In this document: piece after piece, positions 1-64,000 of the stretch
Layout: each line of letters begins with the position of its first letter
Numbering within the stretch: position 1 is the stretch's first letter
Assembly (NCBI RefSeq): GCF_004010195.1
Contig: NC_057718.1
Span: 85,760,283-85,824,282 of the forward strand
Origin: Chiloscyllium plagiosum
Taxonomy: Eukaryota
Length of the DNA stretch: 64,000 bases
Direction: 5' to 3'
Made by a program: the position numbers and the translations under genes
The notes under the pieces: generated by a model
Database searches by the model: none
What the model saw: only the letters and a program-made list of their open reading frames with translations
Told to the model about the DNA's origin: nothing

Positions 1-949
1 CTGTCAGACAGCCAATTCTCAATCCATACCAGCTTAGCCTCCTTTTAACTTCATCTTCCTGCATTCAAGAATTGAACTTGGCCTTTGAATCCTTAATAAT
101 GAAAGTTAGAATTCTAAAAGATCTGCAGATCCACGTTCAAAAATCAATTTGCTTCAACATTAAGTGGCAGATTTATTACATTTGCTCTGATGTGTGACCT
201 CCAAAAAGGAATTGCATATATATCTGGATTAGCTGGATCTTCGTTATGAACTGGCTTGATAGACTTTCAAAAAACGGAATGTGTGGAAGAATAATTGTCA
301 GGGTTCTATTGTAAAATCAAATGCAACTTACACAAACCTGAACATAAGCAATAACGACTAATGTATATATTGAACAGGTTTTGGAACTGATTCTAAACCA
401 ATACACTATATATACAATTTAGACTCTAATATTCTGGATATACATGAGGCAAATATGGGTTAATAGACAAACTGTGGCTGAACACTCCTCAGACTGCACT
501 TTAAATGGCTAATATTTCAAGGCAGATCCTACCCAAACATATTGGTCACAAATCACCAATAAAGTTCTGTCTCATTTGCAAGGGATTCCAAGTCTTCAGT
601 TGGAAGATCCATCCTTGGAATGTTTTGATGGTTTGATCTCTTATTTCAAGCCTCAGTTCTCCAAGACTCCTGAGTCTACTCCCAAAAGTCTAAATACCAA
701 CAAAATGTCAGCTTTTATTCAACATCTGCTTTATCAGGTGTCTCTAAGTTTCTTTAAACTCTAATCTTTCTCTATCTACACCAAGCAAATACAGCTTGTG
801 GGCTTCCTTCATTGCCCTCTCAATTGTACTGAACTTTCAATGGCTTCCAGGGATTTGTTTTAGCCCGATCTTTCTATATGGCAAGGTGGCACAATTCCCT
901 TTGACTTCTCTTGAGCTTTAATTGCATAGTCGCTAAAACTCTTATGCTT

Positions 950-1945
950 AGTAGGCACTTTGCATCCTCACTTCCCACACCTCGACCTTTGAGCTCCACC
1001 CCTTCAATTGCAACAAAAACTGAACCTTCCTGGTCCTCACCTTCCACCCCACCATCCTCCAGATCCAACGTATCATCCTCCACCATTTCTGCCACCTACA
1101 AACAGATTCTACCACCAGAAATATATTTCCCTCCCCATTCCTCTCTGCATTCCACAGAGACCATTCCCTCTATGACTCCCTTGTCCAAGCCCACCACCAA
1201 CCCACCCACCACTCCTGGCACCTTCCCCTGCCACTGCAAGAGGTGTAAAGCCTGCGTCCACACCTCCCACCTCACCTCCATCTAAGGCCCCAAAGGATCC
1301 AAAGGATCCTTCCATATCCAGCAGAGATTTTCCTGCACCTCCAAACACCTCATCTACTGTGTCCATGACTCTTGAGGTGGTCTCTTCTACATTAGGGAGA
1401 CAGGATGCCAACTTGTGGAATGTTTCAGAGAACATCTCTGGGATACATGCACTAAACATCCCCACCGCCTTGTGGCCGAACACTTCAACACCCTCTCCTA
1501 CTCCGCCAAGGACATGCAAGTCCTGGGCCTCCTCCACAACCAAATTCTAGCCACCCGATGCCTGGAGGAAGAGAGCCTCAGATTCCGCCTTGGGACACAT
1601 GGGATCAATGTTGATTTCACTAGTTTCCTCATCTCCCTTCCCCCACCTTATCACAGATCCAACTCTCAAACTTGGCACCGCCCTCTTGAATTGTCCTACC
1701 TGTCCATCTTCCTTCCCACCTATCTGCTCCACTCTCCATTCTGACGTATCACCATCACCCCCACCTTCATCGACCTATTGTATTTCCAGCCGCCTTTCGC
1801 CCAACCCCATCCCCCCTCCCATTTATCTCTCAGCCCCCTTGGGCCTCCCCACATTCATGATGAAGAGCTTATGCTCAAAATGTCGACTCACCTGCTCCTC
1901 AGATGCTGCCTGACCTACTGTGCTTTTCCAGCACCACACGTTTGG
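950..1945 (+). mobile_element. Penelope-like retroelement 3' part: degenerate GIY-YIG endonuclease region plus terminal repeat with a hammerhead motif
   Basis: Broken reading frame with PCHCKRCKAC, LIYC...FYIRETG...FREH, VAEHFN, MQVLGL, LEEESLRFRLGT.GIN. It is followed by a C/T-rich UTR and ATGATGA-A-GAGC-TTAT-GCTC-AAAA-TGTC at 1857-1884. Confidence 0.85.
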
Positions 1946-4019
1946 ACTTTGCATGCTTCAGCAATTTCCCAGCTCCAAAACTTGCAATGAACTGATCTCC
2001 CAGCAAACACACAGATTAATTGAAACTAAACAGTGAATGGGATTTTTTGAGGAGTGACGATCTCAATCTCAAGTAGATTGTCACTGTGGTCCTCTTCTTA
2101 CAAAAACAAGGGAGCTCTGCATTTCCGAGAAGAGATTTCACTTGGGGATCCCACAGAAATACAGAAGCATTCTTCCACCACATGTTGAACTGTCAGATGT
2201 AGGTAAATCATGTCCCCTCTCCACAGCAGTCAGCTGCCGTATCCTGAAGTGTAAAGGTTCTGATGGCCACTTTGCCAGTTACTGTCAAACCGTATGTACA
2301 GAAGGGCAGTGTGATGTTAAGATGCCAATGGATAGGGCTAAAGGTCAGTAGGATGCCAGCTGGGAAATCAGTCAGTTGTCGAGTGGTGGGGTGGCATGTG
2401 AACATTCCAGATGAGTAGGAAGTAAGGTGCTAGGAAAGTAAGGATCCAGACAGGAAGGGGATGGGTGCCAGGTAAGTTGGATGCCAGGAAAGTAGGGACC
2501 AGGATAATAACTGTGTAGGGTGTCAAGCTGTGTAGGAGGAGGATAAGGTGTTAGGTGGATAGAATGCCAAAGGTGAGGGGGTAGCATGCCATGCAGTAGG
2601 GAACAAAACTGTAAGGTGGCAAGGTAAGTGATTTCGGGTAGTTAGGGCTATCGGGCAAAATTGGGTTTGCAGTGGAAGGTGGGTGTTCGGATCTGAGTGT
2701 TTTGGGGTTGGCAGGTTTTGGGGTTTTGAGTCAGTTTGAGTAAGAGTGGTTGTAGAATTGGCTCAGGTCTAATGGCAGAGGGGGTCAGGATGTGTACAGC
2801 AATGGGAAGGGGAGTGTGGGAATGGTGGGCTGGTCCCAGTGCGGGGAATTGGGTTGGCATTGGATTGTGTATGACAGGAGGTGCAGGTTGGGTCCCACTG
2901 TGGAATTGGGGAGGGGTGTGTTGGGTCAGTTTCAGGGGCAGAAGTGTGGGGGGTTGGGTTCTATGTTGTGCCAGAGACTCAGGGGTGTAAGTGGTTTGGA
3001 GAATGTATGGTTGGTTTTTGGGGGCTATGAGGTATGAGTGGTGTCTGTTAAGTAATTACTCTGAAGTTAGACTACATATGTAACAGTTTAACACTTCCTG
3101 AGTCACCATCTTACTTAATTTTACTGTAAACCTCCAAAGTCTTCTACATAAGTGGACACTTTTGGAGAGTTCCAGATATTGAGGAATTTCCCAGTGGGAA
3201 ATTCAATTTCCTGCACAATTCCTTTGGAGTCTGCTATAATGGAGATTCCCAATCTGCAATTCCTACAACTCTGGAATAATGACTGCCTGGCCCATGGAAA
3301 AAAACTGGGACAGCATTCCTCAGCTTTATCCAGTTCTCATCTGTCCTTATCCTATCTTTTACTTTAAATGTCCCTCATGAACTGTTTCTTTGCAGCCTTT
3401 TAAGATTCATGGAATACTTTTGCTCTCAAAACAAACAATCTCTCTGCACTGCTTTGATTACGAAAAGCAGCATAGACACCACGAGCAGAACTTTTATCAA
3501 TAATCAGCCAAGTGTCAATCGTGGGGAATTTCATGGGGTGGAAAGGTGATCTCTCTCCATGAGTTTTAGTGAGTTTTCTTGTGCTGTTCTCTGCCTCATT
3601 AACTACGTACCACACCTCCATGCTACCCCACACACACTATCTTCCACTCAGCGATGACAAAAATATTCGCTACTGCCCGGACTTCCTGGAATTCCTGACA
3701 CTGGTGTCATTTTTATTACCAGAAATGGTCGAAAATGATAACTTCTATAGAACGTCAGCACAAAGAATGAAACAAACACATGCTGTAGTGGCTTCTGGTA
3801 CAAGCACAGGGACCACTTGCTTGTTGAGCATTAACAGATTTAGAGTCAGTGTGATCTCTGCACCCAACTCACATCTGTTGGAACTAGATGTCAATAAAAT
3901 CCTGTCCGACTTGATATGTCTGAGACTGCAGCACTCTATCATGCAAAAGGCGATGTCTCTCCTGCATGGTGTTGCTGCTGCTGCTTTCCCAGCTCTTCGC
4001 AGTCCATCTCATTCACTCC

Positions 4020-5400
4020 TTGCCTCCAGATGCGCAGTGCCCAGCATCCTATGATTATGCGACACAGTCTTCAGATCGTACTGTAAGGACCCCAAACCCC
4101 TCCTGCTCCCCAGACTTAACCAGGCATCAAAACCTCATTTTCAGGAGGCCTTTTATCTGCTCTATGAGAACCCTGGTTGAAGAATAGGTTGCAACGTATC
4201 TACACTCAGCCTCAGTCAGGGTGTTGCATGTTGGAGTCACCAGTTGCCAAGGAGAGCTTTTGTCTCCCCATCTCCTGTTAACCAGCTTGTAAAGCATCTG
4301 CACTTTGAAGCAAGAGCATGAGAGTCCTCAAGGATATTGGGGTAAAGGCAGCTCTCAGGTTACCTGCTGCATACCTGTATCAGTCAAAAGTCAAGAGTAG
4401 CTTTATTTGTAATTTCTACCTTATATACAGTAAAAACAAGGCAGCGTTCCTATAGGACCAGGGCTCTACATGGACAGCTCAAGCTCCATGATCATATGCA
4501 AGGAGGCATAAGGAGCATAAGAAGTGCAAAACATGCAAGGCAGCACAGTAATACCTGACTCTCAAGACAGTAGGCAGAGTGGTGTACAAATTACAGTGTT
4601 ATAAAAGAATGATAATGAATAAAACATTGTTCTAGCAGCAATTCAAAGTCTTGCAAAGAATTTGAGATGGAATAGAGTCCGATCATGCTGTGTTAAGGAG
4701 CCTGATGGCTCGGGGGATGAAATTGTTGCAGTCTGGCCGTGAGAGACCAAATTCTCCAGTATCTGCTGCCAGATGGCAGGAGGGAGAAGACTTTGAGTGA
4801 GGGGTGTGTGGGTCTTCCACAATGCTCTTAGCCTTTCGGATGCAGCGACTGGTGTCAATGTCTGTAATGGAAGGAAGAGAGACCCTGGTGACTTGTTTAT
4901 TAATTGAATAGAAATCTTTTCTGTGGATGAAATCAATTGCCTGATGATACAGTGCTCTCAATGTGATGTGTGTACACTCTATGGCATCCTGGCCCTGGGG
5001 GAGGGCAGCTTTGTTTGTAAAGTTAACTGCCCGGGCTGCAACACTGACCGCGTCACGGGGAAACTCAGGAAACATGTGATCTGGCACAAATTCCATCCTT
5101 GATCCATTTCTGGATTGAGGATTGTGAGACCCCTCACAGGTCCCCAATGGAACCCCAGAAGCAGCCAGTTGTATAAAGTCTAGCATAGGTCTCACCTTGA
5201 CCACTTGACCAACCACTCCATTAGGCCCCACTCCAGCAGTTCTGTGATGGTGCCCTGGAACATTCACAGCATGTGATGGACTTGCACCCTTGGGCACCTG
5301 GAGGAAATGACATCGAGGATGATAGACTCTGGGCCTCCTCTGCACCTGGAGATCTTCAGCTGTGACTTCATCCTGTAACTGCTGCTGACTATGACCTGCT
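4020..5400 (-). pseudogene. Decayed PIF/Harbinger (HARBI1-like DDE) transposase, interrupted by a LINE
   Basis: Minus-strand translation gives PQGQDAIECTHITLRA..FIHRKDFYSINKQ (cf. GAIDCTH...NRKG..S.NVQ). Beyond the insertion it gives IQVCSR*PESC, WLTGD, TEAECRY...TRVLIEQIKGLLKMRF*CL and LQY. Stops and frameshifts are present. Confidence 0.8.
4385..4890 (-). mobile_element. Rex1/Babar-type LINE 3' end inserted in the Harbinger transposase
   Basis: LPSITDIDTSRCIRKAKSIVEDP...LLPSG...FIPRAIRLLN C-terminus; the 3' UTR ends AATAAA followed by CTTGA/TTTGA tail repeats. Confidence 0.75.
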
Positions 5401-5469
5401 GAACTGTTGCCATCATGTTCAATATTTGCCCTGCTGCTAAGTTTTGAATCCTCCCCAAACTTTGAAATG

Positions 5470-6100
5470 ATGTTCCAGGCCTAGGAAAACTATAGTGGCA
5501 ATACTGACACCTGTGGAGCTCATTATGAGCTTCTGTCTACTCTGAAAAACATTTGTTCATCATTACCTTACAACTATGTGCGCCGGTAATTACCGGTCTC
5601 TTTAATAACGTGTTTTTCTATTTTTCCAATGAAACTTTGAAAGTCCATGTGTGTAACATCTGTTGCCTACCTCCATGAACCATCTGTGTTACTTCATAAG
5701 AGAACTCAGTCAGGTTCGTTGGACATAATGTTTCATTTACAAATTCATCCTATCCTTTATTGATTTCTGTTTCTGCGAGAATTAATTTAGTCCTTGACAA
5801 ACGGGTGCCTGGTAGCTTTTCAGAATAAGTTAGTTGGACTGGCCTGTCATTATCAGACTTAATTCTTTTTTTTCAACAAGAGTATAATGTTTGTAATCTT
5901 CTGCTGTGACTCCGATTGGAAGGAGGAGTGAAATACTGTGGCCAGAATGTCAGTTATCTCCATCTTACCTTCCCTCAGCAATCCCATCTGGACCAGGTGG
6001 CTTGGTAACTTTGGATGATGCCAAATTGTCAACACTTGTCTATTCAATGTCACCAACCTGCTTCCTGTACTGTGATATTAATCTCCTCTGCTCTATTTTC
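5470..6100 (-). mobile_element. Old, highly diverged CR1-type LINE fragments
   Basis: Remnants of RT-region sequence (e.g. aagtccatgtgtgtaacatc, cccatctggaccagg) resemble younger CR1 copies in the window. Confidence 0.45.
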
Positions 6101-6839
6101 TGAAAACAGTCCATCCAGTACTACAGTAATGTCCTTTGGCTCTACATGATTTTCTTTCTTACCCTTAAATGACTTTCTTGTCCTCTCTATCTATAAAACT
6201 AATTGTATTATTTATGACTTATTTATATCACAACATTTCAGAACTGTTACAGTACAGAAGATACTGTTCAGTTTCTTTTGGTGGTCTTTACTTGAATGGA
6301 TGTTAGTCACTAGTCTAAGAGGCACTCTATGACCTTGTTTCCTTTAACACATGAAATAAGAAATTTCTTTAACTTCTAGATAATGGGAACTCATTCCTCT
6401 TCAATGATTAATGAGAAGAATCATTGTCTGTGGGAATAAAACAGAATTGCGAAGACGCCTCAGTGTGAAATGTAACTCATCATTATCTTGTCCTTGAAAG
6501 ATAAGGTGCGTTTAAGCCCTGGCACATGAGATTGGTTGGCAATGTCAAATTGTTAATAACTGCGTTTATATATGATGACTGCGGCAGTGCTAAAGCAAGA
6601 ATGATGTGGATCCTGTTAAAAATAATCCAGTCAGAAGCCAAACTGTTGATGAAAGAAAATGTTCTCTTATGACTAGAATGCCAATTCAGCAAGTAATCCA
6701 TTTAAAAAGTAGGATTTTTTTTTAAAATAGCAAAAATTGCAAGCAACCATGATGCTTTACCAAATAAAGGGATAACTCTCACTTCACATCATGGTTCCAG
6801 GATAGAGTTAGTAAGAGAACAATGTACAACATTAAAGAC

Positions 6840-8500
6840 AATAACTAACATTTATATAGCATACTTCCAGGCCACAGACAACCTTCTATGGCCAATTAAG
6901 CATTGTGGGTGTGTGGTCACAGCTGATGTGGAGGAAGCAACTGAGTTAATTTGTGCAAGCTCCCACAAGTCCTGATGTGACATATAACTGGATGCCCTGG
7001 TTTCCAGAGTGGTGGTTAAGTTGTTGAAGGTGATTCTAAGAGAGGATTTATGTGCATTTGGAAAGGCAAGGACTGATTAGGGATAGTCAGCATGGCTTTG
7101 TGCTTGGGAAATCATGGCTCACAAATTTGATTAAGGTTTTTGAAGAAGTAACCAAGGAAACAGATGAAGGCAAAACCTACATGTTGTCGTTTACAGGGAC
7201 TTAAGCAAGTCCTTCAACAAGGTCCTGCATGATAGATTGGTTGATAAGGTTAGATCACATGCAATCCAGGGAGAAATAGCCAATTGGATATAAAATTGGT
7301 TTGATGGTAGAAGACAGAGGATGGTGGTACAGGGTTGTTATTCAGACTGCAGGCCTGTGACCAGCGGTGTCCCATAAAGATTGGTTCTGGATCCACTGTT
7401 GCTTATCATTTGCATCAAAAATTTGGATGAGAAAATTGAAAGTATGGTTAGTAAGTTTGCGGATGATACCAAAATTGGTGGTATAGTGGACTGTGAAGAA
7501 GGTTATCTAAGAGTACAAGATCTTGAACAAATGGCCAATGGGCTGAGAAGCGGCAGATAGAGTCTAATTTAGATAAATGTAAGGTGTTGTAATTTAGTAA
7601 GGCAAAACAGGACTGGATTTACACAGTTAATGGTAGGATTCTGGGGAGCGTTGTTCAACAGTGGGACATAGGTGTGTAGGTTCATGGTTCTTCGAAAGTG
7701 GAGTTGCAGGTAGACAAGGTGGTGAAGAAGGCATTTGGCATGCTTGCCTTCATTGATCAGAGCATTGAATATTGGAGTTAGGATGTCATGTTGCGGCTGT
7801 ACAAGACACAGGTGAGACCACATGTGGAGAGCTGTGTACAATTCTAATCACCCTGCTATAGAAAGGATGTTGTTAACCCAGAAAGGGTGCAGAAGAAATT
7901 TACATAGATGTTGCCAGGACTGGACAGTTGGACTTGTAAGGAGAGGCTGGAAAGGTTGAGACTTCTCTTCCTGGAGCGTAGAAAGCTGAAGGGTGACTTG
8001 AGGGGTTTATAAAATCATGAGGGTCATGAATAGGGTGAATAGCCAAAGTCTTGCCCCCAAATGTAGGGGAGTCCAATACGATTGGGCTTATCTTTAAGAG
8101 GGGAAAGATTTAAAAGGGGCCTGAGGGTGGTGCGGGTATGAAACGGGCTGCCAGTGGAAGTGGTGGAGGCCAGTACAATTACAGCATTTAAAAAGCATTT
8201 GAGCAGGTACATGGATAGGGAAGGTTGAAAGGAATTTGGGCCAAATGCAGACAAATGGGACAACTTCACTTTGGGAAATCTGATCAGCATGGACAAATTG
8301 GACTGAAGGGTCTGTTTTAGTGCTGTATGACTCTAAGACTCTCCTAAATGTCAGCCGCAGCAGTGCACTTCAAGATAACACCCTGGAATCTTTCCCTTTT
8401 TCTTGCAGAAGCTGATGAAGCCTCATTTTAAAACTCATCTGAAAATGGCCACTGTGGCATCGGGAGGGTCAGCTGGATCCTAGGCTCACGGTTCTGTCGC
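6840..8500 (-). mobile_element. Deu-domain SINE (SacSINE1/AmnSINE1-like) split by the CR1 at 7030-8342
   Basis: 3' half at about 6845-7025 (catttatatagca tail) and 5' half at about 8350-8500 (ctcatctgaaaatggc). Confidence 0.55.
7030..8342 (+). mobile_element. CR1/HER1-type LINE, 5'-truncated RT region plus 3' UTR
   Basis: Motifs SQHGFV, KFADDTKIGG and KCKVL; the reverse ORF 7569-7841 is the antisense of the RT; tail ...gctgtatgactctaagactct. Confidence 0.92.
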
Positions 8501-10387
8501 TGGACAATAGCTGGGCTTTCACAAAGGCAGAACTAGGAAGCCAACAAGCTCCGAATGCATCGGTGCTTTGAGAAAGGTAGGCCTGATGAGCGCCAAGTGA
8601 TGGAGCTCTGAGAATGGGCTGAATCTATACAGAAACATAGTGTACTTTGGAGGTGGTGGGCAGTGAGACAACTTTCTCGGGAGGGAGGAAGGTAAAAAAA
8701 AATCCTTGCAAGGAGTTAAATCGGGGGGGGGGGAATGGGTAAGGACTATTGAGGAAAAAGAGTCCAATGGAACTGTGGGTATTCTGAAGACGGTCACTCA
8801 GCTGAAATGTTCAATGGAATTTCTCTGTCGCCTCGCTTGTGGTGTATTTGGAGAGAGGGAAGGGTATTTAATTAGTTGAGATGGTGGCACATCTTCTCAT
8901 CTGCATCAGGTAAGGGGCCTGTGCTTGGACTTCCTGACCCTCTGCCAATCGAAGGCTTTAAGTAGATAGTCAATGATAACATTAGGGCCTCCTCCCACCA
9001 GTGCTGCCACTATGTGGCATGAGTGAAAGAGAAATCTATGTGGCTGTGTGACAACCTACCCCCCCCCCCCCACCCCCACAGACACACATTCTTCTCTCTG
9101 TGACAGCCCCTTTCCTGTATCCCCCTTTCCCTCTATGATTTGTCTATGAACTGGGTTGATCTTTAGTTGGGTGGATTTGACTTGAATTCCAGACAAAGAG
9201 ATGATTTTGGTGGATGGACATGCAAAGCTGAAGAATAGACAATATTCCTTCATATTTTGCGTTATTCTCTGATGTGTGAAAATAAATTGCTTAAGCCATC
9301 TGGCAGATGGCCAACAGTGAAATCTCAAATGAATGCATAAATATTTGCAGGCCATCATTATCAATGGTGATTGTTCGTTCAAAGCGTATTGGTGAAGACC
9401 TATCTAATCCTTGCTTCTAAGTCCACATGGAAAAACACAGATAATGATTTATGATCAGAAGGTTCTGAGACACTGGTTTCCCTAATAGAGCTCCTTCAAA
9501 GATGGCCACACATTTTCTTCATCTTTCAAGCTGCCAGAACATTTTTTATTTCACAGTGTCATTTTATTTGACATTAAGTTCCATAAATCTACAATCCAAA
9601 CCAATGCTTGATAAACAGTATTGGCCCTTTGGAAAAGGTGCATCCTTGAGTGAGAAATGACACAAACAAGTGGAAGGATGTGAGTCAAAAGGTGAGGAAA
9701 GATCTATTACATTCTGCTATTGGTTAAACATCTCTTCTGTAATGATTGCATCTTAAATTGAGCTCATGGAAGCAAGTCATAATTAAGAGGGTTTCAGTAA
9801 TTGGAGGGGTACAAAAAGTATTTACCTGTGAGATAGTCTGCTGTTAGCTTTGCTGTAAAATCTGTGGAAAACTGCTACCTCTGAAACAGTGAAGTACATA
9901 GAAGGTCTTATTTTTGGTAGTCACTCATTGCCTACAATGGGAAGAGGCTTTGAAAGTGACATTTATGCATTTTCCAGATTGTATTATGACATAATTAGTT
10001 ACATTGAAAGGTAACAATTCAATTATTTTTTTTTTGTGTTCCGAACGTCTGTTGATCCCAAAGGAAGAATTGTGTGCCAGTTACTCTTTGTGATGCGATC
10101 ATAAATTTATTTGCCAAACTCTCTATTGGTCAGCGCTTTTACTACAATCACAGTCTCCACTCTAGCATCCTACAAATAGGACAGAGCAACATTCGTCTCA
10201 ACCACAACTTCTATCTCTGCGCAGAGCTGGCTGGACAGGGAACGTGATTATTACTCTTGTCCTGCCTCTTGTGTTCCTACGTGCACAGTGAGAAATTCAA
10301 TCAGCAAATTTGGTGTTCATCAAAATCATCTCTGTTGGGTAGATTTGGGGGGGGTGGGAACAGTGAAGATTTTGCTTGAAATATTAG

Positions 10388-10592
10388 GGCAAGTGCAGTG
10401 GCTCAGTGGTTTGCACTTCCCTTACAACATCAGGACCCAGGTTCGATTCAACCCACAGGTGACTGTAGAGTTCCCAGGATTACCCATGGGAAATGCAGGG
10501 CTACAGAAATAGGGTAAAGGGATGGGTTTGGGTGGAGTGTCATTGTGGACTTAATGGGCTGAATGGCTTGCTTCCACACTGTAGGGATTCTG
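10388..10592 (+). mobile_element. Degenerate HE1/V-SINE
   Basis: A box tggctcagtgg, B box ggttcgattc, tail gggctgaatggcttgcttccacactgtagggattct. Confidence 0.75.
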
Positions 10593-10799
10593 CCTTAGTT
10601 TGAAATCTGTCTTGGGTAATAGCAAATGGGCTGCCCATTGATTTCATTTCAGAAGGAAATGATGAAGTATTGAAATGGGCTGCCAATTCATTATTACCTG
10701 TTTTATGCTGTCACTGTAAACCTGTTTCAGCAGTTGCAACATTATGCCCCACAGATACCATAAAAACAACTGTGTTTTCTGGGACAATGAGGAGGTCTC

Positions 10800-10910
10800 T
10801 CAAGATCTGAATGTGAGTCATATCTGACTTGAGACGTTAACTCTGTTTCTTTCTCCACACTTGCTGCCAGACCTGCTGAGTTTCTCCAGCATTCTCTGCA
10901 CTTTTGTTGC
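10800..10910 (+). ncRNA. Degenerate PLE-derived hammerhead element (family 2)
   Basis: CTGAATG-T-GAGTCA-TATC-TGACTT-GAGACGTT-AAC followed by the shared tgctgccagacctgctgag block. Confidence 0.6.
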
Positions 10911-12468
10911 TTCTTTAGGGTAGAGCAAGAAGACAGGAGGTTTTATTTTTTTCAATGCATCACAAGAAATGCAGGAACACAGTTGGTTTATTACAGATCA
11001 GGAAGGGACCCATCAGCTTCTTGAGCCTGTTCCAACAATCCATTAGATCATGGCTAGTCTGTACCTTAACTTCACTTTGCTGGGATTTTCTTTCCTATGT
11101 CCCTTACCTATTAGAAGATCTGTTAGTCTTGGATTTAGTAGCTCCAATAGATCCTCAGGATCCACCCATATTTTGGGGAGTGGGTGTCAGGTTTTCAGTA
11201 GCCATTCTGCAAAGTTCTTCAATACAATCCTAATGTTAGAACTCAAATTTTAAGATTGTATGCCTTATCTGGATTTACTGGTCTGAGGAAATTGTAATCT
11301 ACCTTATTAAATCACTTGATCCATTTTGAACGGCCTCCACTTGGTGATCATACTACCCTTTTAACTCAAGGCAACTCACGCGATGTTTACATGACCTGTC
11401 CTTAGAATTTTGCTTTTAAGCACTGGAATCATTTTGATAAATCTGTGCTGCATTCCTTCCAAGGCCAATTTGTCCCTCTTGAGGTACAATGCCAATGAAC
11501 TGAATGCAAAACTCTAAAATTAGTCTGACCCATATGAAGTGGGTGCAATTTTGTCTTAGCTCATAGTGTAGAGTGGGCAACAGTGAATTGGCAGTCTGTT
11601 TTATACTCTTCCCTTGACTTCAGTTTATAGCATGTTTACATACAAATTGTAGGTGCTTATGAAAAACCAAATCATTAGAGACATGACCAACATAACTTCG
11701 TAAAATGTCAGGATCAGAACAACTTTAGAATTGAGATTCACAATTAGCTAGAGTGATGAAATATAGCAATTACATTTATGGAAATGTATTTAATTTTGAA
11801 AAGTGACACCCTCTCATAATCTGTAAATTAAAGTGCCTGACTGTCAGTCCTTATGAACAGCACTGGGCATTAATCCCAATGGTACTCATAGTTTGTTTTC
11901 ATCAACCTTAGTCAAAAATTCTTCACTCAATCCAACTGTAGATGGACACACCCACAGTTTTCCAGATGCCATATTTTGTGGACGTTAATCACAATTTTCC
12001 AGAATCTATCCAGTCCGACATGTTTTGATAGACATTGGCCACCAATTCTCAGGAACTACCTGTTTCAATGTGCATTATGCAGGGTCATCGCCGGAATCAT
12101 TTTAATCAATGGTTTTGATGATCATTGGTCATAATCTCTCACAGGCTAATAGGTGGACATTAGCTGCAGTCTCTCTCACTGTTGAGATTTCATTCCAATG
12201 CAAACAAAGTATATAAGAAGTTGTACTTTGAGCACTGAAGCTAAAGCTCATCCAAAAGTCTCAGAAAAATATATACATGTGCCAATTGTTCTGTTTTATA
12301 TACACACACATATATATATATAAATGGGTAATGCATAAGGACTCCTGTGATCTCCTGCATGTATTCTGATTAATACACATCCAATTTTACATGCAAGTAG
12401 CTCTTAAACCATTGTCTTAACAATAGGGCATTCATGATTTATAGAATTTGAAATAACATACAATTACC

Positions 12469-12474
12469 TTTATT
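12469..12474 (-). terminator. Candidate SYNDIG1 polyadenylation signal (AATAAA)
   Basis: tttatt on the + strand in apparently non-repeat sequence about 3.2 kb past the stop. Further candidates lie at about 9545-9568 (two close AATAAA) and about 10106. Usage cannot be determined from sequence. Confidence 0.3.
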
Positions 12475-13320
12475 TAATCTTCTGCATGCTTGACTTTCAT
12501 GAATGTATTCAGTGACCAAATCAATTTCTTTTTAAGTTTTGCGTTAGCGGACAGTTCTACATGCTCCAGTTAAATTGTTCAACTCCTGGTTTAAGCAGGT
12601 TTCACATTATCTGATCGGCCAAATGAGTATCCAGCAAAGAAAAACATTTCAATCTCTAGAGGCCGCAGTTAGCATTGGGAAAGGATTTGTTACTGACTCG
12701 CCTTGGTGGAATACGGTTATATGTGTTATTGGCACTTTCAGGAACTCTAGTAATAGCCAACAGGACTTTGTTGTATATCAGTTATTGTTGATGTAGATCT
12801 GTTCAGCATGAAATGAAGACCGAGATTTTGCAATTCATAATTTTGCTTTTCCAACTTCAGTAATTTCTCTGGAAGATGTGATTGTTGGCATGGTGTCATC
12901 ACTGATTACATAGTTGCAGACAATTCTGATCAAAGGTCTTGGTACAGTAATATTATTTCCAAAGACAATGGGTTGTAGTCTCCCCTTTGTGAATACCTTT
13001 ACTGGATAGCAGACACAAGGAGAAAACAGGGCCATATCAGCTAATAGGTGCACAGCCACTTTGAAACGAGAGCAGTCCTTTAAGTTCCCAATTCTGTTAA
13101 CTCTTTAATTAGTTACATATCAGGGATTAAGACATCCTATCCAGTTTCAACTTCCAGAATGTTAGAATGTCTTATATAGCAGAATTTGATTTCGTGATAT
13201 CAGATTGTATTTGGCTCTGCTTCTATAAAGAAATTGGAAGCCGTTTGATTTGGAAGATAACATTTTTAACCCTGTGGAAAAGGTTACAATGTTGGGATGA
13301 AACGAACGTTGCCCCATACT

Positions 13321-13518
13321 AAAACAGAAATTGCTGGAGAAACTCTGTGGGTCTGGCAGTATCTGTGGAGAGAAAGTAGAGTTCTGAAATTCTGAAGGAG
13401 AGTCACCAGACTCAAAACTTTGCTTTCCCTCCACAGATGGTGCCAGACCTGCCGAGTTTCTCTGGCAATTTCTGTTTTTGATTCAGATTTCCAGCATCTG
13501 CAGTTCTTTGTTTTATTG
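13321..13518 (+). mobile_element. Palindromic PLE terminal-repeat derivative (family 2) with a central degenerate hammerhead
   Basis: 13321-13383 is the imperfect reverse complement of about 13416-13478; the centre is CTGAAGG-A-GAGTC-ACCA-GACTC-AAAAC. Confidence 0.75.
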
Positions 13519-13759
13519 AAGGTTATCTCATTTCTGTTTCAATTGTGTATTTGGATCAATACAAACAAGGATTGTGTAGGAACAGGAAGAGGTCATTCAG
13601 TTGCTTAAACCTGCTCCACCATTTGTGACTAATCTGTATCTCAACTCTGTTCACACAACTAATTGTCTGCAACTCTCAAAACACTTATACTACAAAAATA
13701 TACCAATCTTGGTTATGAAAGCTCAAATTGAACCATCAAGAGGTTTTCTGGGAGTATTC

Positions 13760-14078
13760 TTAACATGGTGGCTCATAGTGTCAAGGACCTGGGTTCAATT
13801 CCGGCCTTGGATGCCTGTCTGTGTGGAGTTTGCATGTTCTCCCTCTGTCTGTCTTTGTTTCCACTGGATGTTCCAGTTTCCTCCCAAGGTCCAAAGATAT
13901 GCAGGTTAGGTGGCTTGGCCATTTCCCATAATGTCCAAGGATGTGAAAGCTTTATGCATTAGCCATGGGAAATGTGGGAGTTTAGGAATAGGGTGGTGGG
14001 TCTGGTTGGGATGCTGTATGGAGATCAATGCAGACTTGATGGATTGCATGGTCTCTTTCTGCACTGTAAGGATTCAAT
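13760..14078 (+). mobile_element. HE1/V-SINE
   Basis: B box gggttcaattcc, V-domain tctgtgtggagtttgcatgttctcc, CR1-like tail. Confidence 0.85.
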
Positions 14079-14199
14079 GAAATTTACTGCATATTACGTG
14101 AAAGATTCTTCCAATGGCTTTGTTCTTAGATTTTACCATTGTTCTCCTTTTTGCTCTGAAGTAAAATTGATTCATACTGTAATAGTTAGCTTCAAACAA

Positions 14200-14830
14200 T
14201 TATTCCTTTTTGCTAAGGAGATGATAAAATGACAGATTATTAATCCCCAGGATGTGGAAAGTGGAGATTCAGTGGTGGCAATAATGGTGAATGTTAAGGG
14301 AAGATGGACACATTCTGTCTTGTGCAAATGCTCAATGTCTTACACTTTTCTTCTACAAATATCACTTGCAAATGACCAGCCCCAATAATTCAGGTCTTGC
14401 TACTTGCAGGCGTGAACTACCTTATCATCTGGGGAGTGGTGATTGGGAATGAATGATGTGCATTCATCAGCAACTATCCCATCTCTGAGTTGGTGATAAA
14501 TAGAAGATCATAGATGAAAGAGGTAAGGATGGTTAGTTCAAGGACACCACCCTGAACAACTCCTGCTATGGGGACCTGGTGCTGAGATCATTAACTCTAT
14601 GGTCCTTTGAGATAGGCATGATGATAACCAGTGGAGAGCTTTTCCCTGATTCCCGCAGTAATTTTGCTGGGGCTTCCTGATGCCATACTCAAGCATTACC
14701 TCAAGGTCAAGGGCAGTAACCTTCACTGCACCTCTGTAAATCAGCTTTTCGCCAATGTCTGGAGCAAGATTATAATGAAGTCTGGTGCCATTATGCATGA
14801 TGGTGCATCGACCTGGATTATTGGCAAGCT
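14200..14830 (-). mobile_element. Old LINE RT fragment, same family as 36430-38490
   Basis: Reverse-complement similarity to 36430-38000 (ttcaaggacaccaccctgaacaactcctgc; gtggagagctttt). Confidence 0.6.
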
Positions 14831-15652
14831 ATTCCACCATGAAAGGCATCAAAGTCTCATCACAGACCCGCACTGCATTCTTTCTCTGGGCTGGAGTATG
14901 CACATTATATCACAAACTAGATCCATCTTTGGCACTACCAACAGCTGGCGACATAGTCCCTATGTATCCAGCTGACTGGCAGCAGGACTGAGATGCCTCC
15001 CTCGGTGGATTCTGTAGACTCCTTCCCAGTGACATCAGACTCAGGGCAGACCAGGGAAGGACATGCTTTGGTTTAAATGGTGTCCATCATGGATGCCCCG
15101 TGGCAAGGAAACTACAAGTACTCCTGGGAAGGCAGATTCTTGTCAAAGATTCATTGGGCAGTACAGTCACACCCTGGTTGGTCTGATGGTCAATTGGGGA
15201 GTGCCATTAACCAGAGGAATACGTTATTTACCTATGAGGAGATCAACAGAAGCTGACAAGAGAGAATGAAATTGATACCTATTGCAGAGCCTCGTCTTCA
15301 CAAAATGTTTATAAAGTTACCATAAGCTTTGCTTTCTGGGCAGTCTGAATACTAGCGACACTGCCCTGAAAGGCTCCCTTGTATGTGGGACAAAGCTTCC
15401 CCTCTCTTGAGGTGATTAAATTACCAGTTTGGATAAAGGCCATTTTAAGGAATTTGATTGTCTGTCCTCCCAATACTGAACATTGATGCAATTGATCGGC
15501 ACAATGAACGCTGATGAGTTTTGTTGTTTGAATCAAATGCTCCGTCGGCCATGTTGGAGTTGATCAGTTCGACTTCTGATTTCGAGGCTGCTCTTCCACG
15601 GTTCAATAGGTCATAGGTCAGAGGGTTTTATGCGTCCACATTGGGCAGAGTC

Positions 15653-15811
15653 CTACAAATGGTTGTTCTTGGACAGGTAGGCTATCAGTGCCACGGCAAC
15701 ACCCACGTAAATGCCAGTTCCGATGGTGATTGAGAGCACAGCCAAGAACAGCGCACGTCTGGAACTTGAGCTGGCATGGTGGTAGTCTCCCTTTGCCACA
15801 CCCTTGTTGGT
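15653..15811 (-). CDS. SYNDIG1: SYNDIG1 last coding exon ([52 protein letters not shown]), transmembrane segment
   Basis: Translated by hand (too short for the ORF track). Acceptor ttctattcactcctccttag|ACC; TAG stop at 15655-15653; the C-terminus YLSKNNHL is characteristic of SynDIG1. Confidence 0.98.
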
Positions 15812-16189
15812 CTAAGGAGGAGTGAATAGAAATAAATGGTTTTAGTCAGTGAGGAATGGCACATTTTTCATTCACGATCAAACACATCTTTAACCAAAGA
15901 GATTTTAATCATTTTCAATCAAAACGGTATTGTATCATAACACCTTTAGATATGCTGCTGTTTACAAAGTATTTATATCAAGGAAATCAAACCCTTCACA
16001 ATGTAATGTACTAACAGTCAGGTATGGAAGATTTCAGTACCTAGTGTTAGCATAAGCTCTGACAGCAGGTTCAAATAAAACAATCACATTACTCAGTGTT
16101 AGTTTTTCAATAAGATAGCTTTAGGTTCAACTCCATTGGAGAGATGCCGGCCCAGTACTGAGGGAGTGCTAGGCAGAGGTGGGTACTTC

Positions 16190-16307
16190 AGATGCTGGGG
16201 ACTAGAGTCAAGATTAGAGTGGAGCTGGAAAAGCACAGCAGGTCAGGCAGCATCCGAGGAGCAGGAAAATCGACGTTTTGGGCATAAGCCCTTAATCAGG
16301 AATGAGG
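16190..16307 (-). ncRNA. PLE-derived hammerhead element (family 1) inserted in a Deu-SINE
   Basis: Minus strand reads CTGATTA-A-GGGC-TTAT-GCCC-AAAACGTC-GA, then ggatgctgcctgacctgctgtgcttttccagc. The flank tgagggagtgc is duplicated at about 16159 and about 16303. Confidence 0.75.
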
Positions 16308-17963
16308 GAGTGCGGCTTTGTTGAGAGGCGCTTGTATAAAACAGTGAACCAAGATCCTCTCAGACGGACTTAAAAAAAATCCCCAGGACACTATTTTGAA
16401 CTAAGCCGTGAGGAAGCTTGAGGATTTTCAACCTTGGAAGACAGTTTCTGAGATTTAGTTGCACAGAGGGATTTAAGATTGCAAATTGTGTGGAAAGGGT
16501 GAATTTGAAATAAATCGCAGTGTCAGTTTCAAAATGCCATTAGAAATTATTTTATCATTTCCTAAGTAAAGAAGTGGAGGTGAAACCCCTTGAATCATTT
16601 AAAACAGTCGGACCATTCCAGATGGATGGCGTAAGATGGGCCAAATAACCTGTCCTCCTTGGGCTTATAATTGTTGGAGTTCAGAAGAATAAGAGATCTT
16701 CTAGCAACATGTAAGATTCTGATGGGGCTTTGGTGGTGCGATGTTAGTGTCATGGGCCAGGAGGTCAGAGTTCAAGACCCATCTGATTCCAATTTGTGTA
16801 CGAACAAATTGACTAAACTAACTCTAAGATACTGAGATTGTTTGAAAATCAAGAGACTGAAAAATTGTTCTCTCTTATGTGGGAATCTAGAATGAGGGGA
16901 ACAGCTTAAAGATAATGGCTCTTCCATTTAAGATGAAAATAAGGTGCAATTTCTTCCATTAGAATGTGATTGGTCTTTGGAATTCATTCACACACATAAG
17001 CATTTCACATATTTAGATATAAATATTCCTTGAATATATGGAATACAGGGCTTACAATCATGTTTCATTAGTGATGTGCAAGCATTGATTGATTATCCGT
17101 GACAGATTCAGATGTGCGACAATCTGGAGATGCACTGATCAGTAAAGAAGCTAAAATTTAACTTTGTTTTGCAATTTTTTCCACCTTGAAAATAAATTTC
17201 TGCCATCCAGGGAACAAAATTAACAGTCAATATCTGTAGGACTCCACAGTAAAGAAAGCAGCCACTGGGCCCCACAGATCTATACAGGTATTGTTCCATC
17301 CTAGCATCTTCAGTGCATAATATTAACAGCCTCTATCCCATTCTCCCTCATGTGGATATCTAGATCCCCCCAAGCAATCCATGTAGCAGCAAGTTTCACA
17401 TTTACACCGCTCCCCAGGGTGAAAGTCTTTCTTCTGAAATCCTTATGAGGTATGGTAGTTTGTTTAGTACATTATCTGCTATCTATACTTTACCTTTGGT
17501 GCACAAAGATGGGGTTCTTTGAAAGAATGTAGAGGCTACTTGAAAAGGTTAACCAGAGTTTTCAGGAAGGTTGGAAGGTAAGACAACAATTCTTGAAAAC
17601 AATTCAGCCCTCTCAACTTCACAAATCTCTGGATGGATCTCAAAGAGCCAAGAGAAAACAAAGCCGCTGCATTCAACCTTCCTTCTCTTTACAGGACTCG
17701 AGCAAAAGTACATTGTAAACAGCATCAATCTCCTCCTGTGTGATTTATGTGTTGGACCGTACGGGTGCATTGCTGTCTCGGTTGTGAGTTAGGACGTTGT
17801 TACTTCCACTGAGGGCATGTTGCACTTCCAGCTTTCCATTGAGAGGCTTCACCAAAGTCTATCCTCCTGGGTGTTTGCACAAAGATATTTTGTGGTATCT
17901 TCCCAAGAGTAGGGGTGGGACCTCTTCAGGGCCCCGATTGCTATTTGCCCTTGAACTCAGCAC

Positions 17964-18180
17964 TGAAATAATTCAACAGATGCTAGTATCCTGTCACCAA
18001 GTCACCCCTTCTTTATACATGGAGAGTCCTTGACACTGATCTAGCTCCCTCAGATCCAGCTCTCAGAGTGAACAGAACCTCTGACACTCACGTTGATATC
18101 TGTCTGCAAGGATTAACAGGCCCAATTAGGGGACTCATGTTCTATGAAGTCCACCTGGCTGACTTATTACAATCACCACA
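17964..18180 (-). mobile_element. Short solo LTR (217 bp) inserted in a Deu-SINE
   Basis: TG...CA termini; flanking 5-mers agcac (17959-17963) and aacac (18181-18185). Deu-SINE sequence resumes on both sides (about 17870-17960 and 18185-18330). Confidence 0.6.
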
Positions 18181-19399
18181 AACACCACCAGAACAAATGT
18201 GGCTGTTATTGTATTGCTGTATTTGGGATCTTGCTGTGTCCACATTCCTCAAATTAGAAACACTGCGTGCACTTCAAAAGCACTTAATTGGCTGTGAACT
18301 GAGATGTATCAAAGTTGTGAAAGGCGCTCTCTTGCTGGAGCCCCTCTCACTTCATTTTTCACCGGGTAAAATTCTGGAGCGACAGATTTTAATTATTCAT
18401 GTGCACACTCTGCAGCTGCCTTGGATGTAAATAAGTCATATTTACGGCATAAAGAGCATTACAGAAATAGCTGCACAGCAGCAACGTGAAGCTGCAGTGT
18501 TTGACCCTTTCCTGGCTGGATGCCATTCCACGTTTTCAGTCTACCGGCTGCCTATCACACTTGGGAGAAAGGGAAAGTCACTGCGCAGACCCTCAAGAAA
18601 ATCCCTGGGAAAAGGATGGGGGAAATCAAAGCTGGGAAGCCACCCGATCGCTCTCTCTCAGGAACGTTACAAAGCTGGGTTGAATCACTTTTGCTCTTGA
18701 CCCTTCTAGAATGATATTTTAAAATAAGGATTTCATTGGAAGTAGTTGTTGAGGAAACCAGTGAGGCCTCTGCAGACTAATTCAGAGGATGGACTTGCTA
18801 CAGGGACTAGGCCTTGCATTTCTGTGCATGAGAGATCCAAGGCTGATTTGAAGTGCCTGAAAAATAGCCTAATATTTCCCAAGAATCCCTGAAGCACAGC
18901 TAATTGAACCCTGAAATCAGCAGCATTGGGTCTGTTTTATACCTCTTCAAAGGGCACAATGATGCCTGATTTTTATCTGTACACTTCTATAGTAAAGCAC
19001 CATAAATAAAAAGCATAACAGTGCTACAGCAGGGAATGGATAGATAAAATATACACACAAAATGATGCATAACACATACCAAGTTTTTTTGTGTTGAATA
19101 AAATCACTACAGCATTTTTTACGAGACAGTGGAATAACCCACTCCATCATCACTTATACAACAGGCCATTGCACCAGCTGCTTTATTTAATTGACAGGAG
19201 GTCATTGCATATGCCAGAAATATTTCACACGCAATTGTTTGGGGGGGGAGGTGGGCACACAAATAGCTGAAGAAGATTGAACTCAAGCAGCGACTCAGCA
19301 TAATCCAAGGTTGGTGAGATAGTGTGAAGGGCTCGTTCCTTTATTGCCTCACATTTATCTCTGTCAGGTGTGTGTTCAATTCACTTCCTGCTCCTGTTG

Positions 19400-20760
19400 G
19401 CCAGAATCAAAACTTTAATCATCATTGTTTCCTTTGCAGGCAAAAAGCCATTTTGTGTTCACACAGTCAGCTAAGCCTTGCCATGGTTTGGCGAAGTGTC
19501 AAAGGTGTTGGATTCCACTGAGGGTTTTTCTCCCTGCCATCCAGAGAGATTATTGGTCATATTACCCCAAACTTGTCTCACTAATTCTCTACAAACCAGT
19601 ACCTTCCCACCTTGCCTCCATGGCGATGTTCTCAATGATATTCTGCCACTCATCTTGCCCAGAAGAACTAACTGCCAACATCCCTGGCACCCACGCCATC
19701 TTTATGCACCTGGACAAGCACTGGCATTCTATAGCTGTTCGGCAGTGGCATCAGTCCTGGACATGGTAGAGAAGGAGGCAATCAGCATCTCACTTGGTGG
19801 GTGGGCACTGGCAGGTCCTTCTACACAGGGTGGTGCTGAAGAGGAAAGGTCCTCTTTACCCTAGATCCAGCAGTGTAGTTAGGACACCAGGTGATCTCAG
19901 CCGCTACCCGACAGTGGCAAAAGAAGCTCAATGACCTTCTCCACTCTGCCATCATATTCTCTCTGCTACCTCACCCTGTCTCTGTTACTGTTCCCATCTC
20001 CCATCAAGGCTCATACTCTCCCTCTCTCTGGCACCCGCAACTCTAGCTGACCTACTCCAATCCTGACACCATCAATCCTGCACACCCCTGTGCTGCCAAC
20101 TCTCTCCCCTGGCACAACTCACCAACTTCCATTGGTCTGTATCAACGCAAAACAGCTGTGCCCCCCAACTCTATCTCACTCAGCTCTTCCCTTTCTGTCG
20201 TTACAAGTGAAATCAGACCACTATAGGGCAGAAAGGGCCAGGATTGGGGTAGGGGGTGGACTGCCAGACTTTGAGTTCCTAGCACTTTACAACACAAGGA
20301 TCCTGATCCTGACTGCCCTGAGTCAGTGAGTGAGTGACTGCGTCCAAGCCCAGGGGCCAGGATTGGAGGCTGCCCTTGACTTACTGCATTGGGATCCCCT
20401 GAATACAGACAGTCTCCCTGAAGACTAACCACCACCACAAGCTCCCTTGCTTTGTGTTAACGCCAAACAACACAGCAAGACACAAGTGATGGGAGCCTAG
20501 TAGCTCTGGCGAAGTCAGCAAGTGTGGAAAAGCAAGGCATGTGCCTGTCTCTGAGCACAAAGTGCCCTTGCAGCAGCAGCATCACAGTGCAAATTACTGC
20601 TGGGCCCCAGAGGGTATTGAAGACAGCAGTGGTCTGGAGGCTGATCAGGGGATTGTTGGTGAGAGGCTGGCAAGAGCCAATGCTACTGACCATGGATGGA
20701 CGGTGAGGGCAACGTGTCCCAGAGCCTGTCCTGAGAGACTCGGTATCCAAGGTGAGGACC
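19400..20760. mobile_element. Possible decayed Harbinger element (Myb/SANT-like partner gene remnant)
   Basis: + strand TRQWQKKLNDLLHSA at about 19905-19950 resembles the RT..Q.KK..DL Myb/SANT-like motif; higher GC than the flanks. Weak. Confidence 0.35.
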
Positions 20761-21549
20761 CAGAAGAGTAAACACCCAACTGGAATTAGCAGGTACTGTG
20801 ATCCAAGTGAATGGCAGGGCAGGCTTGATGGGCTGAGTGGCCTATTCCACAAACTAATCACCATCCTGACTAAGAACTTTACAACGGATCGTTCACAGTT
20901 GTTGAGCCAAAATCCTGCACTGTTACCATAGATGGACTTCATTGATTCAAAATGGCAGCTCACCACCTCCTTCCTAAAGATAATCAGGTATGATCCACAA
21001 ATTCAGGCCTTTCCAGCAATTCTCACATTCTGTGGAAGAAGAATAACCAATCACAACTTCAAAGATTTCTAACCACTGTACTGACCAATATTCATCACTG
21101 ATTCCAACATCATTTTGAAAATAAAAATGTCATCATTATCGCCTCGCTTTTCTGGGATCTTGACATTTCTGGCACATTTCCTGCAGTCACTGCACTTTGG
21201 AATATTTCAATGTTTTGAAACAGGAGTTCAGTAAAGGTGATAGCGTTTCCCACTGATCTATGGCTGAGTGCATGTAGTGAGGCCATCTCTGGGTTCTTGG
21301 TACAAGGTAGTCCACAGTCAGGTCATTGAACAGGAACAACCTTTATTAAGTGCAGGTTGCATTATGTATACAGCAGAATGTGAGAGGGGAAATCTCTGGA
21401 ACCCTACACACTCAGGTCCCAACTACTTATGAGACATCATCGTGACATTTTTCCTTTTGTATTTGCTCAGTTAGTAACGCAAGTAAGTACAGTCTCCATG
21501 GTCCCAGATTTTGAAAGGCTTTTAATTACTAGTCTTAGAAAATTCTTCA

Positions 21550-23281
21550 CTTACAAAGACATCCAAAGGGATTTTATGAACATTTTAAAGGAGAGAATAG
21601 GTCCCCTTAAAGACCAACAAGGCCATCTAATATATGAAACAGCAGGAGATGAGTGAGATACAAAATGAGTATTTTGCATCAGTATTTATTGTGGAGAAGA
21701 ATATTAAATCTAGAAAACTCGGGGAAATAAATAGTGATACCTTGAAAACTGTCCTTATTGCAGAAGAGGAGACATCTTAAAATGCATAAAGGTGAATAAA
21801 TCCCTGGGACCTGATTGGGTTTATCCCAGAACTTTGTGGGAATCTAGGGGAATGATTGCTGAGCCCCTTGCTGAGATATTTTTATCAATAGCCACAAGTG
21901 AGGTGCCTGAAGACTGGAGATTGACAGCACAATGTTAGTCAATCAAGAAAGGTGGTGAGGGAAAGCCAGGGAACTATAGACTAGTGAGGCTGACAGCAGT
22001 TGTTGGAGGAGGGTGGGGTTCTGAAGGATAGGATTTACATGTATTTGGAAAGACAAGGACTGATCAGGGAGAGTCAACATAGCTTTGTGCATAAGAAATT
22101 GTATCTCACTAACTTGATTGAATTTTTTGAAGAATTGACAAAGAAGATTGATGAAGGCAGAGTGGTATATGTTGTCTATATGGACTTCAGCAAGGTGTTT
22201 GACAAGGTTCCACATGATAGATTGGTTAGCAAGGTTATATCACATGGAATCCAGAGGGAACTAGATAATTGGATACAAAATTGGCTTGAAGGTAGGAGAC
22301 AGAGGGCAGTGGTGGATTATTTTTTGGACTAGAGGCCTCTGATCAGTGATGTGTCACAAGGATCAGTACTGGATCCACTGCTATTCACATTTATTTAAAT
22401 GATTTGATTATAAATGTAGGCAATGAAGTGAGGAAGTTTGCAGATGACACCAAAGTTGGTGATGTAGTGGACTGTGAAAAAGGTTGCCTTAGATTACAAA
22501 GGGTGGAGGAGAGGCAAATGAAATTTCATTTAGACAATTGCAAGGTGTTGCATTTGGGTAAGGCAAATCAAGTGCAGGATATAGACAGTTAATGGTGTGG
22601 CCCTGGGAGTGTTGCCAAACAAAGGGACCTTGGAGTACAGGTGCATAGCTCCTTGAAAGTGGAGTGGCAGGTAGAGAGGGTGGTGAAGGTGGTGTTTGGC
22701 AAGCTTGCCTTTATTGGTCAGTGCATTGAGTATTTGGAATAGTGCCTTGAATTCTTCTCTCCCTGCTATAGGAAAGATGTAGGTAAACTTGAAAGGATTC
22801 AGAAAATAAATTACAAGGATATTGTCTGGGTTAGAGGGTTTGAGCTAGAAGGAGAGGTTGGATAGGCTGGGGCTTTTCTCACTGGAGCATTGGAGGCTGA
22901 TGGGTGACCATATAGAGGTTTATAAAATCATGAAGGGCATGGATAAGGTGAATAGTCAAGGTGTTTTTTCCCCAAGTGGAGGAGTCCATAACTAGAGGGC
23001 ATGGATTTAAGGAGAGAGGGAAAAGATGGAAAAGGGACCTTTGGGGCAATGTTTTCACTCAGCAGGTGGTGCATGTATGGAACAAGCTGCCAGAGGTAGT
23101 GGTGGAGGCTGGTACAATTACAATATTTAAAAGGCATCTGGTTAGTTATACGAATAGGATGGGTTTAGAGGGATATGAGCCAAATGCTAGCAAATGGGAC
23201 TAGATTGATTTGGGATATCCGGTCGGCCTGGATGAGTTGGATGGAAGGGTCCGTTGCTGTGCTGTATAACTTTACGACTCT
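21550..23281 (+). mobile_element. CR1/HER1-type LINE, about 1.7 kb 5'-truncated, with internal deletions
   Basis: ORF 22000-22332 (SQHSFV..LTNLIEFFEE..VYMDFSKVFDKVPH), KFADDTK and TRGHGFK; tail gactc. Confidence 0.95.
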
Positions 23282-24389
23282 CCGACTGTATAAATGAGAA
23301 GAATTTGACTCATGATTTATTCTTGTAATATTCCTGACTACATGCAAGTTATTAATATCTGATGGAGGTCTAGTGCTCAATTCTACAATTTTTCAACAAA
23401 TGGCCATGAAATTGTTCAGTGTATTGCTGATGGTACATTAAAACATGAGGGGTTTCTTAGCAACCAAGTAGGTTTCTAAGCAACAGTCATGTAAAACAAT
23501 TGAACAGATAATGAAGAAGTACATATTGAAATGTTTGTGAGCTTTTCTCAAGACATTCAATTTGTTTTCCCAATGGGAAACTGAGACCAACCTTGTATTA
23601 ATTTATTGAACATTTTCAAATTTGGATCAAATTCAATTTCTTACAGTCAGTGAGATAAATGGAGCTGGGTGTTTATCCTGCGAATGCTGAATGTCTCCAT
23701 ATCAAGTGGTATCAGCTACGGTTCAGTGATAGCATCTTGCTTCTGAGGTAAAAGTGGTGGATTCCAGTCCCAGTCTAGAGAACTGGGTCGGCATTCTCGC
23801 TCCTGCATCAGGTAGTGCAGTGTTGGGCAATTTCCTGGTTCATCTGCACTCACATTTGGAAGCTATGCTCTGAATCTTTGTTCCAGGGGTGTATGTGGGA
23901 TGGAGACACACCCACCACCCATGCATATGGATCAAAGGAGCTGCAGATTGGCAATCTCTATGAGTTTGTCTTGCTTGTTTTCTTGAAGCAAGGCTTTTTA
24001 GGTCTTACTATTCATATGTCTTCACTCTATGTCATACGTGCTAACCCAAGAGCCCTAGCTATCTCCTTAGCTCCCACGGCAGCTTAGTGCCAATTCATGC
24101 CAAATACGCTAACTACTTCTAATGGCTGTCATATATTCCATTCTGACCCAATGCTCCAACTTATCCCCATGGCTCCTATCGCCTCTGTGCCACCTTATTG
24201 CCAACTCATGTCACTCCCAGCTGTTCCGTTTTAGATTCTACTGGTACTTAATGCCAATTCACAAATGCACCTAGCACTCTTTGTCTTTACATCCTCCACA
24301 TCAACCAACTCAGGGTCTACCTTGGGCAGATCTGCGATTAAACAAAATTCTAAATATCTGTTGCAGAGTTTACTATTTTCTAATCAGGG

Positions 24390-24770
24390 GAAGCTGGTGG
24401 TTTAAATGTGATATTACTAGACTAGTAATTCAGCAATCCAGAGCTAAAACTGTAGGAGCACAGATTCAAATTTCAACATGACAGTAAAAGAAATTTATAT
24501 TGAATCAAATATTTAAAGAAACAGTAAGAGAAAGCTAATAAAGATGGTGGTAACCGTAAAGCTCACTGCTTGTTAAATTCCATCTCGTTCACTGTGAATT
24601 AATGCTTTTTAGGGAGGCAACTGGGTCATCTTTACTTAGTCTAGCCTACATGAGATTCCAGACCTAGATTAATGTGACTGATTTGTAACAGTCTCCACGA
24701 GGACTTAGTAAGCCATTCACTTCAAATGCAATAAATACTAACCTGGTGAGCAATCCCATGAAAAAATAAA
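24390..24770 (+). mobile_element. tRNA-derived SINE (family sharing its tail with the LINE at 36430-38490), diverged copy
   Basis: tctagcctacatgagattccagacc core and gcaataaatac tail, as in 49112-49450. Confidence 0.65.
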
Positions 24771-25384
24771 TTTTAAAATCCATTTGAGAAAACCTATTTA
24801 AATACCCCATTCCAAACCAATCCCTACAGTACTCAGTCCCTTACCAAAGCAGGCAGAAACCCACATCCTTAAATAACCTCTGAATTGTTAATTAAACTCT
24901 GAACTTGTAACTCACCCATTGTGATAATGATAGGTCGTGGAAAGCAAACAAGCATTCATAATGTTGTAATGATCACACTTATGATTTTGTTAATAAGCAG
25001 TCAGGACAGCTTTCTTTTCAAGTTTTTTAAAAGACTGGCCCTTTAACTAACTTGACAGTTTTACAAAGCTCACCTGTCCTTCATTTATAATTTCTGTAAA
25101 GATTTGTAACTCCCATGTTGCAGGTAAAGACTCTGGCTCTAGCGAAAATTGAGTCTGTCTGAACTTAGCGCTGAGTTAATATGGCCCTGTTAGGTTCAGG
25201 AGTTGGATATGTAAGAGTCACGTCATATGTCCTCAGCAAAAACGGGATCTGTCTGTAAATGGATCTGGACATCGCTTCTAGTTTGGAAGATCCCTGGTAC
25301 CTCCATGAAAACCCAGCCATTAAGCACAAAATCTTAGCTGATGCCCCAATGCAGAACTGAAAACGCTGCCTGGTCAGACATATC

Positions 25385-25640
25385 ACCTTCCAGATAAAAT
25401 GTTAAACCAAGGCCTATCCTCGCAGAAGGATGTACAAAGTCCATTTGCACCAATCAATAGCAAGAGCAGACTTCCTGGTGTCTTGGCTAAAATTTATCCT
25501 TTAAGTTAAAACAAATGATCTGGTACTGACTTCATTTGCTGCTTTTTGGATCATGTTAATGCTCAATTTTCTTGACTTGTTTCCAACATTAAAATGTTGA
25601 CTCTATTTCAAATGTACTTTGTGGGGTGAAGGAAAATCTA
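25385..25640 (+). mobile_element. Deu-domain SINE fragment
   Basis: cagataaaatgttaaaccaagg...tgtcttggctaaaatttatcc. Confidence 0.55.
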
Positions 25641-26134
25641 TTTGAATCTTTTTTCCTCATTCTTGGGGTGCACCAGTGCTCATCATCCACCGCAAAGGAA
25701 TTTGCTACCCTGACTTCCTGAGAGAGAACGGAGAGGAGCCTAACATTTTTGGGCTGGACAATATTCACAAAGCAGCAGACTCAACTTCCTTTCCTACTGA
25801 ACTTTAGTAACCAATCAGATTCTCTTTTCAATAATCTAATGCCATGGTCACTTTTACTGAGACCAGCCTTTCATGGTCAGATTTAAGAATAACAAAAATA
25901 ACTTGCATATCATGGTTGGATTTGGTTTATTCCAAGCCACCGCATTATTAAACCTGTCACAGGCCGTAACCCATAATCTTTTTACCCTCAATATATCCTC
26001 TGCTAAAGACCTTTCTAAATATCATTTGAATCCATTTTTATTTCCTTCCTCCATCCTTACACAGGTCTGTTACCCTGATTTGAAAAGGTCTAGCTATTTC
26101 CACTTTCCTGTGCTTTTGTCTTCTTATGTGTGAA

Positions 26135-26490
26135 AAGAATGAACTTGCATTTATATAGCATCCTTCATTATCTCATGACATCCAGAAGTACATTACAGCC
26201 AATAAAACATTTCTTGAAGTGGAGTCACTGTTGTATCACACAGCACTGCAAGGCACAGCATGGTCTCAGTCAACAAATGCATTATACAATGTATTTTACT
26301 GATTTGGGCCAGGACTTCCCCCTTCTATGAAATAAAGCCATACATTTTCACATTCATTGGTGGAGACTAGGGGCTTGGTTTAACATCTGATTTGATCCAC
26401 CTGTAATTATTCAATATTCTCCCAGGACAGAGCTGGACTGGATGGGAAACTGACTCAGAATCCAGAGTACCAGCACTGAGGCACAGGTAA
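26135..26490 (-). mobile_element. Deu-domain SINE
   Basis: gaacttgcatttatatagca tail; ttacagccaat..tgaagtggagtcactgttgta; ggtttaacatct. Confidence 0.65.
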
Positions 26491-26989
26491 TACTGATGGC
26501 TTGGAAAAGGGAAGCTGAGAAATGAGAATTTCACTCACCTTCCCCCCCACCCAACCTCCCCGGTGTTAGTCAGCCAACTGGGAGGAGAATGGATAATGTT
26601 CAGTTTAGCACTCTATGCCATGAGCACATGAAGGGAAATAGATTTTTGGTGTGAATACAAAACAGATGGCAATCTATTGGACTGATGCCCTAAAGGCAGA
26701 CTGAGTTAACAGATGGACAGGAATTTTTTTTGCCACTGTTTTTCCATCTCTGCACAAGGTTTTGTGATACCTGGTAATGCCAATGGATCAAAAACTCCAC
26801 AATGTTACCTAAACAAACTGCCTTCAGGTATAAATGGGTCAAGAAAATTATTCAACACTTTTCATGTGATGGATAGGTCGTGTTAAATCTCAAGGGAAGA
26901 TGAATTCATGGAGACCTTTCACGGTGTGACAAAAAGGCTAGCTAGACAAGGGAAGGAACTTTGACCTTGAGATTTGGGCAGGTTCCAAA

Positions 26990-29900
26990 GATAGAGTCAT
27001 GCAGTCTCAAAGCTTGGACTCCAACTAGTCCATGCTGACCATGTTGCCAAAGTAAACTAGTCCCAACTGTCTGCACTTGGCCCATATGCCTCCAAACCTT
27101 TCCTATTCATGAACTTATCCAGATGCCTTTTAAACATTGTAACTGTCTGCATCTATCACTTTCTCTGGCAGTTCATTCCACATATGAACCACTCTCTAAA
27201 AACATTGCCCTCATGTCCTTTTTAGAACTTTCTCCTCTCACCTTAAAAATATGCCTCCTAGTTTTAAATGCCCCCACCCTCAGGAGAAGATCCTTGTCAT
27301 TCACCTTTGCCTATCATCCCTCATGATTTCATAGACTTCAATAAGGTTGCCCTTCAACTTCCTATGCTCCAGTGAAAACACTCCCAGCCTTTCCAGTCTA
27401 TTTTTAGATCTCAAACCCTCCAACATCCCAGTGCATCTTTTCTGAACTATCAGTTTGATAATATCTTTCCTAAAGCAGGGTGGCCAGAACTGTACACAGC
27501 ACTCCAGAAATCAGGACAGGACTTAGAAACACAAACATAGAAGATGGGAGCAGGAGGTGGCCATTCAGCCCTGAGAGCCTGCTTTGCCATTCATCATCAT
27601 GGCTGATTGTCCAACTCAATAGCCTAACTCAATAGCCCAATCCTGCTTTCTCCCTATTACCTTTGATCCCATTTGCCTGAAGTGAATCTAGCCACCCTTG
27701 AATACATTCAATGTTTTGGCATCAACTACCTGTGGCAATGAATTTCACAGGTTCTCACCACTCTTTGGGTGAAGAAATGTCTCATCTCCATCTTAAATAG
27801 TCCACCCCAAATCCCCTGGTTCTGGACATACCCACCATTGGGAACATCCTTCCTACATCCATCCAGTCTAGTCAAAGAATCAGTCATAGAGATGTACAAC
27901 ATGGAAACAGACTCTTTGGTCCAACCTGTCCATGCCGACCAGATAGCCCAACCCAATCTAGTCCCAGCTGCGAGCACCCAGCCCATATCCCTCCATCCCT
28001 TCCTATTCATATATCCATCCAGATGCCTTTTAAATGTTGCAATTGTACCAACCTCCACCACTTCCTCTGGCAGCTCACAGTGGCCCAGTGGTTAGCACTG
28101 CTCCCTCACAGCACCAGGGACCCAGGGTTCAATTCCCACCTCAGGCAACAGTCTGTGTGGAGTTTGCACATTCTCCATGTGTCTGCGTGGGGTTCCTCCG
28201 GTGCTCCCGTTTCTTCCCACAGTCCAAAGATGTGCAGGTTAGGTCAATTGGCCATGCTAAATTGCCTGTAGTGTAAGGTGAAGGGGTAAATGTAGGGGAA
28301 TGGGTCTGGGTGGGTTGCTCTTCGGAGCGTCAGTGTGGACTTGTTGGGCCGAAGGGCCTGTTTCCACACTAAGTAATCATACACGTACCACGAGTAATCA
28401 TTTCACGCCTGCATGAAAAAGTTGTCCCTTAGGTCTTTTATATCTTTCCCCTCTCACCCTAAACCTATGCCCTCTAGTTCTGGACACCCCAAACCCAGGG
28501 AAGAGACCTTGTCTCTTTATGCTATCCATGCACCTCATGATTTTATAAACCTCTATAAAGGTCACCCCTCAGCCCTGTTAGAATTTTATAAGTCTCTGAG
28601 ATTCCCTCCTCCTTACTCATTTGAATTCCAGCGAAAACAATCCCAGCCTAGTCAATCTCTCATAAGTCAGTCCTGCCATCCCTGGAATCAGCCTGGGAAA
28701 CCTTTGCTGGACTCCTTGGAATGCAAGAGCATCCTTTCTCAGAAAAGCAGACTAAATCTGCACTCAATATTCTACATATGGCCTCACCAAGACCCTATAG
28801 AACTGCAATGATACATCCCTGCTTCTGTACTCGAAACCTCATGCAATGAAGGCCAATATACCATTTGCCTTCTTTCCTGTCTGCTGCAGCTGCATGCTCA
28901 CCTTCACCAACTGGTACACGAGGACACCCAGGTCCCTCTGCATACTACCTGAATGGCTGTACATTGAGAGAGGGGAGTAAGCTGCCTTCTTGCTTTTGCT
29001 TCCAAAGTGAATACCTCGCATTTATCCAAAATTATTCTGCATCTGCCATTGATTTGCCCACTCACCCAAACTGTCTAGATCATGCTGAAGCATCTCTGCA
29101 TCCTTGTCACAGTTCACTCTCCCACCCAACTTGGTATCATCTGCAAACTTTGAGTTGTTACATTTAGTTCCCTCATCCAAATCATTAATATATATTGTGA
29201 GTACCTGGGGTCCCAGCACCAAGCCCTGTGGCACCCCACTAGTTACTTTCCTCCAATTTGAAAAGTAATGATAAATGTATAAAGTAAGGTCCTGGGGAAT
29301 GGTGCTGAACAACAACACGAGTGCACATTCATTGCTCCTTGAAATTGGAGTCTCAGGTAGACAGACTAGTGAAGGCGGTGTTTGGTATGCTTACCTTTCT
29401 TGGTCAGAGTACTGAGTACAGGAGTTGGGAGGTCATGTTGCAGCTGTACAGGACATTGGTTAGGCCATTTTTGGAATATTGCGTGCAATTCTGGTCTTCC
29501 TGCTACAAAGAAGGATGTTGTGAGGGTTTAGAAAAGATTTACAAGGATGTTGACAGGTTTGCAGGGTTTGAGCTATAGGGAGAGGCTGAATAGGCTGGGG
29601 CAGTTTTCCCTGGAGCTTCAGAGATTGAGCGGAGGTTGATAAAATCATGAGGGGCATGGATAGGGTAAATAGACAAGGTCTTTTCTCTGGGGTTGGGGAG
29701 TCTAAAACTAGAAGGCATAGGTTTAGGTGAAGGGGGAAAAGATTTAAAAGGGACCTAAGGGACAACTTTTTCACGCAGAGTGTGATACATTTATGGAATG
29801 AGCTGCCAGAGGAAGTGGTACAGACTGGTACAATTACAACATTTAAAAGGTTCTGGATAGGTATACGAATAGAAGCAATTCACAGGGATATGGGCCAAAT

Positions 29901-30150
29901 GATGGCAAATGGGACTAGATTTCTTTCTGATATTGGGTCGGCATGGGCGAGTTGGATCGAAAGGTCTGTTTCCATGCAATACAGCTCTATGACTCTAAGA
30001 GGTCTCACCAACAGTCCTCTTCAACCTCAATATGATGTCCCAACTCCTATACTCAAATGTCTGAGCAATGTAGGCAAGCGTGCTAAACACCACCTTAATC
30101 ACCCTGCCTACCTACCTGGGCCACAAATTTCAAAAGAATTGTGTGTTTGA
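26990..30150. mobile_element. Nested cluster of four CR1 LINE fragments and one HE1 SINE
   Basis: CR1(-) about 26990-27508/29998-30150; CR1(+) about 27508-27526/29264-29997; CR1(-) about 27527-27875/28576-29263; CR1(-) 3' end about 27880-28075/28379-28575; HE1(+) about 28076-28378. The interrupted halves rejoin colinearly. Confidence 0.85.
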
Positions 30151-31009
30151 ACCCCTCAGTCGCTCTCTCTCCCCAAATCTGTGGATGATTATGGGTTGGG
30201 AACAGTGATACTGTGTCTAGGAGGTTGCAACCACTGAGACAGAGGGCTTTAGGATCTAGTGGTGTAATAAGTCTGAGGAGAGAGATCCGGAGGTCCAATA
30301 GTGTAAAAAGCAACCTGGGAGCATGGGATGGTAGTATGTTCCAATATTGTTGGCAAAGGAAGATCTATTATCCTCTTGGGAGAATGGAACTCAGGAGAAT
30401 GGGACCCAAATTGTTAGTGACACTTATCAAGCTATCAGATTAACAGTACATTGAACATTTTCCTCGTGAGTGGTGGGTGTCCATATTTATGTTGCTGCTT
30501 TTAAGCATTTAAGGATTTTTTCCTTAAATTAGTGAATAGAAAAGAGCTTTATTCATACAGCACCTCTAGACATCCCAAACCGCTTTACAAATAAAGATGT
30601 TCTATTGAAGTGTACCCATTATTGATACAAGAGAGATTTGGAAAGGTTTTTAAAAAGATTTTCAATGAGTTAAAAATTCAAGCAGGGCTTTCACAGTTAC
30701 AAAGGATTGAGTCAGCCAATTATTAATCTGCTGTCAAAAACCAGCCTTTCCTTTTAAAAAAAAATCACTTGCCATTTTGTTTAAAAAAGGATCAAATGCT
30801 GCCTTTAATTTAACTCCCGTCATTCCTGAGATCAGACAATGTACAGGGTGATTTCCTCTGAACCTGACTGGTTCTATAAGAGAGGGAGAGTGGGTAACGA
30901 GAGCTCAGTAAAGGGGAGGCAAGTGAATGGTAGTAAAGGTGCATCGGGTGGGTGATGGAGAGCGAGGTGGTGAGGGCTTAAGGCAAACCAACACAGACAG
31001 AGTTGTAGG

Positions 31010-31212
31010 GTGAAAGTGAGGACTGCAGATGTTGAAGATTAGAGTCGAGAGTGTGGTGCTGGAAAAGCACAGGTCAGGCAGCATCTGAGGAGCAGGAGAA
31101 TCGACATTTCGGGCAAACTCCTGATGAAGGGCTTTTGCCCAAAATATCGATCTTCCTGCTCCTGTGATGTTGCCGGACTTGCTGTGCTTTTCCAGCACCA
31201 TACCCTTGATTC
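31010..31212 (+). mobile_element. Palindromic PLE terminal-repeat derivative (family 1) with a central hammerhead
   Basis: About 31042-31117 is the imperfect reverse complement of about 31134-31203; CTGATGA-A-GGGC-TTTT-GCCC-AAAATATC-GA at 31121-31150. Confidence 0.8.
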
Positions 31213-31295
31213 GTTGATGGGTGCATGGCAGAGGTGGCATAAACTGTGCAGTTTCTGGCGAATGCTCTGGGTGCCAGCTACAATAAGCACATATA

Positions 31296-31608
31296 GGGCA
31301 GCACGGTAGCACAGTGGTTAGCACTGCTGCCTCACAGCTCCAGAGACCCGGGTTCAATTCCCGCCTCAGGCGACTGACTGTGTGGAGTTTGCACGTTCTC
31401 CCCGTGTCTGCCTGGGTTTCCTCCGGGTGCTCCGGTTTCCTCCCACAGTCCAAAGATGTGCAGGTCAGGTGAATTGGCCATGCTAAATTGCCCATAGTGT
31501 TAGGTAAGGGGTAAATGTAGGGGGTATGGGTGGGTTGCGCTTCGGCGGGGCGGTGTGGACTTGTTGGGCCGAAGGGCCTGTTTCCACACTAAGTAATCTA
31601 ATCTAATC
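31296..31608 (+). mobile_element. Near-intact HE1/V-SINE
   Basis: GGGCAGCACGG start, A box TAGCACAGTGG, B box GGTTCAATTCC, V domain, many CpGs retained, (TAATC)3 tail. Confidence 0.93.
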
Positions 31609-33131
31609 GCGGTTTGTGACTCTGGCCTGGTTGGCGTTGGGAGTTACAATATGGTCGACGGGTAGAGCTGATAATCAAACTGTGCCTTCTCAAACTGCTG
31701 TTGCCCTCTCAATGTCGAGTTTTGAATCGGTTTCAATTGACCAGAATGGAAGCAGATTGCACAACATCACTACGCTCCATGTGAAGAAGCTACGATGTTA
31801 CTTACTTTCATTTCAGGGACAAACAGGGTCTCTGTCAAGCTGTGGGTAACTAATACTAGAGGCTTGAAATATTTCCAATTAGGGTTGCATGCAGAAAATT
31901 CACAAACCTATTGCTGTGATGCCTCAGTGCACAGTGCTTGCAGAAAGTTATTTCCTTTGAGGTTCTTAGACTGCAATTTAATATAGTCCTGAATTTTACA
32001 GTGTTATCTACCTTAATTGTAATGCAATCCTAGGGACCAGTCCTATAACGCACAAAGTGCCAGGCTGCACACCCACAATACAACACAAAAATCAAACTGC
32101 ATCCGATAGCTTTAGAAGAGACTTTACAATTATCTTTAATGAGAGTTACTGCTGACCATCTAAATATTACTGACAACACTGTACCTCCCCCTCAGAAATA
32201 CCAGTCAGATTCACCTAAAGTAATCGCTTGCTTGCATGCAGTAGAATGGTTGTCAGAGTTATTCCCTGTTTTATACACAAAGGGTTCACTGAAATGAAAT
32301 GTGACTGATGCCAAAAATCCTGGGATGATGACAAAAAAAAAATGTAGTGGAAAGATGCAGGAGGTTGGGTTGTCAATGTAACATTTAAACGACTCTCTTT
32401 CAGTCATTTCAGTGAAGATCTCTGTTCCTACTCTGCAAACCAGGCTGTGGGGTGAATACGGCCTGTTAACAAGGAGACGGATAAAGCAATGGTTAGAATT
32501 TTCTAATCATAAATAGACCAAGAGGAGAAACGACTTTTCATTGTTTATGTGAAAAAACAAAGCTGCAGCTTACTGTTCCTGTTTCAATAGTCACAGGGAC
32601 CACCCAATCAAAAACTGGGGGGCTAACTTTCAAAGGATCTTAATGGTCAGCCTGTTATTACATTTAACCTAAGTTGCAGTTAATGCTAATAGTCATTATC
32701 CACTGCTCTCAACTCCTCTTGTCCATGAGGGGATAAATGTATATGGCATAATCACAACAAAAGCATCCACGTCTTGTAAGGGGTGTATCTTCAACTGTTG
32801 CCGATCACTACCACCTTGACAACATGTGATGCATTAATCCCATGACTTATACAGATAGCAGTTGTAATCTACTTAGTCCCAAGTATATACTCTCATTTCC
32901 GAGTGAAGAACACACCTTGTTTCATCTGTCCTGTGATTGGATTTGATGTCAAAGAGAACAACGTATCATGTTGGCAGCATGTCTTTCTGAAGATTTGACT
33001 ATTAGCCTCAACCTTTCAAACATTGTAGAAGAACAGGTATGGAAGGGAAATGACTAGCAAGTTCCAGTTCACCATGCATTAGCAGTTCAGGAGCTCTGTA
33101 CATACCTGCCTATCATTCCTTATTTAGACCC

Positions 33132-34018
33132 ATAGAGTCATGGAGATGTACAGCACAGAAACAGACTCTTTGGTCCAACTCATCCATTCCAACCAGATAT
33201 CCTAAATAAATCTAGTCCCATTTGCCAACATTTGGCCCACATTCACCTAAACCTTTCCTATTCATAAAACCATCCCGGTGCCTTTTAAATTGGATCAGCC
33301 TCTTAGTTCCTCTAGTAACTCATTCCATACATGCACCACCCTCTGCATGAAAAAGTTGCCCCTTAGGTCCCTTTTAAATCTTTCGGCTCTCACCCTAAAC
33401 CTATGCCCTCTAGTTTTGGACTCCCCCAGCCGTCTATTTACTCTATCCGTGCCCCTCATGATCTTACAAGCCTCTATAAGGTCTCCCCTCAGCCTCTGAA
33501 GCTCCAGGGAAAACAGCCTCAGCCTATTCAGCCTCTCCCTGTAGCTCAAATCCTCCAATCCTGGCAACATCCTTGTAAATCTTTTCTGAACCTTTTCAAG
33601 TTTTACAACATCCTTCCTATAGCAGGGAAATCAGAGTTGCACACAGTATTTCAACAGGGGCCTAACCAATGTCCTGTCCAACTGCATCATGACCTCCCAA
33701 CTCCTATATTCAATGCACTGACCAATAAAGGAAAGCATACTAAATGCCTTCTTCACTATCCTATCTACCTGCAGTTCAAGGAGCTATGAACCTGCACTGC
33801 AAGGTCTCTTTGTTCAGCAACACTTCCCAGGACCTTACCAGTGTAAATGTCCTGCCCTGATTTGCCTTTCCAAAATGCAGCACCACACATTTATCTAAAT
33901 TAAACTCCATCTACCACTCCTCAGCCCATTGACTCATCTGATCAAGATCCTGTTGCACTCTGGGGTAACCTTTCTCTGTGCCTACCACACCTCCAATTTT
34001 GATGTCATCTGCAAACTT
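33132..34018 (-). mobile_element. CR1/HER1-type LINE 3' part
   Basis: ORF 33295-33570 (LPGLEDLSYRERL..RLRGDLIE..TRGHRF); ends at KFADD; tail atagagtca on +. Confidence 0.93.
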
Positions 34019-35032
34019 CTTGGATCACAACTCACTCTAAGCAATAGGTCAGGCCCCAGTAACTTGTTTAAACCTGTAACAGATTAAGAGGTATATGTTT
34101 ATCTATTGTGAAGTTTAAGCAGTATTAAATAGCTCACTCTGGAAAATCTAATTTTAAGCAGAACTCATTGGCATGGAGACTCCATTATTATTGCTTAAAT
34201 ATAGTCATATCATGACTGACTAATATCTTCCAATGCCATGTCTACCTGATCTCTCTCTGGCAATAAGGAATCAAACCAATTATTTAATACTTCTCTTGTT
34301 TCACAATCATTACATGGAATTTTATCCAACACATCCTCTTGCAGCCCTATTCCAATTTTCATTTTGTACATTATTAATACAAAATATATTATTTGTTTGC
34401 TTTATGCTTCCTGCCTTCCTATTAACTGTTTTAAATGTCTCTAATTTTCATTGCTCCCTTGTCCATTCTCACCCCTTTTGTCCATGTCCTTGCCATCGCT
34501 TTTCCCTGTTTGTATATTCAGCCCTTGATTATAATTAGTATTTCTTTTTTCTTGTTTTTAAACATCAGAACTTATTTTTTCAATGGAAACTGAACAGTCT
34601 AAAATGTTACTGATCATTGTTCCCCATCATTGTTTGCTAATTTTTTTTCATTTTATTTGCAGTTCTATTTTGAGTTCCTTAAAATAAACTTTTCACCAAT
34701 TTATTACCTTGGACCGGTCTTTCTCAATTATTACCTTGAAGCATATTGCATTAAGCCCATTATTGTCTAGTTGTTCCCTGCTTTAACTTTACTCATCTAC
34801 TTTGGTTAATTCTCCCTTAAAATATTCAATAGCAAATGTTCCTTTGCTGAGAGTTTTGGGTTTAGAAAGGTGTCTGAAAACACATTAGAGATTTAATTCT
34901 CTTACAGGCATCAATGGAAACAGAAATAGCATCGGCAATTCAGTCTCTCAATCACTGCTCTGACTTTCAATTAGATCATAGTTGATCTTCCACCTCAATT
35001 TCCATTTCCTGCACTATTCCCATTCCCTTCAT

Positions 35033-35405
35033 TGAGTCATAGAGATGTACAGCATGGAAATAGACCCTTCGGTCCAACTCGTCCATGCAGACCAGATATC
35101 CTAACCTAATCTAGTCCCATTTACCAGGACTTGACCCATATTCCTCTAAACCCTTCCTATTCATGTACTCATTCAGATGCCTTTTAAATACTGCAACTAT
35201 ACCAGCCTCCACTACTTCCTCTGGCAGCTCATTCCATACACGCACCACCCTCTATGTCAAAATGTTGCCCCTTAGGAGCCTTTTATACCTTTCCCCTGTC
35301 ACCCTAAACCTCTGCCCTCTAGTTCTGGGCTCCCCCACCCCAGGGAAAAGGTTTTCTCTATTTACCCTATACATGCCTATGAGGTCACCCCTCAGCCTTC
35401 GATGG
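35033..35405 (-). mobile_element. CR1 3' end inserted in an older CR1 3' end (about 34905-35560)
   Basis: gagtcatagagatgtacagcatggaaatagacccttcggtcc tail; nearly the same as 33132-33500. Confidence 0.88.
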
Positions 35406-36429
35406 TCCAGTCTATATCTTTCATATCTTGTTTCAATTTGCTCACTGACTGATCTCCATAGGCTTCAAGGTAGAGAATTCAAAACATTGCCATCCTCTGG
35501 GTGATTAGGTTCCTCCCCATCTGAGCCATGAATGAGCTCCCTCTCATTCTGAGACTGTGCCCCCCGACCAAAGACAAGTAACTGAACAGTTCAGCATCCA
35601 GACAAATTGGTAAATTATTTCATCAATAACCACTACAGAGTATTGGTAAACTTTGACTACTGATCTTTGAAATCAGGATTCATAAGATACACAACTGTTG
35701 CTGGAATTATTGTTGAGTCTTTATCAGATTTATTGCAGCCTAAGGTTCATTTTGGACAAAGCTAGTCAAGTTGTGTGGAAGAAGAAACTGAAGAGGTGAG
35801 GGGGTAACATACTCTTGAGAGAAAAAGAACCTATCTACTCGACAAGGTGCAAATAGCCTACTTACACATTTGACCAGCCAATGCAAGACTAGGCACAACA
35901 GCAGATATGAAGAGTTAGTGCCAATGGAACAAAACAAGCCTCACAAACAAACAGTGCCCAGCTATGGTAAACAAAATGCTATATCTGAAACTACAGGTTA
36001 TTTTCATATTTAAGATACAAGGCTTGGGGCAGGGAAAAGCCAAATGCTTAGGAGATTAATGTGATAGCACCTCCAGTTCTGGAAAAGATATCAGAGGCAT
36101 TCCAAAGGGAAATTAGTTGTTCAACTGATCCAGGTTTGATAGATAGTTTGACAGGTTTGAAGGGCTATGAACCAAAGGCAGGTATATGGTGTTAGGCCAC
36201 AGATCAGACATGATCTCATTGAATGTTGTAGAACAGGCTTGAGGGGCTGAAAGGCCGACTCCTGTTCCTACATAATCCTAAGATGGTAAGAGTAACCAAA
36301 GTTGCCCGAAAGAAACAAACATTCTGAACAAAAATGAGCAGTACAACCCACTTGAGCTCAGCAAGGAATCAACTGAAGTTGATCAGACGGTGAATAGACT
36401 TGTAAACAAATTGGTTTAAACTGATACAA

Positions 36430-38490
36430 GCTTAAAAATAAAGGTTCTGGATGGAAGTGTTGAAAGATGTCACCAATAGTGCTATCAAGCAGCACCTGCT
36501 CAGCAATAACCTGCTTCCTGGCAGCCAGTTTGGGTTCTGTTGGAGCCACTCAGCTCCTGGGTTCATACATGAACAAAACAGCTGAATTCCAGAGGTGAGG
36601 TATATTAAGGCCATATTTTACTGTTGCCACCTAGAAACCCTAGCAAAGCTAGAATTAATGGAAATCTGGGGCAAACACTCCACTGGTTGGAGTCATACCA
36701 CATAGGAAAATGATTGTGGTTGCTGGAGGTCAGTCAGCTCAGCTCCAGGAGTTCCTCAGGGTACTGTCCGAGACCCAACCATCTTCAGCTGCAATGACCT
36801 TCCCTCCATAAGGGGTCAGAAGTGGGAATGTTTGCTGATGATTGTACAATGATCAGCAACATTCACAATTCCACAGATATTGGAGCAGTTCATGTTCAAA
36901 TGCACCAAGTTCTGGACAATATCCAGGTTTGGACTGATAAGTGGGAAGTAACACTCCATCTAGCCAAATGCCAAACAATGGCTATCTCCAATAAGTGATA
37001 AAACATAGAGAACAATACAGCACAGAACAGGCCCTTCGGCCCTTGATGTTGCACTGACCTGTGAACTATTCTCAGCTCGTTCCCCCTACACTATCCCAAA
37101 ATCATCCATGTGCTTATCCAAGGATTGTTTAAATCTCCCTAGTGTGGCTGAGTTGACTACATTAGCAGGTAGGGCATTCCACGTCCTTACCACTCAGTCA
37201 AAAACCTGCCTCTGACATCGGTCTTAAATCTATCACTCAATTTGTAGTTATGCCCCCTCGTACACGCTGACATCATCCTAGGAAAAAAGACTTTCACGGT
37301 CTACCCTATCTAATCCTCTGATCATCTTGTAGGTCTCTATCAAATCCCCTCTTAGCCTTCTTCTTGCCAATGAGAACAGGTTCAAGTCTCTCAGCCTTTC
37401 CTCATAAGACTTTCCCTCCAGACCAGGCAACATCCTGGTAAATCTCCTCTGCACCTTTTCCAATGTTTCCACATCCTTCCTGAAATATGGCGACCAGAAC
37501 TGTACACAATATTCCAAGTGTGGCCGCACCAGCGTTTTGTATAGTTGCAGCATGATATTGCGGCTCCGGAACTCAATCCCTCTACGAATGAAACCTAGCA
37601 CACCGTATGCCTTCTTAACGGCACTATCCACCTGGTGGCAACTTTCTGGGATTTATGTACATGGACTCCAAGATCCCTCTGCACATCCACACTACCAAGA
37701 ATCTTTCCATCGACCCAATAGTCTACCTTCCTGTTATTCTTCCCAAAGTGCATCACCTCACATTTAACTGCACTGAACTCTATAGATGATCTAACCATCA
37801 CCCTCTGACATTCAATGGTGTCACTATCACTGAATCCCCCACTATCAACATTCTGGACCAGAAACCCAGCTGCACTCACCACACAAACACTTTGGCTATA
37901 AGAGCAAGATGGAAGTTAGTAATTCTGCAGTGAGTAACTCATCTCCTGACTCCCTGAAGGCTGTCCACCATCTGGAAGTCAGGAGTGTAATGGAATACTC
38001 CCTACTTGCCTGGACGAATGCAGCTCCACCAGAACTCAAGAAGCTTGACACCATCCAGGACAATGCAGCATGATTGGCACCACATTCACAAACATCCATG
38101 CACCCCCCCCCACCACCAATGCTCAGTAGGAGCAGTGTGTACTACCTACAAGTTGCACTGCAGAAATTCACCAAAGATCCTTAGACAGTACCTTCCAGCT
38201 CCATAACCACTTCCATCTAGAAGGACAAGGGCAGCAGATACATAGGAACTTCAGCCATTACAAAGATCCTCTTCAAGCCACTCACCGATCTGACTTGGAA
38301 ATATATCACTGCTCCTTCACTGACGAAGGGTCAAATCCTTGAATTCCCTCCGTAAAGACATTGTGGATCAACCTATAGCACATGGTCTGCTGTGGTTCAA
38401 GAAGGCAACTCCTTACTAGGGCAAATAGAGATGGGCAATAAATGCTGGCCAGCCAGTGACGCCCATGTCTACGACAGAATTGAAAGTAAG
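36430..38490 (+). mobile_element. LINE (CR1/L2 group) RT plus 3' UTR, interrupted by another CR1
   Basis: GVPQGTV..PTIF and MFADDCT motifs; tail gggcaataaatgctggccagccagtgacgccca shared with the SINEs at 49112 and 50015. Confidence 0.8.
37003..37780 (-). mobile_element. Young CR1 LINE 3' part
   Basis: ORF 37278-37631 (LYKTLVRPHLEYCVQFWSP..VQRRFTRMLPGL..RLRGDLIETYK) is little degraded. Confidence 0.93.
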
Positions 38491-39514
38491 TGTCAGACAA
38501 TATTTGGTAAATACCATTTCTCTAATGCCACAGATGACGATATGAAAATTCCTAGTCAACCAGGAAGCCAGACTAACATCCAAGGATTCAAGACATGATT
38601 GAGAATAATATCCTGGTCTGAGAAGCTAGGTTATTACTATATGTTTCAACAGAGCAGCCATCTTCCATGATGGACATCAATAAAAGATTAAAGGTCCTAC
38701 AAATGAGGTTATGTGGAAACTAGCTGAGATCACAGGGAAAGATTCAACTGTACAGGGGGAGGAGAAAATTAAGGGTCCTCCAGATAAGGGATGGGACCAA
38801 CTATTGAGTTTAATAGGAATGATATCCTCCATAAAGATAAAAGATCTCTAACTGGGAAATGATTTACAGTGAATCAGTATCAAGGTCTTCATTTCTCAGG
38901 TCAAAGCCCAGACAATCTTCCAACTCCAATTCTGGAAGAACTGCCCGAGTTTGTGAAGTCAGAGACAAGAGGAAAGCTGGGATGTGGTAAATATTATCTG
39001 TAAGGAAAAGAGAGGTCCACATTATACAGTGTAATGGCTAGGAAAGGTTTCATTTTTGTGATGGAGTACCATATGTGGCTCCTGTTAAAATTTAGACAAC
39101 TTAGTTAGGCATAAGTGCAGTTTGTATCTACTTCTATGATGCAGGAAAGTGAATTTTGTTAATACTCATGAACGTTTCCTTTTCAACCCCCCCAACAGGT
39201 TCTTAGACTTAAAAAGGAAGATTAAGAGCTGTTGTGACACAATGGTTCCAGTCCCACCTGCTCCAGAGGTTTGTGATAACATATTGATCAGAGAAAATAT
39301 CTAGAAAGAGAGTTAGTGTAAGTACTCTACTCCAACTTTAATCTGCTAGTGGATGATGCTGCAGATATGTGATAGGTTCGAGACTCTCCAGCTAGGGAAA
39401 CATCCTTCTTGCATCTACCTTGTCAAGCTCTGCTGGTGTTTGATATACTTATCACCTTAACTACCTCTTCTGGCCAACTAATTTCAGGATTGTTGAAATT
39501 GGCCAATGACATCT

Positions 39515-39838
39515 TCTATTAACCATTTTTTTAGATGTGACATTAAACTGAGATTCCCCCTGCCCTTTCAGATGAACATTAAAGATCCTGTACTTGACTA
39601 TTTCAGAGATGAGCAGGGGAGGTATCCCAGTGTCCTGGCCAATCATTATCAATCAACATCACAATAAAGGTCATCTAGTCATGTGTGCTCCATAGAGGTT
39701 TGCTGTGTGTAAATTGGCAGCTGTGTTTCCGACATTACCATCGGGACTGTACATCAAATATTATTGCATTGGCTGTAAGGCATTTTGTGAAGTCTGTCAT
39801 TTGTGAAAAGTGCTATATAAATGCTAGCCTGTCTTTCT
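39515..39838 (+). mobile_element. Deu-domain SINE
   Basis: agatgtgacattaaactgag...cattaaagatcc...gtgtcctggccaat...gtgctatataaatgc. Confidence 0.75.
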
Positions 39839-40059
39839 TTTGATTTCCCTGCATATTTCTTCCTTCACCTCCCTTCATTATTAGGTAATCTGCAGAATAC
39901 ACATATTATCCTTTTTTTTTTAGAAAGAAGTCTCCACCAATATAGACTCTATTTCCCGTTTACAGATTATGCCACTCATTTTATTGCAATTATGTTTTCT
40001 GTTACAAATACTCTTCCCTCATCTCCTCTTTCTCCCCTCCTTGCCTTTATAAATAAATT

Positions 40060-40282
40060 ATGCCTCTCAGCGCTGGGGGCGTGGGTTCAATTCCACCGGC
40101 AGGCAATTGTCTGTGTGCAGTTTGCTACATTGCCCGTAGTGTCCAGGGATGTGCAGGCCAGTTGGATTAGTCATAGGAAATGCCAGATAATAGGGTAGGG
40201 GGCTGGATACGATGCTCTTTGGACGGTCAGTATGGAATCGATGGGCTGATGGCCTGCTTCCACACTGCAGGGGTTCCATGAC
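40060..40282 (+). mobile_element. HE1/V-SINE, internally deleted
   Basis: B box gggttcaattcc; tail ggcctgcttccacactgcagggg. Confidence 0.75.
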
Positions 40283-40454
40283 TATTTTCGTAACTGTGTC
40301 TCCGTAATTGTTATTCCATTTGGCTTCTTGCAATATATCAAAGCTTCTACTTTCCCATTCTGTTAAGGACACTGTGTACAAAGCTGTATATGGATGACTT
40401 AACTCATTTTAACAGCAGTCTGTTTTGCTTTACTTTTAACGATTTTTTTTATAT

Positions 40455-41210
40455 GTACATGGGAAATAGGAGCAAGAGTAGGACATTGAGTCATTTGAAA
40501 CTGCTCCAGCGCTTAACAGGATAATTACTGACCTTGTACCTCAACTTCAGCCTCCCTCACTATCTTTTTATTTCTTGATTTTGATAATATCCAAAAGCTA
40601 TTGACCTTGATCTTGAATATTCTCAACTACTGAACATCTGCAGCTCTCTGAGTAAAGAATTCCAAAGGTTTATATGACAAAGTTTTGTTTCCTCTCAGTC
40701 CCAAATGGACAGACTCATTATTGTGAGACTCTGACGCATATTGTGGGCTGCCCAGCCCTGGGTAACATCCTCCCAACATATAGCCTGTCAAGCCGCTTAA
40801 GAATTTTATACATTCAATGTGATCACCTCCCACTTTCTAAACTGCAGGGAAGGTTGGCCCAGTCTACTCAATCGCTCCTCATAGGTCAAGTCTCTCATTC
40901 CAGGAAGCAGTCGAATGAACCTTCACTGTACTCTCCTGGTGCAAGTATGTTCTTCCTTAGGGAAGGAGATCAGAAATGCATAAACTGCTCCAAAAGTATC
41001 CTCACCATTTCTCTGTGTAATTATAGTAAGCTTCTTTAGTCTCATACTCTTTTGTAACAGAAATTACTTCGCAATTTTTCTTCCAAATTGCTTGCTTTAG
41101 CTGCATGTCAATATTCAGTGATTCACTTTCAAGGACACCCAAGTCCATTGGAATACAAATATTTTCAAGTTTCTCACCATTCAAAAAAAAAAAATTTTTT
41201 ATTATTAAAA
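40455..41210 (-). mobile_element. Older CR1 LINE 3' part
   Basis: gaaataggagcaagagtagg tail; DLGVL motif in ORF 41002-41214. Confidence 0.75.
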
Positions 41211-41859
41211 CCAAAAAATGTTTTTATTCTCCTGTCCTAAAATGCTTCATTCTCAGACCATTCCCCGACTTGCTTTAGTCTGTCCACTGCTTTTCTCCTT
41301 AGTTTCATTTCTATTGAGCTTGGCTTCATTTTCCGGGGACACTTTCCTCCCTAATACTACTTTGAAAAGCTTTGTTACTCCAATAATTCCCCATTTCGTT
41401 GAGACACTGGTCCCATTCCATTCCAGGGGAAATCTGTCCCATTGGCATACTGGGTCAAGTTGGAACAGTATCAATGGATAGAAACACCCCTTTCCTACTG
41501 CAGCTTTTAGGCACAGCCTTTTCGGGGAGACTAGAAGTAGAGAACATTGTTTCCAAATAACAGGCTTCACATTTAAGAGTGTGATAGGGAGAATTCTTTC
41601 CTCTCAGTGGATCGTGAATCTGTGGAACTCTAGTGGAGGCAGGGTCATTGAATAATTCTGATAATAGTAAGAATGTATCTAACTCAGTGAGGCAGTCAAA
41701 GGGTATAGGGAATAGGCAAGAGAATGGAATTTGCAATCCAAATAGATCAACCATGTTCTGATCAAATAGAGAGCAGGTTTAAGGACTTACTTTTGCTCCT
41801 GTTTATTTTTTTTTAAGTTAATTATTGCTCACTATATCATTTTAATTGCATGACACTGT

Positions 41860-42002
41860 GAATGTTTACTATAAATTCCATGACTTATAATCCTGCCCCA
41901 CTAGTTACCGGATGAAACAGCGCTCTGAAAGCTAGTGCTTCCAAATAAACCTGTTGGACTATAACAGGGTGTTGTGTGATTTTTAACTTTGTACACCCCA
42001 TC
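41860..42002 (+). ncRNA. Degenerate PLE-derived hammerhead element (family 3)
   Basis: TAC-CGGATGA-aacagcgctct-GAAAGCTA-GTG (palindromic AGCT stem III), followed by aataaacctgttggactataac. Confidence 0.55.
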
Positions 42003-42314
42003 TGGTTTTATCAGAGACCGCCACAATTGGATTTTCCCTGTCCTTTCCAAATTCCTCTCCAGAAGCCTCGAGATACTATGTACTCTGCAACCGAATGGGT
42101 AACACTCACTTCAGGACTGAATAAACCGGTGGATCAAAGGGAATCAGGAGAAGCTCCATGAACTGTGATCGATTGGCCTGATAGCATTGCTGCTGCTGGA
42201 GCGGAACAAGGCTTTGGTAATCAGTAACCACACTGATGCCAGCCAAATGTTTGATGATGTACAGTGACGTTTCCCTTCATTGAACTGTCCTTGGGACCTT
42301 TCATCTCTACTTAC

Positions 42315-42452
42315 TTCGTGTGAAAGGTAGAAGGCAGCGATTCCCAAAGGCCAGAAGCAGCAGAGCATGGAGAAAACGCTAAGGCCCAGATGGTCCCTGG
42401 GTGGTATCATCAGAAAATTGTCCTCACTTTCCGTCTCACTTGAGTAATCACT
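42315..42452 (-). CDS. SYNDIG1: SYNDIG1 second coding exon (46 codons, [46 protein letters not shown]), start of the CD225/dispanin domain
   Basis: Acceptor ttttttgattttgtgcag|AGT and donor GAA|GTAAGT; 138 nt, phase 0/0; CCFWPLGI motif. Confidence 0.98.
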
Positions 42453-42739
42453 CTGCACAAAATCAAAAAAGCAAGTTAATTGCACACCTCTGTATTGTTT
42501 CTTCATTTCAAAACAGAATGGTCAGTTCATAAGGACATCCAGGAATCAGGTAAAGAGTCAATGAACTGTGATGGAATCTCACAAAGGCTGAAAGCTTGCA
42601 CTTTAACATCAGGACGTATGAAGGAATTCCCAACATCAGTAAGTCTCTGTTAATCACATCTGCTAAATGCCAATCTAAATAAACAGAATCCAGTGGTGAT
42701 GTCACTTGACAATTGCAAGTCCAGAGCCTCGACCAGTCT

Positions 42740-43040
42740 CATAGGATCTCTACAGTGTGGGAGCACACCTTTTAGCCCATTGTGTCTGCAGTGACCCTCT
42801 GAAGAGCATCCCACCCAGGTCCATCCCCCTTACACTATCCTTGTAACTGCATTTCCCGTGACCAATTTACCTAATCTCGACACTACAGAACAGTTTAGCA
42901 CGGCTAATCTACCTAATCTGCACATCTTTGGACTGTGGGAGGAAACCGGAGCACCCAGAGGAAACCCATTCACACAGACAGTTGACCAAGAGTGGAATCG
43001 AACCTGTGCCCCTGATGCTGTGAGGCAGTTCTAACTACTG
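42740..43040 (-). mobile_element. HE1/V-SINE
   Basis: ctgcacatctttggactgtgggaggaaaccggagcaccc; B box ggaatcgaacc on +. Confidence 0.85.
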
Positions 43041-43267
43041 TCTCAACTGAGGTTAAAGCAATTCTTAAAGAACTATGTTTGTCAATCTTCAATTTTGCTT
43101 TTCCAGGGAGGCAAAATTTGACTTAAGATCCTACAATTCTTTGCCAATTGAGAAAGGTGCACCACTGATGCATTCAGAAAACAGGTAGAAATAGATTGTG
43201 CCAACTTGAGAAATACAAAAACTAGAAAATAGACTCAAATGAGGAGAATAGGAACTATTGTGAATTG

Positions 43268-43400
43268 TTATGAAAAAGAGTCGTTTCAGATTTGAAGCAT
43301 TAGCTTTTTCTCTCCCCAATACTGCCAGACCTGCTGAGTTGCTCCAACATTGTGTTTGTTTCTGATTTCCAGCTTCTGCATTACTTTGTTTTGATTTAGC
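43268..43400 (+). mobile_element. Highly degenerate family-2 PLE/hammerhead element
   Basis: atgaaaaa-gagtc..gattt-gaagc then actgccagacctgctgagttgctccaaca..gatttccagcttctgca. Confidence 0.55.
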
Positions 43401-43846
43401 TACAAATTCCTTTGAAATTACTCCACTCCTATGCTTTTAACAAAAAATGAATTGGTGCCAATAACATTTGACTTTTATTGTTCAGTTTAATTTTCTTCCC
43501 ATCTTTTGTTCACAGGTTTTCATAACCAAGTCTGACATTTCCTATTGAAGGGAAAAACAGAACAATTGGATTGATCCCAATTTTATCTCCGGAATAAAAG
43601 TAGTGGAGCAGAGAACCTGCTTAAATCACACGTATTTGAACAACCAATTTAATCAAGTAGTAAGAATTGGCCATTGAAGGTCAGTTTTCAAATTATTTTC
43701 TTCCCCCGCCTTTACTCATGAGGTAACCTAGTTCGATTTGAAATGAACTTTAATGTGAAGTATTTCAACCAATATATACGTTCTAGGATAACAAGACATA
43801 ATATGTTTGGTGATTCATTTCACTTATAAATAATTGAACATAGGAT

Positions 43847-44540
43847 TGTTATGACGATGTGGGTGTCTGTACCTTTAAGAAAGGTAAAAGCTTGCAGAAC
43901 TACCTGACCAAGTAACCTTTTGGTCCAGCAGTTAGTGAAGCTGGTTGTCTGGAGACAAAAACAAATTTGAATTAGGTCAATCAGTTTAAGTGAAACCTCC
44001 CCAAAAAAAAAATACCAAGCTCCAATCAAGTTTGAATTGAGTATATTGACAATATTAAAAGCCAATTACATAATCCAATGCTTTGGGGGGTATGAGACCA
44101 GGGAAAATTGAACAGTTGGGAGATAACTGCCAAAAGTCCAACAGACATAGGCTGCTAGTCAGAACTGTCTGAGGGGAACCGGTGTAGAGAAGGAGTTTGC
44201 ACAGAGAAAGACATCAACACTAACCTGCAGAGCAAATCTATAGAGGAAGACATAAATAGAAGATTTGACCACTGGCTGGTTTTGATATTTGAATTGTTCA
44301 GTAAATCTTAATCAGGGGTGTTACCAGACTAGTATTATAGAAGGGAAAGTAAGAGATAGGTTAGAGGAAGTTGTTGTAAATAATTGTTAGTTAATTATTC
44401 TCGGTTATATTTTAAGAAATAAACTTGTTAATTTTTACTTGAAATAGTTCTTGGCCTCTCGGACTTTCATAGATTACAGCATGGGATAAATCTGTGTGTT
44501 GCTGGTTTAAATGAAGGAGCGTTTACCTCATATTGTAACA
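43847..44540 (+). mobile_element. Solo LTR (694 bp)
   Basis: TGTTA...TAACA inverted termini; flanking 4-mers ggat/gaat; internal AATAAA at about 44418. Confidence 0.7.
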
Positions 44541-46324
44541 GAATAAAGCATTCATCTTAAACACCTTAACCAGCCAAAGTGCTACATGCCCTACCGAGAA
44601 TTAATGTGTGTTTTTTTAAAAAATAAGGGCTAGAGAAAGAGGGCTTTGTCAACCTTTATCACTATCCAAGATCTCAAAAGACAGTAGTGGTCTTCCTGTC
44701 TTCTCTTCTTACTAGGTACATAAGACATACTCTCTCTCTCTCTCGTAGAATTTTATTGTTTTATACTTCTCTTCTGGTTGTTTGAAATCCTCTCTATTTT
44801 ACCATTACCTGTTGCTTGAAGGAGTTGCCAAACAGATTTGAAGTTGCCATGTGACTTTGTGCAAGAATGTTTGTGAACAAATGTAGATGCTCCAGCCAAT
44901 GGTCACAAAACGAAGGAACGATTGGTGCTGTAATGATACTGGACATTGATCTAGCTGACTTGCTGTCAACGGTCACATATCACCTGGGCATGGAAACCCT
45001 TTCAATTCCGTTAGTGGGCAGAGTTGACATGTGATACCCAGAAAATGCTGTGCAGGTGGTGTATGGCACCCTTTAATCCTGGTGGAGACATAGATCACTG
45101 TACAGGGGTCTCTTTAGCAAAGAGAATGAAATGTAGAATGCCAGTGACCTCTCTTACGTAACAGTGGATGGAAGACTGAGATGCTGTAAACATCTCCAGT
45201 CCCAACTTATAGAAAGAAAGACACAGGCACAGTCATTCTCACTGGCACTGCTGCTCTCACCCATCTCCTATAATTCTATTGTGGCGTTTGCAGGTAGCAG
45301 ATTTCAGTAAGAACCTCCTAAAGTAGGATGGAAACCCCAAGACAAAGATGTTCATCTGCAGAGGGCTCTTTCTCCACCTCCTCCTCTTTACTCTTAAAGC
45401 AGCCTACCCTACTCTGTGTGACCTCTGTTCATTCTCCCGATCACTGTCTTTTCCAAAGGAGAACGGTAACAACTGAACTCATGCCTGGGAACAAATGGTT
45501 TATGTAGAAACCATAAAGTCAGCACAAATTCCTTCAACAAGAGCCAAATCTGGTCACTTGTAATCTTTTGCAGCTTTAAACTTCAGAAAGCTCAAAACAT
45601 TTGTAGAATTGAAGTCAAACCTAGTGACTAATCTGTGTTGTGGAAGAGGGGTGGAGGTTACCTTCCTTATACATATCAAACTGTGAGAGTTTAAGCTTGA
45701 GTGTGAGAGATTCACTGCAGGAGTCACATCAGTGTTTCCTGTTGATTAATGCCAAGATCTGCCTGCCCTGTGCATTTACTCAGCCTTTCACTTTGACTTT
45801 GTCTCAACGCAGTGTCCAGCAAAGCTCACCCAAAAGATATATGTGTACCCCATTAGCTGCCTTTCTGATCCTCAAATAACAACCATGGCATCCAAACAGT
45901 GAAGGTTACCCATCCCAATGTCAAACAGCTGAGACCATCCTTCCAACCAATTATTTCTGCATTATAGTTTAGGCTCTATTGGAAACAAAATTAAAAAAAA
46001 TAAATTGTTATTCTCACAAAAGGGCATAAAAAACATTCAATTGTGGACTACTTCAGAAATCTTATTCAATCAACTAACATGACTTTGAAACTAAAACGGA
46101 GTAAAATCTGATTAAGATGTTCATTTCTGAAAAAGGAGAAGAGAACCACCTCATGCTGGAAATCAGAAACAATCTCTGTTTTGGTTTCTGTTCATTCCAA
46201 AGTTTATGAAGTGATATTATAAATAATGGGAGGGTGTTGGTGGTGTAAAAATGATCTCACTATAATGGGGTAAATGTGCATCATCCCATTATTTGGGGAA
46301 GAAATGCAGTGCACATTCTATACC

Positions 46325-47105
46325 CGCAACTAAATCAGCTGGGTCAAAGGGCCAAGCAGTGGCAGATGCAGTTTAATTTAGATAAATGTCATTTGTTGCA
46401 TCTTGGAAGGCCAAACCAGGACAGGACTAACACAGTTAATGGTAAGGCCCTGGGGTGTGATGTCGAAAAAAAGAGACGTGGGTATGTAGTTCCTTTAAAT
46501 GATTCCCTTCCTGATGTAGGGCTTATGTCCAAAACATCGACTCTCCTGCTCCTCGGATGCTGCCTGACCTGCTGTGCTTTTCCAGCACCACTCTAGACAC
46601 TGATCTCCAGCAAGTGCTGTCCTCACTTTCTCCTCATTCCTTTAAAGTTGTGTGACAGGGTGGTGAAGGCAGCATTTGAGATGCTTTCCTGCATTGGTCA
46701 GAGTATTGAATATAGGAGTTGGGACGTCATTTTGCAAGTGCACAGGATGTAGGTGAGGCCACTTTTGGAATACCACATACAGCTCTGGTCGCTCGGCTTT
46801 AGGAAGGATATCATTAAATTAGAAAGGGTGTAGAAAAGATTTACAAAGATGTTGCTGGGATTGGAAGATTTTAGTTGAGAGAGACCAGATAGGCTGGGAC
46901 TTTTTTCCCTGGAGCATAGGAGGTTGAGGGGTGAGCCTATAGGGGTTTATAAAATCATGAGGGTGGGGTGAAAAGCCAAGATCTTTTCCTGAGGGTGGGG
47001 TAAATTCAAAACTAGAGGGCACAGACTAAAGGTAAAAGGGGAAGGATTTAAAAGGAACCTGTGGGACAGAATTCTCACACACAGGTTGGTTTGTGTATGG
47101 AATTA
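46325..47105 (+). mobile_element. CR1 LINE 3' part carrying a hammerhead-element insertion
   Basis: QWQMQFNLDKCHLLHLG motif; aaactagagggcac; interrupted at 46500-46636. Confidence 0.88.
46500..46636 (+). mobile_element. Stand-alone 137-bp hammerhead element (family 1) with a 10-bp target-site duplication
   Basis: TTCCTTTAAA at 46490-46499 and 46637-46646; CTGATGT-A-GGGC-TTAT-GTCC-AAAACATC-GA at 46511-46540. Confidence 0.85.
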
Positions 47106-47290
47106 ATTGAAAAAGGTGTTGCTGGAAAAGCACAGGTCAGGCAGCAACCGAGGAACAGGAGAATCAAAGTTTTAGGCATGAGCCCTTCTTCAGGAATGAG
47201 GAAGGTGTGCCAAGCAGGCTAAGATAAAAGGTAGGGAGGAGGGACTTGGGGGAGGGGCGTTGGCAATGCGGTAGGTGGTTTCAGGTAGGT

Positions 47291-47324
47291 TTCCTGAAGA
47301 AGGGCCTGTGCCCGAAACGTCGAA
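47291..47324 (+). ncRNA. Minimal type-I hammerhead ribozyme with intact catalytic core
   Basis: TTC|CTGAAGA|A|GGGC-CTGT-GCCC|GAAA|CG|TC^|GAA. Stem I is TTC/GAA, stem II is 4 bp, stem III is the palindrome ACGT. Predicted cleavage after GUC at 47321. Confidence 0.8.
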
Positions 47325-47511
47325 TCTCCTGTTCCCTGGATGCTGCCTGAGCAATAAAGTTTCAACTTTGATCTCCAGCATCTGCAGACCTCACTTTCTC
47401 CTCCGGAAAGAGGTTAAGGTGAGGGTGATCGGCCGGAGAGGGGGTGGGGGCAGAGAGGTCGGGAAGAAGATTGCAGATCAAGAAGGCGGTGCTGAGTCTG
47501 AGGGTTGGGAC

Positions 47512-47768
47512 NNNNNNNNNNNNNNNNNNNNNNNNNNNNNNNNNNNNNNNNNNNNNNNNNNNNNNNNNNNNNNNNNNNNNNNNNNNNNNNNNNNNNNNNN
47601 NNNNNNNNNNNNNNNNNNNNNNNNNNNNNNNNNNNNNNNNNNNNNNNNNNNNNNNNNNNNNNNNNNNNNNNNNNNNNNNNNNNNNNNNNNNNNNNNNNNN
47701 NNNNNNNNNNNNNNNNNNNNNNNNNNNNNNNNNNNNNNNNNNNNNNNNNNNNNNNNNNNNNNNNNNNN
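47512..47768. other. Assembly gap (257 N)
   Basis: Run of N. Confidence 1.
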
Positions 47769-49111
47769 GGGGTCTGTTTGGAGGTGGCGGAAATGACGAA
47801 GGATGATACGATGTATCTGGAGGTTGGTGGGGTGGTAGGTGAGGACCAGTGGGGTTCTGTCCTGGTGGCAATTGGAGGGGCGGGGTTCAAGGACGGAGGA
47901 GCAGGAAGTGTACTTCATTTTAAATGTAAAACTAGGCCATTTAATAAGTAATTTCAGAAGGTACTTTGTGATGCAAAACATTAGAAATCTGGAATCAATG
48001 CCCTCAAAATATGATGGATTCTGGGCCAAATTGTATGTTCAGGACTTGAAAGTTTTCCACAAATTTTGTGGGATAAAGGTATTGGTAGATATAGAGCAAT
48101 GGCAGGTCAATGGAGTTAAGGTGCAGATTGGCCAGGACCTATTACAATGGAGGAAAAGGGGCGGAATGGCTGACCACTATAGGTTAGTGGGACCCTGATT
48201 TTGCTGCTGTATCAGGCTGGGATAGATAAAGAAAAGGAGACCCAATTCTGCGATGTCTGCTCCCATTTCCACCTTCTTCCATTTTCAAGGACGCGGGACA
48301 TTGGTGAAATGTTGTTAGCGTTCATTCAGAAATCCCCAACACTACAGGTTTCATTGCAGGTGTGGCGCTTTCTGAGCTCTTGCAATCTCCAAGGGGTTGC
48401 TGCTGACTTTGGAAATCTTCTCAAGATGATATGGTTCATTTCAGGTCAGATGCGTTGTGAAATATGTCAGAAGCCTATCTAAATTTTGGGTCCTATTTTG
48501 CAGGTAAATTTAAAAATGCGTTGACAACTTGACACTTGAAAAAAATTCTTCAACATTTAATTAAAGTGTGATTTCATTACTGTGATTGATCATAGGCATT
48601 TGTTCGTACAAATGTAAGTGGCCATAAAACTGACCAGCAAAGTGAAGGCATTCAGACGCTTTAGGGTACTTTATCCAGTGGATCAATATTCTTTTGCATT
48701 GAACAATATGATTACGACTGTCATGTATTAGTTGAACCAAGTGCTTTTTTGCCTTTCATTGGCAGGCCAGCCATCTGATCAGCCTTTGCTCAGTGGAACA
48801 GATGGCTGAGTTTTACAACTGACAACTCAGTCATCTTTTCAGCATTTGAAATGTGAAACCCCTGGGATCTGTTTCACTGCATGAAAGGCTTTAATATATT
48901 CAGACCCTAGGCTCTTTGCCGACCAGCCTATGCCATGAAATCTCATTATGAAAGTTTGGTGAAACTTCAAGCCCCATTAATGGGGCCAATTTTATTTCTG
49001 GCTAGACATTTAATGAGAGGTCTATTTTCCATCCTTTGGGGAAGAAATGCATTTTAAATGTCAGCTTAAGTGACTTGTGGTTTTCAGAGATCATAGAGCC
49101 GAGAGATCAGA

Positions 49112-49452
49112 GGAGAGGCAATGGGTTAATGGTATTGTCACTGAACTGTTAACCCAAAGACCCAAATTCTACTCTGGGGACTTGGATTTGAACCCTACCA
49201 CAGCAGATGGTGGAATTTGAATTCAATAAGGAAATCTGGAATTAAGAACCTAATGAGGACTGTGAATCTATGGCTGATTGTTGGAAAAACTCATCTGGTT
49301 CACAAAACTGCTATCCTTACCTGGTCTGGCCTACATGTGACTCCAGACCCACAGCAACATGGTTGACGATTAACCATCCTCTGGGCAATTAGGGATGGGC
49401 AATAAATGTTGGCCTAGCTAGTGACACACTTGTCCTGTGAATAAATAAAAAG
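49112..49452 (+). mobile_element. tRNA-derived SINE with a LINE-shared tail
   Basis: ggcaatgggttaatgg A-box-like head; cctggtctggcctacatgtgactccagacccac core; gggcaataaatgttggcctagc tail. Confidence 0.8.
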
Positions 49453-50011
49453 AAATCCCACTGCTCAAGTGATGCTGGCCAATCACAGGCCAACAGCTCT
49501 TAATTATAGGCAAAACTACTGGGAGTAGTAGTGGCAGCCACTGCAATGCACCCATCTTAGGGCTCAGAATTGGCAAGGAACCCAGGCCATAAATGAATGA
49601 AGGCAAGATGCAGGTGAGGAAAGGGGGAGGGGATGCCTGAGAGTCACTCCCCCTTCCTGATGCAAGGTATGACTGAAAATGAAGACCTTGTTGGGAGCTC
49701 ATGAGTCAAAACAACTAGCAGAAGGATCAATGGGCATTAACTGCCTCCTTAAGGACTCCAGTGGGTGGTGGTAGTATGGGAAAGCTGTCTACCTATGAGC
49801 ACTTATGCCCCTGCCCCCACCCCCCCCCCCCCCCAAAAAACCCGGCACCATCTTACCCAATGAAATGCCCCTCAACCTCCAAATCCTATTGGCTGAAGCA
49901 TTAATGACCCAGTCACCGTACAGGAAACTAAAACCATCGCATCTCTGGACAGCAATGATGACTGAATTATTTGGTTTTAACATAATGGAGATACAGGAAG
50001 ACATCATGTAG

Positions 50012-50368
50012 AAGGTGACTGGCTAATGTTATTATTGCTGGATAATTAATCCAAAGACTTTGTTAATTATCTGGGCACCAGGGTTCAAATCCTGCAGATG
50101 CTAGAATCTGAATTCAATTTTTAAAAAGAATCTCGGATTAAGAATTTAATGATAATCATGAAATAGTTGTCAATTGTTAGGGAAAAAAAAACATGTGGCT
50201 CGCTAGTGTCTTTTAGAGAAGAAAATTGATGTCCCTACCTGGTCTGGCCTACATGTGACTCCAGACCCACAACAATGTGGTTGACTCTTAACTGCCCTCT
50301 ACGCAATGATGGATAGACAATAAATGCTGCACTAGCCAGTGAAGAGCAAATCCTGTGAATAAGTAAAA
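50012..50368 (+). mobile_element. tRNA-derived SINE, same family as 49112-49452
   Basis: gggttcaaatcc B box; identical core cctggtctggcctacatgtgactccagacccac. Confidence 0.8.
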
Positions 50369-50661
50369 TGTAATAAGCCCCTTAATCCCTATTTTGCCAA
50401 CCAGACCATGGGTGATCCAAATTTTACTTCCATTTCTCCACTTTAGTCCCATATCTCTCAATGACAAAAATATATCCCTTCTGAATTTCGCCATTTTGAA
50501 CTGACCTAATATGATGCTGGTGGGTTGGGAAAGTTTCAGAATTCCACTTGCCTTTGAGGAAATCCTTGCTATCATGAACAGACCAGCTGTAATTTTAAAG
50601 TTATGCTCTTTGTTCTTAAATGTCACCAGGAGGAAGTAATTTCTCTCTTTAATCTGTACTG

Positions 50662-51050
50662 TAGAAGAATGAAGGGGGAGTCTTACGGAAACACAATTTT
50701 ATAAGGGAATAGATCAGATAGGATCAGGGAGGTTGTTTCTACTGGCAGGTGAAACTAGAACTGGGAGGGAATAGCCTCAAAATAAGAGAGCAGATTTAGG
50801 ACTGAGTTGAGGAGGAACATCTTCCCACAAAGGGTTGTGAATCTGTGGAATTCCTTATGCAGTGCGGCTACCTCACTGCATGTTTTTAAGGCAGAGATAG
50901 ATTTTTGAACAGTAAAGGATTTAAGGGTTATAGTGAGTAGGCAGGGAAGTGGAGCTGAGTCCACATAAAGATCAGACATGATCTTATTGAATGGCGGAGC
51001 AGGCTCAATGTGCCAGAAAACTTACCCCCGCTCCTAGTTTTTATGTTCTT
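50662..51050 (+). mobile_element. CR1 3' end inserted in an older minus-strand CR1
   Basis: gaaactagaactggg..aggaacatcttcccacaaagggttgtgaatctgtggaattcc; tail ttatgttctt. Confidence 0.75.
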
Positions 51051-52431
51051 AATCACCTCAATGAGGTCACCTTTTAATCCATGACAATTACTCAAGAGAA
51101 TACAAATGTGGTCTATGCAACCTGAAGCCTTTTTAGCTGGTGAATCTGCCTGGGAAGGGCTACATATTTTCTGAGGTGTGGTGCAGAGAACTGGGTGATT
51201 TGAAATAACTTGGGGTAGCCGGTACTAAAGACTACATCTATAACTCTCACACAATGACATGTGCAGAGCAAAAGAATTGGAGAAATCTCTTTCAGAGAGA
51301 AATGAAGGGAGGATAATTGAGGAATTTTGACGGAATAATGCTGATCATGCAAGACTGAAATTTGTCTAAGATCCATAAGCTCAGAGGACGTTGCCCAGCC
51401 TGAAGAGCTTTGGATCTGAAGAGAGATTGGACAAACTGGGATTATTTTCCTTGGAGCAGAGGGGACCCAGGGACAACATGATTGAGGTGTATGAAATGAC
51501 GAGGGTCATAGATAGAATAGAGAAGTAAAAAAGAGCCTTGATGATCAAGGGCATTGATTTAAAGAAAAGGACAGGATGTTTAGAGGGGATGAAAGGAAAA
51601 AAAAGGTGAAAATTTGGAACTCACTGCCCGTAAGGGTAGTAGAGGCTGAAACACCCATAACATGTAGGTCATATTTAGATGCACACTTGCAATGCCAAGA
51701 CTTAAAGCTGTTTGTTTACTGCTGTTGCTCTTGACTGGCACAAACTCAATGGACCAAAGGACCTTTTTGTGTACTGTTGACCACCAGGAGTAGGTAACTC
51801 CTCTCAGTGACATTGTTTGATGGATAATTGTTGATTAGAATATCAGGGATTCTTCCCCTGCTTTATCTTTGAAATTGTTAATCTTTTATGTATCTCTTAT
51901 GCCCATCTGGGAGGATGGACGTGGTATCAGATTATTAATCAGAGCAAACACTGACAGCTTTACGCACACACCACTGTCTCTGTACTGGCACAGGGTTTCA
52001 GCCTGGATTGTGGGCTCCAGTCTTTGAAGTGCAGGTTGAAGCATGACCTGCTGACTCAGCCAAGACCAACTGCACGGAGATGAAAGCTGATAAAGCTGTA
52101 GGAGGAATGGCTACGAAAGGTGGTAAGAAATGAAAAGTTCCAAGTGTTTAAAACAGAGACTCTGCATAACATTGCAAATATTCTGAATGGTAAGTTCCTC
52201 TGAGTAGTCGCAAGAGAAGGCATGAAACACACGCCTTCTGGGAACGAAAATAAAATAATGACCTTCACTATGGAGCTACCAATTGGGCTTAATAGACTCA
52301 GAGGAACATATCTCCAAGAATACATGGCACTTATTCCTGAGAGTTAAGAGACACTATACAGAGTGGATTTATGAGGGATGAACAATTATCAGACAGCTAC
52401 TTTGAGCAATAGGTAGTACCAGCCATTTGGG

Positions 52432-52782
52432 TGACATGGGGGCTCAGTGGTTAGCACTGCTGCTTTACAGCACCAGGGATCCGCATTCGATTCCACCCTT
52501 GGGCGACTGTCTGTGTGGAGTTTGCATATTCTTCTTGTCTCTGCAGGAGTTTCCTTCAGGTGTTCCCATTTCCTGCCACTGTCCAAAGATGTGCAGGTTA
52601 GGTGGTGGGGCCATGGGAAATTGCCCATATAGAGTCCATTGATGTGTAGGATGGTTGGGTTAGCCACGGGAAATTTGGTATTATCAGGAGTGGGGAGGTG
52701 GGTCTGGGTAGGATGCCCTTCAGAAGGTTGGTGTTGACTTGATGGGCCAAATGGCCTACTTACACTATGTAGGGATTCTATT
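52432..52782 (+). mobile_element. HE1/V-SINE
   Basis: ggctcagtggttagcactgctgc head, V domain, tail agggattcta. Confidence 0.88.
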
Positions 52783-55559
52783 TCATGCTGCTATAAGGCA
52801 GCAACACTTATGTTAATTTCTACTAACAGGATTCTGCCAACCACACCAAATGACTGTATGAACTGCAATGCTGCTGCAATGTCAGGCCTGTAGGCCATGA
52901 AAGCCAACAAACTGCAGACCATATTAAACAACACATCCCTTTGGCTGTTTCCAATAGGCAGAGTGCTAACTACAATCAACCAGCCTAGTGTTTCAAAACT
53001 CGGAATATAATGTATTTTGTTGAATGTGATTTTGTGGTTGGACAGCACTTGGTGAACAATTCTTAATGCACTGCTAGCTAAACTTATAACTAATTTAAAA
53101 CTACCTGGCTGACTTGCAAAGTAGCTCACATACTCTTGTTAAAATCAGTATATATTCATGTGGAAGACTCTGCAAGTTAAGGAATAGGTACAGGGATTGC
53201 ACCTGTTTTGAATTCAACAAGTGCCTGGGGAGACCAGGTCGCTGGTGATTTCTATAAACCAATTGGCATTCTTTTCTGAGAAGTAGAAATTGTTACAGGA
53301 TGAAAAGATTTGCTATGCCGCCACTTTTTCAGCAATACTCATTATCAGTGAATTAATGGACACTGCACAGACACAAGCAGCTGAAGGAGATGGGAAATGG
53401 GAAGCAGACACAGGCAGTTATAGATCTACTAGTTCTACCTTAAATCCCATAAAATACACTGACTATCTGAATGAACAAGACAATAACAACAACCTGGTAA
53501 ACAGTAGTCAGCATGGGAAGATGCTGGTTGGTTAACATGTCAAATTCTTGATGAGTAATAACTTTAGTGTCGCTGAACTCAAATGTCAAAAACTAATTGG
53601 ATAATAATAACACCAGACACTTTAGTGTGTCAGGGATAGCAATGGGAATAGATTGCAATAGATCAAAGGCAGACCTAAAAGGAAAATGGGATTGATGCAG
53701 TCAAAAGAAATTGTAACGGATTGAAAACTCTTGCTATTAACTTAATGCTCAACACAGACAGTGAAGCCAATAGCATGGTTGGATAGTCAATGCAGCAGAG
53801 GAGACTAATGTTGTCATGGGACACTTCAGAATCCCAGACACTGCAGACTGTTGTTGGAAGTTCCCAGAAACTGGAAATTCTGCTGGGCAATTCTCCTGCA
53901 CTCATATGCCCCTGAAATAATTCATCATAAGGCAGAGAACAGGGAGAGTCTGGTTTCCATTGAGTTACCTGGGACCAATAAAGACTTCTGGTGAAATATT
54001 AAAACCAATTTATAGCACCACCCACTCACCCAGCTATAGCTTCCCTGAACCCTTGCATCCTGCAGATTTCTGACAACAACCCTGTCCTGACTAGAACCCT
54101 CAACCCAACCCAACGCAATTCCATCCTCTTGACAGAAACCCCTCCTGCCACTGGTCTGAAACCCCAGCATTAACACCACATTTTCCCTCAAGCCTTAACT
54201 CCCACTGGCCTCAACATCACCCCAATCCTCTACCACCTCTGACCCTGACATAACCACTCTCACTTGGCATACCCACAGCATACCATCACTTACCTAGCAC
54301 CCTAACCCCACACATGCCTTAAACATTTACCCTTTTACAGCAGTCTGCTGGATATTGAAATCTCAGAACTTGGCACACAGTCTGTTGTAAAATCAAAAGG
54401 GATCTGGCTCGACATTCCATAGTTTCCCCTGTAGTGCAGGATAACCATGTCCAGCTACACTCTGCATTCCTAAAGGAGCCAGGATCACAACTCCTAGATT
54501 GGAAGAGGAAGCTCATTACTAAAGAGCAGAGTAGCAACCCGATTCCAATATCTGGGCTATTATTGCCACAGTAGACTGGAGATAGGGGAAGCCAATCATC
54601 AAACAGAACTCTAGGTAGACTGCACGTTGAGAATTGGATCCAGTTCTGATCACAGAAACAAGGGAGACATTTAAATGGTGAAGGCAGCACATTGAAGAGC
54701 TATGGGGCAGATAGCTCAGACACTAAGTTATGAGGCAGACCGGAAATCATTGGCTTATTTGCCTGTAGAGGTGGTGTCTGAGAAGAATAGATTAGAGTCA
54801 TGGGGGTGGAAAGTGTAAATTATTCCCAGCATTAATTTAAAGCAATACATGGGTTCAGGTTAGTAAAAAACATACATTTAAGACAGACCATTATTTATGG
54901 AAAATTCTCATTATTTAAACAGATACTGGAGGTGGGAAAGGTGGATAATTTTATATAGATGTGTATATGCACACATTATACTCATATCTGCATGCATACA
55001 GAGACATACATGTCCTTTGAAAGGAGCTACCCAATTAGTTCCACTCTCCTGCTCTTTCCTCACAGCCCAAGCACATTCCATTCATTTTTAAAATTTATTG
55101 TGGAATCTATTTTCACCAGTTTTTCCAAAGAGTTTGTTCCAGTTCTTAATTTTTCAATCTGCGAAAAATAGTCTCACCTTGTCTCTAATTATTTGTTCAA
55201 CAACCTTAAATCTGTGTTCTCTGGTTAGATGGTTGAAGATATTTTTGAGGTTAAATGGTTAAATCGCCTCATTTAAATTCAGAAAACTACAAAGTTTTTC
55301 AGGGAATGACATTGTTAACATGACTTCTTCCTACAATCAACTCCCACACAGTAATTACTGGCAATCTGATTCACATCACAGAACTGTGTTTGCTTTCGCT
55401 TTCATCAAAAAAAAATTTAATGTGAGAACCAAAAGGTAATTCTATGACTTCAATAATAGAACAGTTCATCAATCTGGTCTTGATGATAATGACACCATTT
55501 TTGACTGAGTTTAGTTTAATAGGGAGAGGCTGGAGGGAGCCCTGACATGACTTGTAAAT

Positions 55560-55972
55560 GTGGCTCTGGCTCAGTGAGCCGAATTCTTACTCGAGCTAAA
55601 AAGGTTGCAGGTTTAATTCCCACGGCAGAAACTTGAGCAGATGATCTAAACTAACACCCCAGTGCAGCAGTAAATTTGTGGTACTGGTCAGTGGGTGTTG
55701 TCTTGTGGATGGAACATTAAACGGAGTCCTCTCTGCACTTTTACATGGACAGAATAGATCCATTGAAGTCCAGTGAAGTTCTCTTCAGGTTTCTGGGCAA
55801 TGCTTATTCCTTGACCTAACACACATGATCTGGTTCTTATCCTACAGCTGTTCGTGAGAACTGTTCATGACTGCCATGTTCCCCTGTATTGTGAAAATGA
55901 TACCGCTTCAAAAGCACTTAATGGGCTGTAAAACTCTGCGGGAATGTCCTGGAGGTGGTCAAAAGTGTGATA
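55560..55972 (+). mobile_element. Near full-length Deu-domain SINE
   Basis: tggctcagtg A box, ggtttaattccc B box, ggatggaacattaaacggag, cttcaaaagcacttaatgggctgtaaa. Confidence 0.72.
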
Positions 55973-55974
55973 TC

Positions 55975-57035
55975 ACTGAAATGTTATGGTGCAGAAAGAG
56001 GCTATTAGGACCATCATCCCTGCACTGGCTCTCCCAATGAGAAGCAGGAATTAGTGCCATTCTCCTGCCTTTTCCCTGTACCTTTCCACATTGTTTCTTG
56101 TGTAAATAAATAGAATGCCCTCTTGAATGGCACAATTAGATTGGTGTCACCGCACTTTCAGGCAGTGCATTCCAGACCTGAACAATTCATCGTTATTTGT
56201 TTAATGACCTTAAATGTTATCTGCTTACAAGGTTAAGGATATTTTCTGGAGGTTAAATGGATAAATTGCCTCATCACATCACCTTTGCTTCTTTTCCAAG
56301 TCACTAAATATGTGCCTTTTCATTCTTGATCTTTTTAATCAAGAACCAGGCAGTAGAGTTGCTCAGTGGTTAGCATTGCTGCCTCATAGCACCAGGGACA
56401 TGGGTTTAATTCCACCCTCAGATGACAGTCTGTGTTGAGTTTGCACATTCTCCCTGTATCTGTGTGGCCTTCCTTCAGGTACTCCAATTTTCTCCCACAG
56501 TCCAAAGATGTGCAGATTAGGTGGAATGGCCATGGGCTGGGTCTGGCTGAGAATCACTTCAGAGGGTCAGTGCAGACTTGATGGGTTGAATGGCCTCAAC
56601 CTACATTATACAGAATCTAGAATTCTCTCAGTTTCTCCCTATCCTCCCTCTCTCTCCAGCCACCTCACAAAATTTAGAAAATTTCTACCACATTGCTAAG
56701 CCTTCTTTTCACCCAGGAGAACAACCCCAAATTCTTCGATCTACATTCATAACTGAATGTTTTCATCGCTGGAACCATTCTTATAAATATTGTCTGCACT
56801 CTCTCACATTCTTCTTATAGTATGGCACCCAAAACTGTGCACAATACTCCATCTGAAGTCTAGCCAATGTCTTAAACAGTTTTGGCCTAACTTCCTTGCA
56901 TTTGTAACTTCTGTCCATGTTAATAAAGCCCAGGATGCTTTATGCTTATTAACTGCTCTCTCCACCTGTCCGGCCACCTTCAATGATCTGTGCACATATA
57001 CACTTCGATCCAACTGTGCAGCCTTTCCTGTTGGA
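55975..57035 (-). mobile_element. CR1 3' part interrupted by an HE1 SINE (+, about 56348-56622)
   Basis: ORF 56804-57043 (VHRSLKVAGQVERAV); SINE head gctcagtggttagcattgctgcctcatagc. Confidence 0.8.
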
Positions 57036-57664
57036 CTAGACACATACTGCTCTAGGAAACTCTTGTACCTAATTAAGGAACATTTTCCCTTTACTGCTCT
57101 TCACCAGTATCCTTGGTTGGGTAATTGAAAATCACTCATTAAAACTAATCTCGCATCCAATTGGTTTGAACAACTTGTACCCCAAAAATATTTGGCACGC
57201 AGTCCTGCCTCTACTTGATCCAGGTCCCTGTTATCACCAAAACATCAGACTCCCAACATGGTGATCTGCATCTATAAACTCCCCAATCCTAGTAACACTA
57301 AACTATACTCTATGAATTCACATACATGCACATTAATGTTGATTTAGAGGATATAATGCAAGTTGGTCTTTTAAAAAAACTAGTTCCTAAAACCCCTTTG
57401 ATTATTCCTCAGTGAAAGTGGGAAAATGTACACTGAAATCTGCTCAGTGAACACAACCTTCAGTACATATTGGATTGTTGACAATTTTTACAACACTGTC
57501 AAGGGTCTTCCCAGCTTCTGGCTCTGTAGCGGTGAGAGATCTCTGTCCTCTGCTTATCCAGCCCATCTCTGACTCCCTTCACTTCACTGTTTGTCTATTA
57601 AGCATTTAGCAGCTCAAACCCAGGACATCGAGCTTGAGGTAACAATTTGAAAAATGTTTCCTAC

Positions 57665-58147
57665 CTCCAGCTCTTGGAAGTCATCCTCGTCGTCCACATC
57701 GTAAGACAGGGTTTGGACTTTATTGTCATCAGCTGATAGGTCGATGAATTGGCTGTCTCCAAAATCCAGCCCATCCTTTGTGGGGGATCTGCTTTCAATG
57801 AAAGTTGTTTCACAGCAATCTGAACTATTGCTCTCACTCCAGGGTCTCAGCATGCTCTCAGAGTACAAAATGATATTGGGTCGGTACTGGGCCTCAACGG
57901 TGTGCTGCAAGGTGCTGGGGTTGAGGACTTGTTGCTGGCCAGAGTCATTCCTGCTCCTCTCAATGTAGTTGTGAGATGGGAAACTCCCCAATGTGTGTTC
58001 CTGGTATTGAGGAGCTGAGTAAACGGATCCCAATCCATCCTTGCCATCTATCGCCAAGTCTTTGGTGTTGATTAGACCATTCCTCTTCCCAGTCTCATTG
58101 GCTGCTTTATGACTCAAACTCTTGCTTTGCTCCACAGGATTCTCCAT
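57665..58147 (-). CDS. SYNDIG1: Synapse differentiation-inducing gene protein 1, first coding exon (161 codons, MENPVEQ...EDDFQELE)
   Basis: Translation contains GKRNGLINT, YRPNIILYSE, DCCETTFIE.RSPTKD, FIDLSADD and TLSYDV..E..FQELE, matching vertebrate SynDIG1 as recalled. ATG at 58147 (the ORF-track start at 58195 is a TTG). Donor GAG|GTAGGA after 57665. Likely acceptor ttttttcatcag| gives an exon start at 58245. Confidence 0.96.
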
Positions 58148-58204
58148 TTTTTGTGTGTCACCTCTTGATTGTTTTGACTTCCCAATGCTGTCCAAGAGGA
58201 AGAG

Positions 58205-58225
58205 TTATTTAAGTGGCACCTGCAT
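58205..58225 (-). promoter_or_regulatory. Short upstream ORF (MQVPLK*) in the SYNDIG1 5' UTR, in frame with the main ORF
   Basis: ATG CAG GTG CCA CTT AAA TAA lies inside the predicted exon (acceptor at 58245), 78 nt upstream of the main ATG. Confidence 0.55.
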
Positions 58226-58394
58226 TCCTCCTCTAGATCTTCCTCCTGATGAAAAAACAGAATTTTTTTTTGCTCATTACTTCAAAACCAAGTTAAGACT
58301 CTCCATAGATTCCTCAGAGTTACTAGGCCCTCAATTTGCTCCCTCCCTAAAGTTTCTCAATTTTCAGGTCTCAAATCAACAACTCACTTTTATA

Positions 58395-58830
58395 TAAAAA
58401 AAAAAGGGCCTTTAATGCAAAAAAAAGGCATGAAGATGCTTCAAAAGGAGCATTATTGAGCATAGTTTGAGGCGGAGACACAGAACCAGGTATTAGGACA
58501 GGTGACCAAAAGCTCAGCTAAATAATTAGGTTTGAGGGAACATTTTAAAGAGAAAAAGAAGAGGCAGATGGCAAGCAGAAAGGGTATTCAAAATCTGCCA
58601 ATGGAAGAGGAGGTGGAAGTGAGGGGTTTGCATAAAAGGCTGCATGATCATGTGGTCACTGGAGACTGTAGTGAGGCTTGAAGCAATAGGAAGACTTGTT
58701 AGTGCTGGAAACCATGTTAGTGCTGGAAACCATGCAAGGGTATTGGGGAATTGAAATCTGGTGCAATTGGGACACAGGCAACAGTATTTTGAATATCTTC
58801 AATTTTAGTCTTCTAAATCATGGGAACTTA
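58395..58830 (-). mobile_element. Old L2-like LINE 3' end
   Basis: gcctttaatgc..aggagcattat..aggtattaggacaggtgaccaaaagct pattern; contains an 18-bp tandem duplication at 58697-58732. Confidence 0.5.
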
Positions 58831-59319
58831 GGCTTGTTGAATTTTGCCCTGTTGATTGTGCACTGATCGGGTGATAACTTTGGAGATCATGAATTAGGCC
58901 AGGCCTTTTTTTTTTTAACCTTCCACCCCCCCACCATTGTGGGTAGTTCTGGCTTGCAGAAGAGCAAATCAGTATCGCAGTGGAGGCCTCAAACAGGTAT
59001 TAGGCCTGTTATTTGCATGTGGTAAAAGGGTCTCAATTAATAGACAGAGTTTTTGCAATTAAGCAATACGATAGATGGTGGACTTTTACCGTGCACTTCC
59101 TGGCTGCCATATTGAAAGTTTCAGTCACTTTGCAAAAATACATACACTGAGTGATCAATTTCCTATTTCATTTTTCTTTATATTTTATTTTACAGTTAAT
59201 ATGAAGGTCACTATTGTATTGCCAGGGAGCTGCTTTACCATCATGTCACAACCACTGGTTGAAACTGGGCTAGTTCACATCACCAATCCTTACTTGTGGA
59301 TTTAAAAAGAAAATCAACC

Positions 59320-59712
59320 TGCATTGATGAGTTATGACACCTCTCGGGTAGAGGGGATGAGAACCCAGGCCTTCTGGTTCAGAGGTTGGGACGAGAGCCC
59401 TTTGAAATAAAGTTCTACAGAAATTAACTCAGATCAGTGGATTCAGAGTATACAGTACTTACCTTTGCACCATTGAATGCACCAGTAGGTAACATCTAGT
59501 GTATAGATATTTTAAACCAACCGATTCAAATGCATTAGGTCACATGGCGAGAGAGAACAGGATTTGAACTCTGGCCTCCTGGCTCAGAGAAAGGGACAAC
59601 ACAATTATCCCTTTATTTTTAACTAACTTGTTCAGATAGATTATGACACCTCTGGGGCAGCAAGAATTTGAACCCAGAATCTTCTGATTAGGAAGTAGGG
59701 AATATTACCATA
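59320..59712 (-). mobile_element. Three clustered short tRNA-head SINE copies
   Basis: Units at about 59332-59402, 59550-59610 and 59640-59712. The first and third share ttatgacacctct; all three carry a gaaccc/gaactc B-box complement. Confidence 0.6.
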
Positions 59713-60217
59713 TCTAGGAGTCAGTCTATTGTCTAATTATCAATGGTAGATAATCATAATGTCTCAACTAGAGGCAATTGTCTTATATAACAAAGCATAA
59801 TTAATTGCATGATACGATTGGGTATAATTAACATTAACTAGTTCGGAAGAATTACAGCGAGGAGAAGGCAGGATGACATGTTTGTTTCCTCAGGATTTTG
59901 TGCAAGGCTGCTTACTTTTCACCTAGAGACTGTGACAGGGCAGCAGACTGGAGTGGAGCTTAAAACAGCTCAACATCAGCTCTTTCAGAATGATTACCTG
60001 ATACAAAAATGACTGTTCCTCACTAGTAGTCTAGATATTACACACAGGAGCTCACTTATTACAGAAATTTGAAATTGGTTTTGAATTGGCCAAGCCAACT
60101 GGTGTTCTGCATCATGTACTTTTGGACATATTGAACTTATAATACCTACATATGCTTTGTGAAGGAGAACTTTGACAGCCAAAGGATGACTGTAGATATC
60201 AGTTCAGTGGATCAGTG

Positions 60218-60526
60218 GATCAGTAATGAGACTTGTGGGCCAGGGGGTAGCTGAGAATGCAATAGGTTTATGAAGGTGAGGGTGAAAGTGATGGGAGGAT
60301 GGAGCGGATAGTTGGGAAGGAAGATGGATAGGTCAACAGGGTGGTACTGCGTTGGAAGCTTTGGACTGGGATAAGGTGGGGCGGAGGCAGAAATGAGGAA
60401 ACTGGTGAAATCCATGGGGTTGGAGGGTCCCAAGGCGGAAAATGAGGCATTCTTCCTCCTGGCGTTGGGTGGTTAGGGTTTGGCGATGGAGGCGGCCCAG
60501 GACCTGCATGTGGAGGGGGAGTTGAA
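60218..60526 (-). mobile_element. Penelope-like element 3' fragment (GIY-YIG C-terminus plus UTR), truncated at the hammerhead CTGAT
   Basis: Minus strand MQVLGRLHRQTLTTQRQEEECLIFRLGTLQP is homologous to 1514-1600. Confidence 0.82.
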
Positions 60527-61435
60527 AGACCTTTCAAAGACCTCAAGAACCACCGCATGACCAACCAGTACAGCCTGGCAATGAAAAGCAAGAGCAGAAA
60601 CCTGACAAAAAAGCGACATTACTTGATCTGGCTTTCTGCAGCAAGCAATTTGATGTTAATGCAAGGTCACCCACTAACTATGTTAAAAGGAATGGAACCC
60701 TTGGTGATTTCAGCACATCTCCCCTCTAAGCCATGTGCTTGCTTTCAAACCCTGTAGGAGTCACTAAAAATTTCCTTGCCCTGTGTTACAATGCTGGACC
60801 AACACTGTCACATAATAGGATGAGTACCAGGGATGAGTAATGTTTACTTTTAAAAATGTGCAAGAACCAGGAACTTACTAAGAGAATAAAGCCACATGAT
60901 TCCATGGATTTGAACAGTAAACTTTACTACACAACATTTGAACAGTGCTATAAACCTACAGTATATTGTATTTTCCAACCCCTTCAGATTAACAAGGTAA
61001 ATGAGTAATGGACTGTCATTGAACTCCTCACAGTCCAGAACAAATAACACATCTGATCAAGACGGAAATGTTTATGACACAATGGATGATCAAATCTCAT
61101 TAAGCCTGACAGGGGATGAAAATCCTCTACTCTTTTTTTGAACACTCAAAATCTCTCTCAAGAGCCTTCCATCATTACTGCACTCGGTCTAGTTGATCAC
61201 TGCCCCTTCCTGGGCCTCCACTCCCCTGGACTCAAACTGCATCTCAGCACTCATTCATAACCATAACTCCACGAAACTAAAACTGCCTCCAGCTTATTCC
61301 ACCTCGAGATTCATTCTTGCTCTGTGGTATCTAGCAAGTACAGCCTGAGAGTTTTCAATTCACACACTCTAATCTACACTGAAGTCTTAATGCTTGTAGG
61401 CTTCTTACAAGTCCCTCCTTACTCCCCCAAAACAG

Positions 61436-61468
61436 ATTCATTCATTCATTCATTCATTCATTCATTCA
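61436..61468. repeat. (ATTC)n microsatellite, about 8 units
   Basis: attcattcattc... read directly. Confidence 0.95.
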
Positions 61469-61873
61469 AAGTGGTAAAATAATTGGCTCTGACTCTTGAC
61501 CCCAGCATTTATCCCGTTGTTTGAATTTGCTCTGGAACTCTGACAGCTTAAAGCCATCCAACTGCACTGGACTCCTTCTCACGACCCCTACACAGGATCT
61601 GTATAGTTCAGCTCCCTTCCCAACAGAGCAGCTACACAGCAACATTTTGAACACAGTCAGCCTTGCTCCCTGAATTACATCCTCACCTCCCTACCTGGAA
61701 CCTTTCAACTCCTTTTCAGTCATCAACAATTTCCCAGCGTACCTAATCAAACAGCTTGCTATAGACCCTGCTCCTACTTCAGGCCAGAATTGCATGTGGA
61801 GAACATTTTGTGCCTCCCCAAGTCTGGTCATTCACACAGTTGAGGCCATGTTAAACTCCTATAAAGCAATAAT

Positions 61874-62190
61874 TTAGATTAGATTCCCTACAGTATGGAA
61901 ACAGGCCCTTCAGCCCAACAAGTCCACACCGACCCTCCGAAGACAAACCCACCCACACCGATTGCCTTCTGACTAATGCACCGAACACTGTGGGCAATTT
62001 AGAATGGCCAATTCACCTGGCCTGCACATGTTTGGACTGTGGAAGGAAAACAATGCACCCTGAGGAAACCCATGCAGACATGAGGAGAATGTGCAAACTC
62101 CACACAGACAGTCACCCAAGGCTGGAACTGAACCTCTGTCCCTGGCGCTGTGAGGCAGCAGTGTTAACCACAGCCATCTATGCCATGCCA
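61874..62190 (-). mobile_element. HE1/V-SINE
   Basis: ttagattagattccctacagtatggaaacaggcccttc tail; gtgcaaactccacacagacagtc; gctgtgaggcagcagtg head. Confidence 0.9.
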
Positions 62191-62339
62191 TGGCTGCAGC
62201 TGAGAACTGTAACCAATTCTGGGCGCCAGACCTCAGGAAATATGCAAAGCTTTTGCAGAAATTTATTAGAATGCTCCATTGCTGAGGAAATTACATTTAT
62301 ATACATTGACTAAAGCTGCAATAGTTACTCTAAAGGCAA

Positions 62340-62722
62340 AAAAATTGGGATGAATTAATTGATGGTGTTTGAAACCATCATGGGCTTAGACAGAGCAAAT
62401 GAAAAAAATCCATCTCCAATGGCTGTAGGATTAACAACCTACACTCGAGGACACTCATCGAAAAGGTGACTAGCAAAAGTAAAAAAACAATGACAGCAAA
62501 CAGATCTTTTATGCAACAACCAGTCAACATGAGAAGTATACTAACAGAGAATGGTGGAAATAGATTTCAATGGCAGTCTTCAAAAGGGAAAAGGATATTG
62601 TGAAAGAGGAAAAAGTGTGTGGAGGAGAGATCAGGGAATGGAATGCCCTGAATTGCCCTTTGAAATAGCTGGTGCAGAATTGATGGGCTGAATGGCCTCC
62701 TCCTGTGCTATTCTATGCTGTG
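62340..62722 (+). mobile_element. Old CR1 3' end
   Basis: tgatgggctgaatggcctcctcctgtgctattctatg tail. Confidence 0.6.
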
Positions 62723-63127
62723 ATACACTCAGTTTAAAGCCTGGAATCACTGGTGAGACTTGCCTGGGACATTAGGAATGGGCAACAGGAAATACACAAG
62801 TAAAAGGAGGGGAGGCAATATAAAAGGATGAAGAGAATGCTTATAGGAATGGTAGACAGAGAATGGCAAGGGAAGGGACTGAGGAAAAAAAAAAAGGGGA
62901 GGCTGAGACAGGAGGAGAATACAAAAAAAGAAAAACAAATATTGACCTTGGACAATAATGGGAAGGAGAGGATAAAATAGTCAGGGTGGAGGGTATGTGA
63001 AGGTATGATGCCTGGCAGAATGAAAAGGGCACTAGGGAAGGGAATGGAGTATAGGCTAGGGCAGAGGAGAGGAGAGGAAGGGAGCAGAAATTAAGGGAAG
63101 GGGCTTTGCAGCAATTGAACTAGAAAT

Positions 63128-63220
63128 AATATTGAAGGTCTCTATCTGAAACAGTGACCTACCTTCCAACGACAGATACTGATTTACCTACTGCACACTT
63201 CCAGTATTTTCTATTTTTAC
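63128..63220 (+). mobile_element. Very old family-2 PLE/hammerhead remnant
   Basis: tgaaggtc..tctgaaac..cagatactgatttacctactg..ttccagtattttctattttta. Confidence 0.4.
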
Positions 63221-64000
63221 CACATCTTAATCACAGCCATTGCCGTCGTCAATTGTGTCTGACTCGATTATAAATAGAGGCAATGTGAAAAAGCCATAAA
63301 TCGAGAATGGTTTACGCTACCAGTCAGAAAAACCTTGTAACTCAACTGGCAAATTAGCTGTTCTTGGGCAAAATGAATGATATCACTCAGTACATATGCT
63401 CTGTATACAAACACTGACTGTTTTTATACAAACAGGACAATTGACGTTCTATGAAATGCTATTGTTAGAATTTTAAATGAATTCATTCTTAAGATGTGAA
63501 GAGTGTTACTTGCAGGGTCGCTACTTCTTGGCCAGCCCTTGACATTTTGGAAAAGCGATGGGGAGGACTTTTTTGTTCAGCCACTGCTGCAGCATTTGGA
63601 CACAGTGGTTTGTGTGGGCACTCCATGGGCAGTTGCACTAGTGTGGGACTGAAATCACCTATCAGCCAGACTGTTAAGGTCAAAAGATTTCCTTCCCTGC
63701 AGGACAGTGGACCAGCTGGGTGTTTACAACAATCCTAGAGCTTCATGATCATTTTAACCAGTGTTTTAAACAAAAACTTTGAAAAACAAATGTAATTCAA
63801 AATTTCAAGCCTCAGTGGTACGGTTTGAACTGACATTAGCTTGATTATTCATCCAGTGAGTTTCTGCATCAATGTTCTCCCACTGATGTAATTACAAAAA
63901 TACTTTATCAGTTAAATTGCTTTCTCTTGTCAGGCGACCAGCATTTCCAATGTTTCCGTTTCATTGGTGACATAGGTAGAAACCCCAACTAATAATGCCT

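Follow-up and report, generated by a model that had tools for sequence, protein, structure and literature searches.

Short hammerhead-bearing units in a shark genome as probable by-products of Penelope-like elements

Short units with hammerhead-type cores are scattered through the 64-kb stretch of shark DNA analysed here (the window), and the question they raise is whether they form an independent, retrozyme-like element or are by-products of Penelope-like elements (PLEs). An earlier note on this DNA had listed 13 sites in three families. Family profiles matched 11 of the 13 over the hammerhead part (E≤1e-3), which confirms the three repeat families with their coordinates and strands, and also found a family 2 arm absent from that list (13383-13321, minus strand).

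In family 1, a 5'-cut PLE copy at 966..1945 (+) contains the linker and a GIY-YIG remnant (approximately 1376-1630) followed by the 3' terminal repeat. Its hammerhead (1853-1888) is decayed, its end is tailless, and it is enclosed by a 9-bp target duplication (957-965/1946-1954). Single short units lie at 16170..16302 (-), with a decayed core (G8, G12) and an 11-bp target duplication (16159-16169/16303-16313), and at 46508..46636 (+), which is tailed, has a core decayed at A9 and G12, and shows a 10-bp target duplication (46490-46499/46637-46646) with an 8-nt filler at the 5' junction. The tailed arm 31009..31119 (-), which starts inside stem II and is without CUGANGA, forms a head-to-head pair with the tailless arm 31118..31206 (+), which is without G12. 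A longer PLE copy, 47104..47912 (-), is split into a body (47414-47912, with an N gap at 47512-47768) and an end (47104-47289, with a decayed core at 47193) by a tailed unit of a different subfamily (47291..47405, +), which sits inside the terminal repeat of that copy and carries the window's only intact hammerhead core. The piece at 60222..60526 (-) comprises the endonuclease end and the terminal repeat and breaks off at the core; its profile match (60526-60246) stops short of the core, and it has no hammerhead.

Family 2 is present as a short unit at 10807..10910 (+) with changes in both catalytic boxes, as a single tailed unit at 43267..43400 (+) with a decayed core, and as a head-to-head pair. 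In this pair, the inverted tailless arm (13321..13383, -) starts behind the hammerhead, and the tailed arm (13388..13517, +) has a core decayed by changes at A9 and G12 and by a deletion in stem III/I. A strongly decayed family-2-like unit at 63135..63220 (+), without CUGANGA, escapes the profiles (best E 1.6) and is recognised by BLAST to another locus, L301 (E 1e-9). The family 3 copy, 41825..42000 (+), is tailless and extends 84 nt upstream of the core to include a TATA box; its core is decayed, with U4 changed and stem II short by 3 nt.

The site at 47294 is the sole one of the 13 with both catalytic boxes and stems intact; nine other core-bearing sites have changes at C3, U4, G8, A9, G12 or A13-A14, CUGANGA is absent at 31110(-), and 60222 and 63135 have no core. 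An Rfam scan of the window returned no hammerhead family match, even at E≤1. The families show the minimal type I hammerhead features that we scored (conserved boxes, stem II, palindromic minimal stem III and short stem I). All of these are intact in one of 12 window arms, and in 19/96, 0/47 and 3/17 arms of families 1, 2 and 3, respectively, in a position-picked sample of 60 stretches (568,099 called bases). The earlier note had proposed counting intact cores across the genome; a single sequence pattern for family 1 gives 79,576 exact ones. The palindromes it described for stem III (ACGT and AGCT) are present in the sequence, as are the stem II pairs it quoted as covarying. Within families, the covariation is solid for family 1 stem II pair 2 only (G-C in 311, A-T in 36 and mixed in 11 of 365 copies), and may there represent a single subfamily event; for the family 2 pair, significance is not reached (p 0.2). 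From one family to another, stems I-III differ in sequence with pairing retained. The fold predicted for two hammerhead copies lacked the active dimer shape. Counting positions from the C of CUGANGA, as throughout, family 1 has a common ATG at +164, and an ATG within the hammerhead is subfamily-specific; the idea that the open reading frame always starts in loop II was dropped, as this is true of some subfamilies only.

Judged by sequence, all three families are hammerhead-bearing ends of PLEs. The earlier note had attached family 1 to PLE coding remnants, which is correct, but the attachment is not confined to that family: longer genomic copies of all three extend upstream into the GIY-YIG endonuclease. 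In families 1 and 3, a PLE-type reverse transcriptase (RT) and then a GIY-YIG domain with a CCHH motif lie upstream of the terminal repeat; family 2 was reached to the endonuclease only. One near-full-length family 1 copy (L186/L399) consists of an inverted copy, a partial tandem, a hammerhead, a 3.28-kb decayed RT-endonuclease frame and another hammerhead, so that the partial tandem provides direct terminal repeats with a hammerhead in each. The adjoining inverted copy, the one-sided tail of 30-40 bp and the target duplication are likewise as in PLEs. The endonuclease of a young family 1 copy (L324) gives a Pfam GIY-YIG match above the cut-off, and those of families 2 and 3 are 39% and 25% identical to it; the family 3 RT matches RVT_1 slightly below the cut-off (E 1e-6). 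Pfam found no GIY-YIG or RT match in the window's decayed PLE remnants or in most loci, and the coding identity is based on L324, L236 and pairwise comparisons. A CX4CxxC linker occurs in translations of all three families (L324, L204 and L095). In the accessible text of Craig et al. (2021, PMC8557442), a CX2-5CxxC linker before GIY-YIG is the criterion for Neptune/Nematis, and the families are of this type as assigned by the cysteine linker; an initial assignment of families 1 and 2 to Poseidon was abandoned on the same criterion. No intact full-length element was found.

The earlier description of mostly stand-alone units of 100-200 bp holds in the position-picked sample, and the picture of high-copy, PLE-mobilised, hammerhead-bearing units is supported. 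The further proposal was of a non-autonomous, retrozyme-like element. On a retrozyme- or SINE-like reading, the unit would itself be transcribed, paired hammerheads would yield circular or unit-length RNA, and the PLE enzyme would spread it from masters of its own. Sharp ends, target duplications and a very high copy number would suit such an element, and tandem retrozymes are reported in one chondrichthyan in the accessible part of a preprint (10.64898/2026.07.22.740005). The arrangement of the units argues otherwise. With the family 1 pattern, head-to-head junctions outnumber head-to-tail ones approximately 150-fold genome-wide (8,741 versus 58). The 58 include a single array (L400, at least three 139-bp units), and neither the window nor the 60 sampled stretches contain tandem arrays of hammerhead units. 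Two direct hammerheads occur in some copies with internal deletions (L329, for example), which were considered as retrozyme masters and rejected, since the junction differs in each. Among young family 1 copies, no separate lineage of short units was found: all five subfamilies of at least four copies contain both short and long copies, and identical 86-nt sequences are common to the two. Ends at the ribozyme cut site were also rejected, occurring in one of 54 partner arms of a sample partly chosen by junction pattern. No upstream TATA box is included in the units, which, judging from the anole element described in the accessible text of PMC11167929, would also be missing the protein-required RNA beyond the RT start sites. 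RNA reads represent both strands and in 94-98% of cases continue into unlike flanks. We therefore consider an independent element very improbable, and are highly confident that the units are PLE by-products.

What kind of by-product they are is indicated by their ends, which profiles place to within a few bases only. The 3' ends fall at two fixed points, approximately +90 and +125. The 5' ends pile up near -4 in families 1 and 2 and at -4 to -9 in family 3, where starts are spread from -4 to -15 depending on subfamily; within -15..+5 lie the 5' ends of 50/90, 24/47 and 9/16 arms of the three families in the position-picked sample. About half of all copies start within approximately 10 bases of helix I, and 46 of 92 consecutive intact cores belong to copies that end no more than 8 nt from the core. 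For family 1, the stop rate at the 5' point is 0.052 per nt versus 0.004-0.007 elsewhere, roughly a tenfold difference. A TATA-like box lies near -34 in 14 of 30 long copies of family 2 and near -39 in 35 of 52 copies of family 3, in both cases about 30 nt ahead of the short-unit starts, and family 2 also has an initiator-like TCAGTT with its A at -4. Family 1, the largest family, has no TATA box and only a conserved TTATCT at approximately -35. Raw RNA reads give no support to a start at this point: in 2% of the reads of one poly(A) single-cell run, a data type in which circles are undetectable, molecule starts and ends show no pile-up, and the coding part is nearly devoid of reads. Five contig entries of uncertain kind (X2, X8, X9, X15 and X16) were left out as expression evidence. 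We give even to slightly better than even chances to the shared 5' point being the transcription start of the parent mRNA. A splice acceptor at this point was rejected: the upstream flanks of 38 short singles are unrelated except for one pair, with no upstream exon in common. As a possible trace of an mRNA cap, the base before the unit start is G in 6,433 and A in 3,546 cases genome-wide (background A 0.30, G 0.21), but in the loci examined most of these G residues belong to the target or the partner, and G is frequent at other junction positions too.

The same pile-up might arise by ordinary 5' truncation, if cDNA of a full-length RNA, begun in the 3' terminal repeat, stalled at a roadblock just past the hammerhead. 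RNA structure, a bound protein or an upstream pyrimidine-rich tract would be the obstacle. Such a reading requires no promoter, which suits the TATA-less family 1, and both the ladder of longer copies and the heavy 5' truncation typical of PLEs (accessible text of PMC8557442) are in keeping with it. Yet an RT moving 3' to 5' would unwind the hammerhead before reaching -4, so that the stop would lie beyond the structure rather than in front of it, and the stop stays about 30 nt from the TATA box in two families whose box-core distances differ. On balance we find a roadblock rather unlikely. A start at the hammerhead edge would not be a general PLE layout, because Penelope of D. virilis has a TATA-less promoter and an intron ahead of the hammerhead (PMC2377424; accessible text of PMC4209133).

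The pairs bear on how the cDNAs were primed. One arm is tailed and the other tailless in 29 of 33 head-to-head pairs (p 5e-6), in 54 of 61 at other loci, and in all three in the window. Direct repeats of at least 8 flank 18 of 32 pairs, as against 6.8% of controls, and many inserts are a tailed/tailless pair within one target duplication; duplications of this length accompany only 13 of 85 singles (control 3.8%). For the pairs alone, the second arm might be made by fold-back or self-priming of one strand, with later endonuclease trimming, instead of by priming on the second strand. Fold-back has been put forward for PLE palindromes (PMC3846280), 'EN-mediated resolution' of the tail is likewise on record (PMC8557442; accessible parts of both), and subfamily changes are common to the two arms of a pair, as expected of a copy: for 51 of 57 family 1 pairs, an arm is closer to its own partner than to arms from other pairs. 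One RNA read twice would explain these shared changes equally well, however, and the tailless end is just as common in singles (49 of 94), fits the second RT start seen in vitro in a system that cuts and extends both strands (accessible text of PMC11167929), and meets its partner at asymmetric junctions with fillers. Fold-back thus seems to us a doubtful source of the second arm.

We think it probable that the short units are run-off cDNAs copied from the 5'-terminal part of the parent mRNA, with both strands of the DNA serving as primers. From a promoter within the terminal repeat, transcription of the mRNA would start where helix I of the hammerhead has its outer edge. RT would then initiate at one of two internal sites on this RNA, in line with in vitro results on the anole element (PMC11167929, accessible text), and from the 5'-most copy of these sites it would have only 90-130 bases to copy before running off. 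Each of the cut strands would prime at one of the RT start sites, and joining of the two cDNAs by microhomology would give a head-to-head pair. Short cDNAs pasted in this way are probably dead copies, with the hammerhead a passenger, selected in the parent elements and decaying at its CpGs after insertion. More tentatively, at a little under an even chance, we propose the full combination: an mRNA that starts at the first base of helix I, priming by the enzyme on the 5' end of that mRNA from two sites, one per DNA strand, and as the commonest product a strong-stop-like cDNA of 90-130 bases, not a truncated full-length copy.

This genome holds, by extrapolation, about a million arms, together with tens of thousands of intact cores. 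Their value lies in scale and regularity, which make this genome a natural data set on PLE transposition. The run-off reading predicts a transcription start at the hammerhead edge and a different RT start for each DNA strand; if it is true, about a million shark inserts record a PLE step absent from the literature searched. Hammerhead scans will overcall 'retrozymes' in sharks.

Judged from the accessible sections of the papers cited below, the units belong as a class to a known kind, and the novelty the earlier note had suggested for that class does not stand. The PLE terminal-repeat hammerheads of Cervera and de la Pena (2014, PMC4209133) share with the shark units the CUGANGA box, a bulged base before stem II, the G10.1-C11.1 pair, a palindromic minimal stem III and a short stem I, and are likewise mostly solo motifs from truncated PLEs, some close together on opposite strands. 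The shark count of 79,576 cores is about ten times their highest for a vertebrate (approximately 9,000, Xenopus), obtained by different methods; those sections mention neither sharks nor a fixed 5' end. The C-terminal endonuclease-bearing Neptune/Nematis PLEs (Craig et al. 2021, PMC8557442; Arkhipova et al. 2013, PMC3846280) share RT, CX2-5CxxC linker and GIY-YIG, and also insertion units with partial tandems, an adjoining inverted 5'-cut copy, a 30-40-bp tail at one end and variable target duplications. In contrast to these, half of the shark copies form a discrete minimal class that begins at the edge of the hammerhead, rather than a smooth ladder of truncations, and microsatellite targeting is absent from the shark flanks examined. 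In Poseidon of Anolis carolinensis (PAc; Frangieh et al. 2024, PMC11167929), the hammerhead likewise sits where the repeat joins the ORF, the tail is defined by two internal RT starts, both DNA strands are cut and extended, and no reads end at the ribozyme cut site. As a member of the Penelope/Poseidon clade, PAc has no cysteine linker, whereas the shark families have one, and it differs from family 1 in the placement of the ATG. Non-LTR retrozymes (Cervera and de la Pena 2020, PMC7229834; Li et al. 2026, preprint) share the type I hammerhead, short unit and PLE kinship, but are tandem repeats expressed as circles; the shark units are single or head-to-head, with tandems rare. In the openly accessible literature searched, we found no description of these shark families or of the 5' pile-up. 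Published work already covers the minimal hammerheads of PLEs, along with inverted partners and one-sided tails; what is added here is the 5' pile-up near helix I, the TATA spacing in two families, and the asymmetry of tailed and tailless arms within pairs.

All three hammerhead-bearing families are ends of Penelope-like elements (PLEs). In genomic copies retrieved with a coding remnant of the window (930-1700), the family-1 unit lies approximately 150 nt behind the endonuclease, and one near full-length element (locus L186) consists of a partial tandem and inverted copy followed by a hammerhead, a 3.28-kb decayed reverse transcriptase (RT)-endonuclease frame and a further hammerhead. In families 2 and 3, long copies extend into homologous endonucleases, and in family 3 also into an RT. 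The cysteine linker CX4CxxC precedes the GIY-YIG endonuclease domain in all three families, one young endonuclease passes the Pfam GIY-YIG cut-off, and the nearest named relatives of the endonuclease come from carpet sharks. In family 1, an open frame leads from the hammerhead into the ORF (L186 and L329); the ATG at +164 is shared, whereas the in-frame ATG at +14 is restricted to some subfamilies (the C of CUGANGA is position 0). RT and GIY-YIG pieces at L148:105-917 (minus strand) and in L239 (around 418-885 once the locus is turned) belong to a fourth PLE family, which is more distant and looks Poseidon-like from its motifs.

The earlier note had listed 13 hammerhead sites in the window. 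Family profiles made from genomic copies match 11 of these over the core region and add one arm (the end piece of a copy) at 13383-13321; the two that fall away are 60222, a family-1 piece that breaks off ahead of the core, and 63135, a decayed family-2-like copy without CUGANGA. A strict scan of the window gives a single complete core, at 47294, and the Rfam scan gives no hammerhead; the remaining cores are altered at conserved positions, often at CpGs. The window sits on contig C9 of the 3.56-Gb genome and carries a minus-strand CD225-family gene, presumably SYNDIG1 or SYNDIG1-like by name (coding stretches near 57614-58204, 42315-42452 and 15653-15811), which is host to most units, seven of the listed sites being intronic within it. 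Also present are a further dispersed, SINE-like family of ∼300 bp (13743-13937, 28076-28378, 31302-31598, 40061-40275, 52435-52776, 56354-56615 and 61980-62171) and many LINE RT remnants (e.g., RVT_1 at 21994-22329).

Stems I, II and III vary in sequence between families with pairing kept, and the stem-II pairs previously quoted are found in the sequence. Within families, covariation is strong at one family-1 pair (311 G-C, 36 A-T and 11 mixed, n=365 copies) but does not reach significance at the family-2 pair; the count did not require pairing, but the harvest patterns fixed some positions, and hence it is not blind.

A position-picked sample (60 stretches of 10 kb on large contigs; 568,099 called bases) contains 96, 47 and 17 arms of families 1, 2 and 3 that reach the 3' part, which extrapolate to about 0.55, 0.27 and 0.1 million arms; cores are fully intact in 19/96, 0/47 and 3/17. 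A single exact pattern of family 1 has 79,576 occurrences, and its reversed control has 0. The short units form a class of their own. Leaving aside arms that meet a locus edge or N (6, 0 and 1), 5' ends fall within -15 to +5 in 50 of 90, 24 of 47 and 9 of 16 sampled arms, respectively, and the family-1 stop rate in this interval is tenfold above that elsewhere. For 92 consecutive intact cores on contig C1, the unit ends within 8 nt in 46 and at 12-18 nt in 6; in 39 it continues for at least 25 nt. The 3' ends form two groups ∼35-40 nt apart, only one pair among 38 short singles has related flanks, and the depth of read and contig pile-ups on L186 falls at about -4, +82 and +126, matching the unit end points. 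Separately, 5'-part pieces of the element whose ends lie between about +190 and +295 are fused to a 5'-cut terminal repeat, with a different junction each time (L277:593-808, L269:1140-1283, L386:2088-2405, L305:1107-1199, L329:1003-1240 and L010:1404-1494; four end at +271 to +293); RT possibly has another start at these ends, or a short promoter-proximal RNA has its 3' end there.

Arms also occur as head-to-head pairs. A tailed arm (ending at ∼+125) is combined with a tailless one (∼+90) in 29 of 33 pairs of the position-picked sample, in 54 of the 61 at other loci and in all 3 of the window, where one “pair”, 47193/47294, more likely arose when a unit of another subfamily inserted later. 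Each pair is one insertion, because a direct repeat of at least 8 bases surrounds 18 of 32 pairs (versus 6.8% of control flanks) and subfamily changes are common to both arms. Inverted partners and a one-ended tail are already published for PLEs (PMC3846280, PMC8557442). Short units are also lodged in the terminal repeat or endonuclease region of other PLE copies (window 47104-47912, L174:6827-7542 and L267).

The units had been described as a retrozyme-like system, a reading that we reject: head-to-tail copies are rare, short and long copies share subfamilies, and ends are rarely at the cut site. Family 1 has 8,741 head-to-head versus 58 head-to-tail junctions, the head-to-tail pattern covering one tail type only. 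Short and long copies are both present in all five subfamilies having at least four copies, and, when copies are grouped by identity over 86 nt, 4 of the 9 groups contain both, the three largest among them; the cut site is the end of the partner arm in 1/54. RNA reads derive from both strands, 94-98% of them continuing into unlike sequence, and no pile-up of read starts or ends stands out; this fits passenger transcription, although the poly(A) library could miss circles and would not rule them out. The best retrozyme candidate is L400:553-927 (G000 C18, about 4168050-4168430), the sole array among the 58 head-to-tail junctions, where at least three near-identical 139-bp family-1 units with intact cores lie head to tail beside an N gap.

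As for the 5' point of the short units, the start of the parent RNA itself is the favoured candidate, because a TATA-like box lies ∼30 nt upstream in families 2 and 3. In family 2, the sole TATA-like hexamer is at -34/-32, with an initiator-like TCAGTT whose A is at -4; in family 3, TATAAAT is at -39 and the starts are shifted to -4 to -9, the TATA-to-start spacing being ∼30 nt in both. In family 1, the A at -4 belongs to TCATT or TTATT, and TTATCT is kept at about -35, with no TATA box. In a search for a cap-derived G, the base ahead of the unit start was G in 6,433 and A in 3,546 cases across the genome, but in individually inspected loci this G came mostly from target or partner sequence, and other junction positions were also rich in G. 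Alternatively, the 5' point would reflect RT stalling just past the hammerhead rather than an RNA start, which we consider less likely. The family-2 profile at +23 to +50 (e.g., L064, L086), across the cut site, looks like an intron 3' end, with a putative branch-point-like motif, a pyrimidine tract, CAG and then ATG.

The three families belong to a known kind of element, the hammerheads of PLE terminal repeats (PMC4209133); our literature search found no published description of the families themselves. Tandem retrozymes are listed for one chondrichthyan in a 2026 preprint (10.64898/2026.07.22.740005), which places species and family details in its supplements. The CX4CxxC kind of linker is given in PMC8557442 as a mark of Neptune and Nematis, whereas Penelope and Poseidon are described there as lacking it. 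For an anole PLE, PMC11167929 reports that the tail is defined by two internal RNA sites where RT starts, and that cutting and extension take place on both DNA strands, ribozyme cleavage being unnecessary; the two groups of 3' ends in the shark units would fit these two internal RT starts, by analogy between different clades.

What the first reader, a model, noticed from the sequence alone, without database searches (positions are those of the whole stretch)
47291..47324. Intact minimal hammerhead ribozyme inside a SYNDIG1 intron
Seen: TTC-CTGAAGA-A-GGGC(CTGT)GCCC-GAAA-CG-TC-GAA contains every conserved core nucleotide (CUGANGA, GAAA, UH), a 4-bp stem II and a TTC/GAA stem I. Stem III is reduced to the loop-less palindrome ACGT. 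Known: Penelope-like elements carry minimal type-I hammerheads with palindromic stem III that are thought to cleave as dimers. Inference: this copy could self-cleave after C47321 if transcribed from the + strand (antisense to SYNDIG1) and paired with a second copy.
Basis: partly seen in the sequence, partly recalled or inferred. Interest (0 to 1): 0.8.

Follow-up and report, generated by a model that had tools for sequence, protein, structure and literature searches.

The report
Young Penelope hammerhead copy in intron
The motif is a real, complete minimal hammerhead-ribozyme sequence, but it is one of about ten thousand identical copies carried by a Penelope-like jumping gene, and it lies backwards in an intron where it is likely inert, so it is an ordinary example of a known kind.

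Summary
47291-47324 (+) has every minimal-hammerhead core base, a 4-bp stem II, a 3-bp stem I and a loop-less ACGT. It is not special to this gene. The exact 34-mer occurs 10,196 times in the genome, and a relaxed core 76,851 times. It heads a 113-bp terminal-repeat (pLTR) fragment of a Penelope-like element; a long copy encodes an RT, a GIY-YIG match and a Neptune-type linker. The fragment is young and inserted into the 3' UTR of an older minus-strand copy (19 of 19 relatives are continuous across the site). It is antisense to the host gene, has no intact partner in the window, and its flank is predicted to unfold it. In 1.8 Mb of introns, intact motifs are 46 sense to 46 antisense, G12 decays at the CpG rate, and 9 of 232 copies start at the cut site. 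Pair swaps between families suggest the fold is selected in source elements. This class was described in 2014, and the scan has noted it before in this and other genomes.

The parts
47291..47324 (+). Minimal type-I hammerhead motif: stem I 47291-93/47322-24, core CTGAAGA 47294-300, extra A 47301, stem II 47302-05/47310-13, GAA 47314-16, palindrome ACGT 47317-20, predicted cut after C47321
   Evidence: only descriptor hit in the window
47291..47403 (+). Young short pLTR-plus-tail copy of a Penelope-like element (subfamily with loop CTGT). It starts at the hammerhead's 5' edge and ends at the distal 3'-end peak; it has one 17-nt internal deletion and is otherwise identical to a relative
   Evidence: 113 of 113 aligned bases identical to a copy in L235; 60 of 60 identical to the 3' pLTR of the long element L231; the deletion junction occurs 2 times genome-wide
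47279..47290 (.). 12-nt junction filler: TTCAGG is the reverse complement of the start of the motif (CCTGAA), and GGTAGGT repeats the target just upstream. It can pair with the catalytic core
   Evidence: sequence; predicted hairpin over CCUGAAG
47105..47278 (-). Older Penelope-like copy of another subfamily: 3' UTR, decayed hammerhead (47196-47163; G12 and the palindrome are lost) and pLTR end
47405..47511 (-). 3' UTR of the same older copy, continuous with 47278 in relatives (GG duplicated at the insertion site)
   Evidence: 19 of 19 relatives continuous across the site; 24 RNA reads carry the 47276-47405 joint
47512..47768 (.). 257 N inside the older element (assembly gap or withheld stretch; not resolved)
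47769..47910 (-). Fragment of the older element's ORF (region between RT and endonuclease)
   Evidence: 38 of 44 aa identical to the RT/GIY-YIG ORF of L231, E 2e-23
57665..58147 (-). Host gene, first coding exon (SYNDIG1-like; name recalled)
   Evidence: open frame and GT donor
42315..42452 (-). Host gene, second coding exon; the intron between this exon and the previous one holds the motif
   Evidence: Pfam CD225 E 3e-13; AG and GT sites
15653..15811 (-). Host gene, last coding exon

Best explanation
The motif is the minimal hammerhead at the head of the terminal repeat of an abundant Penelope-like retrotransposon, left here as a young 113-bp fragment inserted into an older copy, antisense in an intron, and it is likely inert at this site. 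Shown: the sequence, its copy number, the nested insertion, the orientation and the link to an RT/GIY-YIG ORF. Inferred: in the active element two RNAs would pair through ACGU/ACGU to build the missing stem III and cut after C17, probably with help from the element's protein. Inferred: the genomic fragments were copied from uncut RNA that ran from the hammerhead's 5' edge to one of two internal start sites of reverse transcription. Inferred: this copy is intact because it is young, not because the host keeps it.
For: Copy number: 10,196 exact and 76,851 relaxed matches, reversed controls 0. Element: L231 has an 893-codon open frame (its first ~190 codons are a short repeat) with RVT_1 (E 5e-8) and GIY-YIG (E 3e-4, just under the curated cut-off), a CX4CxxC linker and a 3' pLTR identical to 47291-47350. 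Nesting: 19 of 19 relatives join 47278 to 47405. Youth: no substitution in 113 nt, while the host copy's hammerhead has decayed. No copy-level selection: among 134 whole-motif copies G12 is A in 18 and its CpG partner C11.1 is T in 23, whereas non-CpG core bases change in 1-6. No strand bias in introns of five glypican genes: 46 to 46 (95% CI for sense 0.39-0.61), 35 to 35 without inverted pairs; intact versus broken by strand p = 0.86. 5' ends: 9 of 232 within 3 nt of the cut site, 96 of 232 at the motif's 5' edge; 3' ends form two peaks about 50-65 and 95-100 nt past the cut, as for the tail in PMC11167929. Folding: P(stem II) is at most 0.01 with 60 nt or more of this locus's upstream flank, against 0.76-0.90 in the element's native context. 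Fold kept in source elements: at least four distinct stem sets keep the core and swap pairs in stems I, II and III.
Against: No cleavage assay was possible, so inertness is inferred. With short flanks the active dimer is only 1.7-2.8 kcal/mol above two free monomers, and this subfamily has a better stem I (3-4 bp) than most (2 bp). Family RNA is present on both strands in one poly(A) run (1,269 reads), so partners in trans may exist. The strand test covers 92 motifs in five genes and cannot see a mild bias; cutting inside an intron may also be harmless and leave no bias. The descriptor demands pairing, so the pair swaps are partly built in. The count of 96 overstates true 5' ends, because only four upstream references were used; of 71 copies with a clean edge, 30 run on into the 3' UTR and 41 stop there.
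Confidence: 0.88

Rival explanations
1. This copy is transcribed antisense and cuts after C47321 by pairing in trans with RNA from another of the tens of thousands of intact copies, with no benefit to the host.
For: Perfect core and a self-complementary ACGU; small energy gap to the active dimer with short flanks; 76,851 potential partners; family reads on both strands.
Against: No plus-strand gene was seen and the copy lacks upstream pLTR sequence; the flank is predicted to unfold the motif; no pile-up of read ends anywhere on 47100-47511 (a weak test: poly(A) single-cell library, about 2% read, mostly other copies, species not confirmed); published activity is low even for linked dimers (PMC4209133).
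Confidence: 0.08
2. The host has domesticated this ribozyme to regulate the gene, like the conserved intronic hammerheads of amniotes.
For: Intronic position and intact core; such cases are described (PMC6155905, passages).
Against: It is antisense to the pre-mRNA, identical to 10,195 other copies, and young. The copy on the sense strand beside it is broken.
Confidence: 0.02
3. The motif only looks like a hammerhead; in these elements it serves as a protein-binding, promoter or endonuclease-recognition site and never cuts.
For: Inserted copies do not start at the cut site; hammerhead mutants did not block insertion in vitro for an anole element (PMC11167929); Naiad elements spread without canonical hammerheads (PMC8557442, passages).
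Against: All catalytic bases and three paired regions are kept across families whose stems differ in sequence; the anole motif does cut, with C3G/G8C rescue (PMC11167929).
Confidence: 0.1

Closest known systems
Minimal hammerheads (min-HHR) in pLTRs of metazoan Penelope-like elements (Cervera & De la Pena 2014, PMC4209133)
   Same: Type-I core, extra base between positions 9 and 10.1, G10.1-C11.1 pair, palindromic 15.2-16.2 with no loop III, place in the pLTR, many solo and inverted copies, several families per genome.
   Different: Shorter stems than the schistosome examples (stem II 4 bp against 7-8; stem I 2-4 bp against 4-5). Copy number is about ten times the 4,000 and 9,000 given there for coelacanth and Xenopus (76,851 + 18,639 for two patterns). 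The parts read do not mention sharks.
Anolis Poseidon element PAc (Frangieh et al. 2024, PMC11167929)
   Same: Hammerhead at the pLTR/ORF junction, two preferred 3' ends giving an optional tail, insertion from uncut RNA, no read ends at the cut site.
   Different: This family has the CX2-5CxxC linker that marks Neptune/Nematis rather than Poseidon (PMC8557442); protein-assisted cutting is not tested here.
Non-LTR retrozymes (10.64898/2026.07.22.740005; PMC7229834, listing only)
   Same: Small non-coding repeat with a type-I hammerhead, related to pLTRs.
   Different: This insertion is a single unit, not a tandem array.
Conserved intronic hammerheads of amniotes (RECK and others; PMC6155905)
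   Same: Type-I hammerhead in an intron.
   Different: Those are conserved across species at one place; this one is a minimal, antisense, young repeat with 10,196 identical copies.

Membership tests
PLE minimal hammerhead (min-HHR) | Conserved core CUGANGA, GAAA, UH | tested here: met
PLE minimal hammerhead (min-HHR) | Extra base between 9 and 10.1, and G10.1-C11.1 pair | tested here: met
   A47301; G47302-C47313
PLE minimal hammerhead (min-HHR) | Palindromic 15.2-16.2, no stable helix III | tested here: met
   ACGT here; AGCT in a second family (24 of 92 hits)
PLE minimal hammerhead (min-HHR) | Lies in the pLTR of a Penelope-like element | tested here: met
   identical motif 3' of the RT/GIY-YIG ORF in L231
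PLE minimal hammerhead (min-HHR) | Families with compensatory changes in the stems | tested here: met
   I.1 C-G 78, A-U 10; I.2 U-A 57, A-U 24, C-G 10; II.3 G-C 57, A-U 23, of 92. The descriptor requires pairing, so this is partly built in.
PLE minimal hammerhead (min-HHR) | Self-cleavage as a dimer | not testable with these tools
   energy models only
EN+ Penelope-like element, Neptune/Nematis type | One ORF with RT and C-terminal GIY-YIG | tested here: met
   L231: RVT_1 33.4 bits (cut-off 29.6); GIY-YIG 21.5 bits (cut-off 22.6, E 3e-4)
EN+ Penelope-like element, Neptune/Nematis type | CX2-5CxxC linker between RT and endonuclease | tested here: met
   C-X4-C-xx-C in the L231 and L234 ORFs; definition from PMC8557442
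EN+ Penelope-like element, Neptune/Nematis type | 5'-truncated copies, inverted pLTR, optional 30-40-bp tail | tested here: met
   19 of 71 clean-edge copies have an inverted repeat upstream; two 3'-end peaks about 35-40 nt apart
EN+ Penelope-like element, Neptune/Nematis type | RT phylogeny places it in Neptune rather than Nematis | not tested
   no reference RT set was fetched
Canonical type-I hammerhead | 6-bp helix I with loop-loop tertiary contact | tested here: not met
   3-bp stem I; no Rfam hammerhead match
Non-LTR retrozyme | [quoted passage not shown] | tested here: not met
   single intact motif in the window
Domesticated intronic hammerhead | Present in the host pre-mRNA (sense strand) | tested here: not met
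   antisense to the exons
Domesticated intronic hammerhead | Conserved at the orthologous site across species | not testable with these tools
   no related genome is held; the copy has no substitution against its family

The most novel reading that the evidence does not exclude
This genome carries at least 95,000 sequence-perfect minimal hammerheads (76,851 + 18,639 for two families), spread through introns on both strands. At that density unrelated transcripts could supply each other's missing stem III, so that dimers formed in trans, perhaps helped by the element's protein, cut or re-join host pre-mRNAs genome-wide. This copy would be one such site on an antisense transcript.
Probability: 0.06. 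Interest if true: 0.6.

Novelty: new member of a known kind. Interest (0 to 1): 0.14.

Why it matters
For this locus it matters little: it is a young transposon fragment. For the family, two side results are useful. Inserted copies rarely start at the cut site, which supports from genome data the in-vitro finding that Penelope-like elements insert uncut RNA. Intact motifs are not depleted on the sense strand of introns, which suggests that single minimal hammerheads do not harm host transcripts. With about 10^5 intact copies, this genome is a good place to test what these ribozymes do in vivo, which is still open.

Tried and rejected
Rfam scan of 45000-50000: 8 weak matches, none a hammerhead. 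The loose core pattern in the window was not above chance. First idea, that the two opposite-strand copies at 47105-47403 were one fold-back insertion: rejected, because they belong to different subfamilies, differ in decay, and relatives are continuous across 47278/47405. Idea that the 17-nt deletion defines a small non-autonomous subfamily: rejected, 2 matches genome-wide. Idea that copies start at a capped 5' end and gain an extra G: not supported; G precedes the edge in 1 of 22 solo and 3 of 19 inverted copies against a background of 0.21. Exact target duplications of 7 nt or more were found in 5 of 22 solo copies. Sequencing runs: no RNA holder listed; this is no evidence either way. Run X22 laid 0 reads, so it is no test. 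Whether the host intron is transcribed on the plus strand stays open. The Lunse et al. paper on dimer cleavage is not held; I know it only from the review passage in PMC6765202. No independent name for the host gene was obtained. Literature searches: the one with 'hammerhead ribozyme', 'Penelope' and 'shark' listed one paper, where 'shark' refers to the shape of the motif. The 2026 preprint reports retrozymes in one chondrichthyan. Supplements were not read and may list shark motifs.

Full report
Observation. The 34 bases at 47291-47324 are as described: a 3-bp stem I, the core CTGAAGA, one extra A, a 4-bp stem II with a 4-nt loop, GAAA, CG, TC and GAA. The predicted cut is after C47321. A loose core pattern is not above chance in the window. 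A full descriptor finds only this site in the window, 92 sites in 1,799,000 bases of other introns (94,906 of them N) and none in the reversed control. Rfam gives no hammerhead match, as expected for a motif without stem III. The host gene is on the minus strand, with coding exons 58147-57665, 42452-42315 and 15811-15653 and a CD225 domain. The motif is intronic and antisense.

It is a repeat. The exact 34-mer has 5,083 + 5,113 = 10,196 matches in the genome. With position 7 and loop II free there are 76,851. A second family with a different stem I, stem II and palindrome has 18,639. All reversed controls were 0. The window itself holds at least six more family copies; the five with a whole motif shown have broken cores.

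The element. [quoted passage not shown] It is followed by a repeat identical to 47291-47350. Its linker has C-X4-C-xx-C, the mark of Neptune/Nematis elements in PMC8557442 (passages). No tree was built.

This locus. 47291-47403 is identical to a relative in L235 apart from one 17-nt deletion, whose junction occurs twice genome-wide. The flanks belong to an older minus-strand element: an ORF piece at 47910-47769 (38 of 44 aa identical to L231), 257 N, 3' UTR at 47511-47405 and 47278-47197, and a decayed hammerhead at 47196-47163. All 19 relatives fetched (19 of its 39 matches other than the window itself) run straight from 47278 into 47405. So 47279-47404 is a later insertion with a 2-bp duplication and a 12-nt filler.

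Family behaviour in introns. I fetched 180 stretches between exons of five glypican genes and turned them to the gene's sense. Intact motifs were 46 sense and 46 antisense, and 35 and 35 without inverted pairs. A profile of the sequence 3' of the cut site gave 344 hits; 232 scored 40 bits or more and were analysed. Of these, 134 hold the whole motif: 31 of 71 sense and 29 of 63 antisense copies are intact (p = 0.86). The catalytic G12 has changed in 18 of 134 copies, like its CpG partner (23) and unlike non-CpG core bases (1-6), which is neutral decay. Only 9 of 232 copies begin within 3 nt of the cut site, while 96 appear to begin at the motif's 5' edge. That 96 is too high: of 71 copies with a clean edge, 30 run on into the UTR, 19 have an inverted repeat and 22 are solo. 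The 3' ends form two peaks about 35-40 nt apart.

Is the fold real? Across at least four stem sets the core is the same while pairs change: I.1 C-G/A-U, I.2 U-A/A-U/C-G, II.3 G-C/A-U/C-G, and 15.2-16.2 C-G/G-C. The descriptor requires pairing, so this is partly built in, but it points to selection in the source elements.

Would this copy cut? Alone it has no stem III. The active dimer of the 34-mer (-11.0 kcal/mol) lies above two monomers (-13.8) and the free co-fold (-17.9). The gap to two monomers is 1.7 kcal/mol with short flanks, 6.7 for 47260-47403 and 22.7 for 47200-47450. With 60 nt or more of local upstream sequence, stem II is predicted lost (P at most 0.01) but kept in the native context (0.76-0.90). 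There is no intact partner in the window. One poly(A) single-cell run laid 1,269 reads on both strands, mostly from other copies, with no pile-up of ends; the second run laid none. This is a weak test.

Mechanism. Shown: a young terminal fragment of a Penelope-like element. Inferred: source RNAs pair through ACGU to form a double hammerhead, probably with help from the protein. Inferred: inserted fragments come from uncut RNA. Inferred: this copy is silent or misfolded.

Comparison. PMC4209133 (parts 1-2 of 4 read) defines this motif, reports about 4,000 and 9,000 copies in coelacanth and Xenopus, no cutting as monomer and low cutting as dimer. PMC11167929 (parts 1-2 of 4 read) shows protein-assisted cutting, insertion from uncut RNA, two internal start sites of reverse transcription and no read ends at the cut site. 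The preprint 10.64898/2026.07.22.740005 (part 1 of 5 and passages) covers one chondrichthyan. PMC6765202 and PMC6155905 were seen as passages only. Lunse et al. was not available, and no supplements were read. Earlier notes of this scan reach the same reading at other loci of this and other genomes; they are not independent evidence.

Verdict. A correct catch of a known kind of motif: new member, interest 0.14. The unusual feature is the copy number of the family, not this copy.

Noticed in passing
L235:439-1304 (G000:C1, about 26.522 Mb): Four same-strand copies of this subfamily's pLTR about 220-290 bp apart, three with perfect motifs: a retrozyme-like tandem in which dimers could form within one RNA.
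   Followed up: no
L051-L230 (glypican introns): Further minimal-hammerhead families: CAC/GTG stem I with a 5-bp stem II and AGCT palindrome (18,639 exact-pattern copies), and families with GCA/TGC, CCA/TGG or TCA/TGA stem I and longer stem II. Their link to an ORF was not checked.
   Followed up: partly
window 47291 and family copies: Many copies start at ATT-CCTGA, the motif's first bases; the context (TCATTCC or TTATTCC) fits an initiator consensus (recalled) and also the ATT preference of a Penelope endonuclease (PMC11167929). The cause is unresolved; no extra G was seen.
   Followed up: partly
window 905-1940 (+): Older Penelope-like copy with RT end, endonuclease region, 3' UTR and a decayed hammerhead at about 1857.
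   Followed up: partly
window 31009-31204: Fold-back pair of decayed pLTR copies on opposite strands, next to a tRNA-like short repeat at about 31302-31598.
   Followed up: no
window 46654-47108, 7686-8344, 22795-23283, 29354-30000, 33131-33792, 35029-35377: Many 3' fragments of a LINE-like element (CR1/L2 type by recall) in both orientations.
   Followed up: no
L064, L165, L186: Three intronic sites with two intact motifs on the host-sense strand within 1.3 kb (6 of 92 hits): better candidates than this copy for cutting within a pre-mRNA.
   Followed up: no
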